Part shown: piece by piece, positions 1 to 64,000 of the stretch
Position numbering within the stretch: the first letter of the stretch is position 1
Layout: every line of letters starts with the position of its first letter
Assembly: GCA_965208575.1 (NCBI GenBank)
Contig: CBDBOV010000004.1
Span: 608,001-672,000, forward strand
Direction of reading: 5' to 3'
DNA: 64,000 nt
From: Spirochaetia bacterium
GTDB taxonomy: Bacteria > Spirochaetota > Spirochaetia > SZUA-6 > Bin103
The notes under the pieces: model-generated
Databases searched by the model: none
What the model saw: only the letters and a program-made list of their open reading frames with translations
Told to the model about the DNA's origin: nothing
Translations under genes and position numbers: made by a program

Positions 1-1119
1 GGCATCGTTCATTGTTTCGAGGTCCAGGGCCATCTGCATCGCCTGGCGCACCCTGATGTCGTCAAAGGGCGGCTTGTTGGTGTTCATGGCAAAGCTGGCA
101 TTCGACCGTTCTGACCACGTGTGGAAAACGAGCTCGGGGTTGGTCTCCCTGAGGCGATCCGCCGTCTCTATCTCGTTCAATTGGGTGGCGCCCGGCCAAC
201 CTATGAAATCGATCTTAGCAGTGCGCAGCCCGGCCAGAAAGGTGGCCTCTTCAGGGATAACAAGACCCACTACCTCGTCAATATAGGGCAGGCGGTTCTC
301 CGGGTATTTTTCGTCGAAGCCCCAGTAGTTGGGATTCTTGGTCCAGGTTATGGAGCTGCCCTTGGTAAAGTCAGTTATCGTATAGGGCCCGGTGCCGACA
401 ATATTCCTCCAATCCTGCATGTCCCCGTATTGCTCGATTACCTCGGGCGGCTGTATAACAGCATTCCAGTCGTCCAAAATAAGATTCAGCGCGCGGAGCT
501 TCGGCTCCTTCAGCTTCATCACAACCGTATACTTGTCGGTGGCCTCTACCGATTCGAACGGAAAAGCTTTGAGGGTACCCGATGGGGAAGGGTCGGCTTC
601 ACTGAACTGGGTCCCGGTCAATTTATTTCCCAACAGGCGGTGAAAGCTATGTTCGACATCGTCGGCCGTCAGCTCGCGCCCGTTCATCGGCGCTTTGTCG
701 TGCCAGTGAACCCCCTGGCGGATGTGGAAGATGTAGGTAGTGGCGTCGGGCTGTTCCCAGCTTTCAGCCAGCGCCCCCCTCAGGGCGTAGAGCGGCGCGA
801 CATAGCCGGTGAGAAAGGGATATGTGTCCCTATCTATTGCCCAATCCGCCATGGCCAGTTTCTCTACAACGCCACTGGTCATGCCTAACGCTCGGAAGCC
901 AAACCAGACATCGCCAGGCTCGAGGTTGAATTTGATGGCGTGGGTCAAAGTCCCGCCATACTCTGGCGCGCTCACCACGTTGCCGGTGGTCGGGTCGGTC
1001 ACCATCGGCTTGTCGGCAGCCGCAGCCGCTTCCTCGCCGGCGGGCGCCGCCCACGCGGCGGTTGCGGCCAAGACGAACCCGATCAGTGCCGCAACCCATA
1101 GTCTACAATTTCGTATCAT
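1..1119 (-). CDS. ABC transporter substrate-binding protein, family 5 (DppA/OppA-like), runs off window start
   Basis: Read manually. ATG at 1119 with GGAGG RBS gives MIRNCRLWVAALIGFVLAATAAWAAPAGEEAAAAADKPMVTDPTTGNVVSAPEYGGT..., later LAESWEQPD, WHDKAPMNGRELTADDV, VGTGPY and PFDDIRVRQAMQMA. Paralog of 17804..19612. Confidence 0.9.
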   Translation of the reverse strand, partial: MIRNCRLWVAALIGFVLAATAAWAAPAGEEAAAAADKPMVTDPTTGNVVSAPEYGGTLTHAIKFNLEPGDVWFGFRALGMTSGVVEKLAMADWAIDRDTYPFLTGYVAPLYALRGALAESWEQPDATTYIFHIRQGVHWHDKAPMNGRELTADDVEHSFHRLLGNKLTGTQFSEADPSPSGTLKAFPFESVEATDKYTVVMKLKEPKLRALNLILDDWNAVIQPPEVIEQYGDMQDWRNIVGTGPYTITDFTKGSSITWTKNPNYWGFDEKYPENRLPYIDEVVGLVIPEEATFLAGLRTAKIDFIGWPGATQLNEIETADRLRETNPELVFHTWSERSNASFAMNTNKPPFDDIRVRQAMQMALDLETMNDA

Positions 1120-1614
1120 GAGGTTTCCTCCAACCTTCGTTTCTTCGAGAGTGCTGAATTCAGTTGCCGGCCCGCGCCGACTCTCGCGGTATGCCTGCGA
1201 TTCGCAGGGACCGAACAGCGCGGGCGGCACCCTCGACCACGAGCAGTGCCTGGGGTGCCGGCGGGTGGACTGCGGGCGAGCGGCCCGTTGCCGGGAGTTC
1301 CCGCCTGGTGAGGTGACCGGCCGACGACGAATCGGCCGCGAGGCAGCGCCGCGGTCAGCGGACCGCGCAGGCTGCGCAGAAGGTAGCGGTCGCGACCGGC
1401 TAACTCGTTAGTGTTTCTGAGGTTGTATGGAAATGGGCCCCGGTGGGGGGGCAGAGGGCGTCGAGCAGCGGAACGGCGGTAGAGCGCACCGGTTGCGCTA
1501 TCTGCAACCGGCGGCGGCGCTGGGTACTGTCGTCACGCGTCATTCGCATCCGTTCCACCCGCAGCCCGCAGCCATCATTGCACACGCACGGCACACCGTC
1601 AAATGGCCGCGGGG
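990..1614. repeat. ~620-bp direct repeat, copy 1: SBP signal-peptide region, long leader and promoter (copy 2 at ~19484..20105)
   Basis: Near-identical sequence at both loci with only scattered substitutions and small indels. Confidence 0.95.
1574..1602 (-). promoter_or_regulatory. Putative sigma70 promoter for the SBP gene (TTGACG-17-AATGAT)
   Basis: Both hexamers and the 17-nt spacing are conserved in the second repeat copy (20063..20091). Homology between the copies ends just upstream of the -35. Confidence 0.5.
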
Positions 1615-1653
1615 CGCCGGCACTGCGTGCGTACACTTTCCCATGACCGAGGT

Positions 1654-1694
1654 TTGACGACGGCCACAACTGTCACTACACTGCCGTAGTTACA
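1654..1694 (+). promoter_or_regulatory. sigma70 promoter (TTGACG-17-TACACT) with overlapping inverted-repeat operator of the brnTA locus
   Basis: TTGACG at 1654-1659 and TACACT at 1677-1682. The imperfect palindrome TGTCACTAC-N6-GTAGTTACA overlaps the -10. Confidence 0.65.
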
Positions 1695-1745
1695 TGGAGG
1701 GTACCGAGGCAGGAAAGGAGGGCGTATGAAGAAGGCAACCAGTGA
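1694..1745 (+). pseudogene. Internally deleted BrnT toxin remnant
   Basis: ATG GAG start is joined directly to sequence encoding ...RQERRAYEEGNQ*, a typical BrnT C-terminus that overlaps the antitoxin start. Confidence 0.6.
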
Positions 1746-2019
1746 CCGGTTGACCGGGGATCAGAAGGCGGAAATCATGGCTTTGGAGGATTCTCCGGAC
1801 GAGCAGATCGATACGACCGACATTCCTGAAGTCCTCGACTGGTCGGAGGCGAAACGAGGCGTGTTCTTCCGTCCCATGAAGCAGCAGATCACACTCCGGT
1901 TGGATGCAGATGTGGTGGCCTGGTTCAAGCAGCGGTCTCGCGGTGGCCGTGGTTATCAAACCGACATCAACCGTGCACTGCGAGAGCATGTCCAACGAAT
2001 CGAAGGCAGTACCAAGTAG
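1726..2019 (+). CDS. BrnA-family antitoxin (DUF4415)
   Basis: IDTTDIPE...FFRPMKQQITLRLDADVVAWFK...GYQTDINRALRE motif. Confidence 0.9.
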   Translation: MKKATSDRLTGDQKAEIMALEDSPDEQIDTTDIPEVLDWSEAKRGVFFRPMKQQITLRLDADVVAWFKQRSRGGRGYQTDINRALREHVQRIEGSTK

Positions 2020-2034
2020 TCTCCGAGCGAATAG

Positions 2035-3816
2035 ATGCGGCGCCCCACCCCAAACAACAGCGCGCCAAGCGGCCGCGACGCCGACGCCGACTTCATCGTC
2101 GTCGGTGCCGGTGCGGCCGGTGGCGTGATGGCGGCACGGCTCTCCGAGGGCCGCGCGAAGCGAGTGCTGCTGCTCAAGGCAGGACACGACTACGACAGGG
2201 CCGGAAGCAACGAAGGTCTCCCGGACACGATTCGCTACGGCTACGGGAATCGGGACAACGGTGGCCCGGCAGAGGTCCGAGGGCATCACTGGTATCCAGA
2301 TTCCGACAACCCCCTATCCAAAGACGAGGCGTTCGCGCTGCGGGGCGGCCTCTACGGCTACACGCGCGCGGGCGATGGACGGCGCGCCGTCGACCTGCCG
2401 CGCGGGCGTGTGGTCGGGGGGACGACCTCGGTAAACAGCCAGATGTGGGTCCGTGGCACGACCGAGGACTTCGAGCACTGGAGCGGGACGCTCGGCTGCG
2501 CGACATGGTCGTTCGAAAACGTGCTGCCGTTCTTCAACGCCGTCGAGTCGGACGTCGACTATGGGGCCGAAGACTTCCACGGAGACCGCGGCCCGGTCCC
2601 TGTCCGGCGCCACCTGCGCTCGGAGTGGCGGGCGGCCGACGTCGCCTGGCACGACGCCTGCGTGGCGGCCGGATTCGACAGCTGCGCGGACGTCAACGAG
2701 CCCGGGACTGCGGGCGGTGTTGGGTCGCTGGCGCTGAACAACGTGAACCGCGTGCGGCAGAGCTCGGCGCTCACTTTTCTCGCCCAGGCGCGGGGCCGCC
2801 CGAACCTGGTCATCCGCGGTAATTCCGAGGTCCGGCTTGTTCTCTTCGATGACGACCGCGGCACGCCTCGGGCAGTCGGCGTGGAGCTGACGGACGGGAC
2901 GGTTCTGCGTGCCCGAACCGAGGTGATCCTGTGCGGTGGGGCGATCGGTTCGCCGCACCTGCTCCTGCGCTCCGGCGTGGGTCCCGCGGAGGAGCTCGAG
3001 GCGGCGGGGGTCGCCACGATTGTGGATCTCCCCGGTGTCGGCCGGAACCTGCGCGACCACGTGGCGCTTCCGTTGACGTTCCGAATGAAGGAAGGCATCG
3101 CCTCGAACAACGTCGACGGCTCCGCGCACCCCATGCCGATGTACCTTCGGTACACCGCAGACGCGCTCGACGGGATGGCGCCCATGAGGAACGACATGCT
3201 GTTTTTCCTGGGACCGCGGCAGAGCCAGGTGGGCGAGGTCGAGCGCTTGGCCGGGCACAACTCTTCCGGCCACCGCGTTTTCGTCATCATTCCGACCCTC
3301 ATGCTCGAGCTCAGCGCGGGCACGCTGAAGATGCCGGCCGCCTTCGCAGACGGCGCACCAGACATGGAGGCCATGCCCGTGATCGAGATGGGCTGGTTGG
3401 AGCATCCTGCCGATCGCATACGCCTTCGCGAGGGGCTGCGCCTGGCGCTGCGGCTCGCCGCCTCCACGGAGATGGCGACCGTCCTCGAAGGTCCGATCGT
3501 GCCGGCCGAGGACGAGGTGACGGCCGAGTCGTCCGACGCCGCCCTCGACGACTGGGTCGAGCGGCACGTCATTACGTCGCACCACCAGAGCAGCTCGTGT
3601 CGAATGGGCGATCCCGCCGACCCGACGGCCGTGTGCGACGAAGACGGGAACGTGCTCGGGACGAAGGGCCTGCGCGTGGTGGACGCGAGCCTGATGCCGG
3701 ATTGCCCGCGGGCAAACACGCAGGCGACGACCTACATGATGGCTGAGCGTATCGCGGGCATCGTCAACCACGGCTCGTTGGCGGCGGCGCTCCGGGCGGC
3801 GGTCGAGGGAGAGTGA
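2035..3816 (+). CDS. GMC-family oxidoreductase (choline dehydrogenase-like)
   Basis: GAGAAG FAD motif, RGRVVGGTTSVN, GAIGSPHLLLRSGVG, GVGRNLRDH, GLRVVDASLMP and ANT. Confidence 0.92.
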   Translation: MRRPTPNNSAPSGRDADADFIVVGAGAAGGVMAARLSEGRAKRVLLLKAGHDYDRAGSNEGLPDTIRYGYGNRDNGGPAEVRGHHWYPDSDNPLSKDEAFALRGGLYGYTRAGDGRRAVDLPRGRVVGGTTSVNSQMWVRGTTEDFEHWSGTLGCATWSFENVLPFFNAVESDVDYGAEDFHGDRGPVPVRRHLRSEWRAADVAWHDACVAAGFDSCADVNEPGTAGGVGSLALNNVNRVRQSSALTFLAQARGRPNLVIRGNSEVRLVLFDDDRGTPRAVGVELTDGTVLRARTEVILCGGAIGSPHLLLRSGVGPAEELEAAGVATIVDLPGVGRNLRDHVALPLTFRMKEGIASNNVDGSAHPMPMYLRYTADALDGMAPMRNDMLFFLGPRQSQVGEVERLAGHNSSGHRVFVIIPTLMLELSAGTLKMPAAFADGAPDMEAMPVIEMGWLEHPADRIRLREGLRLALRLAASTEMATVLEGPIVPAEDEVTAESSDAALDDWVERHVITSHHQSSSCRMGDPADPTAVCDEDGNVLGTKGLRVVDASLMPDCPRANTQATTYMMAERIAGIVNHGSLAAALRAAVEGE

Positions 3817-3915
3817 CCTACGCGCGCCATGGCGCGGGCCCAAGGACACAAGACGCAAGGGTCAAGATGCAGAGCACGTCTCCATCGGCATCCGGGGGCG
3901 GCTGTGCCATTTGAC

Positions 3916-3993
3916 TCACCAAACCGTATCCAGCCATCCGAGATCGCGCATCAGCTTATCCTTGGTTACCAGTGGCGCGTCGTAGGAGATGGA
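3916..3993 (-). pseudogene. C-terminal remnant of a PIN/VapC toxin
   Basis: Encodes SISYDAPLVTKDKLMRDLGWLDTVW*, matching the PIN-toxin C-terminal LVTxD...TVW pattern. No N-terminus is present. Confidence 0.5.
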
Positions 3994-4010
3994 GGTCGTG
4001 GCATCACGGG

Positions 4011-5498
4011 ATGAAGCCATCGTCCCGACACGCGGCGGAGCGCCAGCTCGTCGAGGAGATCGAGGCGCGCTCCGAAGCCTTCGAGAACCTGCAGGTACTC
4101 GCCGACGATATCGGCACGCGGCAGCCGGGCACCGCGAACGAGGTGCGGGCCCGTGACTTTCTGTGCGACACCCTGAAGCGCTATGGACTTCATCAGGTCC
4201 GGGCGGAACCGTTCCAACACCGGGCATGGACGCCGGTCCGGGAGGAGCTGACGCTCTGCGCCCCCGTGGACCGGACGATTCAGTGCCGCTGCGCCGTGCT
4301 GTCGCCGTCCACGCCCCCCGACGGTCAGGTGGGTGAGGCCGTCATCCTCGAGCGCGGCGACCCCGCCGACTTCGAGCAGCACCGGGAGCAGATCCGTGGC
4401 CGGTTCGTCGTGTCGCTTTACGACTCGACGTACGTGGACGGAGTTGCGCACAGCATCCCACGCCAAATGAAGACCGAGCTTGCGGCGCGATACGGGGCGC
4501 TGGGTTTCATCGGCTGGCACCACAGCCCCGGACAGCACCTGCCCGCGGGAACGTGCGCGTTCGGGCGCGTCGGCGGCGTACCGGTGGCATCGATCACCTA
4601 CGAAGACGGCGCATGGCTTCAGCGTGTCGCACGGCGCAGGGGGGCGCTGCGGTTTCGCCTGCTGCTGGACAGCCGGATCGAACGTAAGGACTCCTGGAAC
4701 GTCGTCGGAGAAGTGACCGCCCGGGGCGAAGGGGCGGAAGCGACCGGCAACGAGCACCTCGTCATCGGCGCGCACTACGACTGTCATCACGTTGCTTCGG
4801 GCGCCATCGACAATGCGGCGGGGGTAGCGACCGTGCTCGAGGCCGCGCGGGGGCTGAGCACGTTCGCATCGCATCTTCGACGCGACGTCAAGATCGTCCT
4901 GTTCGGCGTGGAGGAGGCCGGTCTCGTCGGCTCCATGGCCTATGTGCATCGCCACGAGCGGGAGCTGGGCGACCTCGTGCTGATGATCAACAACGACTGT
5001 CTCGGAGGTCGACCGTCCGGCATCGAAATACAGGGTCGCGACGAACTTCGCGGAACCATGGAGCAGGTCGCGGAGAGCGTCCGGATCGGTGGCGAACCTC
5101 CGCCTCCTTTCCGCGTCACGACCGCCCATCCCGGCTGGTGGGGCCTGGACAGCACACCGTTCGGATTCAAGGGCGTCCCGACGGTCCACCTGACGTCGAC
5201 CGAGGCGAAGACCGGGGACTTCGCTTCCTATCACCTCGACACCGATCACATCGACAAGGTGTGCATCCCGGGCCTCACGGAGGCGGCGGCGGTCAACGCG
5301 CGGATCGCCCTCCACGTCGCCAACCTGACCGAGCGCCCGGCGGCTCGCATCGACCGATCGCACGTAGAAGAGATCCTTCACCGATACGACCGGGAGCCGC
5401 CGTTCTACACGATCATCTCGTTGCGCGAATCCCTCGAACTGCTGGATCTCTGGCCGATCGATCATGCGATCGAACGCTACTTTTCCCGCGAAGACTGA
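4011..5498 (+). CDS. M28-family metallopeptidase with PA domain
   Basis: GAHYD, GAIDNAAG, EEAGLVGS, NND and YHLDTD zinc-ligand motifs. Confidence 0.9.
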   Translation: MKPSSRHAAERQLVEEIEARSEAFENLQVLADDIGTRQPGTANEVRARDFLCDTLKRYGLHQVRAEPFQHRAWTPVREELTLCAPVDRTIQCRCAVLSPSTPPDGQVGEAVILERGDPADFEQHREQIRGRFVVSLYDSTYVDGVAHSIPRQMKTELAARYGALGFIGWHHSPGQHLPAGTCAFGRVGGVPVASITYEDGAWLQRVARRRGALRFRLLLDSRIERKDSWNVVGEVTARGEGAEATGNEHLVIGAHYDCHHVASGAIDNAAGVATVLEAARGLSTFASHLRRDVKIVLFGVEEAGLVGSMAYVHRHERELGDLVLMINNDCLGGRPSGIEIQGRDELRGTMEQVAESVRIGGEPPPPFRVTTAHPGWWGLDSTPFGFKGVPTVHLTSTEAKTGDFASYHLDTDHIDKVCIPGLTEAAAVNARIALHVANLTERPAARIDRSHVEEILHRYDREPPFYTIISLRESLELLDLWPIDHAIERYFSRED

Positions 5499-5506
5499 CT
5501 GGACGA
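4414..5506 (+). repeat. ~1.09-kb direct repeat, copy 1 (copy 2 at 14663..15755)
   Basis: Sequence from CGCTTTACGACTCG to just past the stop codon is nearly identical at both loci. Confidence 0.97.
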
Positions 5507-5835
5507 CTGGGGTTCAACCCGAGTCAGCCCCCTTATCCGCTGCATTCTCGCCACACGCGCCTGCGACAGCCCTCGTTACACCTGCCACAGCCACCCGCTC
5601 GCTCGCCCTCGTGCTGATCAGTCACGACCCCCGCTGCACCTCGCGGGTGCTTTTGCGCTCGTTCGGTTCTCGATTACTCTTCCACTATCACTTGGCGAAG
5701 CGGCGTGACCGGGGAGTTCCCGGGGCTGCTTCATCGCCCCGCGATGCTCAGCCATTGACCTCGTCCGTCACTTCCTCGCTCAGGTCAATCTGAGACGGAA
5801 CAACACGCTGATCCAAAAGCACGGCAGCTCCATCC

Positions 5836-6907
5836 CAGTTCCGCGATCTGCTCGACAGCCATGACTATGAACCGCTGCTCGGCTGCTTCGGCGACTGGAT
5901 AGGGCGCATGCAGGACGCCAAATGGCTGCAGCACTATCAGTTCCTCGACGGTCGCTACCTCGTCACCATGGACGGCTCCCAGTACTTCAGCTCGTACAAG
6001 GTGAACTGTGAGTGCTGTCTGACCGCCACCAACAACGGCACCGTACGCTACCACCACGACATCCTGCAGACCGCCATCGTCCACCCCGACAAGCGGCAGG
6101 TGCTGCCGTTGGCTCCCGTGTTCATTCACAACGCCGATGACTCTGGCGCCAAGAGCGCCAAACGCCGCAAGCAGGACTGTGAACCAAAAGCCGGCTACCG
6201 TGCCGTGCAGCGCATCCGTAACGACCATCCCCGGCTGGCTGCGGTGATCGTCGCCGATAGCCTGTATTCCAAGCAACCGTTCATCAAACAGGTGCGCGCC
6301 GCCCGCTTCTCGTTTCTGCTGGTGGCCAAGCCGGAGGATCACATCAGCCTGTACCAGGATATCGACGGGCTGCGCCGCGGTCGGCTGCTGGACCACCGCT
6401 GCACCATCGACGCGACCGGGGACCGGCATGAATACGAGTGGGTTCCCGGGGTGCCGCTGAACGGCAAACCCCCGCAGTCCCCAGATCAACTTCGTGCACT
6501 ACCGCATCGTACGGGCCGGCACGACCACCTATCAAAACGCCTGGGTGACCGACTTGGTACCCACCGCTGGCAGCGTCGCGCGGATCGTGCGTGCGGGACG
6601 AGCACGCCGGAAGATCGAGAACGAGAGGTTCAATACGCTGAAGAACCAGGGCTATCACCTGGAGCACAACTTCGGCCATGGTGACAAGTACCTGTCGGAG
6701 GCGTTCTTCCTACTCAACCTGCTCGCCTATTTCATGCACCAGATATTCGAGCTGGTGGACGGTCTGTATCAGCAGGTGCGGGCTGGGTTCGGGTCGCGCC
6801 GGGAGTTCTGGGGCGCGGTGCGTGCCACGTTTCGGCTATTCCTGATCCCGTCGTGGGACCAGGTGCTGGTGCGGATGAACTCTCCGCCGCAGCCGCTGTC
6901 CGGGTAG
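5836..6907 (+). pseudogene. DDE transposase remnant (ISNCY/IS4-like), 5'-truncated and frameshifted near 6470-6495
   Basis: DGSQYFSSYKVNCECC, KQDCE and ADSLYS in one frame; RARRKIENERFNTLKNQGYHLEHNFGHG in another. Confidence 0.85.
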
Positions 6908-7397
6908 CCGCTCCCTGGAGAACTGAACCTGCTCCCTGAACGATCCCTGACTGGGGCTGCGGCGCAGGTGTGCCGGCGGCGCGCGGGCAACCGGCCCCGA
7001 AGGGCCGATCGCGGCACCGCGCCAGCCCACGGCATCGGCCGAGCGGCGGTGGCTGACGGTGGTCAGGTCATCGCACGGGGCTGGCTTGACGGTGGCTAAA
7101 TACATCACCTGCAATCAGTTACAGAATTTCTGCCGGGTCGGGCCGTGCGTGCATTCACTCGGTGGGCCAACAGGTGGGCATGGTCGCGTTTCACACTCGG
7201 AGGGCTTGAGCTTATGAGGGGGCTTGCGGTCTCGCCCTCGAAACTTTTCTGTAACCTTTCGGCCCCCAATGTTGCATTACTATTTATGATGCTCTGCTGC
7301 TCCCCGAGAATTGCTGGTTGCAGAACACACCAGTTGACAGCTTTGGCGCTTTCACCTAAGGTCGGAGCGTTCTGGTGGGGGGCCGAGATGAGGGCAG

Positions 7398-7600
7398 AGA
7401 TGGGTATTGACAGATCGACAGCTTCGGCCCATGGTTCACCCATGTTGAGAGTTGATGCGGGGGGAGTGGAATCTGCTAGGGCGCGCTCGTCCGATCCCGC
7501 AGGCTCTGTCGGGGCCAACTTGCCAGATGGGTATTGACAGATTCAGATCGGATATAGTTCTTCCTATCATTCAGATCGGATATAGTTCTTCCTATCATTC
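7398..7600. repeat. 18-bp direct repeat AGATGGGTATTGACAGAT (7398, 7525) followed by a perfect 28-bp tandem duplication (7541..7596)
   Basis: ATTCAGATCGGATATAGTTCTTCCTATC occurs twice in tandem. Both 18-mers contain TTGACA. Confidence 0.9.
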
Positions 7601-7612
7601 GTCCGTACCTCG

Positions 7613-7715
7613 AACGGCCGACGACGTCGGCCGCCACGAAGCCGTGCGTCCAACAGCCGACCCCGTCGGCTGCCACGCGTCCGCGCGTCCAACGGCCGAC
7701 GATGTCGGCCGTAAC
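7613..7715 (+). repeat. Three palindromic units with 39-bp period in the SBP 5' region
   Basis: AACGGCCGAC-GAC-GTCGGCCG at 7613, AACAGCCGAC-CCC-GTCGGCTG at 7652, AACGGCCGAC-GAT-GTCGGCCG at 7691. Confidence 0.9.
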
Positions 7716-7800
7716 CTCCACCAGTCCACTGAGGCCGGCGTTGCCGGCCAAGCAAAACAAACGGGCAACGGTACAGCCGACCCGACAGAGGAGGACCATT

Positions 7801-9579
7801 ATGGTCCGATTCATTTCAATTACACTGGCGTTCGCGCTGGTGGCGACCGCTGCGTTTGCCGGAGGGGGCAGCGACAGCGACAGCTCGGCTGCGGCCGAGA
7901 AGGAAATGGTGCGCGATCCATCCACCGGCGAGATGGTGACCGCGCCCGAGTATGGCGGCACGATCCGACCGATCGTCAACTTCAAGAACGAGGGCATCGA
8001 TCCCTATTACAGCTACACTTCCGGATTCTGGGTTTCGCTGACCAACGAGAAACTGGGGGGAGTGGACTGGGCAGTCGACCGGAGCGTGGTCGGCTTCGAC
8101 ACGCTGTACCTGCCCAACGTGGTCGTCACCGGGCTGCTGGCCGAGAGCTGGGAGAACCCGGATCCGCTCACCTACGTGTTCAAGATCCGCGACGGCGTGT
8201 TCTGGCACGACAAGGCGCCGGTGAACGGTCGCCAGCTTACGGCGCACGATGTCAAGTTCCACTACGAGCGGATCGTGGGACTCAGCGGTGAGAAGAGCGC
8301 GGAAAGCTCCGGAGAGCTGTACGACGAGCTGTCGGTCGCGTCGATCACGGCTCCCGACGATTTCACCCTGGTAGTCAAACTGAACAAGCCCGATCTCCGA
8401 GCCCAGAATGCCCTTCTCTTGGACTTCGGTGCGTGGATAGTGCCGCCCGAGGTGGTCGAGCAATTCGGGGACATTCAAGACTGGCGCAACGTGGTCGGAA
8501 CGGGTCCCTATCAGCTGACCGACGTGGTGGAGGGCAGCTCGTGGACCTACACCAAGAACGATAACTACTGGCGCAACGACCCGAAATTCCCCGACAACCG
8601 GTTGCCCTACGCGGACAAGGTCGAGTACATCATCGTCAACGACCCCGCGGCCATCACCTCACTGATGCGCTCGGGGCAGGCGGACTATATGGGGTTCCCT
8701 CTCAACTCGCATCTGACCAGTGTCGATGCGGCGGTGAGTCTGCAGAAGACCAGTCCCAACCTGGTGCTCCACCCGTTTTCCTTTCGCTCGGAAACGGCGT
8801 TCAGTTTCAACAACCAAAAGCCGCCCTGGAACGACATCCGGGTGCGCCGGGCCCTCAGCATGGCCATAGACCAGGAGTCCATCGCCGAGAACTACATGCA
8901 GGGTTGGGGCGATGCAAGCCCGCACGGTCCCACTGGCGCCAAGGTGCTCGGGTACGCCGTCCCGTTCGACGAGTGGCCCCAGGAGACCAAGCAGTACTAT
9001 CGGTTCGACCCCGAGGCGGCCGAGAAGCTGCTGGAGGAGGCCGGCTATCCGCGGGGCGAGGACGGCATTCGCTTCAGCACCGTCTATGAGCACTTCGAAT
9101 TCTACGACCTCGGCTACTACCAGATCGCCATGGATTACCTCAGGCAGATCGGCATCGACGTCGAGATCCAGGTAAGAACTCGCGCGGAGTTGGGCGCATT
9201 AGTTACGAACCGCACCTACCTCGGTCTGCTCTCGAATGTATGGGCCGCCGAGTATCCCGATGGCATCGCCCCGCTTGCCCAATACTCGTCTAAAAACCTA
9301 AACCATTTGAACATCCAGGACCCCGTATTCGAAGAGTACTACGAGAACGCGACGGCCGCTACCACGATAGAGGAGCAGCAGGAGTGGGCGCGGAAGGCCA
9401 ACCTGCGTTTGGCCGAGCAGCTGGTGGTGATCAGGGGCCCCATAGCGCCCCTGTTCGGTGCGACCCAACCATGGTTAAAGGGCTACAACGGAGAAGGCGA
9501 GCTCGGCCGCATGAACCGTGCTGGCATCTTCCAGTACCTCTGGATCGACCAGGACCTGAAGCGGGAGCTTGGATTCTGA
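7801..9579 (+). CDS. ABC transporter substrate-binding protein, family 5 (orphan, no adjacent permease)
   Basis: GAGGAGG RBS and signal peptide, then MVRDPSTGEMVTAPEYGGT, LAESWE, VGTGPY and DIRVRRALSMAID. Confidence 0.93.
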   Translation: MVRFISITLAFALVATAAFAGGGSDSDSSAAAEKEMVRDPSTGEMVTAPEYGGTIRPIVNFKNEGIDPYYSYTSGFWVSLTNEKLGGVDWAVDRSVVGFDTLYLPNVVVTGLLAESWENPDPLTYVFKIRDGVFWHDKAPVNGRQLTAHDVKFHYERIVGLSGEKSAESSGELYDELSVASITAPDDFTLVVKLNKPDLRAQNALLLDFGAWIVPPEVVEQFGDIQDWRNVVGTGPYQLTDVVEGSSWTYTKNDNYWRNDPKFPDNRLPYADKVEYIIVNDPAAITSLMRSGQADYMGFPLNSHLTSVDAAVSLQKTSPNLVLHPFSFRSETAFSFNNQKPPWNDIRVRRALSMAIDQESIAENYMQGWGDASPHGPTGAKVLGYAVPFDEWPQETKQYYRFDPEAAEKLLEEAGYPRGEDGIRFSTVYEHFEFYDLGYYQIAMDYLRQIGIDVEIQVRTRAELGALVTNRTYLGLLSNVWAAEYPDGIAPLAQYSSKNLNHLNIQDPVFEEYYENATAATTIEEQQEWARKANLRLAEQLVVIRGPIAPLFGATQPWLKGYNGEGELGRMNRAGIFQYLWIDQDLKRELGF

Positions 9580-9580
9580 A

Positions 9581-9603
9581 TCAATCGCCCGTAGGGCGAT
9601 TGA
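9581..9603 (+). terminator. Stem-loop immediately after the SBP stop codon
   Basis: TCAATCGCCC-GTA-GGGCGATTGA perfect 10-bp stem; no clear U-tract. Confidence 0.55.
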
Positions 9604-9622
9604 AACGGGAGTCGCTGCGCGA

Positions 9623-9667
9623 CTCGACCAGGACCTCAAGCACGAGCTGACTGGAACGCGGGACTAG
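9623..9667 (+). pseudogene. Orphan 3' tail of another family-5 SBP gene
   Basis: Encodes LDQDLKHELTGTRD*, compared with IDQDLKRELGF* of the gene just upstream and LDRDLKAEMGF* of the 17804 SBP. Confidence 0.7.
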
Positions 9668-9871
9668 GACTGTCTCGCGTATCACCAGGATAACACAACT
9701 CTGGCGGGGTGTGGTGAAATACACAGCCACACCCCGCTATGACATTCTGCGCGTCGCGCCAAGGTCGCCGAGCAACCGGCGGCGTGAGCACGAAGCCTCA
9801 ATCCTGTCGTTGTAACTGTTTCTATAAGTAATACATCCCTGCCTATGCTTTTCTTACCGCTTTTCTTGCCT

Positions 9872-10927
9872 TTAATCCCGTCATGTGCCAAAACTCAGCC
9901 GGATGGTATCTCCGGTGCGGAGATTCTATCGGAAAGGGTTACCATTATAGATTCTCGCCCGGGATCGTGATTTCAGAGCTAACTGCGCGGCCGCATACTA
10001 ATTGCGATCTCTCGTTCCTGCTCCATTTGGCAAAGATGGCGACTATTCCGTCCACATTTGTTTGCGTAGCGGAACTTACCTGAAGCCGGTAACAGAATGC
10101 GCAAAAAGCACTAACGCGTTTTTAACGGCATTCCAGGTTGACGGTGGTCGTAAAGGAAAGGAGTCAGTCATCTGTTCCCGAGAGGCAATCCGACTTATCG
10201 GTACGATTATCTGTCCGTCACGTAAGGAGGTGTAGCGTCAAGCCGCGTCGCGGTAGTAGTAGTTGAGGAAGCCGCCCGAGCGAGACCTTGTTTTGATATT
10301 GCCTTTGTTTCTTCCTACATTGTCGTCTGCATGAATGATGTGGCTACCCAATCCCTGGTGGTTTCGCTCTGTGTGGTAGTACTCCATATATTCTTTGATG
10401 GCGAGGCGAAGAGGATGAACAGTGGATCTCTGTCCATGATGAGATATCGGACATCTCGAAGAAACCCGTCGAAAGGATCAGTCAGATTGCGGCCCATTTG
10501 CTTCATCCAGGCTTCAGAAGGCTGATCCGTGATGCCGACGATCTGCACCTCTCGCGTTTCAAGGTGTATCGAAAACAGGACGTAGTAGCTGACATTTGCG
10601 GGAATTATTCAGCCTACGCCTCTGCTTATGAGTGAATCGGAGCCGATGGCCTTTGCAGAGCTCCTGGTATACCCGGATCTCTTCAATGAGATAGTCAATA
10701 ATCTTCTGCTGATCTCTGTTGATCCAGCCGGCTGCGAGTAGGATGAAGAATCGTAAATAGTCTGACATAGCGGGGAAGATATCACATTTTCGAAGATTTA
10801 GTTCGTGAATGCGTGCCTTGAACATCGGAATCGGATCTATGACAACTGAGCCGGATTGGACAGCTAAATGCTTTCGCTGACGAAACATACGAAAATCCGG
10901 CTGAGTTTTGGCACAGGACGGGGTTAA
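9872..10927 (-). mobile_element. Internally deleted integrase-core (rve, IS481-like) element with intact terminal inverted repeats
   Basis: 33-bp IRs with 2 mismatches: TTAATCCCGTCATGTGCCAAAACTCAGCCGGAT and ATCCGGCTGAGTTTTGGCACAGGACGGGGTTAA. The interior is visibly more AT-rich than the flanks. Confidence 0.85.
10238..10768 (-). pseudogene. Fragmented integrase-core/transposase gene
   Basis: Fragments GWINRDQQKIIDYLIEE...LRFTHKQRRRL, GITDQPSEAWMKQMGRNLTDPFDGFL...LIMDRDPLF and SGGFLNYYYRDAA*. Confidence 0.85.
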
Positions 10928-11007
10928 CAAACAACGGAATACACCTTAACCTACCCCCCGGGCTGTCCCACAAACCGGGACCACCTCACTTCTAGGAGGA
11001 TTGCCAA

Positions 11008-12519
11008 GTGTCAGAACGAACGATCGCCGGCTACTGCTGGCCGCAGAGCGTCGAAGCCGGGGAGACGGTCTCCGTGTTTTGCCACACGGAAGCGGTGCGC
11101 TTCGAAGTCTCTGTGGTTCGGCAAGGACTGGAGGACACCGAGGTGTACCGAAAGGCCGGCCTTGCGGGCAAAGAGCAAGTGCTCGGCGCCGAACTATCTG
11201 TGACAGGCTGCGACTGGAAGCCGGCACTCGAGATCGGGGTGGATCCCAGCTGGCCGTCCGGGTTCTACCTGGTCCGGCTGCGCGCGGCGGAGGGAGAGAC
11301 CGCGGAGGCTTTCTTCGTCGTCCGCTCGCAGCAGCGCCACGATGCGATGCTGGTTCTGTCGACCTCGACCTGGGCCGCCTACAACAACTGGGGCGGCCCA
11401 AGTTTCTATACTATGAGCTATGAAGGTGGGGTAATGCCCTCTGACGTGATGCCCGGGGGCCACGTTTCCGCGACGCAGCGACCGCTGCCGAAGGGCTTTC
11501 TCGCCAGGCCCGAGCCCCAGAGGTACCGCGCAGCTGGTGAGCAAGATCTTGCGGCCGGCGAGCTCGAGGCGTTCAAGCAAGCCGGTCATTCGCTGTGGTC
11601 CTTCGCTGCCGGCTGGGCGGGGTGGGAGCATCCCTTCGTTCGCTGGGCGGAGCGGGAGGGTCTCACGCTGGACTACGCCGTCAGCCACGATCTGGACCGC
11701 GATCAGGACTTGCTCAGCGGCTACTCCCTCTACCTGTCGGTCGGGCACGACGAGTACTGGTCGGGGGGGATGCGCGACACGGTGGAGGGTTACGTCGACT
11801 CGGGCGGGAACGCTGCCTTCTTCTCCGGCAACACATCCTTCTGGCAGGTTCGATTCCAGCGAGGATACGAGCAGGTCGTGGGGTACAAGCTGGCGTTCGA
11901 GGACGATCCGGTGTACGGAACCGAACGGGGCCAGAGCCTCTCCACCATGTGGTCGGACCCGCTGGTCGCGCGACCGGAGAACCACATGACCGGCGTCTCG
12001 TTTACCCGAGGCGGCTATGCCCACATGCGTAATGCGCCGCATGGCTCAGGCGGCTACACCGTGTGGAGGCCCGCCGACTGGACCTTCGAGGGACTCGGTT
12101 TGTTTTGCGGCGATCTCCTCGGCTCCGATCCGGTGGTCGTAGGCTACGAGTGCGACGGTTGCGATCTCACCCTGCGAGACGGCCTGCCGGTGGCAACGGG
12201 TCGCGACGGAACCCCCGAGGACTTCGTCGTCCTTGCCACAGCTCCAGCCCACCTATGGGAAACGCACGAGGGGGCGGCGGCGGGCCTGCCGGACAGCTAC
12301 GTCGGCGAGCTGAACTGGGTGGCGAAACGGTTGGGCGGCGCGGACACGCCCGAAAACCGCGAGAAGTATGCAAGCGGGCGCGCTGTGATGGGGCGTTTCC
12401 GGCGGGGCCGTGGTGAGGTCTTCACGACGGGCTGCACCGACTGGGTGCACGGGCTCGGCGATCCGGTGGTCGCTCAGGTGACCCGGAACGTGCTCGATCG
12501 CTTCCTAAAAACGAGATAG
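11008..12519 (+). CDS. N,N-dimethylformamidase large/beta-subunit-like protein (DUF6605 family)
   Basis: WPSGFY, TWAAYNNWGGPSFY, VGHDEYWS, FFSGNTSFWQVR and GYECDG motifs; AGGAGG RBS. Confidence 0.85.
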   Translation: MSERTIAGYCWPQSVEAGETVSVFCHTEAVRFEVSVVRQGLEDTEVYRKAGLAGKEQVLGAELSVTGCDWKPALEIGVDPSWPSGFYLVRLRAAEGETAEAFFVVRSQQRHDAMLVLSTSTWAAYNNWGGPSFYTMSYEGGVMPSDVMPGGHVSATQRPLPKGFLARPEPQRYRAAGEQDLAAGELEAFKQAGHSLWSFAAGWAGWEHPFVRWAEREGLTLDYAVSHDLDRDQDLLSGYSLYLSVGHDEYWSGGMRDTVEGYVDSGGNAAFFSGNTSFWQVRFQRGYEQVVGYKLAFEDDPVYGTERGQSLSTMWSDPLVARPENHMTGVSFTRGGYAHMRNAPHGSGGYTVWRPADWTFEGLGLFCGDLLGSDPVVVGYECDGCDLTLRDGLPVATGRDGTPEDFVVLATAPAHLWETHEGAAAGLPDSYVGELNWVAKRLGGADTPENREKYASGRAVMGRFRRGRGEVFTTGCTDWVHGLGDPVVAQVTRNVLDRFLKTR

Positions 12520-12526
12520 CTCGGCG

Positions 12527-13157
12527 TCAAAAGAGCTCGTCAGCTTCCAGCACCAGCTCACCGGCGCAGATGGTCGCGTCGTAGCCGACGGTGCGCTGCA
12601 TGAACCGCTTGGCCTTCTCGGGCAGGTCGTAGACCATGCGCGGCGCCGGGAAGTCCAGTCGCTCCAGATCGATGACGTTGACGTCTGCGCGCAGACCGGG
12701 CTGCAACGCCCCGCGGTCGTCGAGCCCATACACCTCGGCCGGGCCGCGCGTCTGCTTGTAGACGATCGTCTCCAGCGGCACTCGCTTGCCTCGCGTGCGA
12801 TCACGCCCCCAGTACGCCAGGTTCCAGCTCGGCATGTGCGCATCGCTGATGGCGCCGACGTGGGCGCCGGCGTCGCTGAGGCCGTTGCGGGTGATCGGAT
12901 GGTTCATCATGTCGACGACGTAGTCGAGATTGCCCTGCGAATACCCCTCCAGATAGTGGAGCAGCGTCGTCTGGCCATCGCCACCGGTCAGCAGGTCGTA
13001 GTACGCCTCCTCGCCGGAAATGCCCTTGGCGCGCGCGTAGGCGCCTGCTGGCCAGAATCTTCGCCCGCACCTCGGGGTCGCGCATCTTGCGCAGCCGCTC
13101 GTCCAAGGTGCGTTTGAAGGTTCCGTCGGCCCGGGAGGCGTAGAGGTCTTCGATCAT
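12527..13157 (-). pseudogene. C-terminal remnant of an N-acyl-D-amino-acid deacylase-like amidohydrolase
   Basis: GLSDAGAHVGAISDA, DRGALQPGLRADVNVID and YDLP...GYDATI. The upstream part is frameshifted or deleted. Confidence 0.8.
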
Positions 13158-13432
13158 GTCCGCAGCGAGGACGCTGAGAACCGAGTAGCCAGCAAGACAG
13201 GCGGCATGGGCGATGGGCTTACTGATGGTGGAACAGCTCTAACGAACTTGCGGGAAGCAGTCAAGCTAACGAGCTGAGCTAGCGCCGCTAGCGCCCTAGC
13301 GCTGCTAGCGCCTGCTGGAATTTTCGCTCGAATTGGGTCGGATAGGTAGGATGAGGAGGCTGAGGCCGACCAAAAATGGCCTCGTAGCGCGCTGAGCCGG
13401 GCTTGAGTATCGAGGGCGCGGGGCTGTAAGAG

Positions 13433-14640
13433 CTACGCGAGAGCCTGGAACGCCTTCGCGGTTGCCGTCAGCGCCTGCTCGATGTCGGCTTCGGTGTGCG
13501 CGATCGACAGGAACATGTTGTGCCACGGGTGCAGGTAGACGCCGTTCTGCAGGGCGTGGGTGCAGAACGCCATGCCCTTCTCCATCTTCGGGTCGTCCTC
13601 GAACATGACGGTGGGGATCTGCGGGGGGCCGCTCTGGCGGATCGCGTGGCCGTAACGGGTGGATTGCTCCGCGAGGCCGTCACGGAACAGTTGACCCATG
13701 CGCGCGGTCAGGGCCGGAGCGTCGACCTCGGCGAGAAGATCGAGCGTCTCGATGGCCGCCGCCAGCGGCGCCGCTGGTACCAGAGCGATCCGGTCACGAA
13801 GATGGACTCGGCCGCTTCGCGGTAGGGCTCGCTGCCGAGGATGGCCGACAGCGGTTCGCCGTTGGCGATCGCCTTGCCCCAGGCCGACAGGTCGGGCTGG
13901 ATTCCCAGCAACGACCAACTCGCATCCAGGGACAGACGCAGTCCGGCGCGGACATCATCCAGGATGAGCGCGGCACCCTCGGCGTCGCAGATCGCGCGCG
14001 CCTTCCGGGCGAAGGCCGGGTCGGGCAGCTCCTGGTGGTAGCCGGCGTCGTGCTTGAAGGCCGAGACCACGATGCCCGCGAGGTCTCCCGAGGCCGCCTT
14101 GGCTGCTGCGGTCAGGCTGTCGATGTCGTTGTAGGTGTAGCGTGGAAAGAGCTCGTGCTCCTCTGCCGGCGTTCCGTGCGACATCCGATTCGCCCACGGC
14201 TGTGCGCAGTGGTAGGCGCCGCGCGCGACCAAGATGTTCCGCTTCTCGCTCTTCGCGCGGGCCACCATGTTGCACACGGTGGTGGCGTCGTTGCCGTTCT
14301 TGGCGAAGATCGCCCAATCGGCGTGGCTCACCTGGTCCACGAAGCGCTCAGCCAGGTCGACCATGACCGGCGGCGGGCCGTTGGCGATGTCCAGCAGATC
14401 CCGCTGCGCGTCGGCAGCAGCGGCGATCCGCCGGTTGCCGTACCCGGCGATCATCGGGCCAAAGGCGCACATGAAGTCGATATACTCGTTGCCGTCCACG
14501 TCCCAGAGGCGGCAGCCATCGGCCCGGTGATAGTACTGGGGATAACCCGGCGGCATCTTCCGATAGACTGACATGTGGCCGTACATGCCACCGGGGATCA
14601 CGCGCTTGGCGCGTTCTCGGAGCGCTGCGTCAGTGTTCAT
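13433..14640 (-). pseudogene. Class III aminotransferase (glutamate-1-semialdehyde aminomutase-like) with a single frameshift near 13775
   Basis: IPGGMYGH, WDVDGNEYIDF, KNGNDAT, ILDDVRAG and WGKAIANG. The C-terminus continues in another frame after ...TACCAG|CGGCGCCG. Confidence 0.85.
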
Positions 14641-14662
14641 GTTCCAGACCCCGCCTTGCTGG

Positions 14663-15747
14663 CGCTTTACGACTCGACGTACGTGGACGGAGTTGCGCAC
14701 AGCATCCCACGCCAAATGAAGACCGAGCTTGCGGCGCGATACGGGGCGCTGGGTTTCATCGGCTGGCACCACAGCCCCGGACAGCACCTGCCCGCGGGAA
14801 CGTGCGCGTTCGGGCGCGTCGGCGGCGTACCGGTGGCATCGATCACCTACGAAGACGGCGCATGGCTTCAGCGTGTCGCACGGCGCAGGGGGTCGCTGCG
14901 GTTTCGCCTGCTGCTGGACAGCCGGATCGAACGCAAGGACTCCTGGAACGTCGTCGGAGAAGTGACCGCCCGGGGCGAAGGAGCGGAAGCGACCGGCAAC
15001 GAGCACCTCGTCATCGGCGCGCACTACGACTGTCATCACGTTGCTTCGGGCGCCATCGACAATGCGGCGGGGGTGGCCACCGTGCTCGAGGCCGCGCGGG
15101 GGCTGAGCACGTTCGCATCGCATCTTCGACGCGACGTCAAGATCGTCCTGTTCGGCGTGGAGGAGCCCGGTCTCGTCGGCTCCATGGCCTATGTGCATCG
15201 CCACGAGCGGGAGCTGGGCGACCTCGTGCTGATGATCAACAACGACTGTCTCGGAGGTCGACCGTCCGGCATCGAAATACAGGGTCGCGACGAACTCCGC
15301 GGAACCATGGAGCAGGTCGCGGAGAGCGTCCGGATCGGTGGCGAACCTCCGCCTCCTTTCCGCGTCACGACCGCCCATCCCGGCTGGTGGGGCCTGGACA
15401 GCACACCGTTCGGATTCAAGGGCGTCCCGACGGTCCACCTGACGTCGACCGAGGCGAAGACCGGGGACTTCGCTTCCTATCACCTCGACACCGATCACAT
15501 CGACAAGGTGTGCATCCCGGGCCTCACGGAGGCGGCGGTGGTCAACGCGCGGATCGCCCTCCACGTCGCCAACCTGACCGAGCGCCCGGCGGCTCGCATC
15601 GACCGATCGCACGTAGAAGAGATCCTTCACCGATACGACCGGGAGCCGCCGTTCTACACGATCATCTCGTTGCGCGAATCCCTCGAACTGCTGGATCTCT
15701 GGCCGATCGATCATGCGATCGAACGCTACTTTTCCCGCGAAGACTGA
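14663..15747 (+). pseudogene. 5'-truncated second copy of the M28 peptidase gene
   Basis: Almost identical to 4414..5498 but lacks the first ~134 codons. EEAG is changed to EEPG. Confidence 0.9.
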
Positions 15748-16751
15748 CCGGACGACGGCCGCCGGCCCCCGTAGCGACCGGCGGCGCCGCGCAGACGCGG
15801 GTCCAGCAGGTCCCGCACCGCGTCGCCGAACAGGTTGAGGGCGTAGACCGTCACCGTCAGGCACAGGCCCGGCCACAGCGCCAGCCGCGGCGCAATCTCC
15901 ATGTACTGGCGACCCTCGCGGCTCAGCATGCCGCCCCAGCTTGGAACGGTCACCGGCAGGCCGAAGCCCAGGAAGCTCAGCGACGCCTCGGCAATGATCA
16001 CGCCGCCGACGTTGATGCTGAACACGACGATCAGCGGCGCGGCGATGTTGGGCAGCACGTGACGGACGAGCGTGCGCAGCGTGCGGGCACCGATCGCCTC
16101 CGCGGCCTGGAAGTAGGCGTTCTCCTTGACCCCGATCACCGCGCCGCGCACCACCCGTGACGCGGGAATGCCGCCGGTCACCCCGAGCACGACGATGATC
16201 TGCGCCACGCCGCGCCCGGTGATCGACATGATCGTCAGCAGCAACAGCAGCCCCGGAAACGACATCCACGCGTCCACGAACCGTTGCGCGTAGATGTCCA
16301 GCCGCCCGCCGATGAAGCCGGTGGTGCCGCCGATCAGCAACGCGACGATGACATTCAACGACGTTGCCGCGAGCCCGACCGTAATCGACAGGCGCGCGCC
16401 GATGATGAGGCGGCTCAGGAAGTCGCGGCCGACGTGGTCGGTGCCCAGCAGGTGCGCGGCGGACGGGCCCTGCATCCGGTCCTGCACGCGGCCGCGGTCG
16501 AATTCGTAGGGCGCGAGCTGCGCGGCGAAGATGGTGATGAACACCAGTGCCACGACGATGAGGCCGCCAATGGCTCCCAGCGGCTGTTCCTTCAGCAGCC
16601 GCGAGAGGAAGCTGGCCGCCGGTCGCCGGCGCGCCGGTGCAGGAGCGCCCGCCGCCGAGGGTCCGGCACCCGCGCCGCCGCTTGAGCCGCCACCACCGCG
16701 TGCGCCTGTGCGGCCGGCGCCGGCCGCGGCCCCCGGCGCCGGCTCACTCAT
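15726..16751 (-). CDS. Peptide/nickel ABC permease (DppC/OppC-like)
   Basis: HLLGTDHVGRD, HVLPN, LSFLGFG, PSWGGML and NLFGDAVRDLLDPR. Confidence 0.93.
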   Translation of the reverse strand: MSEPAPGAAAGAGRTGARGGGGSSGGAGAGPSAAGAPAPARRRPAASFLSRLLKEQPLGAIGGLIVVALVFITIFAAQLAPYEFDRGRVQDRMQGPSAAHLLGTDHVGRDFLSRLIIGARLSITVGLAATSLNVIVALLIGGTTGFIGGRLDIYAQRFVDAWMSFPGLLLLLTIMSITGRGVAQIIVVLGVTGGIPASRVVRGAVIGVKENAYFQAAEAIGARTLRTLVRHVLPNIAAPLIVVFSINVGGVIIAEASLSFLGFGLPVTVPSWGGMLSREGRQYMEIAPRLALWPGLCLTVTVYALNLFGDAVRDLLDPRLRGAAGRYGGRRPSSGQSSREK

Positions 16752-17715
16752 AGCGCACCCGCGGATCCAGCAGGGCGTAGGTCAGGTCGGTGCCGAGGTT
16801 GATCACCACCACCACCGAGGCAAATAACAGGTTCACGCCGGAGACCACCGGGTAGTCGCGCGCGTTGAGGGCAGACAGCATCAGACTGCCGAGCCCCGGG
16901 AGATTGAAGATGTTCTCGATGATGACCGAGCCGCCGGCGATGATGGGCAACTGCAGCGCCACCAGGGTCACCACCGGGATGAGGGCGTTCTTGACCGCGT
17001 GGCGCAGCACCACGGTCCTCTCCGCCAGGCCCTTGGCCCAGGAGGTCCTCACGTAGTCCTGGCGCAGCACCTCCAGCATCATCGTGCGCGTCATGCGCAT
17101 GGTGCTCGCTGCCAGGTAGGTCCCCAGAATCACGGCGGGAATGATCAACATGCCGAGATTGGCCCATGGGTCTTCGGTGAAGCGGACGTGCGTCAGCGGC
17201 GGCGTCCAGCCCCACCAGATTGCGGGGTAGATCATCACCATCAGTCCCAGCCAGAAGTTGGGGGTCGCCAGGCCGAAGATGGCGACCGCCCGGCCGGCGT
17301 AGTCGGCCACCGTGTACTGGCGAATCGCCGAGTAGATGCCGATCGGCACGGCGATGATGACCCCGGTGAGGATCGCCAGCAGCCCCAGCTCGACCGTTAC
17401 CCCGACCCTGCCGGCGAGTTTCTGTTCCACCGTTGCGCTGCCCAACGAGCCGCTGTACAGCGAGCGGCCGAGGGTGCCACGCAGGACGATGTCACCGATC
17501 CACTTCGCGTATTGCGCGTAGACGGGTTTATCGAGTCCGAGTTGTCTCTTCAGAGCCTCCTCATCGATCGTGCCGCTCTGGGTTGCGGTCATCCGGGCTG
17601 TCATCACGTCGATGATGTCGCCGGGAATGAAGCGAACCGAGAGAAACACCAGGAGGGTGACGATGAACAGGGTCGGGATCACCAGCAGTATCCGCCTGAT
17701 CACATACGCCCGCAC
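16744..17715 (-). CDS. Peptide/nickel ABC permease (DppB/OppB-like)
   Basis: YVIRR, PGD, PNFWLG, MLEVLRQDYVRT, HAVKNALIP and DPRVRY. Confidence 0.93.
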   Translation of the reverse strand: MRAYVIRRILLVIPTLFIVTLLVFLSVRFIPGDIIDVMTARMTATQSGTIDEEALKRQLGLDKPVYAQYAKWIGDIVLRGTLGRSLYSGSLGSATVEQKLAGRVGVTVELGLLAILTGVIIAVPIGIYSAIRQYTVADYAGRAVAIFGLATPNFWLGLMVMIYPAIWWGWTPPLTHVRFTEDPWANLGMLIIPAVILGTYLAASTMRMTRTMMLEVLRQDYVRTSWAKGLAERTVVLRHAVKNALIPVVTLVALQLPIIAGGSVIIENIFNLPGLGSLMLSALNARDYPVVSGVNLLFASVVVVINLGTDLTYALLDPRVRYE

Positions 17716-17736
17716 CTCGGCTCACCTCCTTGGATG

Positions 17737-17766
17737 AAAGGGGTGGCAGGTTGCGCCCGCCACCCC
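17737..17766 (-). terminator. Intra-operon stem-loop downstream of the SBP gene
   Basis: On the minus strand GGGGTGGCGGGC-GCAA-CCTGCCACCCC followed by TTT. Confidence 0.6.
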
Positions 17767-17803
17767 GTGTTCGCCCTTAAAACGCTGACGTTGGAAGCGA
17801 GCG

Positions 17804-19612
17804 TCAGAACCCCATTTCTGCCTTCAGGTCCCGGTCGAGCCAGAGCCGGGCAAGAACCTCGTGATAGTTTTCTGGGTGCACGAACGTCTCGCCGTTCCAG
17901 CCCTTGACCCACGGATGCGCCACCTGGAATCCGGGCGCCTTGCCGGTCCACACCTGAAAATGCTGCGAAACGAGGTATTGGTCGAACTCGTTGGCGATTC
18001 GTGTCAGCTCCGCCTCGCTGGTCGCTGTTTGGAACTCGTTATAGAGTCGAATCAGCGTGGCGTTGGGAGTCCCACCGAACCACTCGTTCCAACCGTGCGG
18101 CTCGGTGTCCGCCCCAAGAGAACGGGCGAAGCCTATGATGTGTTCAGGGGCTGCATCGAAGCCCAAATCGCCGGTGGACATCTCGTAGAGTGCGTCCACT
18201 TTACGACTCCACCAGGTGCTGCTGTCGTAGACGTCGATCTCCACCTCCACGCCGATCTCTTTGAAGTAGCCGGCCGCGATCTCGGCGAGGCCCAGGTCGA
18301 TGACGTCGCGGTGGTCGTGGGTGGCCCTGAAGCGGACGCCGTCCGCGCCGCGTGGGTAGCCGGCCTCGTCGAGCAATTGCTCCGCCTTCTCCGGGTCGTA
18401 GCGGTATTGGTCCTGGAGCTCCTTTGGCCACTCGTCGAATGGAAGAAAATAGGGTCCGGTCGCGTTGCCGAAGATGCCCTGGGGCTTCCACAGCGCGTAC
18501 CCGCCATAGTAGCTCTCGTTAACCGCCTCGCGGTCGATCGCCATCTGCATTGCCTGGCGGACGCGGATGTCGTCGAACGGCGGCGTACGGGTGTTCAGGC
18601 CGATTTGCCCGAGCGCCCGGAGGAAGTAGGGGCCCACCTGGATGTCGGGGTTGGTGCGCAACACCGACTCTATCACCTCGAAGGTCTTGATGTCGACGCC
18701 GCCGCCGGCAACGTGGATCATGTCGACCTGGCCGGTGCGAAACGCGGCGAGGCGGGTCGCCTCCTCCGGCATGAACAGACCCTTCAGCTCGTCGACGTAG
18801 GGCAGCCGGTTGTCCGGGTACTTCTCGTCGAAGTCGTGGTAGTTGGGAATGCGCGTCCTGGTTATCGAGACGCCCTCGACGTAGTCAGTGAGCGTGAACG
18901 GCCCGGTGCCGACCACGTTTCGCCAGTCGCTGTAGTCACCGTGCTGCTCGATGACCTCGGGTGGCAGAATCCATGAGTTGGACTGGCCGAGGATCGCCCG
19001 GGCCAGGCCGGCGCGCGGCTCGGTCAGCTTGAATTCGACCGTGTATCGGTCAAGGGCTTCGATGGATTCCCACGGATAACCCTCAACCTCGCCGGCAACT
19101 CTGGGCTCGAAGTCGAGCAGGCCGCCAATGCGGCGGTAGGTAAAGGCGACGTCTTCGGCGGTGAGTTCGCGCCCGTTGACCGGCGGCTTGTCGTGCCAGC
19201 GGATGTCCGGTTTGATCTTGACGATCAGCGTTCGGTCGTCCGGCTGCTCCCAGCTCTCGGCCAGGTTGCCCTTGAAGCGCGAGAACGGCACATACCAACC
19301 GGTAAAGCTCACCTCGTCCCGGGGCGCACCCCAGTCTCCCTTCGCAAGCTTCTCGTTGACCGCGTAGATCTGATAGCCGGAGTAGTGTCCTGTGATATGC
19401 GGGTCGGTGGTCTCCCCGAACAGCTTGTACGGGTAGGTCAGCGTGCCGCCGTACTCGGGTGCGGTCACCTGCATCCCGGTCGTCGGGTCGGTCACCATCG
19501 GCTTGTCCGCAGCCGCGGCCGCTTCCTCGCCGGCGGGCGCCGCCCACGCGGCGGTTGCGGCCAAGACGAACCCGATCAGTGCCGCAACCCATAGTCTACA
19601 GTTTCGTATCAT
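17804..19612 (-). CDS. ABC transporter substrate-binding protein, family 5
   Basis: True start is ATG at 19612 (GGAGG RBS). Signal peptide identical to the 1..1119 SBP; LAESWEQPD, VGTGPF and DIRVRQAMQMAID. Confidence 0.93.
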   Translation of the reverse strand: MIRNCRLWVAALIGFVLAATAAWAAPAGEEAAAAADKPMVTDPTTGMQVTAPEYGGTLTYPYKLFGETTDPHITGHYSGYQIYAVNEKLAKGDWGAPRDEVSFTGWYVPFSRFKGNLAESWEQPDDRTLIVKIKPDIRWHDKPPVNGRELTAEDVAFTYRRIGGLLDFEPRVAGEVEGYPWESIEALDRYTVEFKLTEPRAGLARAILGQSNSWILPPEVIEQHGDYSDWRNVVGTGPFTLTDYVEGVSITRTRIPNYHDFDEKYPDNRLPYVDELKGLFMPEEATRLAAFRTGQVDMIHVAGGGVDIKTFEVIESVLRTNPDIQVGPYFLRALGQIGLNTRTPPFDDIRVRQAMQMAIDREAVNESYYGGYALWKPQGIFGNATGPYFLPFDEWPKELQDQYRYDPEKAEQLLDEAGYPRGADGVRFRATHDHRDVIDLGLAEIAAGYFKEIGVEVEIDVYDSSTWWSRKVDALYEMSTGDLGFDAAPEHIIGFARSLGADTEPHGWNEWFGGTPNATLIRLYNEFQTATSEAELTRIANEFDQYLVSQHFQVWTGKAPGFQVAHPWVKGWNGETFVHPENYHEVLARLWLDRDLKAEMGF

Positions 19613-20105
19613 GAGGTTTCCTCCAAACCTTCGTTTCTTCGAGAGTGCTGAATTCAGTTGCCGGCCCGCGCCGACTCTCGCGGTATGCCTGCGATTCGCA
19701 GGGACCGAACAGCGCGGGCGGCACCCTCGACCACGAGCAGTGCCTGGGGTGCTGGCGGGTGGACTGCGGGCGAGCGGCCCGTTGCCGGGAGTTCCCGCCT
19801 GGTGAGGTGACCCGCCGACGACGAATCGGCGGTGAGGCAGCGCCGCGGTCAGCGGACCGCGCAGGCTGCGCAGAAGGTAGCGGTTGCGACCGGCTAACTC
19901 GTTAGTGTTTCTGAGGTTGTATGGAAATAGCCCTGGGGGGGAGGGGGGTACAGAGGGCGTAGAGCGGCGGTAGAGCGCCGGTTGCGCTATCTGCAACCGG
20001 CGGCGGCGCCCGGTACTGTCGTCACGCGTCATTCGCATCCGTTCCACCCGAAGCCCGCAGCCATCATTGCGCACGCACGGCATACCGTCAAATAGCCGCG
20101 GGGCG
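19484..20105. repeat. ~620-bp direct repeat, copy 2 (signal peptide, leader and promoter)
   Basis: Matches 990..1614. Confidence 0.95.
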
Positions 20106-20179
20106 GCCGCCGTGATCGAGTACGGTCGCCAGAGTGGCGGGCTCGATGCTACACTGGAGGTCGGACTGCAGGATCGGTC

Positions 20180-20459
20180 GTGGCGCTGACGTTCGAGTGG
20201 GGTGAGGTGAAGGCAAGCGCCAACATGCGCAAGCACGGTGTAGGGTTTGAGGAAGCCGCGACGGCGTTCGGCGACGTCCTGTCGGTGACCGTTGCCGACC
20301 CGGATCACTCGCTCGATGAGGAACGATTCATCCTCCTCGGTTTGACCGAGCGCAGCCGGCTCTTGGTCATCGCACACCGTGCGTGGTGACGCAATTCGAC
20401 TGATCAGCGCTCGGCTGGCTACAGCCAAAGAGCGGTGAGGGTATGAAGAAGGAACCTGA
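20180..20459 (+). pseudogene. BrnT toxin (DUF497) pseudogene
   Basis: FEWGEVKASANMRKHGVGFEEA...EERFILLG, then a frameshift. The continuation DAIRLISARLATAKER*GYEE carries a further in-frame stop. Confidence 0.85.
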
Positions 20460-20661
20460 CACGAGACGGATTGACGAGTTGCGCGAAGAGTACGACTTCT
20501 CGGGTGGAGTCCGCGGCAAATATGCCGCACGATATGGCGAGGGTGCGAACATCGTCATCCTCGATCCGGATATCGCAAAGGTGTTTCGTGACTCGAAGTC
20601 GGTAAACGAAGCCCTCCGCGCACTTGTCGAGGTGGCGAACAGGGCGGCAGCGGCTGGGTGA
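20443..20661 (+). CDS. BrnT-associated antitoxin
   Basis: DELREEYDFSGGVRGKYA...LDPDIAKVFRDSKSVNEALR; overlaps the toxin 3' end. Confidence 0.85.
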   Translation: MKKEPDTRRIDELREEYDFSGGVRGKYAARYGEGANIVILDPDIAKVFRDSKSVNEALRALVEVANRAAAAG

Positions 20662-20857
20662 CAGGCCGGCCGGGAGCGGACCGCGCGGTTCGCCTCGGCT
20701 GAGGAGCTGTTTCGCCCACCCGAAGATCACCGGGTGGAGGCCAGCATGGCGTCGCCATCACTACTGCCGTAGCTCTCGGTGGCGCTCACTCGGTCCAATC
20801 GCCGAATCGGCATCCGGACCGCCCGCGCCCTTCCCGGCGAACGCAACCCGGCCCTTC

Positions 20858-21832
20858 TCAAGCGACCACCATCCTGATCGCGCCGACGGCGCGTCCATCG
20901 AGCTCGAAGTCGGCGGCCGTGCCCGCTTCCCGGAAGCCAAGCTCCTCGAACAGCGACCGCTTCTCCTCGTCCTCCACGCACACCACCGCCCGGCACTCGG
21001 CGGCCCCCCGCGCCGCTCCCCGCTGCATTGCGGCAGCCATCAGGCCGGACCATGCGGCGGCAAAGTACGGGTGCGTGAAGCCGTCGACCTGGCAGGCGGC
21101 GCCCGATCCGAGCACGGTCGCCAGCCCCACGACGCGGTCGTCGGCCGTGCGCGCGCAGAACCAGTCGCCGGCGCCGCCGGCCACCGCGGCCAGGTAGCGC
21201 CGGTACAGCCCCATGCAGGAGTACTGGACGCAGTAGCGGGTCGAGTACATGCCGGCGTTGGCGTCCAGCACCTGCCAGTCGTGGGGCGCGTGCAGCAGGG
21301 GGATCATCGGTACCCGCACCGCCGCGGTGGCGGGCGCCACGGTGGCCTCCCCCGGCTCGCGGAAGTAGTCGACCAGGAACGCCTCCGGCGAGTCACCGCT
21401 GCTGATGTTGGCCATGACGTCGGCGCCGGCCAGCTTGCGCCAGCCGAGCCGGTGGTAGATCCTGCGCACCGCCGGCACGGAGGTGCCGAGGAACAGCGCC
21501 TCGCCGCCGGCGGCGCGAAACTCCTCCACCGCCCGCCCGCACAGCCGGGTGGCGACGCCGCTGCCGCGCAATTCGGGCCTCGTCGCGACTTCCCCAAACC
21601 CGCCCAGGAGGGGGCTTTTGTTCGGCACGGTGATTGCACAAGTGCCCGCCAGAGTCTCGGCCCGCCGCGCCACGTAGACGGTCAGCCGGTTGTGATCCGT
21701 CTCCCGGCCCAGGTACGCATCAGGCGGAACATCGGGCGGATGTTCGTCGGAATACTCGAATATGTCATCCCAAAACGCCCGCAGTTCCGCGGCCAGAGCC
21801 GCGGCTATCGGCGCTTCCACCGTAACGCTCAT
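20858..21832 (-). CDS. GNAT-family N-acetyltransferase (two-domain)
   Basis: GEVATRPELRGSGVATRL acetyl-CoA motif, IYHRLGW, and a second domain ending FEELGF. Confidence 0.8.
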   Translation of the reverse strand: MSVTVEAPIAAALAAELRAFWDDIFEYSDEHPPDVPPDAYLGRETDHNRLTVYVARRAETLAGTCAITVPNKSPLLGGFGEVATRPELRGSGVATRLCGRAVEEFRAAGGEALFLGTSVPAVRRIYHRLGWRKLAGADVMANISSGDSPEAFLVDYFREPGEATVAPATAAVRVPMIPLLHAPHDWQVLDANAGMYSTRYCVQYSCMGLYRRYLAAVAGGAGDWFCARTADDRVVGLATVLGSGAACQVDGFTHPYFAAAWSGLMAAAMQRGAARGAAECRAVVCVEDEEKRSLFEELGFREAGTAADFELDGRAVGAIRMVVA

Positions 21833-21945
21833 TCCGACCTACTTGATCTCTTCAACCCCAGGCTCGTGTCAGTGTACAAGGATCACACCATGGACAAACA
21901 GCGAGCCGGCGACACTGACGGCCACCGGCTCGGCACCGGCCGCCG

Positions 21946-22677
21946 ATGCTGACCACCATCGTCGGGCGGGGTCATTCCGGTACGCGAGCCATTTCGCATA
22001 CGCTTTCCGCCAGCGGCGTGTGGATGGGCGAGCCGTTGAACAAATCGGGCGACCTGCTGCCGCCGCAGGCGATGTACGAGGCGTCCCGCTTCATCGCCAA
22101 ACATGTTCGCTGGCTGGGCGGGCTGAAGTGGGACTTCAGCCGGCTCCACACGATGTCGATTCCGCCCGAGTTCGAGTCGCTGATCCGGTCGTACCTGCAG
22201 AGCGTGATTTCCAGCCCGGCGGAACACAGGGGATGGAAGATCCCGGAGACCACCCTGACCTACCCCTGGATCGTGCGAATGTTCCCGGACGTGAGGTACA
22301 TCTTCTGGATCCGCAACCCGCGCGACTGCGTCATCGGCAGGCACATCACGGACAACCTCACCGACTGGGGCGTGGGCTGTCCGCCTACCGACGACACCCG
22401 CCTGCGCCGCGCGATGTCGTGGAAGTACCAGTACGACCTGGTCAACGCCACCCCGCGGCCCCGGCACTGGATCGAGGTGCGGTTCGAAGACTTCGTCCAA
22501 CGCCAGGACGAGACGCTCGCCCGGTTGGAGTCCTACCTCGGCGTCAAGCTGGCCCGGATTCCCGTGCGGCCCGAGTCGGTGGGCCGCTGGAAGACCGACC
22601 CCGGCCCCAACTACTACGACTTCTTCGCTCCCGCCATGGAGCGGTACGGCTACGAAATCCCCGCGCCTTCCGTCTGA
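21946..22677 (+). CDS. Sulfotransferase-family protein
   Basis: GRGHSGTR 5'-PSB-like motif, GWKIPE, IRNPRD 3'-PB motif, VRFED and VGRWK. Confidence 0.8.
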   Translation: MLTTIVGRGHSGTRAISHTLSASGVWMGEPLNKSGDLLPPQAMYEASRFIAKHVRWLGGLKWDFSRLHTMSIPPEFESLIRSYLQSVISSPAEHRGWKIPETTLTYPWIVRMFPDVRYIFWIRNPRDCVIGRHITDNLTDWGVGCPPTDDTRLRRAMSWKYQYDLVNATPRPRHWIEVRFEDFVQRQDETLARLESYLGVKLARIPVRPESVGRWKTDPGPNYYDFFAPAMERYGYEIPAPSV

Positions 22678-22859
22678 GGTCGGTAAACGAGATCCTGGCT
22701 GCCTCCCCTTGTCTGGAGCGGGAACATCGACCAGTGCCTGACGTACGCCGCGTGGCGGCTGGAGGAACGAGAGGTAACGCTCGCCGAACTGCCGAGTGGA
22801 TTCGCGGTGACCGGTTCCAGCCGGCGGTGTGCGCCAGCAGGCGATGCCAGATGAGGATG

Positions 22860-23140
22860 TCGCCGGCGGCGCCATACCCTTCCATGTGACGGTCCGGAAC
22901 ACCACCCGCCCGCGGTTGGACGGGCTCCCTCTCCGATAGCATGCTCTTAGGCTGCCTGAGGAAGGTTGCCTTGGTCGCGACGGCACTACCCCGCGACGAC
23001 CGAACACGTTCCAGTGCCTCCTCGCGGAACCAGTGAGCACCGCTCTCTCCTTCCTGGGTCACAATGCGTCCATAACTACCCGGTTCCACGAGTTCACCTC
23101 TGCCAAGTATCCGCCGATCCGAATGGAAATACGTAACTAA
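22860..23140 (-). pseudogene. Degraded hypothetical gene, possibly DUF2441-like
   Basis: YFHSDRRILGRGELVEPGSYGRI...WFREEALERVR fragment in a lower-GC patch. The family assignment is from memory only. Confidence 0.3.
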
Positions 23141-23513
23141 TCCCTCCTGTCCAAACACACGAGAGGTAGTCTCCTTGAGAGGAACCTCGTTGAACGTGGC
23201 GACCACCCGAACACACTCCGCAAAACACGGAATACAGCGCGGGACCCTGCTTCTCTCAGTTCCCCTTAGCATACAAATAGTACCACATGAGCAAGAGTCA
23301 GGTAGTTCCCCGTGCGAGTCCAATACCCATCTCACACACGGACCTCATGGCGAAGCTGACCAGAGCGGACCACCTGGTTAGCCCCGGCCTCTCTCAGCCG
23401 ATTCACACCACCATCCGGACAGCTCCGACCGCGCCACCCATCAAGCACGACGTGGGCCACAGCACTCGGCTTAGACCGTATGCCTTGGCCGACGGCGGGC
23501 CGATTGTGTCGGT

Positions 23514-23858
23514 CTACCGTGTCCCGGCTCTCACGCCAGCCGCATGGACGGCTTCGCCGCCGGCGTTCGATTGCTGGCTATGCGGGCGGACGGCGATGTG
23601 CGTCTCCAGGTCTACGCTTGCTGCCATGTTCACGAGCCGATCGATGCTGAATTTGCTGATCTTGCCGTTAACGAGCTCACTCACCCGAGAACGTGGCACT
23701 CCGAAACGTCTCGCAGCTTCGGCTTGGGTGATGTTCTGACGCTCTACGTAATCGGCAAGAGCGATCATGATCGTGGACCGAATCTTTAGGTTAGCAGCCT
23801 CCGAGGAGGTCTCCGCAACTGCATCCCAGACATCAGAATAAGTTTGTGTATCTGTCAT
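23514..23858 (-). CDS. XRE/HigA-like HTH antitoxin
   Basis: VWDAVAET...NLKIRS...ITQAEAARRFGVPRSRVSELVNGKISKFSIDRL. Confidence 0.9.
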   Translation of the reverse strand: MTDTQTYSDVWDAVAETSSEAANLKIRSTIMIALADYVERQNITQAEAARRFGVPRSRVSELVNGKISKFSIDRLVNMAASVDLETHIAVRPHSQQSNAGGEAVHAAGVRAGTR

Positions 23859-23901
23859 ATGAATGTATACCTTTGTAAATGGATTTTTGGGAACATGCGA
23901 G

Positions 23902-24246
23902 CTACGATCGCTTTATATTATCGGTTCTCTTGTGTATCACCTCCCGGAAGCGCTTTCTAGCTATATCGATGTCGGCCTTTGCCGTCTTCTGCGACTTCTT
24001 CACGAATACGTGCAGGATATAAACCGCGTCACCGACTGTCGTCGTGTATATGCTTCGATACGCATTACCGGCTATCCGTACGCGAAGCTCACGAACGCCG
24101 CTCCCGACACTCGGCATCGGCCGCCAGTGGCGTGGATCCATACCTCTCTGAATCATGGCAATCTGCTGCCCCACGTCATGCTTGGCATCCCTCGGGAAAC
24201 GACGTAGATCATCGAGAGACGAGCCAACGAACACAACCTCCTTCAT
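23902..24246 (-). CDS. RelE/ParE-family (Gp49-like/HigB) toxin
   Basis: FVGSSLDDLRRFP, PMPSVGSGVRELR and YILHVFVKKSQKT. Confidence 0.9.
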   Translation of the reverse strand: MKEVVFVGSSLDDLRRFPRDAKHDVGQQIAMIQRGMDPRHWRPMPSVGSGVRELRVRIAGNAYRSIYTTTVGDAVYILHVFVKKSQKTAKADIDIARKRFREVIHKRTDNIKRS

Positions 24247-24311
24247 TTGTGCGCCAATGTCTCACATTTGCGACACGAGAGTCAAGTCAGAAGCGCCGCA
24301 CAGTGGCCTTC

Positions 24312-24765
24312 TCAGGCAGCCACCATTCTGACCGCCCCGACGGTGCGCCCATCGAGCTCGAAGTCGGCGGCAGCGCCCGCCGCGCGGAAGCCGAGCCCTT
24401 CGAACAGCGACCGCTTCTCCTCGTCCTCCACGCATACCACCGCCCGGCACTCGGCGGCCCCCCGCGCCGCTCCCCGCTGCATTGCGGCAGCCATCAGGCC
24501 GGACCATGCGGCGGCAAAGTACGGGTGCGTGAAGCCGTCGACCTGGCAGGCGGCGCCCGATCCGAGCACGGTCGCCAGCCCCACGACGCGGTCGTCGGCC
24601 GTGCGCGCGCAGAACCAGTCGCCGGCGCCGCCGGCCACCGCGGCCAGGTAGCGCCGGTACAGCCCCATGCAGGAGTACTGGACGCAGTAGCGGGTCGAGT
24701 ACATGCCGGCGTTGGCGTCCAGCACCTGCCAGTCGTGGGGCGCGTGCAGCAGGGGGATCATCGGT
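24312..24765 (-). pseudogene. Duplicated 3' half of the GNAT gene (direct repeat of ~20858..21312)
   Basis: PMIPLLHAPHDWQVLD...ELDGRTVGAVRMVAA*, nearly identical at DNA level; no 5' half. Confidence 0.92.
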
Positions 24766-24870
24766 AGGGTAAGGATACTCCCGCTCTGAGCGCCGGTTCG
24801 CCATGCATCTGGCCACGGCGCGACGCTCCGCATCCAGTTCATCCGGAGAGCGTCCCGCCGCAGGCGTAGC

Positions 24871-26088
24871 TCAGCCGCTGGCCAGTGCGGGTTCGGGGTG
24901 CAGGGCGGCGGCCAGCTCGGCGATGGCGGCGTCCATCTCGTCGGGGCGGTTCCAGCCGTAGCACAGGCGCATCCGGTCGCGGCCGGAGATGCCGTCCGCG
25001 GCCGTGTGGGTGCCCGGAGCGAACCGCACGCCGCGGGCGGCGGCGCGCTCGGCGGCGGCCACCGTGTCGGTGCCGTCGAGCATCTGCACGAACAGGAAGA
25101 GCCCGCCGAGTGGTTCGGTCCAGCGCGCGCGGTCGCCCACGTGCGCATCCAGCGCCGCCAGCAGCGCGTCGCGCTTGGCCCGGAGCCGGGCGCGCGCCCG
25201 CTCGATGTGGGCGTCCAGGCCGGTCTGTGCGAATCGATGCACGGCCATCGCCGTGAACTGGCTGACCCCGCCGGTGCCCTTGATGGCGCAGATCCGATCC
25301 AGGAGGGCCGGCGCGGCGGTGACGTAGCCGAGCCGCATGCCGGGAGCGATGTTCTTCGAGAACGAGGCCACGTAGATGGTGCGCCCGCTGTCGTCGAGTG
25401 AGCGGATGGCCGGCGGCAGGTCGGGGTGGTCGAAGTTCAGGTCGACGTAGCAGTCGTCCTCCCACACCGGCACTCCGTAGCGCGCGGTGATCTCGGTGAC
25501 CTCGGCGCGGCGCGCCCGCGACTCGACGAAGCCGAGCGGGTTCTGGAACGTCGGTATGGTGTACACCGCCTTGGGCCGCCTGCCCTCGTCGATCGCCGCC
25601 TGGATCTGGTACTCCAGCGAATCGGGCAGCATGCCGTCGGCGTCGCACGCCACCGCGCGGACATCGGCAGCGAAGCGGCGCAGGAATCCCAGCGTGCCGG
25701 CATAGGTGAATTCCTCGGCCAGCACCACGTCGCCGGGATCGACCAGCGCCTGGGCCACCAGGAAGTTGGGCTCGTTCGATCCGGAGCCGAGCAGGATGTC
25801 GTCGGCATCCACCGAGAAGCCGCGCGTGGCGGCCAGCCGCGCCGCCAGCCACTCGCGCAACGGCGGATAGCCGAGCGGGTGCGGATAGTGCGCCAGGCTG
25901 CGCCCCGCCCGTTGCAACTCGTCTGCCAGGCATTCGACAAGTTGTTCCAGCGGCAACGAGTCGGGGTCGGGATAGGCCACCCCAAAGTCGTAGCGCGCCG
26001 CCGGATGGGCCGCGCGGGACACCGGCCCCGCCGACGGCCCGTGGTGTGCCATCAGATCCTCGTCGAAACCAGACCAGCTACCGCTCAT
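24871..26088 (-). CDS. PLP-dependent aminotransferase class I/II (2-aminoadipate transaminase/MocR-like, no HTH)
   Basis: YTIPTFQNPLG, EDDCY and SFSKNIAPGMRLG. Confidence 0.9.
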   Translation of the reverse strand: MSGSWSGFDEDLMAHHGPSAGPVSRAAHPAARYDFGVAYPDPDSLPLEQLVECLADELQRAGRSLAHYPHPLGYPPLREWLAARLAATRGFSVDADDILLGSGSNEPNFLVAQALVDPGDVVLAEEFTYAGTLGFLRRFAADVRAVACDADGMLPDSLEYQIQAAIDEGRRPKAVYTIPTFQNPLGFVESRARRAEVTEITARYGVPVWEDDCYVDLNFDHPDLPPAIRSLDDSGRTIYVASFSKNIAPGMRLGYVTAAPALLDRICAIKGTGGVSQFTAMAVHRFAQTGLDAHIERARARLRAKRDALLAALDAHVGDRARWTEPLGGLFLFVQMLDGTDTVAAAERAAARGVRFAPGTHTAADGISGRDRMRLCYGWNRPDEMDAAIAELAAALHPEPALASG

Positions 26089-26193
26089 CCGTGCCACCTC
26101 CGATGGGAATGATACCCGAGAGCGCCCCACTGCCGCGACCGTCCGCCAGCCGCTCTTGATTCGATGTCATAATGAAACTATTCTGCATTCACG

Positions 26194-26481
26194 ATGCCAA
26201 GTATCACCGTACGCGGACTGGACGATCACGTGCTGGAGCGGATTCGGGCGTTGGCAGAGGTCGAGCGACGGAGCCTGAACAGCGAGTTGCTGGTCCTCAT
26301 CGACCGCGCGCTGGAACGGGAACTTCATTTCGCCGGCCATCGCAACGCGCCGGTGCCAAAGGGGACCCAGCTCCGGATGTGGCGACACCTGTCCGGTTGG
26401 TGGGAGGACGAACGCTCGACGGCCGAGATCATCTCGGATATCCACTCCGCTCGCACGCCGGGACGCGAGGTCGAACTGTGA
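26194..26481 (+). CDS. FitA/Arc-like ribbon-helix-helix antitoxin
   Basis: MPSITVRGLDD...RRSLNSE; GTGA overlap with the downstream PIN gene. Confidence 0.85.
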   Translation: MPSITVRGLDDHVLERIRALAEVERRSLNSELLVLIDRALERELHFAGHRNAPVPKGTQLRMWRHLSGWWEDERSTAEIISDIHSARTPGREVEL

Positions 26482-26867
26482 TCGTCCTCGATACCGACAC
26501 CTGCGTGGAACTGCTGCGCGGCAACCGGCGGGTCATCGAACGGCGTGCCCTCAGCGACGACTCCGTGAGCGTGTCGTTCATGTCAGCCGCCGAGTTATAC
26601 TACGGAGCGGAGCGCTCGGCGAAACCGGCTCAGAACCGGCATGCGGTCGACGCCTTGCTGCTCTCGGTGCTGGTGGTCGAGTCGGACAACGCAATCGCGC
26701 AGCAATTCGGTCAACTCAAGGCTGCATTGCGGCGCGATTCGTTGCTGGTGCCCGACGCTGACCTGTTTATTGCCGCAACCACCCTCGTTCACGGCACGCT
26801 GCTGGTCACCGGGAACGCGCGGCACTTCGAGCGGATCGATGGGTTGCGGATCGAGAGTTGGACTTAG
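26478..26867 (+). CDS. VapC/PIN-domain toxin
   Basis: IVLDTD, AELYYGA, DLFIAAT and LVTGNARHFERIDGL. Confidence 0.9.
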   Translation: MIVLDTDTCVELLRGNRRVIERRALSDDSVSVSFMSAAELYYGAERSAKPAQNRHAVDALLLSVLVVESDNAIAQQFGQLKAALRRDSLLVPDADLFIAATTLVHGTLLVTGNARHFERIDGLRIESWT

Positions 26868-27142
26868 CAGGCCGTGCGGCCGCTAGCCCGCATCGCTCAC
26901 CAAGGGGATCGGCTGGCGACAGCGAGCCGCCGGCCGTGACGTCCCCGCAGGCAGGCGCCGGCGCCAGACCGCCGCATCCGGCGAGCCGCGCGCGCGCAGG
27001 CCCCCACGCGCACGCTCCGGCCGGCGGCGGTTCCGGCGCTGAGCCACGCGCCGGCCTTGCCCGCCAACCCGACGCCGGAACCAGGCCGCGCGGGACCGCG
27101 GACCGGCGCCCGGCGAAAGAAGCGCCCGCGCATGGCGGCTCG

Positions 27143-30100
27143 GTGCTGGCGGTGAGCGCCGACGTTGCCCGGCTGGAGCAGGCGTTCGTGGAACAGGTGG
27201 GCGCCGCCAAGCGGGCAGATCCGGCGGCGGCGGTGCTGGTGGTGGTCGGCTCCCACCTGCAGCACATCTATCTGCGCCGGCTGTTGGCCCGCTCGCTGAC
27301 CGCGGTGGCCAACGTCCGATTCGTCACGCTGATGGATCTTGCCGGTGAGCTGGCCCTGACGAGCGAAGCCGACCGCCCGACCGGCGAACACTCTGCCTTG
27401 CCGCTGCCTGACGGCGCCCACGTCCCGCTGCTGGAGCACGTGGTGGCGGAGCGCCGCTCGCGGGCCGGCGGCGACCGGGCGCACGGTCTCGCCGATGCCG
27501 GCATGGTGCACTCCGTGGCTGCCACCATCCGCGATCTGCGCGAGGGAGCGATCGACCCACCGCTGGTCGCTAGCGCCTCGCAGCGGCCGTGGCTGCGTAC
27601 GCTGGCGGGGATGGTACGGGACTATCAGGCGGCGCTGGAGCCGTTCGCGGACGCCACCGCGCGGGTTGCGCAGGCGGCCGCGGCCACTCCGGCGCAGGTG
27701 GCAGCCGCCGTGCAGCACGCGGCGCCCGGCGCGCGCGAAGTCCTGGTGTATGGCATCTACGACGCCAACGCGCTGCAGTTCGGCATGCTCGACGCGCTCT
27801 CGCGGGCACTTCCGACACGGCTGTTCCTGCCCTGGCACACGAGCACCGAGCCATTCGCGTTCGCCGCCGAGACCGTCGACCGGCTGCGCGAGCGCGGCCT
27901 GCGGCTGCACACTCTGGACGCCGACACTTCCGCACGCAAACGGCACGCAACGCGCGCCGTGTTCTCCTGTGCCGACCGCCAGGCGGAGACGGAGGAGACG
28001 GTACGCCGCGTACTGGAGGATCTTGCCGGCGGCGTGCCGGCGGCGGAAATCGCCATCCTGCACCGCATGGACCCGATCTACGACGAGCTGATCTGCGGCG
28101 TGCTCGACCGCGCCGCGGTGCCCCACTACCGCTCCGCCGGACAGCCGGTGCGGCGCACGGTAGTGGGCCGTGCTGCTCTCATCCTGCTGCAACTGCTCTA
28201 CGCCGAGCCGCATCGCGGCACGTTGCTGGAGCTGCTCTCGCTGCCGGGACTCGACCTCTCCTGGATCGAGACCGCGGCCGAGGACGCCGCGCTGACGCCA
28301 CGCCCGGCCCGTTGGGAAGCGCTGAGCAAGGAACTGGGGCTCGTCAAGGGATGGGAGGAATTCGATTCGGTGCTCGCCTTCCACCTGGAACATGGCGCGC
28401 GGGGTGACGCCGACGAACGCGCCGCCGAGTCGGTGGCCGCGGCCCGCCAACTGCAGTCGGTGGTGCGTTGCCTGGCCGGCGCCGCCGAACTGGTTCCCGG
28501 CGCCGACCGGTGGTCCACCCACGCCGACCGTTTCCTGGACCTGTTGCGGCGGTTCATGCCGCCGGAAGCGGACACGCCGGCATGGGATGCACTCGCCCAC
28601 CGCATCCGCGCGCTTGCCGTTCTGGACCGGGCGGCGACGCTCAGCGGCACGGTGGCCGCCACCCCGGAGCGGTTCCGCCAAGCCGCTGAGACCGCCATTC
28701 GCCAGGCGATCGTGTCGGGCGGCTACTTCCAGCGCAGCGGCGTGTTCGTCGGCAACGTGATGAGCGCGCGCCTGGTGCGGTTTCGCCGTGTGTACGTCAC
28801 CGGCTGTGCCGAACGCACCTTTCCACCGGTGATCCGCCAGGATCCGCTGCTGCTGGACGCAGAACGGGATCAGATCAACCGCCGCGCCGCGCACGGCAGC
28901 TACCTGCCGCTCAAGGGACGCCGGCTCGACGAGGAGCGCCTGCTGTTCGAGCTCGCCTGCCAAGCCGCAACCGAGCGGCTTACCCTCTCCTATCCGCGGC
29001 GCGGTACCAGTTCGACCAACGTGCGCCTGCCGTCGAGCTTCCTGCTGGAGGAGGTGGGCGACCTGGCCGGCGGCTTCCTGTCCGCCGAGACGCTGGAGCG
29101 CAGCGCCGGCCTCTGGTACCAGCGCATGCCGGCGCGGGTCGGCTTCGACGGCAATGGCGTCAAGGGCGCCCTGCGCGCGCTCGACGACTCCGATCTGCGC
29201 TGGCACGTACTGGAACAGGGCGGCAAGGATGCGGTGCCGGCCATCGAGCAGATCTGGCCCGCCATCGACGCGGCACGCGCCCACCAGGCGGCACGCCGCA
29301 CGCGCAACTTCGGTGCATTCGACGGCATCGTGCCGGCGGAGCTGGTCGCCGCCAACGGCATCCTGGACCGCGACCTGACCGCCACCGCGCTGGAGAACTT
29401 CGCGGTGTGCCCGTATCGGTTCTTCCTGTCGCGTGTGCTGCAGGTGCGCTCCCGCGGCGAACCGGAGCAGACCCTGGAGATCGCGCCGCTGCAACGCGGC
29501 AACCTGGTGCATGCGATCCTCGATGAGCTGGTGCAGCAGTTTCTGGCCGGCGATGCACCGTGGGCCCAGTTCATCGCCGGCGCCGACGAAGCGCTGCGCG
29601 AAATCATGGAGCGGCGCTTCGCCGAATTGCCGGCGGGAGTCACCGGCCTGCCGCTGTCCTGGAACCTGATTCGTGACCAGGTGACGCAGGAACTGGCCGC
29701 GTACGTGGATGAAGAGCGCAGCCGGGCGGCGCGGACGCGGCCTGGCTCGGCTAGGGATGCCGGCGGCGGTTGGCAGCCGGTCGCCGCCGAACGGGTGTTC
29801 ACCGGGGTGCCGATTGCCGCCGGCCGGCGCGGCTTGAGCTTCTCGGGCCGCATCGACCGAATTGACCGCTCGCGCGGCGCCCTGCGGATCATCGACTACA
29901 AGACCGGCGCGGCTGCCCGCGAGACCGCGGACGGCTACCGCGAAGGCCGCTCCCTGCAGCTCGCGGTCTACCTGCACGCCGCCGCCCACCTGTACCGAAG
30001 CAGCCTGGACTCCGGCAGTGCCGAACTGCACTACGTCAGCGAACGCGCCGCATACCGCCGGCTGGCGCTTGCCGGGGCGCAGCTCGCCGCCGACCCGCGC

Positions 30101-30334
30101 TTTGCCGAGGTGCTGGCGGCCATGGCCGAGGCAATCGCCTCCGGCGCGTTCTTCTACCAGCCGGGCGAACGGCGCGTACATTGCCGGCTGTGCGACTACC
30201 ATGACGTGTGCCACACCCGCGTCGCCGATTACGCCAAGCGCAAGGCGGATGGAAGCACCGCGATCATGGCGCCGTTCCACACCATCGCGGCGCCGCCGCC
30301 GGGCACGGCTACCGGGCGGAGACGCCAGCCTTGA
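27143..30334 (+). CDS. addB: AddB-like ATP-dependent helicase/nuclease subunit B (PD-(D/E)xK nuclease, Fe-S Cys)
   Basis: CPYRFF, GRIDRID, IIDYKTG, LQLAVY and CRLCDYHDVC; coupled to addA. Start codon is uncertain. Confidence 0.85.
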   Translation: MLAVSADVARLEQAFVEQVGAAKRADPAAAVLVVVGSHLQHIYLRRLLARSLTAVANVRFVTLMDLAGELALTSEADRPTGEHSALPLPDGAHVPLLEHVVAERRSRAGGDRAHGLADAGMVHSVAATIRDLREGAIDPPLVASASQRPWLRTLAGMVRDYQAALEPFADATARVAQAAAATPAQVAAAVQHAAPGAREVLVYGIYDANALQFGMLDALSRALPTRLFLPWHTSTEPFAFAAETVDRLRERGLRLHTLDADTSARKRHATRAVFSCADRQAETEETVRRVLEDLAGGVPAAEIAILHRMDPIYDELICGVLDRAAVPHYRSAGQPVRRTVVGRAALILLQLLYAEPHRGTLLELLSLPGLDLSWIETAAEDAALTPRPARWEALSKELGLVKGWEEFDSVLAFHLEHGARGDADERAAESVAAARQLQSVVRCLAGAAELVPGADRWSTHADRFLDLLRRFMPPEADTPAWDALAHRIRALAVLDRAATLSGTVAATPERFRQAAETAIRQAIVSGGYFQRSGVFVGNVMSARLVRFRRVYVTGCAERTFPPVIRQDPLLLDAERDQINRRAAHGSYLPLKGRRLDEERLLFELACQAATERLTLSYPRRGTSSTNVRLPSSFLLEEVGDLAGGFLSAETLERSAGLWYQRMPARVGFDGNGVKGALRALDDSDLRWHVLEQGGKDAVPAIEQIWPAIDAARAHQAARRTRNFGAFDGIVPAELVAANGILDRDLTATALENFAVCPYRFFLSRVLQVRSRGEPEQTLEIAPLQRGNLVHAILDELVQQFLAGDAPWAQFIAGADEALREIMERRFAELPAGVTGLPLSWNLIRDQVTQELAAYVDEERSRAARTRPGSARDAGGGWQPVAAERVFTGVPIAAGRRGLSFSGRIDRIDRSRGALRIIDYKTGAAARETADGYREGRSLQLAVYLHAAAHLYRSSLDSGSAELHYVSERAAYRRLALAGAQLAADPRFAEVLAAMAEAIASGAFFYQPGERRVHCRLCDYHDVCHTRVADYAKRKADGSTAIMAPFHTIAAPPPGTATGRRRQP

Positions 30335-33300
30335 TGCCGCAGTCACAAGACCGGGTCGCGGACCCGTCACCGGCGCCGCCCAATCCCGGAAGCGCCGCCG
30401 GCGACGCACCGGGGCAACCGGTAGACCACGAAATCCGAACCGCCGCCACCGGCGACCTGAATACCAGCTTCTTCCTGGAAGCGGGCGCCGGTACCGGCAA
30501 GACACGCATTCTGGTCGACCGCGTGGTCGAGATCGTGCGCCGCGGGGCGGCCGAAATTCGGCAGGTGGTGGTGATCACGTTCACCGAAAAGGCGGCCGGC
30601 GAACTGCGCGCGCGAATCCGGGACAGTCTGCACGGTGAGATCGAACATGCCGCCGAGCCGCACCGCTCCCGCTGTCGTGCCGCTCTGCGTGACCTTGTGA
30701 GCGCTCACATTGAAACCATCCATGCCTTCGCATCCAGTCTGTTGCGCGAGTTTCCGCTCGAGGCGGGCGTCAATCCCGGATTTCAGCAGCTCGACGAGGT
30801 GGCCAGCCGGGTCGACTTCCAGGAGCAGTGGGACGACTGGATCTGGAACGTCGAAGGGCCCCGCCTTGCCGCCGTGGAGTACTGCTTACGCCTGGGCATG
30901 TCGCTCGACACCGTCCACGAGGTGGCCGGCATCCTGGACCGCCACCGCGAGCTGCGGCTGTCCGGCGCGGCCACGCACAGCCCGGACGCGGTCCGATTCC
31001 TGCAGCGCATGCGGGATCTGCGCGCCGCGGGCGATCGCCTGGCCGAGGCCTGCACCGGGGACCACGACCGCGGCCTCGCCAGTTTCCGCAAGTTGCGCGA
31101 TCAATTGATTGCGGTGGAACAACTTGCCCGTGCCGTACCAGGGCCTCGCCGGAACGTCCTCATCGAGGCGGCGCTGCATGCCGTGTGGTTTCGGCCGGCG
31201 CAGGGGAACCGCCGCAACTGGCGCTCGGAGCAGGCGCTGGAGGAGATGCGCGCGCTGCAGCGCGAGGCCCACGACCAACTCGTGCGCTTCCATGCCCGGC
31301 TCAACGACGGCGCCCTGCACCGCCTCGCCGGTGCGCTGACCGTGTTCGTCAGCAACGCGGCGTCCGAACGGCGGCGTGCCGGCAAGCTCAACTTCGACGA
31401 CCTGTTGATCGAGGCGCGGGCCCTGGTCGCCGGCAACGCTGCCGTGCGCACTGCGCTGCGCGACCGGTACCGCTTTCTCCTGGTCGACGAATTCCAGGAC
31501 ACCGACCCGCTGCAGGCCGAGATGGTGTTTCTGCTCGCCGCCGACGAACCACCTGCGCCGTCCGCGAGCCCCCGCCCCTCCTGGCAGGAAGTGGTGCTGC
31601 TGCCGGGCAAGCTGTTCATCGTGGGCGATCCGAAGCAGTCGATCTACCGCTTTCGGCGTGCCGACATCGACACCTACCTGCGCGCCAAGGAAGTGTTTCG
31701 CCGCCAGCCGGACGGGCAGGCGCGGATCGCGACGGTGTCGCAGAACTTCCGCTCGGTGCCGGAGATCACCGACTGGGTGAACGCCACGTTCGCCGCCGTG
31801 CTGGGGCCCAACGCACGGTTTCCGGGCGCCCAACCGGCCTACCGGCCCATTCACGCCTACCGCGACGCCGCGGGGCACGCGCGGGTCACGCTGATGTACC
31901 CCGCAACCGACCTGCATGACACCAAGCTCGCCGAACTGCGCCGTGCCGAGGCCGCCGCGGTGACGCGCCTGATCGCGGACCTGGTCGGCAACCCGCGTTG
32001 GCAGATCGGCGCGGAGGACGGCGCGGTCGGCGGGCGCGCCATCGCCCTGCGCGACATCTGCATCCTGGTGGAGACCCGCACCGCGGTGGAGGTATACACC
32101 GAGGCGCTGGCCGGCCACGGCGTGCCCCACATCGTCGACGGTGGGCGCGACTTCTTTCAGCACCAGGAGGTCAACGACGTGGCCTCGATCCTGCGCGCGG
32201 TCGACGACCCAAGCGACCAGGTTTCGCTGGTGGCCGCGTTGAAGTCGGCGGCATTCGGCTGCTCCGACGTCGACCTGCTGCAACACCGCCTCGCGGGCGG
32301 CCGCTTCAGTCTGCTGGGCCGGATGTTTCCTGACACCCCCGTGGGGCGGGGCCTGCGCCGACTGGCAGAGCTGTATGAGACCAAGAACCGGGTGACGCTG
32401 CCGTCTCTGGTCGATCGCGCGATCCGCGACAATTTCCTGGCCGAACCGCTGTTGATCACCAGCCGCGACCGGCAACGCGTCGCCAACCTTCGCGCCATCG
32501 TCGACCGGGCCGCGGAATTCGCGGTGGGAGAGACGGATGCGCTGCGTCCGTTCGTTCGCTGGCTCACCGCCCGCCAAGGCGACCCAGGCGGAGACCGGGA
32601 TCTGCACCTGGCGGAGACCGATGACGACGTGGTACGCGTCATGACCGTACACGGCGCCAAGGGGCTGGAGTTCCCGGTGGTGATCCTGGCCAAGCTCAGC
32701 GCCGGTATCAACCATGGTGCCGCCCGCTCGGTAGTGGACCGCGACCGCGGCATGCTGGAGTTCGCGGTCGGTAAACGCGACAACCGATTCAGTACGCCGG
32801 GGTTCGCGCCCGCCGCCGCCCGCGAGCAGGCCTATGCCCACGCCGAGCAGGCGCGCCTGCTGTACGTGGCCGCTACCCGCGCCCGCGACCTGCTGGTGGT
32901 GTCGGTGTTCCGGTCGGAGGAAAACCCCGGCATGTTCGGGCATCTGCCCGATCTGCCCTCCTGGGTGTCGGTGTTCGACGGCGGCTTGCGCAATGCGCCG
33001 GCGGGGGCGCGAGCAATCCTCGACGCCGACCTGCCGGAACCGCGGCGACCTGCGCAGCCGGCGCCGGCCCGCTTTCCCGGCGACCTCGCCAACCAATGGC
33101 GGCGGCGCCAAACGCGCCGCACCGCGTACCTGGAGCAGGGGCCGCGGTATACCACCCCGTCGCTGCTGGCCGCCGAGGCGCACAAGGAACCGCGTGAAAC
33201 CGAGCCACCCGACCGCAGTGCGCCAGAGCAGGACCTGGACCGTTTCGGGGATGCCGACCGAGCACTCGGTACGGCAGATGGCGCGGCCGGCGTGGCGTTT

Positions 33301-33792
33301 GTCGGTTCATCGGCGGGGTTGCGCCGCGGTTCGCTGGTGCACGAGGTTCTGTACCGCTGCGCGCTCGACGACACCGCCGATGCCGAGCAGTGGGCGAGGC
33401 GTCTCGCCGGCGAGCATGGCGTCCCGGAACTCGCCGCCGAGGTGGCGCGCCACACCGCAACGGTCATCACCAGCGCCGCCATGCGGCGCGTGCTGACCGC
33501 CCGCCGCGTCCTCCGCGAGCTGCCGGTGGCATGGTACGACGGCGTCGAAGACCGGGACGGCCGCTACGTGGAAGGGTTTGTGGACTTGGCGTTCGAGGAG
33601 GCCGACGGCTGGGTGCTGGCCGACTACAAGACCGACGCCCTGCCGGCGGACGGCGAAGGCGGTGTCCGCGTGCTGCAGGAGCGCTACCGGCCGCAGTTGG
33701 ACCAGTACCGCCGCGCCGTCGAGGCCACCGGCATGCGGGTAGCCGGGCACGGCCTGTGGCTCACGGCGACCGGGGACCTGCACCTCTGGTAA
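30334..33792 (+). CDS. addA: AddA-like UvrD helicase-nuclease subunit A
   Basis: AGAGTGKT, TFTEKAA, VDEFQDT, VGDPKQSIYRFR, MTVHGAKGLEF, LLYVAATRA and GFVDL...DYKT. Confidence 0.92.
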   Translation: MPQSQDRVADPSPAPPNPGSAAGDAPGQPVDHEIRTAATGDLNTSFFLEAGAGTGKTRILVDRVVEIVRRGAAEIRQVVVITFTEKAAGELRARIRDSLHGEIEHAAEPHRSRCRAALRDLVSAHIETIHAFASSLLREFPLEAGVNPGFQQLDEVASRVDFQEQWDDWIWNVEGPRLAAVEYCLRLGMSLDTVHEVAGILDRHRELRLSGAATHSPDAVRFLQRMRDLRAAGDRLAEACTGDHDRGLASFRKLRDQLIAVEQLARAVPGPRRNVLIEAALHAVWFRPAQGNRRNWRSEQALEEMRALQREAHDQLVRFHARLNDGALHRLAGALTVFVSNAASERRRAGKLNFDDLLIEARALVAGNAAVRTALRDRYRFLLVDEFQDTDPLQAEMVFLLAADEPPAPSASPRPSWQEVVLLPGKLFIVGDPKQSIYRFRRADIDTYLRAKEVFRRQPDGQARIATVSQNFRSVPEITDWVNATFAAVLGPNARFPGAQPAYRPIHAYRDAAGHARVTLMYPATDLHDTKLAELRRAEAAAVTRLIADLVGNPRWQIGAEDGAVGGRAIALRDICILVETRTAVEVYTEALAGHGVPHIVDGGRDFFQHQEVNDVASILRAVDDPSDQVSLVAALKSAAFGCSDVDLLQHRLAGGRFSLLGRMFPDTPVGRGLRRLAELYETKNRVTLPSLVDRAIRDNFLAEPLLITSRDRQRVANLRAIVDRAAEFAVGETDALRPFVRWLTARQGDPGGDRDLHLAETDDDVVRVMTVHGAKGLEFPVVILAKLSAGINHGAARSVVDRDRGMLEFAVGKRDNRFSTPGFAPAAAREQAYAHAEQARLLYVAATRARDLLVVSVFRSEENPGMFGHLPDLPSWVSVFDGGLRNAPAGARAILDADLPEPRRPAQPAPARFPGDLANQWRRRQTRRTAYLEQGPRYTTPSLLAAEAHKEPRETEPPDRSAPEQDLDRFGDADRALGTADGAAGVAFVGSSAGLRRGSLVHEVLYRCALDDTADAEQWARRLAGEHGVPELAAEVARHTATVITSAAMRRVLTARRVLRELPVAWYDGVEDRDGRYVEGFVDLAFEEADGWVLADYKTDALPADGEGGVRVLQERYRPQLDQYRRAVEATGMRVAGHGLWLTATGDLHLW

Positions 33793-33847
33793 GTAGAAGT
33801 AGCGGAGAGATGAAACCTATGGGGCGACTGTTATTGCCCACTCCAAT

Positions 33848-34627
33848 TCAAGCAACACGCTGCAGGATCTTCCGACTGAATGATTCGTGCGATGCCAGAG
33901 ACGAAATCATGTCACCGCCAACATCAGATAGTCTTGCGAGATCCAATCTCGGTATAGATGCCTGATCAGCAAATACGAGAAGCGACTCGAATTGCAGGTC
34001 ATTCCGGTGGAAGTAGGACAACATGATGGTCGTCAATCGTGCTTTGTCACGATTCGGAATACCATACAAGAAAAGAGGTGCTCCGCCCTTGCTGTCGACA
34101 CGGTAATCCACACGATAGGCTTGAGAATTGGGCACTTCCGGCTCGTAGTCTCGTAGAACCTTGGATTCATCTACCAAACTGAACAGGAGATCGGCTAAAT
34201 CAGCGTAAAACGTAGACGAAACGCTCGCACGCGAAAGCACCGTTAGGTCATATATTTTCGTCAATGCTTGACCGAATGTGAAGATGGCTTGAGAAAGTTT
34301 TTCGGGCGAGGTATCGACGCAGAATCCTCCGGAATCCCACTGGATCCCATTCTCATTCATGATTCGTTCCAGAAGCATTCCTCGGGTCCCTTCCATGAAT
34401 GAATCAATGTCGTGTTCATAGCTAACGTGCATCAGAGTGTGGCCACGGTCCGACAGACGAAGTCCACCGGATGGAGAAGTAGAGAGGTGGATTGGATAGT
34501 TGTCTCCGTCGGGAAACTTGAAGTGAGTGCGCAGCATCAAGTCGCCATCAGGACGTGTGTCGATTCCCACATCCACACACAATCGATCACATAGCAGCCG
34601 CTGAATCGATTCTACGTCGAACCTCAT
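33848..34627 (-). CDS. DUF1828-domain protein
   Basis: THFKFPDGD...LRLSDRGHTLMH pattern; lower-GC insert. Confidence 0.75.
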   Translation of the reverse strand: MRFDVESIQRLLCDRLCVDVGIDTRPDGDLMLRTHFKFPDGDNYPIHLSTSPSGGLRLSDRGHTLMHVSYEHDIDSFMEGTRGMLLERIMNENGIQWDSGGFCVDTSPEKLSQAIFTFGQALTKIYDLTVLSRASVSSTFYADLADLLFSLVDESKVLRDYEPEVPNSQAYRVDYRVDSKGGAPLFLYGIPNRDKARLTTIMLSYFHRNDLQFESLLVFADQASIPRLDLARLSDVGGDMISSLASHESFSRKILQRVA

Positions 34628-34864
34628 TCGAACATCTCCAACTGTTTGTCACGAGCGACCTCGACTCCACTCAGATTGAAGTCCTCAATGAGACAATCTA
34701 GTGCACCATCGAGATCACTGAATCGATCGCTTTCCTGTGCCTCGGACTCCGGCTTCTTTCCCTCGACTTGGGCTTTTCCGTCCAGCGCGCCCGTGGATTG
34801 GAAACAGCTTTGGCATCTCTTGCAGCGAAGCCAACTCGTCGTCCGTATATTGCTTAGCAGCCAC
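34624..34864 (-). pseudogene. Internally deleted partner gene upstream of the DUF1828 gene
   Basis: N-terminus MAAKQYTDDELASLQEMPK and C-terminus DRFSDLDGALDCLIEDFNLSG... lie in different frames. ATGA overlap with the DUF1828 gene. Confidence 0.5.
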
Positions 34865-35134
34865 AGACACTCGCCATCGGGAGACAGCTTCCGACGATAA
34901 CGAACCTGCATCGAGGCCAGTTACGGACACATGGTGGATGAAGGGTACAGCCGCCCGTCTCGATCCAGTAGGACACTGTTGTCATTCTGCTCATAGTATC
35001 GGCGGATTCGCATCAGGTGTACCCTAGGTTCTCGTGCCGTGTACCGTGATCTGTGTTGTCGGCACAACCGGCATACGGCCCCGCGCCAGGTGCTGACATG
35101 ACGGTGTCGCATCGAAACCGACACACACGGGGAT

Positions 35135-37252
35135 TTGCGCGAGCGCGTCCCTCGTGGTACGTATCGAGTCGTGTCCGCCCACCGCAACACGCTTTCCGTC
35201 AGCCGGGGCCGTCCGGTGCCGCTCGGCGCCACCGTTGTCGGCGACAGCACTCAGTTTGCCCTGTTCAGCCGCCACGCCACCGCGGTGACGCTGCTGCTGT
35301 ATGAGGACGCGGGCGCGGTTCGGCCGGCTGCCGAGGTTGTGCTCGACCGCGACCACCATCGCACCGGGGACATCTGGCACGCCGCGGTTGCGGGCGTGGG
35401 CGCCGGCTGGTGCTACCTGTACCGGGTCGACGGGCCGTTCGCACCGCGGCATGGCCATCGCTTTGACGCGCGGCGGTTGCTGTTCGACCCCTACGCCAAG
35501 GCGTTCACCGGCGCCGTGCCGGCGCGGCAACGGGCCGCCGAGCTTCCGGATGGCAGGCCGCGCTGCGTCGTGGTAGACACGGCCTTCGACTGGGGGGATG
35601 ACCGCCACCCGCGCCACCCGTTGCACCGCAGCCTGATCTACGAGGTGCACGTGCGCGGCTTTACCGCTCATCCGAGCGCCGGCGGCGCGCATCCCGGCAC
35701 CTTCCTCGGCCTGTGCGAACGGATCCCATACCTGCGTTCGCTAGGCGTGACCGCGGTCGAACTGCTGCCGGTGCACGAATCGGACGAGTATGCCGGCGGC
35801 GCGCCCGCGCACCCGGACGCCGCGCCGCTGGTCAACTACTGGGGCTACAACCCGATCGGCCTGTACGCCCCGAAGCGCCGCTACAGCGCGGAGGCCGAAC
35901 CCGGCGGGCAGGTGACCGAGTTCAAGCAGATGGTGCGGGAGTTGCATGCGGCCGGGATCGAGGTGATTTTGGACATGGTGTTCAACCACACCCCCGAAGG
36001 CGACGCGAGCGGCCCTACCCTCTCCTATCGCGGCCTGGACAACAGCACCTACTACCTGCTCGACCCCGGCGACCGCAGCCGCTACCTCGACTTCACCGGC
36101 TGCCGCAACACTTTGAACTGCAACCACCCGGTGGTGCGGCGGATGATCATCGACTGCCTGCACTACTGGGTGGTGGAGATGCACGTCGACGGGTTTCGTT
36201 TCGACCTGGCGTCGGTGCTCGGCCGCGACCGTTCCGGCAACCTGAGCGCCAACACGCCGATCCTGGAGCAGATCGGCGAGGATCCGGTGCTGCGCGACAC
36301 CAAGATCATCGCCGAGGCGTGGGACGCCGCCGGCGCCTACCAGGTGGGCAAGTTCCCGGGCGACCGGTGGGCGGAACTCAACGACCGCTTCCGCAACGAC
36401 GTGCGCCGCTTCTGGCGCGGCGACGGCACCGCCGCCGCCCTCGCTACCCGGCTTGCGGGCAGCGCCGACCTGTACCAGGGCAACGGCCGCCGCCCTGCGC
36501 ACAGCATCAACTTCATCACCTGCCACGACGGCTTTACCCTGCACGACCTGGTGAGCTACGCGGCCAAGCACAACGACGCCAACGGCGAACGCAACCGCGA
36601 CGGCAGCGACTACAACGTGAGCGCAAACTACGGCGTCGAGGGGCCCACCGACGATCCCGCGATCGCTGCGGTCCGGCTGCGCCAGAGCAAGAACCTGCTG
36701 GCCACGCTGCTGTTGTCGCTCGGCACGCCGCTGCTGCTCGGCGGCGACGAACTGGCGCGCACCCAGCGCGGCAACAACAACGCCTACTGCCACGACAACG
36801 AGTTGTCCTGGTTCGACTGGACCCCCACCGCGGCCGGCGACGAACTGAGCCGCTTCTGCCGGGCGCTGGCGACCCTGCGCGCCGCTCACCCGGCCTTGCA
36901 CCGCGACGCCTTCTACCCCGATCCGTCGCCGGGCGACGACGGCGTACGCTGGTACGCGGCCGGCGGCGGCGCACCCGACTGGGAACGGGAACAGTCCCGC
37001 CTGGCCGCCTGCCTGATGAACGCCGCCGGCGACTTGTACCTGATGTGCAACGCAACCACAGCCGCATGCTCGTTCGCCGTCCCCGCGGCACCGCACGGCG
37101 GCTCCTGGCGGCGGCTGATCGAGACCGCGCAGCCACCGCCGGACGACATATGCCCGCTCGACGAGGGCCGGTTGATCACTCCCCAGGAGTCCTATAATGC
37201 GGCCGCGCGTTCATTGGTGCTGCTGGCGGCGCCACCGAATGCCGGACGCTGA
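35135..37252 (+). CDS. glgX: Glycogen debranching enzyme (isoamylase, GH13_11)
   Basis: IYEVHVRGFT, NYWGYNP, DMVFNHT, DGFRFDLAS, IAEAWD, CHDGFTL and GNNNAYC. Start may be 35171. Confidence 0.95.
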   Translation: MRERVPRGTYRVVSAHRNTLSVSRGRPVPLGATVVGDSTQFALFSRHATAVTLLLYEDAGAVRPAAEVVLDRDHHRTGDIWHAAVAGVGAGWCYLYRVDGPFAPRHGHRFDARRLLFDPYAKAFTGAVPARQRAAELPDGRPRCVVVDTAFDWGDDRHPRHPLHRSLIYEVHVRGFTAHPSAGGAHPGTFLGLCERIPYLRSLGVTAVELLPVHESDEYAGGAPAHPDAAPLVNYWGYNPIGLYAPKRRYSAEAEPGGQVTEFKQMVRELHAAGIEVILDMVFNHTPEGDASGPTLSYRGLDNSTYYLLDPGDRSRYLDFTGCRNTLNCNHPVVRRMIIDCLHYWVVEMHVDGFRFDLASVLGRDRSGNLSANTPILEQIGEDPVLRDTKIIAEAWDAAGAYQVGKFPGDRWAELNDRFRNDVRRFWRGDGTAAALATRLAGSADLYQGNGRRPAHSINFITCHDGFTLHDLVSYAAKHNDANGERNRDGSDYNVSANYGVEGPTDDPAIAAVRLRQSKNLLATLLLSLGTPLLLGGDELARTQRGNNNAYCHDNELSWFDWTPTAAGDELSRFCRALATLRAAHPALHRDAFYPDPSPGDDGVRWYAAGGGAPDWEREQSRLAACLMNAAGDLYLMCNATTAACSFAVPAAPHGGSWRRLIETAQPPPDDICPLDEGRLITPQESYNAAARSLVLLAAPPNAGR

Positions 37253-37717
37253 TCCGGTTTGTCTGCCGTCCTGTTTCGCAGGTCAACGGCCAAGTAGTCC
37301 ACGGCAGCCTCCCGAATCGCAGCCAGGACCGCTTCCGGCGTGCACTGATCGCCCACTACATCGCTGGCGAGGCCCGGCAGGTGGCCTAGTACTACTTCCC
37401 GGTACTGGACATGGACGCCCGCGAAGTGTCGCTGGAGGAGGGCCCCGGCGGTGGCCCGTGCGCCATCTGGGTAGACCGCGATCGTAGCCCGACCGTAGAG
37501 ATTCAGCCCGCCGCCACCTGAGCTCAGCGCCCGACGTGCCGAGTTGCCGGCCGTTGGTTGACGACCGGCAGCGAAGTGTGTTACTCTTTTTCATGGATAT
37601 CCCATTAAGTTATCTAAATTCACCCGCTGTTCTCGTTTTTCACAGACTTAACCTCAGCGCTATCTGCCACGAAGGCACAAGAGTGGACGACTGAAGAAGA
37701 ACATCAAATCAGGAAAA

Positions 37718-39268
37718 TTGGCTCAACTGCATCGTTTTTCACAGTCGATTAGGGTTTTTCGCGAACAACGCTTACCGGTTACCGGCACTCCGGCGGGCTA
37801 CGCAGCGCTTATCGATGCATACGATCTGCGCGTGCCACTACCACGCACGTTGAGCGCCACCGGCGAGCGCCATCGGTTTCTGGCGCAGGCCGGCTGGCGG
37901 ATCTACTCGCCGCGGCACGTACCGCCGCCGAGTCTGGCAGGCCACCTGACCTTCGCACTGAAACACGAGGGACTGGATCTGGCCGTGCTCAAGCGGCTGT
38001 TCCTTGCCACCGGGCCCGCGCCGATCGAGGCGATCGTCAGAGCCGCTCCTACCGGCGCCTACGCTCGGCGCGTCTGGTTCCTGTACGAATGGCTCACCGG
38101 CAGGAGGCTCGACTTGCCGAACGCCGACCGCGGCGCCTACCCACCGGTCGTCCAGCCGAACCTACAGTACGCCGCAGCCGTTACGACTTCCTCGCGCCAT
38201 CGAGTAAAGAACAACCTGCCGGGGACACCCGAGTTCTGCCCCCTGGTGTTCCGCACCGAGCGCCTGGACCGCTTCATCCAACTGGACCTGCCCACCCGTG
38301 CACGAGAAGCCGTAGCCGCCGTGCCGCAGGATCTGATGGCGCGCGCCGCCGCGTTTCTGCTGCTCAAGGACTCCCAGGCAAGCTATGTCATTGAAGGTGA
38401 GCGCCCGCCGCAGGATCGCGTCCAGCGCTGGGGCCGCGCCATCGGTCAGGCGGGCAGGCAGCCGCTGGATCTCGACGAGCTACTGCGCCTACAGCAAATC
38501 GTGATTGGCGATGCCCGCTTCGTGCAACTCGGATTGCGGACCGAGGGAGGCTTCGTCGGCGAATGGGGTCGCGAGACCCAGCAGCCGATCCCGGACCACA
38601 TAAGCGCAAAGCCGGACGATCTGCCGGACCTCGTGAGTGGCCTGATCGCCTTCGATCGACAGGCGGCGCGCGAGCTCGATCCCGTTTTAGCTGCCGCTGC
38701 CCTCGCGTTCGGTTTCGTCTACATCCACCCCTTCGAGGATGGCAATGGCAGAGTGCACCGATACCTGATCCACCACGTCCTGGGCGAGCGAGGCTTCAAC
38801 CCTCCCGGCGTGATGTTTCCCGTCTCCGCAGCGATCCTGGACCGTATCCGCGACTACCGCACCACCCTGGAGGACTACTCGACGCGACTGCTGCCGGTGG
38901 TGGACTGGAAACCGACCGAACGGGGCAACGTCACCGTTCTGAACGCCACCGCCGACTTCTACCGGTTCTTCGACGCCACGCCGCACGCCGAGTTTCTGTA
39001 TGGGTGCGTGCAGCACACCATCGAGCACGACCTGCCGAATGAGGCCGAGTTCCTGAGACGGCACGCTACGTTCCGCACCGGGCTGAACCTGATCGTCGAC
39101 ATGCCGGAACCTCGGTCCAACCTCCTGCTGCGGTTCCTGCGCCAGAACGGCGGCAAGCTGTCCCGTCGCGGGAGGACGAGGGAATTCGCGCCGCTGACCG
39201 AGGACGAGGTCGCACAGGTAGAGGCGCTCTACCAGGAAACATTCGACGATGCCGATGACGTCAACTGA
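37718..39268 (+). CDS. Fic-family protein (long form)
   Basis: Intact HPFEDGNGRVHR Fic motif; TTG start. Confidence 0.9.
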   Translation: MAQLHRFSQSIRVFREQRLPVTGTPAGYAALIDAYDLRVPLPRTLSATGERHRFLAQAGWRIYSPRHVPPPSLAGHLTFALKHEGLDLAVLKRLFLATGPAPIEAIVRAAPTGAYARRVWFLYEWLTGRRLDLPNADRGAYPPVVQPNLQYAAAVTTSSRHRVKNNLPGTPEFCPLVFRTERLDRFIQLDLPTRAREAVAAVPQDLMARAAAFLLLKDSQASYVIEGERPPQDRVQRWGRAIGQAGRQPLDLDELLRLQQIVIGDARFVQLGLRTEGGFVGEWGRETQQPIPDHISAKPDDLPDLVSGLIAFDRQAARELDPVLAAAALAFGFVYIHPFEDGNGRVHRYLIHHVLGERGFNPPGVMFPVSAAILDRIRDYRTTLEDYSTRLLPVVDWKPTERGNVTVLNATADFYRFFDATPHAEFLYGCVQHTIEHDLPNEAEFLRRHATFRTGLNLIVDMPEPRSNLLLRFLRQNGGKLSRRGRTREFAPLTEDEVAQVEALYQETFDDADDVN

Positions 39269-39292
39269 GGATCGTTCCGTGCCGGTCGCTGC

Positions 39293-41179
39293 TTATCCGC
39301 ACCCTGGGTGGGAAACGAGCCATGACACCTCGTAGGGGGCCAGGGGCAGTTCCCACGGTCCGCCGGCGGGTAGCGCGCGTTCGGTTCCGGTGATCAGTTC
39401 GCGGACGGCGCGGCGGCCCTGAAACAGGGTGGAGTCCAACCGAACCCGTTGCGGTGCCGCCGAGACGTTGGTGAGGGCAACAACGCGGCGTCCGTCGCCG
39501 TCGGCGACTACCGCCATCACCGCTGGCGGAGTGTCGAGCACCTGCAGGGGTGGACCCCCCGGGTCGAAGGCCGGCGCCGCAGCACGCACGGCGATCAGGT
39601 GCAGGAGGCGCTCCAGCACCCGCGCCATCTGGCTGCCATCGCCGTCCAGTTCGGCGTACAGCGCCGCCTCTTCGAATTGCTCCCGGTTGATGGAGCGGTT
39701 CTCGTCCAGTTGGCCGGGGTCGACCCTGTTGGGGACGCCCAGCAGGCCGTTGATGTAGAACGCCGGCACGCCGCGAAGGGTCAGGCCGAGCGCCGCGCAC
39801 GCCACGTAGCGGTCCACCTGGAGTTGCAGCGGCTCGTCGGCGTCCGCGCGGTTGATCAGGCTCCACGGAGTGGCGCACAGCTCGTAGATGATGCGCCCGC
39901 CGCCCGGCTGCCGGGAGTAGTTGGGCAGTGCGCCGTGGCCGGTGACCAGGTCCTGTACCATCCGTTCCAGGTCGGCGTCCGGCAGCAGGCCGAGCACCGG
40001 CTTGCGGCCCATGCCGTCGTGGCTTCCGTACACCGTTATGAACTGCCGGCCCCCGAACGGCTCCAGGGTGCCGAGCCAGCGCTTGTAGTGTCGCGCGTCG
40101 CCCGAATGCAACGCGTGCACGGCCAGCGGAAAGTGCGCGAACTGGTAGACCAGGTCGCTCTCCACGCCCGCTTCCACGCTGCCCAGGTAGGGCAAGATGG
40201 TATCCTGCGGTTCATTCACTTCGGCCACGCTCACCAGGTCCGCGCGTCCGGCCAGCGCATCGCGCAGCACCTGCAGCAGCCGATGGGTGTTGGGATGGTG
40301 AATGCTCGCGGTGCCGAGTTCCTTCCACATGTAGCCGGCGGCATCGAGCCGCACCCAGTCGGCGCCGTGCCCGCGGTAGCACAGCAGCACCTCCAGCATC
40401 TCCAGCAGCACGCGCGGATTGCGAAAGTTGAGATCGACCTGCCGGGTGGCAGCGCTGCCATCCGAGTTGGGCGGGCGCGAGAAGGTGGTCCACACCCAGC
40501 CGCCGACGCCGACGGACGCTTCGCCGTCCGGTGCCCCAATGGCCGGCGGATCGAACGTTGCCCGCGTGTGGCCACCGGTGGCCACCAGGTAATAACGCGT
40601 CAGCACCGGGTCCGGCCGCGGCCGGGTGAGCGCCGCCAACTCGCTCGCAGCGGGCTGCTTGCCGTCGTCATACCGTATGACGAAGTCCCGGTAGCGCGGA
40701 TCGCCGGTCAGGGCGCCCTGCACCAGCGGGTTGTCGAGCGAAGCGTGATTGATCACCAGGTCGACCATCAGGTGGGTGAACTCGCCGGCCAGCGCTTCGA
40801 TGTCCGCCCAGGTGCCGTTGCGCGAGTCTACCGCACGGTAGTCTTGCACCGAGAATCCGCGGTCGGTGTCCCACGGGTAGAACGGCAGCAGGTGCAGGGT
40901 GTTGACGGTGCCCGCCGGCAGGTAGCGCCGCACGAAGCGGCGCAGCGCGGCCAGCGGCGCGCCGGCCGCGCCGCCGATCGAGTCGGCGTAAGCGATCAGC
41001 GCCACATCTCCGGCGCCGGGCATGCGCACGGATCGCGGCTGCGACGTCGACTGGTCCTCGCGTGCCTGTGAGGCCAAGCCGTGGCGGTGCCACAATTCCT
41101 GCAGTTCCGCGAGCGCGCCATCGGCCCGGCGGCCGTAGAGATGGCGGAGATTCGCCGCCAGTCGTCGCGGAACACTCAC
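39293..41179 (-). CDS. GH13_18 sucrose-phosphorylase-family enzyme, probably glucosylglycerate phosphorylase-like
   Basis: HLLPFYP, DRGFSVQDY, WTTFS, RLDAAGY, AEVN, SHDG, YELCAT and ENRSINR. Confidence 0.85.
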   Translation of the reverse strand: MSVPRRLAANLRHLYGRRADGALAELQELWHRHGLASQAREDQSTSQPRSVRMPGAGDVALIAYADSIGGAAGAPLAALRRFVRRYLPAGTVNTLHLLPFYPWDTDRGFSVQDYRAVDSRNGTWADIEALAGEFTHLMVDLVINHASLDNPLVQGALTGDPRYRDFVIRYDDGKQPAASELAALTRPRPDPVLTRYYLVATGGHTRATFDPPAIGAPDGEASVGVGGWVWTTFSRPPNSDGSAATRQVDLNFRNPRVLLEMLEVLLCYRGHGADWVRLDAAGYMWKELGTASIHHPNTHRLLQVLRDALAGRADLVSVAEVNEPQDTILPYLGSVEAGVESDLVYQFAHFPLAVHALHSGDARHYKRWLGTLEPFGGRQFITVYGSHDGMGRKPVLGLLPDADLERMVQDLVTGHGALPNYSRQPGGGRIIYELCATPWSLINRADADEPLQLQVDRYVACAALGLTLRGVPAFYINGLLGVPNRVDPGQLDENRSINREQFEEAALYAELDGDGSQMARVLERLLHLIAVRAAAPAFDPGGPPLQVLDTPPAVMAVVADGDGRRVVALTNVSAAPQRVRLDSTLFQGRRAVRELITGTERALPAGGPWELPLAPYEVSWLVSHPGCG

Positions 41180-41271
41180 GGTGACGGCCCACCCTCGCCA
41201 CCGAGGGCGCGCCCATGGCCGCGCAAGCAAAGGACCGCTGCAGGAGCTAGCATCACGCCATACACTTTAGG

Positions 41272-43248
41272 CCGAAGTTCCAGAGCGGGAATCTTGTTAA
41301 TTCGTTATTGATCTGAAAATTGCGCTCAACAGCCGATGTCCGTTACTGGCTACACTTGGGCGCTGACCTCCAGGAGATCGAAACAGCGCTGCTGCAGCGC
41401 GGTCGGTTCGCTGTGCATGGTGAACGTGGCGCCGCTATCCACTATCCGCACGCGGTTGGCCGTCAGCGTCCCCAACTCGCTCATCAGGCTGCGAAAGCTG
41501 TGCACCGGCAGACCGTCGTCGGTACGCTTGCTCGCCGCCTTCCGGTGTGCGGCCGGTGAGCGTTCCGCCGGTTGCACCACCGACTCGCGCAGCGCCTCGC
41601 CGGCGGCGCGGTCGTGGTCGTCGAACAGCACCGGCGCCAGCTTGCTGCGCATGTGCCACTCCACGTAGTAGGCCAGCATGCACAGGAACACGTGCGCCCG
41701 CACCCGGTCTGCGCTGCGGTGATAGATCGGTCGCACCTTCAGATCCACCGTCTTCATGCTGCGGAACGCACGTTCCACCTTGGCCAAGTCCTTGTACGCC
41801 GTCACCGTCTGCTCGGCGTCGAACAGCTCCGGCTCCACGTTGGAGCGCACGATGTAGAGCCCGTCCAGTTCTTCCTCGGCCGCGATCTTGTCCAGGTCAC
41901 GCACGAACGAGAACGAGTCGTCGGTGATGGTGGTGGTGAAATGCTTGCCCACCTTGTAGTGGTTGATCACCTTGCCCACCCGCAGGCCGATCGCGGCGGC
42001 GCCGCGCAGCGGCTTTTTGGCGCGCTGCGTGGCCGTCACGATCGGCGTCAGTTCCTCCTCCGTGGAGGCCAGCAACTTCTGCCTCTTGCGCTGCCGTTGC
42101 TCGGCCAGGATCGGGTTGCGGCACACGATCAGCCGCTCGCCGGGGAACTCGGGTGAGCTGATCTCCGCCAGGTCACGCTCGTCGAACATGGTCTGCGCCA
42201 CTTCGCCGGCCTCGATCAGCTTGCGGATGGTGGGCGCCCGCAGGGTCGTGATCCAGCGCAGGCCGTCGATCCCCTGCAGGTCCTCGCGGATGCGCGCGCC
42301 GGTGAGCATGCCGCGGTCGCCGACCAGCACGACGCGCTGCAAGCCGAAACGGTTGCGAATCTTGTCGACCTGAGCGGCGACCGTCTTGGGGTCACTGGTG
42401 GAGCCCTCGAATACCTCGACGGCGATGGGACAGCCGTCTGCGGTACACAGCAGGCCGAACACGATCTGCAAGGTGCCGCGTTTGCCGTCGCGGCTGTGAC
42501 CACGGCGCGCCAACGGGCAGGTGTGGCCATGGAAGTAACTGGAAGTCAGGTCGTACAACATGAGCGTGTTGTCATGCAGATGGCGCTTGGCCAAGCGCTG
42601 CTCGATGCCGTGCTGGCGAGCGAGCAGCCAATCCATGGCGGCATACAGCTCATTCTCGTCGACGGCTCCCAACTGCAGCAGGTGGCCGAGGGAGGAGACG
42701 GCGCTTTCGGGGTTGAGGCCGCGAGCGGTGGCGAGTTTGGAGCGAGCGTCGACGACGCGAGCGACGATCATGGCGACGACCAGGTCGCGTTCACGGGAGG
42801 CGGGACGAGCGACGAGGGAATGGAGGGAGAGCTTGCGGAGGGAACCGAGGACGGCGGCGACGTGGCCGTGGGGATAGCTGCGCAAGATGGAGAGCAGTTC
42901 GTTGGGAGAGCGCAGAGCGATACCGCCGTTGAGGAGGACGCGCAAACCCTCGACGAGGTGATCGGGCCACTTGGAGAGGTTGGCGATGGTGCGTTTTTTG
43001 ACCTTGCCGTGCTGGCGGAAGGACTCGCGGAGGAGGACGGCTGGGGGAGAGTTGCGGTTGGGGACGGTGTCGATGTACATGGGCACCCTACGGAGGGAAT
43101 GGTAGATCATTTAATAATTACATGTCAACCAGATGAGAGAAAATTAACGCTGAACCACAGGACTATTTACATGGACACGATTTACACCCATGAACACGCT
43201 AATTCCTGTAATAGGAAACAGTTACAAGAACGGCCTCTCAAACCTCGG
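41272..43248 (-). mobile_element. IS1634-family insertion sequence, copy 1
   Basis: Ends CCGAAGTTC...AAACCTCGG, flanked by 6-bp target duplication TTTAGG (41266-41271 and 43249-43254). Confidence 0.93.
41350..43080 (-). CDS. IS1634-family transposase
   Basis: YDLTSSYF, GHSRDGK, LVGDRGM and VERAFRSMK...RPIYH...RVRAHVFLC. Confidence 0.95.
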   Translation of the reverse strand: MYIDTVPNRNSPPAVLLRESFRQHGKVKKRTIANLSKWPDHLVEGLRVLLNGGIALRSPNELLSILRSYPHGHVAAVLGSLRKLSLHSLVARPASRERDLVVAMIVARVVDARSKLATARGLNPESAVSSLGHLLQLGAVDENELYAAMDWLLARQHGIEQRLAKRHLHDNTLMLYDLTSSYFHGHTCPLARRGHSRDGKRGTLQIVFGLLCTADGCPIAVEVFEGSTSDPKTVAAQVDKIRNRFGLQRVVLVGDRGMLTGARIREDLQGIDGLRWITTLRAPTIRKLIEAGEVAQTMFDERDLAEISSPEFPGERLIVCRNPILAEQRQRKRQKLLASTEEELTPIVTATQRAKKPLRGAAAIGLRVGKVINHYKVGKHFTTTITDDSFSFVRDLDKIAAEEELDGLYIVRSNVEPELFDAEQTVTAYKDLAKVERAFRSMKTVDLKVRPIYHRSADRVRAHVFLCMLAYYVEWHMRSKLAPVLFDDHDRAAGEALRESVVQPAERSPAAHRKAASKRTDDGLPVHSFRSLMSELGTLTANRVRIVDSGATFTMHSEPTALQQRCFDLLEVSAQV

Positions 43249-43440
43249 TTTAGGGCACCGCCGCGCCGGCCGCCAGCCGCTCCCCGGAGTCGAGGGCGGC
43301 ACGGCTACGCACTTCCGGCGGGCCGGGCCGGATACCGGCACTGCCGGCGCGGTGCGCCGCCCGTGTGCTTCCGGGCCGCGCTGCTGCATCGCAAGCCGGG
43401 GCATGCCAAACCTGCCAACAACCTGCCAAGCCGGATTTAC

Positions 43441-43469
43441 TTGACACCTTCCCGGAAACGGACTACCAG
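43441..43469 (+). promoter_or_regulatory. Putative sigma70 promoter of the dehydrogenase/sugar-ABC/suyAB operon
   Basis: TTGACA-17-TACCAG, with a GGAAACG half-site in the spacer resembling a LacI-type operator. Confidence 0.4.
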
Positions 43470-43528
43470 AAACAGCCGCCGGCGGCGCGGGGCATGCTCC
43501 GCGCACCGGAAGCGAGGAGGTTCGCACC

Positions 43529-44533
43529 ATGGATGCCCAAGCCCTGATCTGCGATGCGCAGCACAATTTCTCCCTGCGCGACGTGACGCTCCCGGACCCC
43601 GATCCCGGCGACGTGGTGATCCGCACGCTATGGTCGGGGGTCAGCATCGGCACCGAGTTCATGTTCGTGCGCGGGACGCTCGACGGCGTCCGCTACCCGC
43701 TGTGCACCGGCTACATGGCCACCGGCGTGGTCGAGGCCGCCGGCGCCGACGTGTCAGCCTACTCCGCCGGCGACCTGGTGTACTTCCGCGCCAGCCCGGG
43801 GATGCGGCTCCAGGGCGAGCCCGTGCACACCGTCGCCGGCACGCACGCCAGCCACGCCGTGCTGGACGCGGGGCGCCCCGACACCGCCCTCCTGCCCGCC
43901 GGCGTGCCCGTGGACGTTGCCAGCGCCTTCGTGCTGCCGGGGGTCGGGCTGCACGGGGTGGACATCAGCAACCCGCGGCTCGGCGATTCGGTGCTGGTGT
44001 TCGGCGTCGGGCTGGTGGGTCTGTCGGTGGTGGTGTGGGCCAACCAGCGCGGCTGCGTGGTGGTGGCCGTGGACCGCGACCCGGCGCGCCTGGAAGTGGC
44101 GCGCAAGCTCGGCGCCCGCCACCTGATCGATGCCTCCGCCACGGACGTCGCGCACGCCGTCGAGGAGCGCTGGCCGGGCGGCTGCGACGTGGTGTTCGAA
44201 GCCACCGGCCTGCCGGCCAACGTCGACGCCGCCATCGCCCTGACCCGGCCGCGCGGCAAGTTCGTGTGGCAGGGCCACTACGGCAAGGATCCGATCCACT
44301 TCCGCTACCCGGTGCCGCACGGCAAGCGCGTCAGGATGTTCTTCCCCTGCAACGACGGCGAGCAGCCGGCCCGCGAGATGATCATGCACAACCTCGCCCT
44401 CGGCTACCTGCCGTGGGAGCACACCGTGACCCACCGGGTCTCCAGCCGTGAGGCCCCGAACCTGTATCGCCGCATCCTGCAAGGCAACCCGGACGGCGTG
44501 ATAGGCGCCCTCATCCATTGGTCGGACCGCTGA
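43529..44533 (+). CDS. Medium-chain (zinc-binding-type) dehydrogenase
   Basis: SGVSIGTE, GYMATG, GVGLVG and DVVFEATG. The canonical GHE Zn ligand is absent. Confidence 0.85.
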   Translation: MDAQALICDAQHNFSLRDVTLPDPDPGDVVIRTLWSGVSIGTEFMFVRGTLDGVRYPLCTGYMATGVVEAAGADVSAYSAGDLVYFRASPGMRLQGEPVHTVAGTHASHAVLDAGRPDTALLPAGVPVDVASAFVLPGVGLHGVDISNPRLGDSVLVFGVGLVGLSVVVWANQRGCVVVAVDRDPARLEVARKLGARHLIDASATDVAHAVEERWPGGCDVVFEATGLPANVDAAIALTRPRGKFVWQGHYGKDPIHFRYPVPHGKRVRMFFPCNDGEQPAREMIMHNLALGYLPWEHTVTHRVSSREAPNLYRRILQGNPDGVIGALIHWSDR

Positions 44534-44624
44534 TCTCGACACCGTTACGAAACCGGACTCTCGGTGCGGATCTTGACCGGCGGGCTTGTGTTCGTTTTAT
44601 TCAGGGCACGCAACAGGAGGAACT

Positions 44625-45890
44625 ATGCGACGACTATTGACGGGGGTCCTGGTGGGAGCCCTGGTATTGGCGGTCTCGGCGCCGGTGATGGGCGCCCCCG
44701 GCCAGGAAGGAGCGGGTGGCGAGGTGGTGCTCGACTGGCCGACGATCTGGGTGCCGCCAGACTCCAAGTCGGAGACCATCGCGGCGCTGATCGAGCGCTT
44801 CAACGAGGAGAACGCGGGTGCCATCCGCATTCAGCTGGAGGGCATCCCCGACTACGACGGCTACGCGGACAAGATGAACACGCAGCTTGCCAGCGGCAGC
44901 GCGCCCGACCTGTTCATCTTCTCCCCCAACCCGACCACCTTCCAGTACTACGACTCCGACGTGCTGATGGACTTCACCGAGGAGCTGAGCGGGCCGTGGT
45001 CGGAGATCTTCGTGTCCGGCTACATCGAGGCGAGCACCCGCAACGGCCGCACCAAGACCGTCCCGTACGAGATCGGCCTGACGCCGATCTGGTACAACAG
45101 CGCGCACCTCGCCAAGGTCGGGTACGACGAGTTCCCGGCAACGATGGACGAGTTCTGGGCGCTGGCCGACGCGCTGAAGGCCGCGGACATCGTGCCCACC
45201 AGCCAGATGACCGGCGGCGGCAACGCGTGGACCAGCATGCTCTGGTTCAGCCACCTGGCCGGCAGCATCGGCGGCCCCGACGTGTGGTCGAAACCGCTGT
45301 CCGACCCCGTGTTCGAGCAGGCGGCGGCGGTGCTGATGCGCCTTTACCAGGACGGCAACACCACGCGCGACGCGGTCGGCGGCGACGCCGGCGTGTCGGG
45401 CGGCCACTACATGGCCGGCAACACCGCCGTATTCCTGAACGGTCCCTGGTACATCGGCCGCATCCGCAACGATGCGCCGGACACCTACTCCGCCACCAAG
45501 GTGGCCGCCGCGCCGCGGGTGGGCGACCATCACGGCCACCAGATCGGATTCATGCTTTCCAACCTGGCGGCCGCGAACACCGACGATCCGAATCGGCGCG
45601 CCGCGGTGGTCAAGTGGATGCAGTTCATGACCGACCCGGAGAACGTGCGCTTCATCAGTGAATCGGCGGGATCGATGTTCTCGATCAAGTACGAACTCAC
45701 CGATGCGGCGGATCCATTGCAAAAGGCGTTCGTGCAGGCCAGCAGCGACGCGACGTTCGTGATCCCACCGCTCACGGTCGCCCACAAGGTGCAGGTGGTG
45801 GACACGTTCAAGGAGGCGCTCGCGGCAATGGCGCTCGGCGAGGCGACGCCGGCCGAGTTCGTGCAGATGCTCGTCGACGCCAACCGGTAG
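44625..45890 (+). CDS. Carbohydrate ABC transporter substrate-binding protein (family 1)
   Basis: AGGAGG RBS and signal peptide, LASGSAPDLF, IWYN...PATMDEF and NGPWYIG. Confidence 0.9.
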   Translation: MRRLLTGVLVGALVLAVSAPVMGAPGQEGAGGEVVLDWPTIWVPPDSKSETIAALIERFNEENAGAIRIQLEGIPDYDGYADKMNTQLASGSAPDLFIFSPNPTTFQYYDSDVLMDFTEELSGPWSEIFVSGYIEASTRNGRTKTVPYEIGLTPIWYNSAHLAKVGYDEFPATMDEFWALADALKAADIVPTSQMTGGGNAWTSMLWFSHLAGSIGGPDVWSKPLSDPVFEQAAAVLMRLYQDGNTTRDAVGGDAGVSGGHYMAGNTAVFLNGPWYIGRIRNDAPDTYSATKVAAAPRVGDHHGHQIGFMLSNLAAANTDDPNRRAAVVKWMQFMTDPENVRFISESAGSMFSIKYELTDAADPLQKAFVQASSDATFVIPPLTVAHKVQVVDTFKEALAAMALGEATPAEFVQMLVDANR

Positions 45891-45914
45891 CTCGACCGGA
45901 GCTTCGATGATGGG

Positions 45915-45955
45915 ACGACCCGCTGTCTCACCAGGCGGCGGGTCGTTTTCTTTTT
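45915..45955 (+). terminator. Rho-independent-type hairpin between SBP and permease
   Basis: ACGACCCGCTGTCT-CACC-AGGCGGCGGGTCGT followed by TTTCTTTTT. Confidence 0.75.
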
Positions 45956-45975
45956 CGGATGGGGAGGGCGATGCG

Positions 45976-46866
45976 ATGATAGTGCGATCGGGCCGGGTCT
46001 GGTTCTGGCGTGCCGTGTTCCTGGCCCCGACACTGGCCCTGTTCGCGATGTACTTCGTGTATCCGCTCGGCTTCGTGTTCGTGATCAGCACGCTGGAGTG
46101 GAACGGCATCACGGCGCCGGTGTTCGTCGGCGTACAGAACTACCTCGACAATTTCCAGGCGCGCCAGTTCCAGTTCGCATTGCGCAACAACTTCATCTGG
46201 GTGGCGGCCCTGGCGATCGGCAAGATCTCGCTGGCCGCGCTGGTGGCGATGATCCTGGCCCGGCAGCCGTTCGCCTGGCGCCTGCTGCGCACGGTCTATT
46301 TCGTTCCGGTGGTGATCAGCCAGGTGGCGATCGCGATGATGTGGCGCGCCATCTACAACGCCGAGTACGGCATCATCAACCAGGCGCTGGAACGGATGGG
46401 AGCCGCGCACCTCACCCGCAACTGGCTCGGCGAGCTTGCCACCGCGTTGCCGGCCATCCTGACCCAGGAAGTGTTCTACATCGGCTACTTCATGATCATC
46501 ATCCTGGCCTACGCGATGACCATCCCGGAGAGCTACTACGACGCCGCCCAGCTCGACGGTGCCAACGTGCTGCAGCAGGAGCGCTACATCACCCTGCCGA
46601 TGATCAAGCCGATCCTGATCACCACCATGACGCTGGCCACCGCTTTCGCCCTGCGCCACTTCGAGGCGACCTTCCTGCTCACCGACGGCGGCCCCGCGTT
46701 CCGGACCACGGTGCTCGGCCTGCAGCTCTACAAGATGACCTCCGCGCTGGACTACGGGCACGCCAACGCCACCGGCGGCACGCTGGTGCTGATCGGCCTG
46801 ACCCTGATCACGCTGATCCGCACAACCGTCGGGAGGCGCGATGCCGCGTCCGAGTCGGCGCAATAG
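45976..46866 (+). CDS. Carbohydrate ABC permease
   Basis: FVGVQNY, YFVPVVIS, IPESYYDAAQLDGA (EAA loop) and LTDGGP. Confidence 0.92.
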   Translation: MIVRSGRVWFWRAVFLAPTLALFAMYFVYPLGFVFVISTLEWNGITAPVFVGVQNYLDNFQARQFQFALRNNFIWVAALAIGKISLAALVAMILARQPFAWRLLRTVYFVPVVISQVAIAMMWRAIYNAEYGIINQALERMGAAHLTRNWLGELATALPAILTQEVFYIGYFMIIILAYAMTIPESYYDAAQLDGANVLQQERYITLPMIKPILITTMTLATAFALRHFEATFLLTDGGPAFRTTVLGLQLYKMTSALDYGHANATGGTLVLIGLTLITLIRTTVGRRDAASESAQ

Positions 46867-46872
46867 GAGGCC

Positions 46873-47730
46873 ATGGTGAGCGATGTCGCCGGCGCGCGCA
46901 TGACCTTCGGGGTGGCTTCCGGGCGTACCGGGAAGTGGCTGGTGCTCGGGTTCTTCCTGGTGTTCACGTTCGTGCCGCTGCTGTGGCTGGTGATCTCCAG
47001 CTTCAAGACCAACCTGGAACTGACCACCAGGCCGTTCGCGCTGCCGGAGGTGTGGCAGTTCCGGAACTACGTGACGGCGTTTCAGATCGCGGGTCTGTTC
47101 GGCCTGTTCCGCAACAGCATCATCATCTCGTTCGCGTCCACCGCCATCACCGTGCTGGTAACCTCGATGGCGGCGTTCGTGTTCGCGCGCGAGAAGTTTC
47201 CGTTCAGCGGGGCGCTGCTCGGCCTGATCCTGGCCGGCGTCCTGATCCCGATCATCGGGCTGATGGCGCCCTACTTCCGGCTGATCAACGCGCTCGGCCT
47301 GTACGACACCCGGCTGGCGCTGATCCTGACTTACAGCGGGATCAACCTGCCGATAGCAACCTTTCTCATGCACGGCTACATGAGGTCGATTCCGTTCGAG
47401 CTGGAGGAGGCGGCGGTAATCGACGGTGCGACCTTCCTGCAGCGCTTCACCAAGGTGGTGTTTCCCCTGTCCAAGTCGGGCCTGGTGACCGCCGGCACGT
47501 TCGTGTTCCTGTTCGGCTGGAACGAGTTCATCTACGCGCTGCTGCTTACCTCGCGCCAGCAGGTGCGCACCGTCCAGTTCGGCATCCGTCACTTCGTGCA
47601 CCAGTTCTTTACCGACTACACGGCGATGTTCGCCGCGATCGTGGTCACCATCGTGCCGAGCATCATTGTCTATATTCTGTTTCACGAACGCATCGTGAAG
47701 GGCCTGACCAGCGGTGCATTGAAGGGCTAG
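46873..47730 (+). CDS. Carbohydrate ABC permease
   Basis: SSFKT, IPFELEEAAVIDGA, WNEF and GLTSGALKG. Confidence 0.93.
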   Translation: MVSDVAGARMTFGVASGRTGKWLVLGFFLVFTFVPLLWLVISSFKTNLELTTRPFALPEVWQFRNYVTAFQIAGLFGLFRNSIIISFASTAITVLVTSMAAFVFAREKFPFSGALLGLILAGVLIPIIGLMAPYFRLINALGLYDTRLALILTYSGINLPIATFLMHGYMRSIPFELEEAAVIDGATFLQRFTKVVFPLSKSGLVTAGTFVFLFGWNEFIYALLLTSRQQVRTVQFGIRHFVHQFFTDYTAMFAAIVVTIVPSIIVYILFHERIVKGLTSGALKG

Positions 47731-47751
47731 GGAGGACCATCGAGAACGCCC

Positions 47752-48036
47752 GTGACGACGCACTATGTTATTCACCACAAGAAAGATACCGTCGGGGTGG
47801 CGGTTGCTGAGGGGATCGCGGAGGCGCAGGAGCTGACCGGCTGGCAGATGGATGGCGACGAGACAGTGTCCATCCGGTCCCGCGATCCGATTCCGCTCGG
47901 CCACAAGATCGCGCTGACCGAAATCGCCGCCGGCGACTCCATCATCAAGTACGGCCACGACATCGGACGCGCGATTGCGCCGATCGGCGCCGGTCATCAC
48001 GTACACGTGCACAACGTCAAGACGAGGCGCTGGTAA
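47752..48036 (+). CDS. suyA: (R)-sulfolactate sulfo-lyase alpha subunit (SAF domain)
   Basis: [15 protein letters not shown]...LTGWQMD...IPLGHKIAL...[10 protein letters not shown]...[12 protein letters not shown]. Confidence 0.8.
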
Positions 48037-48037
48037 C

Positions 48038-49216
48038 ATGGCTACGGCTCTGCCGGGTTCGTTCTGGGGCTACCGGCGCGAGAACGGCCGCGCCGGCATC
48101 CGCAATCACGTGCTGATCCTGCCGCTCGACGACATCTCCAACGCCGCCTGCGAGGCGGTGGCCAACAACATCAAGGGCACGCTCGCGATTCCGCACGCCT
48201 ACGGGCGCCTGCAGTTCGGCGCCGACCTGGAGCTGTACTTCCGCACTATCATCGGCACCGGCTGCAACCCCAACGTGGCGGCGTGCGTGGTGATCGGCAT
48301 CGAGCCGGGCTGGACCGCGCGCGTGGTGGACGGCATCGCCGCCACCGGCAAGCCGGTGGCCGGTTTCTCGATCGAGGAGCACGGCGACCTGGCCACCATC
48401 GCCGCCGCCTCCCGCACCGCCCAGGAATACACGATATGGGCCTCCGAGTTGCGCCGCGAGGAGTGCGCCATCGACCAACTCCACCTGTCGATGAAGTGCG
48501 GCGAGTCGGATACCACCTCCGGCAGCGGCTCCTGCCCGACCGTCGGCAACCTGCTCGACAAGCTCGACCCGCTCGGCATCACCTCCTGCTTCGGGGAGAC
48601 CTCCGAACTCACCGGCGCCGAGCGGGTGTGCGCCGAGCGCGCCGCCACCGCTGCCGTGAAGGCCAAGTTCCTGGCCACCTGGCAAGCCTACATGGACGAG
48701 GTGATCGAACCGCACAAGACCAGCGACCTGTCGGAGTCGCAGCCCACCAGGGGCAACATCGCCGGCGGCCTGACCACCATCGAGGAGAAGGCGTTCGGCA
48801 ACCTGCAGAAGATCGGCCGCAGCACGCGCTTCGTCGACGTGCTGGAGCCGGCGCAGGAGCCGCCCGCCAGCCCGGGTCTGTACTTCATGGACACCTCTTC
48901 GGCGGCCGCCGAGTGCGTGACCCTGCAGGCCGCCGCCGGCTTCGTGGTACACCTGTTCCCGACCGGCCAGGGCAACGTGATCGGCCACCCGATCGAGCCG
49001 GTGATCAAGCTCACCGCCAACCCGCGCACGGCGCGCACCATGGCGGAGCACATCGACCTCGACGTGTCCGGCATCCTGCGCCGCGAGATGACCTACGACG
49101 AGGCCGGCGACGCCCTGATCGACCTGACCATCCGCACCTGCAACGGCCGCCTGACCTGCGCCGAAACCCTCGGCCACCGCGAGTTCAGCATCACCAAGCT
49201 CTACCGCAGCGCGTAA
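48038..49216 (+). CDS. suyB: (R)-sulfolactate sulfo-lyase beta subunit (UxaA family)
   Basis: [54 protein letters not shown]...[11 protein letters not shown]...GIEPGWT closely matches SuyB as recalled, rather than generic UxaA/GarD. Confidence 0.85.
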
Positions 49217-49361
49217 CGGAGAGCGACATCCGGAGACGATGAACTGGTCCCAACCACGGGAATCCTCGGAAAGAACGCGTTCGTTGGCTGTGGAAGTGGT
49301 CGGTCAGCGCGGGTGCTGTACCGTATAGTGCTCCGAGGATTGGCCAAGGACCGGGGATGTA

Positions 49362-50487
49362 GTGTCTGGATTCACTCGGAACAAGACTGACCGTTGGCAT
49401 CGTGAGGTCCCAGGAGCGCGCTGGTTCAAGACTGACTTGCACGTCCACACCATTGATGACCGCCCCGGCGGCCGGGCGAAGATGCCGCCGGGCTTACCCG
49501 GGCCACCGGCTTCGGAACAAGCGATCACCGCCTACGCCCGATGCTTCCTGAAGCAGGCCATCAAGCACAATGTCCGCGTGATCGCCGTCACTGAACAACG
49601 GCAGAAGCGGCTTGCACCTGCTCTTCATATTCGATCCCGAGATCGGCCGTGCACACTATCTCCAAGCGTTCGACCTGGTGATGGGCGGCGTGTTGGAGCT
49701 TCGGATGGACGACGGCAGCTATCGAAGGTTGGAGGACCTTTCCGGCGGACAGCGCGTCAGCGTCCTGCTCTCCCTGTGGTTGGAGACCAGGGATGAGCGC
49801 CCCTTGGTGATCGATCAGCCCGAGGATGAGTTGGACAACCGATTTCTGTTCGACACGGTGCTGCCGGCGCTGAAGCGTCTCAAGGGACGCCGTCAGATCA
49901 TCGTAGCCACGCACGATGCCAACATCGTCGTGAATGGCGACGCCGATCAGGTGATCCAATTGGAGGCGAGTTCCAATCATGGACGTGTGGCCGAGACCGG
50001 TGCTATCGAAGATCCCGCGGTGCGTGACGCCATCGTGCGCACCGTGGACGGCGGCGACGACGCGTTCCGCCTGCGCCGCCTGAAGTACGGATTCGAGTCC
50101 TACCGTGCCTTGGCCCGCGAAGACCGCCACCTGCTGCCGAGAGCGGCGATCCGGGAGGCGATAGTCAACGCGGTCACGCATCGCGACTACGCCATTACCG
50201 GGTCCAAGGTGCTCCTTGAAGTGTTCGACAGTCGTGTCGACGTGACCAGTCCCGGCGCGCTGCCGAACCACATGACCGTGGAGCGGGTGCGCGCAGGCGC
50301 CAATCCCCGGTCGCGGAATGACTCCATGGCATACTTCATGGCCGCGATGGGGTTCATGGAGCAGCGCGGCCGCGGCTGGATGATCATGCAGCGACAAATG
50401 CGCGAATTCAACGGTACCGAGCCGGAACTCCTGCAGGATGAACGCAACAAATTCGTCCGCGTGACCTTTCGCCTGGCTCCATCCTGA
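49362..50487 (+). pseudogene. Collapsed PHP-domain/ABC-type ATPase (TrlF/Ppl-like) gene fused to a HATPase_c_4/RecG-C-like fragment
   Basis: GARWFKTDLHVHT (PHP), LSGGQR, IDQPEDELDN and ATHDANIVVNGDA, then REAIVNAVTHRDY...SPGALPN...RN. The Walker A and coiled-coil regions are missing. Confidence 0.8.
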
Positions 50488-50551
50488 CGACCGCTTCTCT
50501 GCCGCCGCCACACCACCCGCCACGCTTGACAACTGCGCGTGACCGGCGAAG

Positions 50552-51550
50552 ATGGCCGGCATGCTGGCGTACCTGACACGCCGGGTGTTCGTGGCCATCG
50601 GTACGGTGCTGGTGCTGTCGGTGGTGTCGTTCGCGTTCATCCAGCTCCCCCCCGGCGACTTCGTGACCGCCTACGTGCAGGAGCTGGAAGGCATGGGCGA
50701 CGTGGTCAGCGCCGACGAGGAAGAGCAGCTCCGTGACATGTTCGGCCTCAACCAGCCGTTCCTGGTGCAGTATTTCAAGTGGATGCTGCGCATGGCCGGC
50801 GGCGACTTCGGTTTCTCGATGGAGTACCGCCGCCCGGTCGCGGAGGTGATCGGCGACCGCCTGTGGCTGACCGTGGTGGTGGCGGCGGCCGCGGTGGTGT
50901 TCGTGTGGGTGGTGGCGCTGCCGATCGGCATCTTCTCGGCCAACCGCCAGTACTCGTTCGCGGACTACCTGTTTACGTTCCTGGGCTTCATTGGCCTGGC
51001 GATCCCCAACTTCCTGCTCGCGCTGGTGCTGATGTACTTCGCGTTTCGCTACTTCAACGTCAACGTGACCGGGCTGTTCTCGCCCGAGTACGTCACCGCG
51101 CCGTGGAGCCTGGCCAAGGTGGTCGACATGCTCGGCCACCTGTGGGTGCCGGCGCTGGTGCTCGGCACGGCGGGCACCGCCACCCTGATCAGGATCATGC
51201 GCGCCAACCTGCTCGACGAGCTGCGCAAGCCGTACGTGGTGTCGGCCCGCGCCCGCGGCATGAAGGAGTCGCGGCTGATCGTGAAGTACCCGGTGCGGGT
51301 GGCGCTCAACCCGTTCGCCAGCACCATCGGCTACATCCTGCCGTTCATCGTATCGGGCAGCATCATCGTGTCGGTGGTGCTGAGCCTGCCGACCGTGGGG
51401 CCGCTGCTGCTGCGCGCGCTGCTGTCCCAGGACATGTTCCTGGCCGGCACCATCATCCTGCTGATCGGCGCCATGACGGTGGCCGGCACGCTGATCTCGG
51501 ACATCCTGCTGATGCTGATCGACCCGCGCATCCGGTTCGAGGGCCGCTGA
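50552..51550 (+). CDS. Peptide ABC permease (DppB/OppB-like)
   Basis: LPPGDF, IPNFLL, MRANLLDELRKPYV and IDPRIR. Confidence 0.92.
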   Translation: MAGMLAYLTRRVFVAIGTVLVLSVVSFAFIQLPPGDFVTAYVQELEGMGDVVSADEEEQLRDMFGLNQPFLVQYFKWMLRMAGGDFGFSMEYRRPVAEVIGDRLWLTVVVAAAAVVFVWVVALPIGIFSANRQYSFADYLFTFLGFIGLAIPNFLLALVLMYFAFRYFNVNVTGLFSPEYVTAPWSLAKVVDMLGHLWVPALVLGTAGTATLIRIMRANLLDELRKPYVVSARARGMKESRLIVKYPVRVALNPFASTIGYILPFIVSGSIIVSVVLSLPTVGPLLLRALLSQDMFLAGTIILLIGAMTVAGTLISDILLMLIDPRIRFEGR

Positions 51551-51552
51551 GC

Positions 51553-53808
51553 GTGGCTGACACGGTTGCCGAGGTCAGGTCGGGCGCCGCCGCGCAGGAA
51601 CAGGTATTCGTCGCCTCCCAGTGGCGGCTGATGTGGTGGCGGTTTCGCCGCCACCGCCTGGCCGTGGTGTCCGGCGTCGTGCTGCTCGTGTTCTACCTGG
51701 TCACGCTGTTCGCACCGTTCTTTGCCGTCCACGACCCGACGCTGTCGGAGGCGGAACGCACGCTGATGCCACCGCAGAAGATCCACTGGTTCGACGACGG
51801 CAGGCTGCAGCCGCACGTGTTCGCGGTGGAAGGCGCGCGCGACCCGCGCACCTTCAAGCGCGTCTACACCGAGGACCGGGCCCGCAAGTACCCGGTGCGC
51901 CTGCTCGCGCGCGGCTTTCCCTACAAGCTGCTGTGGATCTTTCCCACCGACATCCACCTGCTCGGTGCGCCCGACGCCGAGGCGCCGACCCTGTTTCTGC
52001 TGGGCGCCGACGTCCAGGGCCGCGACCTCTGGTCGCGGGTGGTGTACGGCACCCGCGTGTCGATGTCGATCGGCCTGGTCGGAGTGACGTTGAGCCTGTT
52101 CCTCGGCATCCTGCTCGGCGGCATCTCCGGATTCTACGGCGGCGTGGTGGACTCGGTGATCCAGCGCGCCATCGAGATCATCCGCTCGATTCCCGCGATC
52201 CCGTTCTGGATGGGGCTGGCGGCGTTCCTGCCGCGCGACTGGAGCGTGCTGCAGATCTACTTCGCGATCACCATCATCATCTCCGTGCTCGGCTGGACCG
52301 GGCTGGCGCGGGTGGTGCGAGGGCGGTTCCTGGCGCTGCGCGACGAGGACTTCGTGACCGCCGCGCAACTCTCCGGGGCGAGCCGCACCAAGACCATCTT
52401 CCGCTACATGCTGCCGTCGTTCTACAGCCACATCATCGCCGAGATCACCCTGTCGATTCCGCAGATGATCATCAGCGAGACGGCGCTCAGCTTCCTCGGG
52501 CTAGGCATCCGGCCGCCGGCGGTCAGCTACGGCACGCTGCTGCAGGCGGCACAGAACGTGCAGACCGTAGCGCTCACGCCGTGGCTGATGATTCCCGCGG
52601 TCCCGGTCATCGTCGCCGTGCTCGCCTTCAACTTCCTCGGCGACGGCGTGCGCGACGCCGCCGACCCATACGCCAGCCACGCCTCGACCCGCCGCAAGGG
52701 CAGGGAGCGCGGGCGGCGGCTCATCGCCCGCGCCGGCACCTCCGGGCCGGCGCCTCGGGCGCACGAGCCGCCGCCGGCCGACGCGCCGCCGATCCTGCAG
52801 GTGCGCAACCTGCACACGCACTTCCCGGTCGACGAGGGCACCGTGGTGGCGGTGGACGGCGCGAGTTTCGACGTGCCGGCCGGCAGGACCCTCGGCATCG
52901 TCGGCGAGAGCGGATGCGGCAAGAGCGTCACGGCGCGCTCGGTGCTGCGTATCCTCGACCGCCCCGGCGAGATCGTCGCCGGCGAGATCCTGTTCCGGCG
53001 CGCGCCCGCCGGAGGGCACGCGGAGATTCTCGATCTGGCCGCGCTCGAGGCGGACGGCGAGCAGATGCGCGCCATCCGCGGCGGCGAAATCGCGCTGGTG
53101 TTCCAGGAGCCGATGGCCTCGTTCAGCCCGGTGCACACGGTCAGCGCCCAGCTCCTGGAAGCGATCCGGCTGCACCGGCCCGACGCCGGCAAGGAGGAAG
53201 CGCGCGAAATCGGCATCGAGGCGCTGCGCCAGGTGCACATCCCCAACCCCGAGCAGCGCATCGACTCCTACGCGTTCGAGCTGTCCGGCGGCCTGCGCCA
53301 GCGCGCCATGATCGCCATCGCCCTGTCCTGCCGCCCCAGCCTGCTGATCGCCGACGAGCCCACCACCGCCCTCGACGTCACGACCCAGGCGCAGATTCTC
53401 GACCTGATCCGCGAGCTGCAGGGCGAGCACGGCATGGCGATCATGCTGATCACCCACGACATGGGGGTGATCGCGGAGATGGCGGACGAGGTGGTGGTGA
53501 TGTACCTCGGGCGCGTGGTGGAGAGCGCCCCGGTCGACGACATCTTCCACAACCCCAGGCACCCCTACACGCAGGCGCTGCACCGCTCCATTCCGAACAT
53601 CGCCGCGCCCACCGGGCAGGAACTCGACTCGATCGCCGGCACGGTCCCCCACCCCAATGAGCGTCCGTCCGGATGCCCGTTCCATCCGCGCTGCCCGTCG
53701 TTCATGCCCGACACCTGCGACCGTGCCGTGCCCGAGCTGCTGCCGGTGGCTGCCGGCCACGGCGCCAGTTGCTTCCTCCACCAGGAGGCGCCGGTGGGCA
53801 CCCGATGA
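51553..53808 (+). CDS. Fused peptide ABC permease (DppC-like) and ATPase (DppD-like)
   Basis: [11 protein letters not shown]...[14 protein letters not shown], linker, then [27 protein letters not shown] and GCPFHPRC, all in one frame. Confidence 0.88.
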
Positions 53809-54845
53809 GCCACGCACGCGGCGGCGGACCCCTGCTGGAGGTGCGCAACCTCACCAAGTACTTCCCGATCCGCAAGGGCCTGCTCAAACGGGTGCTGGGC
53901 CAGGTGCGCGCGGTGGACGGCGTCAGCTTCAGCCTCGACGAGCGCGAGACGCTCGGACTGGTCGGCGAGAGCGGCTGCGGCAAGACCACCACCTCGCGCT
54001 GCATCCTGCGCGCCCTCGATCCCACCTCCGGCCAGATGCACTTTCGCACCCGGGCCGGGCAGCGCGTCGATCTTGCCACCCTCGACCACCGCGAACTGCG
54101 CGAGGTGCGGCGCGAGGTGCAGATGATCTTCCAGGACCCGTTCTCCTCGCTCAATCCGCGCATGACGCTGTTCGACATCGTCGGCGACCCGCTGCTGAAC
54201 TACGGCATGCGCTCGCGCGCGCAGCGCGAGGACCGGGTCGCCGAGCTGCTCACGCTGGTCGGGCTGCGGCCGGAATTCATCCGCCGCTTCCCGCACGCGT
54301 TCAGCGGCGGCCAGCGCCAGCGCATCGGCATCGCGCGCGCCCTGGCGCCGGAGCCGCGCCTGCTGGTGGCGGACGAGCCGGTGTCCGCGCTCGACGTGTC
54401 GATCCAGGCGCAGGTGCTCAACCTGCTCGCCGACCTGCGCGGCCGGATCGGGCTCTCCTACCTGTTCGTGGCGCACGACCTGAGCGTGGTCAAGCAGTTC
54501 TGCCACCGGGTTGCGGTGATGTACGTGGGCAAGATCGTCGAGACGGCCGCCACCGAGGATCTGTTCGCCGCGCCCCGCCACCCCTACACGGAGGCGCTGC
54601 TGTCCGCGGTGCCGCGCCCCGACCCGCGCGTGCGCACCGAACGCATCATCCTGCGCGGCGAAGTGGCCAACCCCGCCGACCCGCCGCCCGGCTGCAGCTT
54701 CCACCCGCGCTGCACCTACGCCACCGACGCGTGCCGCGCCCGCGAACCGGCGCTGGAGCCGATCGCCACCGACCACGAGGCAAGCTGCCACCACACCGGC
54801 GACCTCGACCTGGCCGGCGTGGCCACCACCGGCGCGGCGACCTGA
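53805..54845 (+). CDS. Peptide ABC ATPase (DppF/OppF-like)
   Basis: [28 protein letters not shown] and [10 protein letters not shown]. Confidence 0.93.
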
Positions 54846-54862
54846 TGGCAGGCGCCTAATGA

Positions 54863-54897
54863 ACGGGCTCCGCGGCACGACGGCGCGCGGAGCCCGT
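54863..54897. terminator. GC-rich hairpin between convergent genes
   Basis: ACGGGCTCCGCG...CGCGGAGCCCGT 12-bp stem. Confidence 0.6.
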
Positions 54898-54946
54898 GAG
54901 ACTGCTCTCGGCGGTCAGGTCAGGGAACTGAAGTCCTCGACGGACG

Positions 54947-56992
54947 TCAGTTCTTGAAAAACCACTGCTCCGGACGGGAGATGTTGGGGTTGGAGGTGTT
55001 GGCGTTGTTCATCTGCCGGGCCGGGATGTTGCCCAGGTTGTTGGACACGATGCGCACCCCCTGGATGGTCGGCGACAGGCCGACGGTGCCGATCATCCAC
55101 TGCTGGTCGAGAATGATGCGCCACATCTCCTTGGCCATTTCGGCGGCCTCGTCCGGCGGCGCCATCTTGGCCATCTGGTACAGGTCGTTGACCCGCTTCA
55201 CCTCGGCGGGCGGCTCGCGGCCGCTTTCGCCGCCGGTGGCGATCCACTCGCCCCACAGCGGCCCCTGGTAGGCGCCGGCCCGGTTCGGCCACAGCGCCGT
55301 CGGATGGCCGAACACGTTGCCGGCTCCCCACGGCACGTTGATGGTCAGGTGGTGCTCGTTGGCGCGCACCCGCCGGCCCGATAGCGAGCGCTCATACTCC
55401 TTGACGTCGAGGAATATGCCGATCTGTTGGTACTGCTCCTTGACCATCTCGCCGAGGCCGGTGAAGTCCATGAACGACAGGTAGGTCATCAGCTCGATCA
55501 CCAGCCGGCCGCCGCCGTCGGTGCGCAGCCGGTAGCCCTCGGCGTCCTTCTCGGTCAGTCCCATCTCGTCGAGCATCCGGTTGGCGGTGGCCGGGTCGTG
55601 GGTGGACCACAGGGTGCGCCACTCGGTGTCGGGTCCCGGGCTGTAGATGGTGGTCTCCTCGGGAGCGATCGAGCCCGGCGTGCCGAGACCGAGGAAGAAC
55701 ACCTCGTTGATCGCGTCGCGGTCGATGCCGAGCGCCAGGGCGCGGCGGAAGTCGACGTTGCCCAGCCACTTGCCGATCTCGGCGTCCGCCTCGAAGGTGG
55801 AGTTGACGTAGATCGCGGCGTCGCCGCCGTGCTGGGAGGTGTCCAGGTGCACCTTGTAGTTGCCCTTCTCCTCGTTCTCCAGGAACACCGGCAGCTTGCG
55901 CAGGTCCATGTGGCGGGCCATCGAGTCGAACTCGCCGGCGATGGCGCGCAGGTTCAGCACCTCCAGGTTCTCGCCCTTGGTCATCACGATGTAGTCGATG
56001 TAGGGCAACTGGTTGCCGGCCTCGTCCATCCAGATGCTGTAGGCGTTGCGCTTCCACTCGAAGGTCTCCTCGGTGATCGGCACGGTAACCTGCCACGCCG
56101 ACACGATCGGCAGCTCCGGATTCAGCCAGGAGCGGTTCTTCTCATTGACGAACAGCGCCCAGTTGTCGAAGCCCGCTTCCTTCGCCATCGCCTCCACCTT
56201 GTCCTGGCCGATGAAGTCGGGGTGGAACTGCTTGATGTAGTGGGCGGGAGCGAATCCGCCGCCGGAGGCGCCGCCCCAGCGTCCGTGGCCGCTCAGCCAA
56301 CTGGTGCTGGCCAGCTTGTTGAGCAGTCCGTAGTAGGGGTCGTCCGACACGAACGCGACCGCCGTGTCGCTCACCTTGACCACCCGCACCGGCTTGCCGT
56401 TGAGCATCAGTTCGCCGATGCCGCCGCGCCGCAGGTCGTTGTTGGTGGCCATGTGGTCATACCAGAACTGCCAGTCGTCGGCCGTGAACGGGGCGCCGTC
56501 CGACCACCGCATGCCCTGGCGCAGGTGCAGGGTGGTGGTGCGGCCGTCCGCGCTCACCTCCCAGTCGCGGGCGATGTTGGGGACGATCTCGGTCTCGGTG
56601 TAGTTCCAGTGCAGCGGCCGGTCGTGCAGCACGGCGCGGGTGGCATTGGCGCCGTCGTTGGGGCCGATGAATCCGCGCCGCCAGGTACCGCCGTACGTGC
56701 CGATCTCGTGAATCGGCCTGAGCACCAGCGGCTCCGGTCCGACCCGCTCCTCCACCGGCGGCAGCTCGCCCGCGGCCACCATCTCGGCCAGCATCGGCGC
56801 CTCCTGGTAGCTGGCCGGAACGAAGTCGCGCAGGACGCGCACTCCCTCCAGCTCGCCGATCAGCGCGCGCGGGGACTCGCCCTCTTCGGGCGCCGCGGCG
56901 GTCTGGTCCGCCTCCCCCGCGCCGAACACCGGCATCGCGACTGCCAGGGCAAGCCCACACCCCAGCGCCATCACCTTCGATCCGATTCTCAT
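54947..56992 (-). CDS. ABC transporter substrate-binding protein, family 5 (different subfamily from the first three)
   Basis: YQEAPMLAEMVAAGELPPVEERV, IGTYGGTWR, WSDGAPFTADD and GNQLPYID. Confidence 0.93.
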   Translation of the reverse strand: MRIGSKVMALGCGLALAVAMPVFGAGEADQTAAAPEEGESPRALIGELEGVRVLRDFVPASYQEAPMLAEMVAAGELPPVEERVGPEPLVLRPIHEIGTYGGTWRRGFIGPNDGANATRAVLHDRPLHWNYTETEIVPNIARDWEVSADGRTTTLHLRQGMRWSDGAPFTADDWQFWYDHMATNNDLRRGGIGELMLNGKPVRVVKVSDTAVAFVSDDPYYGLLNKLASTSWLSGHGRWGGASGGGFAPAHYIKQFHPDFIGQDKVEAMAKEAGFDNWALFVNEKNRSWLNPELPIVSAWQVTVPITEETFEWKRNAYSIWMDEAGNQLPYIDYIVMTKGENLEVLNLRAIAGEFDSMARHMDLRKLPVFLENEEKGNYKVHLDTSQHGGDAAIYVNSTFEADAEIGKWLGNVDFRRALALGIDRDAINEVFFLGLGTPGSIAPEETTIYSPGPDTEWRTLWSTHDPATANRMLDEMGLTEKDAEGYRLRTDGGGRLVIELMTYLSFMDFTGLGEMVKEQYQQIGIFLDVKEYERSLSGRRVRANEHHLTINVPWGAGNVFGHPTALWPNRAGAYQGPLWGEWIATGGESGREPPAEVKRVNDLYQMAKMAPPDEAAEMAKEMWRIILDQQWMIGTVGLSPTIQGVRIVSNNLGNIPARQMNNANTSNPNISRPEQWFFKN

Positions 56993-57094
56993 CACGAAAG
57001 GCTCCTTTCTCCTTGAGATTGCCGGCCAGTGCACGACGAATGCGCACCGTTGTCAAGCTCCTGCACGACACACTACGGTCTCCGCGAGGCAAGG

Positions 57095-57985
57095 ATGGAG
57101 AAGGTACTGACCGATGCCCAGGTGCAGCAGTTCCGCGCCGATGGGCTGTTGCTGATCCCGGGGCTGATTCCGGAGAGCGTGTATGGCCCGGTGCGGAAGG
57201 ACCTCGGCCGCCTGATCGACGCCGCCAGGGATGGCCCGGCGCCCGACCACACCTACATGTACTACACGGACCCGCGTCCCGGAGACCGGCCGTGGCTGTA
57301 CCGGATCAACGAGCTGATCGGCACCCATCGGCTCGACAGCGTCAAGCTGATGCTCGCCTACCCGCCGTTGCTCACCGCGGTGTGGCAGGTGGTGGGGCGC
57401 GAGCACTTCGCCGCTTCGGCGGCGGCGGTGGTGTTCAAGCTGCCCAACTCGGTGGTGCCGGTGGGGTGGCACCAGGACGGCGTTGCGGTGAACCGCTGGC
57501 CGGTGTTCGACACCGACATCTACCTGGACGACAGCGACCCCGACAACGGCGGCTTGTGGGGCATTCCCGGCAGCCACCTGGCCGGCTACAACCCGGAGCT
57601 GCGCAACGAGCTGATCGCCAGCTACACCGGCGGCCGGGAAGCGGGCGACGTACCCGGCGCGGTGCCGGTGATCGCCAGGCCCGGCGACGTCAACCTGCAC
57701 GCCAACTCGGTGGTGCACGGATCGTTCGCCAGCCGCACGCCGCGGCTGCGGCGCGCCCTGTACTTCCACTGGGACAACTACGCCGACATCGCGTTGCGCT
57801 CCGAGGACGACCAGTGGCGCCGGCTCTACCTGTGGGCGCAGCAATCGGTCTGCGACGCCATCGCCCTGCGCGCAAGCCGCTTCCCGAACGAGACCCCGTT
57901 CCCCTACCAGACGGTGGCGCCGGAAGCCCTGCCCGGATCCAGCCCCGAATGGTTCTCCCCAACTCAAACCACCCGAAAACGATAG
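57095..57985 (+). CDS. Phytanoyl-CoA dioxygenase (PhyH) family protein
   Basis: FRADGLL, WHQDG, NGGLWGIPGSH, PGDVNLH and HGS. Confidence 0.88.
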   Translation: MEKVLTDAQVQQFRADGLLLIPGLIPESVYGPVRKDLGRLIDAARDGPAPDHTYMYYTDPRPGDRPWLYRINELIGTHRLDSVKLMLAYPPLLTAVWQVVGREHFAASAAAVVFKLPNSVVPVGWHQDGVAVNRWPVFDTDIYLDDSDPDNGGLWGIPGSHLAGYNPELRNELIASYTGGREAGDVPGAVPVIARPGDVNLHANSVVHGSFASRTPRLRRALYFHWDNYADIALRSEDDQWRRLYLWAQQSVCDAIALRASRFPNETPFPYQTVAPEALPGSSPEWFSPTQTTRKR

Positions 57986-58031
57986 CGCAACGGATTGACA
58001 ATCGGGAGCGCGGTAGTGCAGTTTGTCTAAC

Positions 58032-58295
58032 ATGACTCAGGTCGACGTGCGCCAACTGCAACACCATCTCGGTCGCTACCTGGATGCGGTAGAGGCGGGT
58101 GAGGTCCTGGAAGTGCGGCGCCGCCGCCGCGTGATCGCTCGGGTGGTTCCCTGCTCACCGGAGAAGCCGTCCGAGGCTTGGCCGGACCTCGTCGAACGCC
58201 TGGAACGGATCTACCCGGACGGACCGATCGCCGAGTCTGCTGCCGAGCAACTGTATCGCGACCGCGACGGCATCGACAGCAGCGCCTCCAACTGA
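58032..58295 (+). CDS. Phd/YefM-family antitoxin
   Basis: VDVRQLQHHLGRYLDAVEAGEVLEVRRRRRVIARVVP. Confidence 0.88.
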   Translation: MTQVDVRQLQHHLGRYLDAVEAGEVLEVRRRRRVIARVVPCSPEKPSEAWPDLVERLERIYPDGPIAESAAEQLYRDRDGIDSSASN

Positions 58296-58327
58296 GGTGG
58301 TTCAGTGTCAGAGCAGGCGGCGCTAAC

Positions 58328-60305
58328 CCCAAGTTTGGGGGCCCGTTCTTGTAAGTACTTTATATCACAAGAATTAGCGTGTTTGTGGGTGTAAATCGTG
58401 TCCATGTAAATCGTCCTTGTTTTCAGCGGTCTTTTTCTCTCATCTAATTGACAGTCAATCATTAAATGATTTACTCTTCCTTCCCGAAGGGTGCCCATGT
58501 ACATCGACACCGTCCCCAACCGCAACTCTCCCCCAGCCGTCCTCCTCCGCGAATCCTTCCGCCAGCACGGCAAGGTCCGAAAACGCACCATCGCCAACCT
58601 CTCCAAGTGGCCCGATCACCTCGTCGATGGTTTGCGCGTCCTCCTCAACGGCGGTATCGCTCTCCGCTCTCCCAACGAACTGCTCTCCATCTTGCGCAGC
58701 TATCCCCACGGCCACGTCGCCGCCGTCCTCGGTTCCCTCCGCAAGCTCTCCCTCCATTCCCTCGTCGCTCGTCCCGCCTCCCGGGAGCGCGACCTGGTCG
58801 TCGCCATGATCGTCGCTCGCGTCGTCGACGCACGCTCCAAGCTCGCCACCGCTCGCGGCCTGAACCCCGAAAGCGCCGTCTCCTCCCTCGGCCACCTGCT
58901 GCAGTTGGGAGCCGTCGACGAGAATGAGCTGTACAACGCCATGGACTGGCTACTCGCTCGCCAGCACGGCATCGAAAAGCGCTTGGCCAAGCGCCATCTG
59001 CAGGACAACACGCTCATGTTGTACGACCTGACTTCCAGTTACTTCGAGGGACACACCTGCCCGTTGGCGCGCCGCGGTCACAGCCGCGACGGCAAGCGCG
59101 GCACCTTGCAGATCGTGTTCGGCCTGCTGTGTACCGCCGCCGGCTGCCCCATCGCCGTCGAGGTCTTCGAAGGCTCCACCGGCGATCCCAAGACGGTCGC
59201 CGCTCAGGTCGACAAGATTCGCAACCGTTTCGGCTTGCAGCGCGTCGTGCTGGTCGGCGACCGCGGCATGCTCACCGGCGCGCGCATCCGCGAGGACCTG
59301 CAGGGGATCGACGGTCTGCGCTGGATCACGACCCTGCGGGCGCCCACCATCCGCAAGCTGATCAAGGCCGGTGAAGTGGCGCAGACCATGTTCGACGAGC
59401 GTGACCTGGCGGAGATCAGCTCACCCGAGTTCCCGGGCGAGCGGCTGATCGTGTGCCGCAACCCGATCCTGGCCGAGCAACGGCAGCGCAAGAGGCAGGC
59501 GTTGCTGGCCTCCACGGAGGAGGAACTGACGCCGATCGTGACGGCCACGCAGCGCGCCAAGGAGCCGCTGCGCGGCGCCGGCGCGATCGGCCTGCGGGTG
59601 GGCAAGGTGATCAACCACTACAAGGTGGGCAAGCATTTCACCACCACCATCACCGACGACTCGTTCTCGTTCGCGCGTGATCTGGACAAGATCGCGGCCG
59701 AGGAAGAACTGGACGGGCTCTACATCGTGCGCTCCAACGTGGAGCCGGAGCTGTTCGACGCCGAGCAGACGGTGACGGCGTACAAGGACCTGGCCAAGGT
59801 GGAACGTGCGTTCCGCAGCATGAAGACGGTGGATCTGAAGGTGCGACCGATCTATCACCGCAGCGCAGACCGGGTGCGGGCGCACGTGTTCCTGTGCATG
59901 CTGGCCTACTACGTGGAGTGGCACATGCGCAGGAAGCTGGCGCCGGTGCTGTTCGACGACCACGATCCCGCAGCTGGCGAGCAGTTGCGCGAGTCGGTGG
60001 TGCAACCGGCGCAACGGTCACCGGCGGCACACCGGAAGGCGGCGAGCAAGCGCACCGACGACGGTCTGCCGGTGCACAGCTTTCGCGGCCTGATGAGCGA
60101 GTTGGGGACGCTGACGGCCAACCGCGTGCGGATGGTGGACAGCGGCGCCACGTTCACCATGCACAGCGAACCGACCGCGCTGCAGCAGCGCTGTTTCGAT
60201 CTCCTGGAGGTCAGCGCCCAAGTGTAGCCAGTAACGGACATCGGCTGTTGAGCGCAATTCTCAGATCAATAACGAATTAACAAAATCCCCGCTCTGGAAC
60301 TTCGG
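58328..60305 (+). mobile_element. IS1634-family insertion sequence, copy 2
   Basis: Ends CCCAAGTTT...GAACTTCGG, flanked by 6-bp target duplication GCTAAC (58322-58327 and 60306-60311). Confidence 0.93.
58497..60227 (+). CDS. IS1634-family transposase
   Basis: Close paralog of 41350..43080 with DDE motifs intact. Confidence 0.95.
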   Translation: MYIDTVPNRNSPPAVLLRESFRQHGKVRKRTIANLSKWPDHLVDGLRVLLNGGIALRSPNELLSILRSYPHGHVAAVLGSLRKLSLHSLVARPASRERDLVVAMIVARVVDARSKLATARGLNPESAVSSLGHLLQLGAVDENELYNAMDWLLARQHGIEKRLAKRHLQDNTLMLYDLTSSYFEGHTCPLARRGHSRDGKRGTLQIVFGLLCTAAGCPIAVEVFEGSTGDPKTVAAQVDKIRNRFGLQRVVLVGDRGMLTGARIREDLQGIDGLRWITTLRAPTIRKLIKAGEVAQTMFDERDLAEISSPEFPGERLIVCRNPILAEQRQRKRQALLASTEEELTPIVTATQRAKEPLRGAGAIGLRVGKVINHYKVGKHFTTTITDDSFSFARDLDKIAAEEELDGLYIVRSNVEPELFDAEQTVTAYKDLAKVERAFRSMKTVDLKVRPIYHRSADRVRAHVFLCMLAYYVEWHMRRKLAPVLFDDHDPAAGEQLRESVVQPAQRSPAAHRKAASKRTDDGLPVHSFRGLMSELGTLTANRVRMVDSGATFTMHSEPTALQQRCFDLLEVSAQV

Positions 60306-60796
60306 GCTAACCCGGACAAGCGCCTACGTGGACTCCGGCGTGCTCATCAAGCTCTACGTCCGCGAGCCCAATTCAGCGGCGGCCGCACAACTCGTGACGG
60401 CCTTCCCTTCAGTGAAGCTCTATCCGTTCCAGGAGTTGGAGGTAAGAAACACCCTGCGCGCGCTCGCCGGGCGCACCATCATCACCGACGCGCAACGGGC
60501 AGTCGCGGAGCACGAGTTCGAGCGTGACCTGATATTGGGAAGGCTGCGACGCGCGGTTCCCGACTGGCGACAGGTGTTCCAGGTCGCCCTACGACTCTCA
60601 ATGGACCACACCGCCGCAACGCTCGCCCGCTCCTTGGACATTCTCCATGTGGCAGTCGCCATCGCCGAACAGGCCGAGCCCTTCATCACGGGAGACCGCC
60701 GCCAGCAGGACGTCGCCCAGCGAGAGGGACTCGCAACGGAGCTCCTGCAGTGAGATTCGCCAGTCATCATGTGAGACACCCAGCCGGTAATACCGA

Positions 60797-61717
60797 TCAT
60801 ATGTGCAGGGCGATGGAGCGGAGGGCGTGATCGCGGTCTTCTGGGGTTGCGGGCGGTTCGAGGCCGAGGCTGCGGTAGGGGAACGGGTCTTCGTTGGGGA
60901 AGCGGCCCGAGATGCGGCGGGCTTCGACGGCGATCGGGATCAGTAGCCGGCGGGCCTCGATTGCCGCTTCGTCCCAGGCGGCGCGGATTGCGTCGCGGTG
61001 GTGGAAGCCGACGTACCAGGTGACGCGCAGGTCGGGGGAGACATTCGGCTGGGAGCCGTGCGCGATGGAGCGGCTGTGGATGTTGGCGTCGCCCGGACCC
61101 ACCGGGGCGGCCACGGCGCCCGGCAACGCGAAGCCGTGCCGCTGCACCATCGCGTTCAGGTCGAGGATGCCGCGCCGGTGCGAGCCGGGCAGCACGTGTA
61201 CCGCGCCGTTGGCGACCGCCGACGGGGTCAGGTAGATGCCGAAGTTGTGGCCGCGCTCGGCCACCGCGCCGGTCCTGAAGTTGCCGTCCTGGTGCCAGGG
61301 AAAGCCGGCGCCGTGGTGCGGCATCTTGAGCACGATCGACTCGTCGAACGGCACCATCAGGTCGCCGTACAGTTCGTGCGCCGCGCGCAGGATGCGCGGG
61401 TTGCCGTACGCCTCCAGGAACAGCCGCGACCGCCACGCCGGGTACCGGATGCGGTTCAGCACCGGCTCGCCGGCGTCGTCGAACGGGAATGCGTAGTCCT
61501 CGGGATGGCTGACCGGATCGCCGTGAGCGTCGACCGGCCCCTTCGGTGCGGCCGGTGCCCGGTCGATCAGCCGGCGGGTTTCCGCCAGCAGCTCCCCCGC
61601 TTCGGCCTCGTCGATCAGCCCCTGCAGCAGGTAGAACCCCTGCTCGCGCAACTCGGCCAACTGCGGCCGGCCAAGCACGCGAACCACTCGGTCGCCCTGG
61701 TCCTGCCGCACGCTCAT
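60797..61717 (-). CDS. Phytanoyl-CoA dioxygenase (PhyH) family protein
   Basis: LKMP, WHQDG, NGAVHVLPGSH, PGDANIH and HGSQPN. Confidence 0.88.
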   Translation of the reverse strand: MSVRQDQGDRVVRVLGRPQLAELREQGFYLLQGLIDEAEAGELLAETRRLIDRAPAAPKGPVDAHGDPVSHPEDYAFPFDDAGEPVLNRIRYPAWRSRLFLEAYGNPRILRAAHELYGDLMVPFDESIVLKMPHHGAGFPWHQDGNFRTGAVAERGHNFGIYLTPSAVANGAVHVLPGSHRRGILDLNAMVQRHGFALPGAVAAPVGPGDANIHSRSIAHGSQPNVSPDLRVTWYVGFHHRDAIRAAWDEAAIEARRLLIPIAVEARRISGRFPNEDPFPYRSLGLEPPATPEDRDHALRSIALHI

Positions 61718-61865
61718 GCCCGCTCCCCCGGCTCTCTGCGACACGGCGTGACCCGCACAGCCGGCACCAAGTCGAAACGCGGCGGCGCGCCGTCGCCGGA
61801 CTCCCGAGAGACCGCGGCGGCGTATCCGACCCGCGTGACCCCGTTCGAGCAACAGCAACGGTATC

Positions 61866-62903
61866 TCATACCGCACCCACTTCCAGGGGTGTCCCCTGTG
61901 CGGCCGAGTCGTACGCGGCGAACACCATCGCAAGCGTGCCCAGATTGTCGCGCCCGCTGGTGGGGTGCTCCGGCCCGCCGGCGATCCACTCCGTGAACTG
62001 GCGCACCGTGGTCTGCCAGGCGACGGTCCGGAACTCGTCGCGCGCAGGCAGGTCGGGGAAGATCCACGACTTGAGGTCGGCGCTGTACGCCTTCAGCGGG
62101 GTGTCGGCGTCGGGATTGAGGTAGATCGAGCCGCGCTCGCACTCGATGTGCGTCCAGCCGTCCCACTGCATCGCGCCGCCGTGGCAGTCGGTGGAGTTGA
62201 ACACCTGGAAGGTGCAAGCCGGGAAATCCACCGTGGAGACGCCCCAAGTGTCGCCGCGCTCGCCGATGGCGGTCCGGAACGGCGCCTGCCCGGCGCGCGT
62301 GTAGATGCGCTGCGGCTCCTCGGCGAGCAGGAAGCGCAGCATGTCGAAGTGGTGCACGGTGCCGTTGAGCAGCATCACCTTGTCGAACTTCACGAAGTAG
62401 TCGCTGCGCTTGGCGCCCTTGAGCGGAAACCAGGCGAAATGCGCCATGCGCAACTCGCCCAGGAACGGTTTGCCGAGGGTGCCGGAGCGCAGCAGGTCGT
62501 ATGCCGCCTTGACGTGCGGGAAGTTGCGGTACTGCTGCGACACGGCCAGCTTGACGCCCGCCTCGTCGCAGGCCGCGACCATCTGCCGAGCCTGCTCGCG
62601 GGTCAGCGCCATCGGCTTCTCCACCAGCGGGTGGACGCCCGCCGCGGCGCACGCGAGCACGATGTCGAGGCGGTCGTGGGTGGTGGAGGTACACACGGTC
62701 ACGAAGTCGAGCCGCTCGGCCTCCAGCATGGCGCGCACGTCGGTGTAGGTACTCTCGAAGCCGAACCGCCGCTGAAACTCGTCGGCGGCTGGTTCGTAGA
62801 TGTCGCAGCAGGCCACCATCTCGAACAGATGGCTGTAGGCCGCCATGTGCCCGCGCGCTATGCCTCCGCACCCGATCAATCCGTATCTCAAGCCGTCCGC
62901 CAT
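61866..62903 (-). CDS. Gfo/Idh/MocA-family oxidoreductase
   Basis: GLIGCGGIA, LVEKPMA and HHFD. Confidence 0.9.
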   Translation of the reverse strand: MADGLRYGLIGCGGIARGHMAAYSHLFEMVACCDIYEPAADEFQRRFGFESTYTDVRAMLEAERLDFVTVCTSTTHDRLDIVLACAAAGVHPLVEKPMALTREQARQMVAACDEAGVKLAVSQQYRNFPHVKAAYDLLRSGTLGKPFLGELRMAHFAWFPLKGAKRSDYFVKFDKVMLLNGTVHHFDMLRFLLAEEPQRIYTRAGQAPFRTAIGERGDTWGVSTVDFPACTFQVFNSTDCHGGAMQWDGWTHIECERGSIYLNPDADTPLKAYSADLKSWIFPDLPARDEFRTVAWQTTVRQFTEWIAGGPEHPTSGRDNLGTLAMVFAAYDSAAQGTPLEVGAV

Positions 62904-63236
62904 GCAACCTCGCTCCCGGCTTTCAACGCCGCGTCTGTTTGGTAGCCCTGTTTCCCACCGACCGTCAACGCCACCCGCAGCGGCTGCTGCCGCCCGTAAG
63001 GGTGCGAACGCCAAGAGCAGCGGGACTTGACCCTTGGGATAGCTATGCAGTGTATGGCAGCACCGCGACGCCGGCCGACCGGCCGGGCGCGCGAGCCGAG
63101 CCTTCTCTGCTTGCGGCCACTCCCACCTGTCGGCGCTTGACCTATGGCACGTTCCAACACGGCGACACCCGCTTGCAGGCCGGCGTCGCAACGCGTGTTG
63201 ACGCTCGGTGCCAAGCCAGAGACGCTACCTGAAGCG

Positions 63237-64000
63237 ATGCAGAAAGGAAGCCGGAGAGGGGCAGCGGCCGGAATCAGGACGGCGGGAATCGGGCTGCTGT
63301 GTGGCCTCGCCGCGGTCTCGCCGCTCATCGGCGAAGGTGCGGGCGCGTGCGCACCGGCGGGGAGTGTTCTGCGGTTTGGTTTCTATGCGCACTTCGAGCC
63401 GGTGAGCTACAGCGCCGACCCGGATCCGGCATCACTGGGGTTCGACGACCATCGGGGATACGAGGCGGACCTGCTGACCGCGCTGGAAGCGATGGAGGGG
63501 GCAAACCTGACCTTCGACCGGGGCGGGATCGGGGCATGGGACGGAATCTGGCAGCAGCCGGTCGGCCCTGAATACGACATCGTGGGGGGCGGCATCACGA
63601 TCCTTGATTCCCGCACCCGCGACGCCGCCGGCAGGAGTGTGGTCGTGTTCACCGCCGGCCACATCACGTTTCGCCAGTCGCTGCTGGTGCGGGCGGCGGA
63701 CGCGGAGCGTTTGTCCGGGCACGGTGATCTGACCGGAGCGGACCGGGTAGGCGTGTTGACCGGGACCACGGGGGAGGCGCGCTTCCTGGAGCTTACCGGG
63801 ATCGCCAACGCCGCCGGGGTGCTGGCTGCCGGCACACGAGTGGAGGCGGCGGGTGGAGTGGTGGTAGCCAACGGCAGCGCCGATTACGTCGTGGGCGCTG
63901 CGGGCGCCACCCTGGGCCTGGGGGACCGGCAGCGTCTGCGGCCCGCCGATGAGGACAAGCCGCAGGTGGTCTACTTCACCGAGGAAGCGGCGCTGATCGA
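63237..64000 (+). CDS. Family-3-type (amino-acid) transporter substrate-binding protein, runs off window end
   Basis: Read manually: MQKGSRR...hydrophobic signal...LRFGFYAHFEPVSY...GYEADLL...YDIVGGGITILDSR...FRQSLLVR...VGVLTGTTGE. Confidence 0.7.
   Translation, partial: MQKGSRRGAAAGIRTAGIGLLCGLAAVSPLIGEGAGACAPAGSVLRFGFYAHFEPVSYSADPDPASLGFDDHRGYEADLLTALEAMEGANLTFDRGGIGAWDGIWQQPVGPEYDIVGGGITILDSRTRDAAGRSVVVFTAGHITFRQSLLVRAADAERLSGHGDLTGADRVGVLTGTTGEARFLELTGIANAAGVLAAGTRVEAAGGVVVANGSADYVVGAAGATLGLGDRQRLRPADEDKPQVVYFTEEAALI

Follow-up and report, generated by a model that had tools for sequence, protein, structure and literature searches.

Concerted evolution by gene conversion is known, for example, from the duplicated tuf genes and from rRNA operons, and in these classic cases whole genes are homogenised. 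A different arrangement is found in pilE/pilS, vlsE, Treponema tprK, and hsdS, which rely either on an expression site with silent cassettes, or on inverted repeats with a recombinase; in the type I hsdS genes, the specificity domains are exchanged between conserved frames. In the babA/babB/babC chimeras of Helicobacter pylori, RecA-dependent intragenomic conversion joins the 5' part and the expression context of one paralogue to the body of another.

The locus described here belongs to a sponge-associated spirochaete, whose genome encodes approximately 130–134 family-5 SBPs. The window, i.e., the whole stretch of DNA that was analysed, is 64,000 nucleotides long, and its initial annotation had proposed a dedicated and recurrent system that swaps binding domains behind one expression module, diversifying uptake. 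Our analysis favours a different origin for what is nonetheless a real mosaic.

Genes of the locus and the shared 5' module

The features on which the argument depends are listed below in window coordinates.

1..987, minus strand: binding body of SBP B, family 5, running 680 nt past the window start (Pfam SBP_bac_5, E = 2e-54)
940..1616, minus strand: module copy B, comprising a promoter-like site, a ~450-nt leader, the start codon, and the first 43–44 codons (alignment with copies A and C)
988..1119, minus strand: the part that the module contributes to the protein, from the start codon (1119) through the Sec-type signal peptide and the Ala/Glu linker (four-way alignment)
1120..1573, minus strand: GC-rich leader, non-coding (frame-breaking indels between copies)
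1574..1602, minus strand: match to a sigma-70-like promoter, TTGACG-17-AATGAT, in which TG precedes the -10 hexamer (scan, 9 of 12 positions)
1726..2019, plus strand: orphan BrnA-type antitoxin gene adjoining the upstream edge of module B (Pfam PF14384, E = 4e-15)
7702..9579, plus strand: fourth family-5 SBP, with the same N-terminal motif and without the module (Pfam, E = 8.5e-70)
15726..17715, minus strand: operon C permeases, DppB (16744-17715) and DppC (15726-16751) (Pfam BPD_transp_1, OppC_N)
17804..19612, minus strand: coding sequence of SBP C, 602 aa plus stop (Pfam SBP_bac_5, E = 1e-64)
19433..20105, minus strand: module copy C, where the module is native (orthologous block in G001 and G006)
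20180..20661, plus strand: truncated BrnT ORF (20180-20389) and 72-aa ORF (20443-20661) adjoining module C (PF04365, E = 5e-15)

Operons A, B, and C are clearly family-5 SBP-DppB-DppC operons, i.e., ABC importers of the peptide/nickel/opine class with cluster C SBPs. Their SBPs reach 220, 185, and 219 bits, respectively, against SBP_bac_5 (PF00496; gathering cut-off 32.4), the fourth SBP reaches 236, and BPD_transp_1 permeases of the DppB and DppC (OppC_N) types lie directly downstream of A, B, and C each. Regarding a named substrate class, such as OppA, DppA, or NikA, no NCBIfam equivalog was reached, the best score being 92 bits against cut-offs of 393–1098. The permeases had been taken as shared among SBPs; in fact each operon owns its DppB-DppC pair, and the scarce genes are the DppD/F-type ATPases, which are lacking from all three operons and roughly 5-fold rarer genome-wide than OppC_N (28 matches versus at least 150).

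The fourth SBP is the paralogue that had been noticed at 7801 for its DPxTG..APEYGGT motif, and it does carry MVRDPSTG..APEYGGT; its similarity to the module is limited to 7886-7961 (77%). The 3' tail of a further SBP, said to be stranded behind it (after 9579), was not recovered: tblastn with 114 SBP bodies returned nothing past 9576 at E ≤ 1, and by eye only an 11-residue resemblance was seen.

The near-identical 5' blocks, first placed at 990..1614 and ~19484..20105, are a true repeat. Positions 940-1616 and 19433-20105 (a 677-bp block, copies B and C) are 92.5% identical over 683 columns, and the core (1132-1431 versus 19626-19925) is 98% identical. The original description, which gave no strand and only two copies, needs correcting on both points, as the genes are on the minus strand and the genome holds three copies: copy A (C4:600344-601019, ~8 kb upstream of the window) is 91.7% identical to copy B, and additional ones occur in three congeneric genomes. 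The three copies differ mutually at 2–8% of positions, have flanks unique to each, and are sharply delimited on both sides rather than diverging gradually, with identity falling to ~35–50% inside one 50-nt bin at either end. The position of the upstream edge agrees to within ±4 nt among A, B, C, and the orthologues from G001 and G006, and yet five unrelated sequences adjoin it. The downstream edge had been put at MVTDPTTG..APEYGGT, which holds in outline; in B the junction is inside MVTDPTTG (991-988), and the A/C boundary is ~30 nt further on, after APEYGGTLTY. The block 15760-20105, which includes copy C, is 93–96% orthologous in G001 and G006, and in both the homology ends at 20105.

The promoter pointed out earlier is found by the scan at 1602..1574 and is conserved in A, B, and C; the minus-strand scan yielded two such sites against 0.1 expected. 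The distance from the -10 hexamer to the ATG is 454 nt and 43–44 codons are common to the copies, in agreement with the ~450-nt leader and ~43 codons originally reported, and GGAGG stands upstream of each start codon (1119 and 19612). The leader is regarded as non-coding because the copies differ by 1–2-nt frame-breaking indels. As a known cis-regulatory RNA it has neither a match in Rfam (none at E ≤ 10) nor support from covariation (covariation term -0.15; compensatory changes in 4 of 84 predicted pairs, all from one lineage), and the z-score of its fold is -1.7. The promoter-like site and leader are presumably functional, and the three transporters presumably co-regulated. A second long conserved leader, a ~190-nt element with a mini-ORF, occurs upstream of ~50 SBP genes.

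Both copies in the window had also been described as backed by a toxin-dead brnTA locus, and this is right in part. On the B flank, a BrnA gene is separated from the module by 110 nt, which contain no BrnT. The C flank has a BrnT ORF that covers profile positions 1–58 of 77, with a continuation in another frame discerned by eye, and the 72-aa ORF, which has no Pfam match. Neither flank has an intact, adjacent BrnT/BrnA type II pair, and the two flanks have no DNA-level homology with each other. An Rpn-family gene and an ISKra4-like gene are located 4–7 kb before the window.

The chimeric copy B and similar tracts across the genome

Copy B is a demonstrable chimera, as judged by comparison with its orthologue in G005 (G005:C3). 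The two share 94% aa and 94.5% nt identity from window position -2692 to 1035, where homology stops; the G005 gene has an unrelated leader and lacks the module. A maximum chi-square analysis of the four-way alignment, the kind of breakpoint test the initial annotation had called for, places the switch at 989: above this position 294 informative sites join B with C to the exclusion of the G005 orthologue versus 10 for the reverse, while below it the counts are 1 and 81 (Fisher P = 8e-71, uncorrected for the breakpoint search and with the upstream part aligned to non-homologous sequence). The B body is 42% identical to those of A and C, neither of which is among its eight best paralogues. The other leader type is carried by two of the three nearest B paralogues and by the G005 orthologue, and on parsimony the module would have moved into B.

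Synonymous divergence changes abruptly along the genes. Between B and C, dS is 0.22 in the N-terminus, 1.69 in the body, 1.00 in DppB, and 1.87 in DppC; between A and C, it is 0.17 in the N-terminus, 0.40 in the body, 0.175 in DppB, and 0.145 in DppC. The body dN/dS is ~0.3–0.7, so that fast protein evolution contributes to body divergence too. SBP C has orthologues in G001, G005, and G006 (96%, 95%, and 98% aa identity), each behind the module. The A leader is 95–97% identical to C-type leaders versus 79–84% to those of the G001 genes whose bodies are nearest to that of A, and in this sequence comparison it groups with the C type rather than with the relatives of A's body.

This mosaic recurs throughout the SBP family, as seen in a genome-wide survey of 114 anchored family-5 SBP genes, in which a shared 5' tract was defined by at least 90% identity over at least 200 nt and an end no more than 60 nt from the PEYGG anchor. 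Such tracts join 20 pairs, comprising 26 of the 114 genes in 10 clusters; body identity ranges from 42 to 94% and is below 70% for 14 of these pairs. In synonymous divergence, the shared parts are 2- to 15-fold below the bodies, and 11 of 15 pairs have a change-point located -82 to +42 nt from the anchor. Several pairs have downstream permease DNA that is 95–100% identical, with bodies at 72–75%. A tandem pair on C3 has frames that are ~99% alike (dS 0.03 in the shared tract versus 0.51 in the body), and each of its two body types is represented by orthologues (87–98%) in other species. The proposal that recombination at the N-terminal motif joined the module to unrelated bodies is thus borne out by the 42% identity of the bodies, the module-less orthologue in G005, and the 10 clusters. 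The corresponding proposal for a C-terminal motif does not hold for most pairs: identity between A and C does climb again over the final 53 nt of the SBP gene, but in 7 of the 8 pairs examined the 3' boundary is past the stop codon.

Explanations for the mosaic

The probable explanation is non-programmed homologous recombination and gene conversion, i.e., concerted evolution, among tandem paralogous operons, with re-wiring of regulation and export. The 677-bp block would be the native 5' end of the type C SBP-DppB-DppC operon, consisting of the sigma-70-like promoter, the ~450-nt leader, the Shine-Dalgarno sequence and ATG, the Sec signal peptide, and the linker to DPxTG..PEYGG. Homologous (homeologous) recombination of an ordinary kind among the paralogous operons, for which we infer a RecA-type agent, would have copied or joined this block onto two others. 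In operon A, a leader that was related from the outset would have been converted; in operon B, an unrelated one would have been replaced, with the 3' crossover within 14 nt of the motif that are identical. Homology anchors would be provided by this motif, where the mature protein begins, and by the conserved permease genes downstream. The diverged binding body between them would stop or resist conversion, so that the frames are young and the bodies that they enclose are old and distinct. What would change is regulation, with one promoter, leader, and export signal for three transporters and ligand specificity unaltered by the event.

Several features expected of gene conversion are present, namely an abrupt tract of high identity, a discontinuity in dS, an orthologue without the tract, and, for the A leader, a grouping with the C type that is at odds with its body relatives. 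Homogenisation of frames would be somewhat likelier than swapping of bodies, because none of the 114 genes offers an intragenomic donor with a near-identical body; the best body identity within the genome has a median of 64% and exceeds 90% in only 2 of the 114 genes. Gene conversion normally requires homology on both sides. Upstream of 1616-1620 B is unlike the flanks of A and C, and the A-C pair has homology downstream only; the common edge (±4 nt) without upstream homology at B therefore counts against gene conversion.

The missing donors are also what would be expected if frames acted as homology arms through which bodies or 5' modules were exchanged between strains or species, like allelic replacement. 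In keeping with such an exchange, the module copies of this genome are mutually 92–98% identical versus 94–100% (leader core) to those of other species, the promoter part of copy B is closest to that of G001 (96%), and extensive rearrangement surrounds these operons in the genomes. In addition, contigs from two independent metagenomes (X5 and X6) are joined differently at the module/brnA edge (1620-1624). We nevertheless regard this origin as unlikely: the body types are stable cross-species orthologues, the loci are without associated transfer machinery, and by a tally of coordinates 6 of the 10 clusters each span no more than 65 kb of a single contig, as expected of local conversion. Rather improbable, too, is that the operons are modular and maintained by recombination under selection, with near-identical frames recombining at DPxTG..PEYGG and at the gene's 3' end, and bodies re-assorted within and between strains, perhaps with the aid of Rpn, toxin-antitoxin, or IS genes; if true, uptake of substrates would be tuned to each signal by a selected mechanism rather than by an accident of paralogy. 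In such an architecture, the mobile toxin-antitoxin and IS genes and the Rpn-family nucleases are placed at frame edges.

The dedicated exchange system of the initial annotation is very improbable. Junctions do recur at the conserved N-terminal motif, the genome has 10 clusters, and 8 of 14 Rpn-family nuclease genes have an SBP gene no more than 5 kb away versus ~20% for random places (P ~0.002, a post-hoc comparison), but published work assigns Rpn proteins to phage defence too (PMC10400941). From -25 kb to +64 kb, tblastn with the 114 bodies found four full genes and one distant family member, and no silent promoterless cassettes or SBP fragments; a promoter-like site, start codon, and permease pair are instead present at each copy. 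The only inverted repeats are arms of 70–75% identity between oppositely oriented paralogues, with none at the junctions, and no recombinase sites were found there. None of the 17 matches to the tyrosine recombinase family PF00589 is within ~480 kb, nor is there any on C4 between 121,890 and 1,196,018. The body types, moreover, are fixed as orthologues across species.

An artefact, whether a strain chimera from assembly or polishing, or selective constraint without recombination, is exceedingly improbable, even though the genome is a MAG with an estimated contamination of 5.75% and short-read contigs break at repeat edges. In run X1, which may be the source sample, contigs spanning 749-1110 and 1564-2600 cross both joints with no differences; in X5 and X6, the contigs from the B body extend no further than 1012 and 1018, less than 31 nt past the B joint, and are not counted as bridging. 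The mutual differences and unique flanks of the three copies also argue against an artefact, as do three other assemblies with the same module-body arrangement. Constraint, for its part, could not yield a B orthologue with an unrelated leader, and the shared codons are conserved at synonymous sites too.

Implications and comparison with known systems

If the probable explanation, non-programmed recombination and conversion, holds, a symbiont with ~134 SBP genes can re-assign transporters to promoters and leaders while ligand specificity is left untouched. The locus would also be a clean natural case of "islands of divergence" in homogenised operons, with old, fast bodies between young front ends and permeases. 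For annotation, orthology or regulons inferred from upstream regions will mislead in this SBP family. Moreover, both the 450-nt module leader and the ~190-nt leader are candidate new regulatory elements for nutrient uptake in sponge symbionts.

Multi-SBP ABC importers (PF00496) resemble the present operons in having an SBP_bac_5 protein followed by DppB/DppC-type permeases; here, however, no equivalog cut-off is reached and the ATPase genes are absent from the operons. Like pilE/pilS, vlsE, tprK, and hsdS, the SBP genes have variable segments bounded by conserved, recombining sequences, but the silent cassettes, inverted repeats, and recombinase of those systems were not found here. The three bab genes encode outer-membrane adhesins of a pathogen and vary within hosts, whereas here there are ~134 transporter SBPs, a 450-nt leader is exchanged, the chimeras look fixed, and the downstream permeases are homogenised too. 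Finally, as in the concerted evolution of tuf and rRNA operons, the tracts are sharp-ended, highly identical, younger than the locus, and track genome location rather than gene phylogeny; unlike in those cases, the middle of the unit, i.e., the binding body, persists as an old island between homogenised flanks.

The shared module and the operons behind it

The near-identical blocks on two family-5 SBP genes from which the initial annotation started are present as described: positions 940-1616 and 19433-20105 of the window agree at 92.5% identity over 683 columns, and their core (1132-1431 and 19626-19925) at 98%. Searching the whole genome reveals a third copy at C4:600344-601019, about 8 kb ahead of the window (G000:C4:608001-672000), at 91.7% identity. 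We refer to this segment of ~677 bp as the module, to the rest of each SBP as its body, and to the operons that carry it as A (ahead of the window), B (module at 940-1616) and C (module at 19433-20105). In a three-way alignment, identity per 50-nt bin is 0.9-1.0 within the block, falls to 0.2-0.5 inside one bin at its upstream edge, and drops to 0.36-0.66 at the downstream edge when B is compared with A and C. The SBP genes lie on the minus strand (Pfam), and the module has the following layout:

1602..1574, minus strand: promoter-like TTGACG-17-AATGAT with an upstream TG (2 sites in the region against 0.1 in shuffles)
454 nt, minus strand: GC-rich stretch between the promoter-like site and GGAGG/ATG, read in the sense direction
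ATG at 1119 (B) and 19612 (C), minus strand: GGAGG and start codon, read in the sense direction
43-44 codons after the ATG, minus strand: codons shared within the block, up to MVTDPTTG

The shared codons read as a predicted Sec signal peptide (MIRNCR, a hydrophobic stretch, AWA/AP) followed by an Ala/Glu-rich linker to MVTDPTTG. The 454-nt stretch is non-coding, because indels of 1-2 nt separate the copies. Strong variation within the module is limited to a C-rich tract (~1438-1470 and ~19930-19960), which changes in length and sequence among A, B and C. Conservation and position suggest that the leader has a function; an Rfam scan of the module gave nothing above noise, its folding is weak (z-score -1.7), and folding of the aligned leaders gave no convincing covariation, with compensatory change in 4 of 84 predicted pairs, all from one lineage. 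The public runs containing the stretch are sponge metagenomes. In one RNA run (X15), contigs cover the B body at 303-678 and 718-996 and brnA at 1703-1956, and leave 997-1700 uncovered, though contigs cannot show absence.

Regarding the operons themselves, A, B and C missed every NCBIfam equivalog cut-off, and for this reason no substrate class is assigned to them. The idea that exchanged binding proteins feed shared permeases finds no support, as each of the three genes heads its own SBP_bac_5 - DppB - DppC operon and the ATPases are the scarce part. All three operons lack an ATPase gene, and the genome holds at least 150 OppC_N permease matches against 28 DppD/F-type (oligo_HPY) ATPase matches, so that ATPases, rather than permeases, are what the transporters have in common; ATPase pairs are presumably common to many of them. 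One DppD/F-type ATPase pair lies in the window at ~53518-54734.

Operon B and the native context of the module

B has only the module in common with A and C. Its body is 42% identical to theirs, contig C1 carries its closest paralogue (63%), and both A and C fall outside its eight best matches. The sole close orthologue, at 94% amino acid identity, is found in the congeneric genome G005; at the DNA level the two agree at 94.5% from window position -2692 to 1035, where homology ends. In a four-way alignment B tracks the module upstream and its G005 orthologue downstream, and a maximum chi-square scan places an abrupt switch at 989. Above this position B agrees with C and not with the orthologue at 294 sites, against 10 for the opposite, a count whose upstream part compares non-homologous DNA; below it the figures are 1 and 81. 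The resulting P = 8e-71 is uncorrected for the breakpoint search and includes that non-homologous part. The switch at 989 is unambiguous: the last module-type site of B is 991 and the first B-type site 988, and the crossover falls within a 14-nt stretch common to both parents, in MVTDPTTG. With this switch, and a different leader on the orthologue, the original inference of recombination was right in substance.

The leader of the G005 orthologue belongs to an element of ~190 nt. Since this type also precedes two of the three paralogues nearest to B, we infer that the module probably replaced such a leader in the lineage of the source genome. The element occurs upstream of family-5 SBP genes in 49 of its 51 matches in this genome, outside the window (loci L129-L148, e.g., L130:1-301, and L044:19210-19390), in copies 75-90% identical and with conservation above that of coding sequences. 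At its start are an SD of the AGGAGG type and a mini-ORF of 11 codons. This mini-ORF, in which several variants are synonymous, contributes its 3' half as one arm of a 12-bp GC hairpin; an Rfam scan gave no match, and there is weak covariation, in 1 of 43 pairs.

Independent assembly support comes from three other assemblies with the same module-body arrangement. Contigs from the sponge metagenome run X1 match 749-1110 and 1564-2600 with 0 differences and cross both joints of B, X1 being possibly the source sample and so not independent; the B-body contigs of runs X5 and X6 stop at 1012 and 1018, less than 31 nt beyond the joint, and were not counted as bridging. Synteny upstream of B was sought in G005 and none was found, the neighbor gene there mapping to contig C3 of the source genome.

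Operon C presents a different picture. The segment 15760-20105 (DppC, DppB, SBP C and module) is orthologous at 93-96% in two congeneric genomes, G001 and G006, and also in G005, there minus the first 160-205 nt of the module. The SBPs behind the module copies in all three genomes are 95-98% identical to C, which on these comparisons appears to be the native context of the module. A copy of an M28-peptidase gene segment (14660-15756) ends 4 nt from the edge of this operon block, in convergent overlap with the 3' end of DppC; the segment occurs three times at 99% (4411-5507 against 14660-15756, and 4003-5504 against G000:C3:653826-655327 of the source genome). In addition, a GNAT acetyltransferase gene (20858-21832, minus strand) has at its start a 460-bp direct repeat (20853-21312 and 24307-24766, 96%).

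Operon A resembles C in its frame, i.e., the leader and signal peptide upstream and the permeases downstream. The proteins are 68% identical, and the A leader is 95-97% identical to C-type leaders, against 79-84% to the leaders of A-like genes in a second tandem array of G001. This array (L026, G001:C1:4367679-4379651) comprises three SBP operons spaced at 5.7 kb, whose different bodies stand behind a promoter-proximal segment of their own (common to them at 87-91%) and a leader that resembles the module at 80-85%; this is the mosaic again, in an independent case. Leader relationships thus track array membership, not body relationships. Synonymous divergence, calculated by the Nei-Gojobori method with the first 55 codons as the N-terminal part, separates the ages of the parts:

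Synonymous divergence (dS) between operon parts
Pair; N-terminal 55 codons; body; DppB; DppC
B-C; 0.22; 1.69; 1.00; 1.87
A-C; 0.17; 0.40 (dN 0.25); 0.175; 0.145

Between A and C, divergence is low in the N-terminus and the permeases and higher in the body, so young sequence flanks an older body on both sides.

Mosaic genes across the genome

The genome contains 134 family-5 SBP ORFs, 114 of which carry a PEYGG-like anchor motif. We defined a mosaic pair by a common tract, ≥90% identical and ≥200 nt long, ending no more than 60 nt from this anchor, and 20 such pairs join 26 genes in 10 clusters. The bodies of 14 of the 20 pairs agree at less than 70%, those of 10 at less than 60%. Among 15 pairs placed by a simple change-point, 11 have it between -82 and +42 nt relative to the anchor; in the other four it comes at roughly +333 to +355, amid a gradual loss of identity. 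On the downstream side, identity resumes around the SBP stop codon or where the permease gene begins; of eight pairs examined, only A-C regains it inside the SBP gene, in its final 53 nt. From ~300 nt past the SBP stop, some pairs are 100% identical over ~2 kb, or 95-100% over much the same length, with bodies at 72-75%.

The genome offers no near-identical second copy of any body, the best within-genome body identity having a median of 64% and exceeding 90% in only 2 of 114; this excludes a recent duplication with later conversion from an internal donor. Moreover, in a tandem pair on contig C3 one body type has orthologues in other species at 98, 91, 90, and 89% and the other at 93 and 87%, and the frames of the pair are ~99% alike within the genome; the frames are therefore younger than the bodies.

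The upstream edge, mobile genes and comparison with known systems

The position of the upstream edge of the block varies by no more than ±4 nt among A, B, C and the orthologues in G001 and G006, and the DNA beyond it is unrelated in each:

A: ISKra4-like gene (198.8 bits, cut-off 205), one of two mobile-type genes found between operons A and B just ahead of the window
B: orphan brnA
C: truncated brnT and an ORF
G006: weak PIN-like ORF (E=0.002, under the cut-off)
G001: Xer-like tyrosine recombinase, L028:11528-12598 (Phage_integrase E=1e-23; by score not an integron integrase)
Also between A and B: Rpn-family gene, G000:C4:602932-603519, window about -5070 to -4480 (TIGR01784, 55.1 bits against a cut-off of 52.1)

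Neither blastn (word size 7) nor tblastx detected homology among the sequences flanking the three copies upstream. Contigs from the independent sponge metagenomes X5 and X6 with the brnA/GMC-oxidoreductase flank diverge at 1620-1624 and continue for 186 and 214 letters unlike the module, so that not every related population has the module-brnA joint. The most economical interpretation is repeated insertion of mobile genes immediately ahead of a promoter that has to be kept intact; it does not account for how the block came to B in the absence of upstream homology. An integron, suggested by toxin-antitoxin genes beside the G001 recombinase, was rejected: that protein, whose gene starts ~280 nt upstream of the module edge, scores 56.6 against an integron-integrase cut-off of 265, and the source genome has no such gene near the window, nor any of its 17 tyrosine-recombinase matches there.

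A dedicated exchange system, as initially proposed, is likewise unsupported. A tblastn search with 114 bodies from -25 kb to +64 kb returned four complete SBP genes, one distant family member and zero fragments; for the supposed stranded SBP tail after 9579, tblastn gave no hit past 9576 at E<=1. Inverted repeats are confined to arms of 70-75% between oppositely oriented paralogues. On the minus strand at ~10100-10800, where GC is low (49%), six-frame translation inspected by eye shows an apparent broken IS3/IS481-type integrase-core gene with in-frame stops. Several Rpn-family genes sit between SBP operons with a common 5' module, and of the genome's 14 Rpn-family (PF04754) matches, 8 have a family-5 SBP gene no more than 5 kb away, compared with ~20% of random places, a post hoc comparison that ignores clustering. 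PMC5350276 and PMC10400941 link Rpn proteins to RecA-independent transfer and to phage defence, respectively.

Our literature search on sponge spirochaete SBPs and SBP gene conversion turned up, among the papers covered, no account of such mosaics in transporter binding-protein families. We assign the finding to recombinant paralogues and concerted evolution, a known kind, and it is notable for its scale and for young frames that enclose an old body. Of the cases on record, the bab paralogue chimeras of Helicobacter pylori come closest; PMC5483490 attributes them to RecA-dependent intragenomic conversion with effects on expression.

Follow-up and report, generated by a model that had tools for sequence, protein, structure and literature searches.

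Between a promoter-like site and the start codon of a solute-binding-protein (SBP) gene in a Spirochaetia bacterium lie about 450 nt that read as a chain of potential hairpins. The gene sits at one end of the window, the 64,000-nt stretch of DNA that was analysed, and is encoded on its minus strand. A sequence-only reading of the window had taken this leader for a candidate regulatory RNA and, pointing to a compensatory base-pair change between two of its copies, had proposed that the structure is under selection as a riboswitch, attenuator or stabiliser. The questions raised by the locus are whether the leader is transcribed, which part of it, if any, is selected as RNA, and what that part might do for the gene behind it.

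Layout and transcription of the leader

The interval 1120–1573 is the upstream region of the SBP gene, and the leader of this first SBP copy extends from 1120 to about 1567 on the minus strand. Its main landmarks are as follows.

1..1119, minus strand: 5′ part of the family-5 SBP gene (copy 1), which runs off the window (PF00496 SBP_bac_5, E=1.6e-54)
1119–1117, minus strand: start codon ATG of SBP copy 1, from sequence reading
1126..1131, minus strand: Shine–Dalgarno (SD) sequence GGAGGA, 6 nt 5′ of the ATG, kept in close copies
1237..1399, minus strand: mid-leader with hairpins 1318–1338, 1350–1367 and 1365–1377, alignable among the closest paralogs only (BLAST, RNAalifold)
1400..1549, minus strand: upstream reading frame of 49 codons in copy 1, ATG 1549–1547, TAG 1402–1400, from sequence reading
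1436..1490, minus strand: indel-rich tract with a C run and CTCTAC-like repeats, which shifts the upstream frame between copies (copy alignments)
1574..1602, minus strand: promoter-like site TTGACG-17-AATGAT with TG, sigma-70-like (3 sites found, 0.1 expected)

The promoter-like site at 1602–1574 predicts a transcription start near 1567 and a leader of about 450 nt, in agreement with the distance between promoter and ATG that the earlier reading had given. Its TTGACG box is also kept in paralog leaders of the genomes G001 and G005. Leader sequences occur in RNA libraries: contigs from runs of two studies (X17, X18) tile 980–1554/1573, and show no 5′ end, strand or level. One of these contigs (980–1164) bridges the ATG, two others (1076–1304 and 1201–1451) bridge the mid-leader and the motif described below, and one matches 1275–1364 without a difference. 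Loose contig ends at 1175 and 1208 represent the motif of another paralog, which is hence present in RNA as well. That contigs stop at 1554–1573 is compatible with a start near 1567, and gives a weak hint of it. In the RNA runs X15 and X16, contigs lie over the SBP body and over BrnA but not over the leader, and 1574–1680 has no RNA contig at all; contigs prove no absence in either case.

The leader shows little sign of coding. The upstream frame differs between copies, and in copies 2 and 3 of the leader it runs through to the SBP ATG. None of the four ORFs in or overlapping the leader, including a longer 89-aa frame at 1400–1669, has a Pfam match at E≤0.01, and so no decayed gene is seen; a decayed ORF was rejected on this ground, together with inter-copy indels that are not multiples of three and a frame that is not conserved. 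The leader contains no terminator-like site, that is no stem with a U run, on the minus strand over 1120–1570. This leaves the attenuator option of the earlier reading without support. A leader-peptide transcription attenuator was likewise rejected, since the upstream frame at 1549–1400 is present but unconserved and no terminator-like stem with a U run follows it. Taken as a whole, the 450 nt are best explained as a 5′ leader that is transcribed with a minus-strand SBP gene of the Opp/Dpp type (family 5). With RNA contigs over 980–1573, four ORFs devoid of Pfam matches and a fold supported at 1143–1236 (see below), the description of the leader as transcribed, non-coding and structured holds up.

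Repeat copies and the compensated mid-leader hairpin

The leader belongs to a repeat of about 640 bp that comprises signal-peptide codons, leader and promoter-like site. It occurs twice in the window, at ~975–1616 and ~19470–20105, and a third time 8.6 kb before the window begins. The outer edge of the repeat is sharp: all three copies end on the same base, and the sequence beyond it is different in each. Over 1121–1620, 22 substitutions and 20 gap columns separate copy 1 from copy 2, and 6 of the substitutions fall in 1121–1435.

19470..20105, minus strand: copy 2 of the ~640-bp repeat (alignment of copies)
17807–19612, minus strand: SBP copy 2 gene (SBP_bac_5, E=4e-65)

All four stems named in the sequence-only reading are present. 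In plus-strand coordinates, CCTGCG-ATT-CGCAGG lies at 1194–1208, GGCACCC/GGGTGCC at 1227–1233/1253–1259 and CGCGGTC-AGCG-GACCGCG at 1350–1367; GCGCAG-G-CTGCGC at 1365–1377 makes an RNA hairpin of only 5 bp with a 3-nt loop, and overlaps the stem at 1350–1367. The compensatory double substitution is real too. In copy 1 the hairpin at 1318–1338 reads CGGCCGA-N7-TCGGCCG; its counterpart in copy 2 (19812–19832) reads CCGCCGA-N7-TCGGCGG. Copies 1 and 3 have G-C at the pair 1319/1337 where copy 2 has C-G, and C1339T also separates the two window copies in this region. A simulation of 200,000 random placements put the chance of a Watson–Crick compensatory double change inside a perfect hairpin of at least 6 bp at P=0.002 for 315 nt with 6 changes and at P=0.02 for 500 nt with 22 changes.

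A wider comparison gives this change a narrower meaning. The mid-leader at 1237–1399 can be aligned among nine sequences from four genomes only (G000, the window's own genome, and G001, G005 and G006), and of the 82 pairs that RNAalifold predicts from them, 4 have double changes; the covariation term is −0.04. The pair 1319/1337 is GC in seven of the nine, CG in one and C.C in one, the G006 orthologue; another pair of the same hairpin is CG in seven and UG in two. The G-C to C-G swap is therefore real and improbable by chance, yet it is a single event with a surviving C.C intermediate. From established mutation mechanisms, a palindrome can acquire such a double change by template switching or patchy gene conversion. 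Selection may have acted on hairpin 1318–1338; the leader outside the element at 1143–1236, this hairpin included, is young gene-converted sequence of unproven function.

These results bear on the suggestion that the whole ~450-nt chain of hairpins, 1318–1338 included, is one selected regulatory RNA, whether riboswitch or attenuator. The genuine compensation, the two sequences with G.U at the other pair and the RNA contigs over the leader are in its favour, as is a sense strand that folds slightly better than its shuffles (z=−2.18, 2 of 100 equally good; antisense z=−0.30, 35 of 100), although the whole-leader folding signal is too weak to support a claim. The narrow alignability of the mid-leader, its near-absence of covariation, the uncompensated C.C, the possibility of a one-step origin and the missing terminator-like site all count against it, and make the suggestion improbable.

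A pseudoknot beside the ribosome-binding site

When the 140 nt before 29 SBP starts are lined up, a conserved block can be recognised next to the SD. In copy 1 it consists of the following elements.

1143..1236, minus strand: predicted pseudoknot motif (class 1), window copy 1, 94 nt, 3′ end 23 nt before the ATG (88.4 bits with model R1, 83.2 bits with R2)
1218..1229, minus strand: strand a (UGCCG + CCCGCGC), 5′ strand of helix a:a′, pairs with 1165–1177
1194..1208, minus strand: optional hairpin P2 (CCUGCG-AAU-CGCAGG), double changes in 6 of 7 pairs
1180..1186, minus strand: strand c (CGAGAGU), 5′ strand of the crossing helix c:c′, pairs with 1146–1152
1165..1177, minus strand: strand a′ (GCGCGGG-C-CGGCA), which begins 2 nt (GG, 1178–1179) after c
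1146..1152, minus strand: strand c′ (ACUCUCG), 3′ strand of c:c′
19637..19730, minus strand: motif copy upstream of SBP copy 2, the second in the window (G000:C4:627637-627730)

The covariance-model match for copy 1 is G000:C4:609143-609236. The strand order, a < c < a′ < c′, is that of an H-type pseudoknot: the 12-bp helix a:a′ encloses the optional P2 and the 5′ strand of c:c′. The consensus runs from a (UGYCG+CCNUCGC) through P2 and c (CGAGAGU) to a′ (GCGANGG-xx-CGGCA) after 0–2 nt and c′ (ACUCUCG) after a further 7–12 nt; the start codon follows c′ at 8–32 nt, with the SD inside that interval. Minimal variants of 66–70 nt lack P2 and keep both crossing helices. Only one of the stems named earlier, P2, is contained in the motif, which also overlaps the 3′ arm of GGCACCC/GGGTGCC.

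Support for the two crossing helices comes from alignments to which each had not been fitted. Model R1, a covariance model of a:a′ and P2 with c:c′ left out, gave 133 matches at 100 loci in 7 genomes of one genus; the alignment based on it has 125 distinct rows, into which the pseudoknot pairs were then written for scoring. In this alignment 88.1% of 3373 cells are paired, against 32–58% when the 3′ partners are slid by 1–3 columns. Double changes occur at 26 of 29 pairs (14.6±1.5 in shuffles) and in 224 cells (84 in shuffles), cells and copies not being independent owing to gene conversion between paralogs; there are 59 extra pair types (46 in shuffles), and the covariation score is 0.205 (0.115 in shuffles). 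The observed values were reached by 0 of 500 shuffles on all five structure measures. Helix c:c′, absent from R1, covaries at 8 of its 10 pairs (for example GC52/AU40; UA83/CG19; AU94/GC12).

The converse holds for the other helix. On realignment of the motif copies to model R3, which has P2 and c:c′ only, the unfitted helix a:a′ is paired at 87.4% over its outer 5 bp and 94.6% over its inner 7 bp, with double changes at 8 of 12 pairs; the whole structure is paired at 87.8%, against 35–53% when slid, and again 0 of 500 shuffles match it on all measures. Between the R1- and R3-based alignments, the number of double-changed pairs is 22–26 of 29. One a:a′ pair is U-A in most relatives, U.C in the closest orthologues and G-C in window copies 1 and 2. 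The helix cores, GAGAG/CUCUC and CCNUCGC/GCGANGG, are nearly invariant in sequence (GC120, GC121, AU121 of 125), a conservation that is in part concerted evolution. Gene conversion inflates sequence similarity but creates no compensatory pairs.

An H-type pseudoknot is thus supported by covariation in each helix, and the ~94 nt at 1143–1236 can be regarded, on these alignments, as an RNA structure under selection and as the putative functional core of the leader. The alignment contains about as many G.U cells (167) as A.C cells (170), which means that pairing does not tell which strand folds; the folding strand is assigned from the orientation of the gene and from the promoter. In a larger alignment, then, the proposal that the structure is under selection stands for the pseudoknot (133 copies, 7 genomes) and is not borne out for the mid-leader hairpin. 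The compensatory change had pointed to the right leader and to the wrong part of it, as the selected element adjoins the SD.

Gene association, classes and spread

In the window's own genome, 28 of 29 R1 matches lie just 5′ of the start of an SBP paralog of about 600 aa and in the same orientation, while the 29th has no intact gene behind it. The paralogs behind R1 matches are 37–100% identical to the SBP of the window. BLAST of 1121–1625 against 61 related genomes returned full- or half-length copies only in the closest paralogs of G000, G001, G005 and G006, whereas stretch 16–113 of the query recurs at 74–84% identity beside many SBP genes whose proteins are only 41–50% identical to the SBP of the window. 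Matches to these paralogs end at the motif, which forms an island of conservation.

This genome has 152 SBP5-like loci, of which 125 align over >400 aa and 110 reach ≥35% identity. By nhmmer profile searches of the 200 nt upstream of these 110 paralogs, 79 have this leader type, 23 fitting class 1 best and 56 a second class. In class 2, helix a:a′ is shorter (CUGGC/GCCAG) and the loop contains a further hairpin, P4; the strand order is unchanged, and the unpaired nucleotides differ from those of class 1. The 51 distinct class 2 rows, all from this genome, pair at 86–95% in four helices, against 6–64% when slid, and contain few double changes. In the remaining 31 paralogs the leader is of another kind, and plain hairpins stand before the SD; their presence at this same place suits a generic structural role no less than a specific operator. 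The motif is probably a new shared control element before most of the hundred-odd sister SBP genes.

Seven genomes, all of one genus, contain the motif, out of 24 searched in the family and 92 in the order; the 85 other genomes of the order gave no match. Four members of the genus lack it, two of them 76–81% complete and two 95% complete. Its presence tracks the expansion of the SBP family: genomes with the motif have 14 to at least 119 SBP5 genes (at least 119 each in G000, G001 and G005; 88 in G006, 58 in G003, 30 in G007 and 14 in G008), those without it 0–3 (3 each in G009 and G010, none in G002 and G004). An exact 22-nt motif pattern occurred in a genome-contig collection in 11 stretches of one record, and the collection seems to lack other relatives. 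Among 241 million metagenome records the exact pattern gave one stretch, which scored 18.9 bits (R2), had no SBP start behind it and was judged a chance match. The DNA runs in which the window occurs carry the label sponge metagenome.

Exchange of leaders between genes

Leader class was compared with protein descent on a FastTree tree of 106 SBP proteins, 4 of the 110 having been dropped for internal stops or fused hits. Class is scattered on this tree, and near-sister proteins often differ in it. Class 1 requires 18 changes, against a shuffled mean of 20.2 (as low in 46 of 500 shuffles), and class 2 requires 27 against 35.6 (1 of 500); the other leaders require 11 against 25.6 (0 of 500). The window itself offers an example. 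The copy 1 SBP is not a sister of copies 2 and 3, with 46% identity to copy 2 as against 68% for copy 3. Its leader and signal-peptide codons are nevertheless ~98% identical to those of copy 2 over the gap-free block, and 93% over the whole leader. As non-sister proteins have near-identical leaders, the leaders behave as cassettes moved by gene conversion, and the near-identity of the repeat copies is attributable to recent gene conversion between non-sister SBP genes rather than to long purifying selection.

Such mobility invites the view that the motif acts as DNA, being a recombination or gene-conversion hotspot, a set of protein-binding palindromes or a MITE-like remnant of SBP duplication. 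Strand-symmetric pairing, as seen in the G.U and A.C cells, would suit this view, and so would the sharp outer edge of the repeat and the transfer of leaders, with promoter and signal-peptide codons, between non-sister genes. The motif, however, is built of interleaved inverted repeats with compensatory changes and spacers that vary from 0 to 45 nt, which is unlike a dimeric DNA-binding site or a transposon end; its orientation is the same in 28 of 29 copies, at 8–32 nt from the start codon; neither terminal repeats nor target duplications were seen in the alignments; and its sequence is present in RNA libraries. A purely DNA-level role is accordingly very improbable. A MITE- or REP-like repeat in particular was rejected, given the fixed orientation and distance of the 28 own-genome copies and the lack of visible terminal inverted repeats (TIR) or target-site duplications (TSD). 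Neither of the origins that the earlier reading had named as refuting it, decayed ORF or MITE, is thus supported.

Comparison with known RNAs

The whole window has no match in Rfam 15 at the gathering score, and 900–1800 has none on either strand at E≤10, which bears out the earlier statement that no known riboswitch consensus could be recognised. In a literature search, the titles and the opening lines of abstracts contained no description of such a motif. The motif is a new one of a known general kind, the structured 5′-UTR cis element; it is unusual in its multiplicity and cassette-like exchange.

SAM-II, preQ1-II/III and guanidine-III are H-type pseudoknot riboswitches beside the ribosome site. 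The SBP motif resembles them as a compact pseudoknot of two crossing helices, located in the 5′ UTR a few nt before the SD, supported by covariation and carrying optional peripheral hairpins. It differs from them in that it lacks an Rfam match, that its 3′ strand excludes the SD, and that it occurs in dozens of copies per genome, before one paralogous family, in part of one genus. The E. coli rpsO/S15 and alpha-operon/S4 elements and that of T4 gene 32 are protein-bound translational operator pseudoknots, single-copy and autoregulatory. These too have a pseudoknot immediately 5′ of the SD, and the sequence-conserved helix cores of the SBP motif suggest recognition by a factor, as in those operators; the SBP motif, by contrast, precedes ~80 transporter genes and is a candidate operator only.

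The msiK, livK and potC motifs are reportedly orphan structured 5′-UTR motifs of ABC importer components that came from comparative analysis in the Weinberg/Breaker surveys. They differ from the SBP pseudoknot in sequence and fold, and all are in Rfam, where none matched. To our knowledge, none of the three has multiplied to such a copy number within one genome. REP/MITE-type intergenic repeats share with the motif the property of being short, structured and present in many copies per genome; the SBP motif is distinguished from them by its fixed orientation and start-codon distance (28 of 29), its crossing and compensated helices and its lack of terminal repeats or target duplications.

Proposed function and alternatives

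What the data show is a structure under selection, tied to one gene family and represented in RNA libraries; the level at which the motif acts and the existence of a factor are inferred. The favoured reading, which is about as likely to be right as wrong, is that of a lineage-specific pseudoknot through which translation initiation at the SBP gene, the survival of its mRNA, or both are controlled in cis, probably with a shared trans factor. The motif and its sister class of the same topology precede most of the more than 100 paralogous SBP genes in a sponge-associated, Spirochaetia-labelled genus. In the proposed scheme, the pseudoknot would fold just 5′ of the SD and act in cis on the mRNA, as a common control point for initiation and/or survival. 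One shared trans-acting factor would probably recognise the sequence-invariant helix cores (GAGAG/CUCUC and CCNUCGC/GCGANGG), and the pseudoknot may also shield the ribosome site from the long, variable, repeat-bearing leader upstream. A shared operator with a trans factor is favoured because the helix cores are near-invariant and because two elaborate classes are maintained and shuffled.

Recognition of a small molecule is a rather unlikely alternative, in which the pseudoknot would be a riboswitch aptamer that jointly sets translation of the importer operons; the putative ligand would be a single global signal, for instance a nucleotide second messenger or else a metabolite of the amino-acid or nitrogen-status kind. 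The motif is aptamer-like: it is a compact, covarying pseudoknot, within class 1 its loop and junction nucleotides are conserved, its peripheral stems are optional or variable in length (P2, and P4 in class 2), no Rfam family accounts for it, and it is placed beside the ribosome site in the 5′ UTR, as judged from the promoter-like site and the RNA contigs. It is harder to see why one ligand should serve dozens to ~80 copies per genome all before genes of a single protein family whose members presumably take different substrates, and in only part of one genus, 7 of 92 genomes of the order. The difference in unpaired nucleotides between the two classes also argues against an aptamer, as do the missing terminator-like site and the lack of a visible SD-sequestering helix: neither an alternative pairing that sequesters the SD nor a conserved segment complementary to it was seen by eye in the motif alignments.

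Alternatively, the pseudoknot could be a constitutive 5′ stabiliser or insulator that needs no trans factor, blocking decay or ribosomes that come from the long leader, keeping the SD open and giving a high, steady SBP output. RNase Y is encoded in the genome, which is 95% complete; searches for CsrA, RNase J and RNase E/G found none of the three. This outcome lowers the likelihood of a CsrA operator and of an RNase J block. For the stabiliser, RNase Y in a genome with no RNase E/G or RNase J found counts in favour, and a block of 5′–3′ exonuclease that would have no target, as no RNase J was found, counts against. The 31 of 110 paralogs with plain stable hairpins at the same place suggest that structure as such is what matters, and in copies 2 and 3 the leader carries an upstream frame that stays open as far as the SBP ATG. 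A mere roadblock would need pairing only, however, whereas the helix cores are near-invariant in sequence, and two elaborate classes have been kept and shuffled among genes. A stabiliser of this kind is a possible but doubtful explanation.

A bolder version of the operator reading can be put forward as a speculation, and one that would probably fail. One pseudoknot in two interchangeable architectures might be the master switch of ~80–100 ABC importer operons in a sponge symbiont and might sense one global signal, either a small ligand, which would make it a new riboswitch class, or a dedicated RNA-binding protein. Leader cassettes, each with promoter, phase-variable upstream frame, pseudoknot and signal peptide, would then be swapped by gene conversion, rewiring which importers obey which regime.

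Should the motif prove to be a real control element, it would constitute a new RNA family, and a single cis element at ~80 copies per genome. As a compact pseudoknot of 66–94 nt, it would be testable in vitro for a ligand or a protein partner. It would govern a family of more than 100 Opp/Dpp-type binding proteins, larger than any other gene family of this uncultured sponge symbiont, and would thereby offer a handle on how such symbionts coordinate the uptake of nutrients from their host.

A shared leader tract in three solute-binding protein genes

The leader repeat was delimited by sequence comparison in three copies, two in the window and the third on locus L002, which lies 8.6 kb before it:

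~975–1616, copy 1
~19470–20105, copy 2
L002 ~1355–1993, copy 3

The three family-5 solute-binding protein (SBP) genes that carry these copies are ~94–98% identical across the leader and the signal-peptide codons, whereas the bodies of the same genes share just 46–68% identity. Moreover, the SBP tree places copy 1 in a different clade from the other repeat-bearing SBP genes. Near-identical leaders on diverged genes, one of them from another clade, thus point to a recent gene-conversion tract behind the shared leader and signal-peptide codons. The outer edge of the shared leader tract is sharp and lies slightly upstream of the -35 box. Mobile-type genes lie in the outer flank of each copy:

1726–2019 (+), BrnA antitoxin gene (PF14384), copy 1
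20183–20660 (+), two small ORFs, by appearance a putative BrnT/antitoxin pair, copy 2
L002 2091–3395 (+), 434-aa ORF, by appearance a putative transposase, copy 3

The leaders also contain an upstream frame. This frame continues unbroken into the SBP ATG in copies 2 and 3, because a tract comprising a C run and a CTCTAC-like repeat carries indels that change the reading frame:

1400–1549 (-), upstream frame of copy 1, 49 codons (ATG 1549, stop 1402–1400)
1436–1490 (-), indel-rich tract within it (C run and CTCTAC-like repeat)
17804–20530 (-), copy 2 frame, open through the SBP ATG, 908 aa
L002 3–1973 (-), copy 3 frame, open through the SBP ATG, 657 aa

The region that follows SBP copy 2 (13708–17715, (-)) encodes two permeases (BPD_transp_1, OppC_N) and, beyond them, a class-III aminotransferase domain; no ATPase gene was identified among the three ORFs examined there.

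Other leader types

In class 2, the sister class of pseudoknot leaders, the pseudoknot is preceded by a long palindrome rich in GC (GCGCGCGGCGTG ... CACGCCGCGCGC), inside which sits a CCGGG-N4-CCCGG hairpin; this palindrome may be a further structured module. One example, among 56 class-2 SBP genes in the organism's own genome (G000), is G000:C4:507084 (-). Some class-1 paralogs (L046, the first SBP gene of L044, and L045) carry a perfect SD (AAGGAGGUG) in the leader, ~110 nt upstream of the pseudoknot motif; behind this SD stands either a start-stop or a mini-ORF of 3 codons. A further 31 SBP genes of the same genome have two other recurrent leader types which lack the pseudoknot and place two plain GC-rich hairpins directly before a strong SD (GAGGAGGAG), as at contigs C6:503461 (-) and C3:642218 (-).

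Expansion of the SBP family

Family-5 binding proteins are extremely expanded, with 152 loci in the organism's own 6.5-Mb genome; three genomes of the genus hold at least 119 such genes each, and four others 0–3. Additional long direct repeats occur in the window:

4411–4710 and 14660–14959, 99% identical
20853–21152 and 24307–24606, 94% identical

These repeats suggest that further segmental duplication or conversion has taken place between operons of the window.
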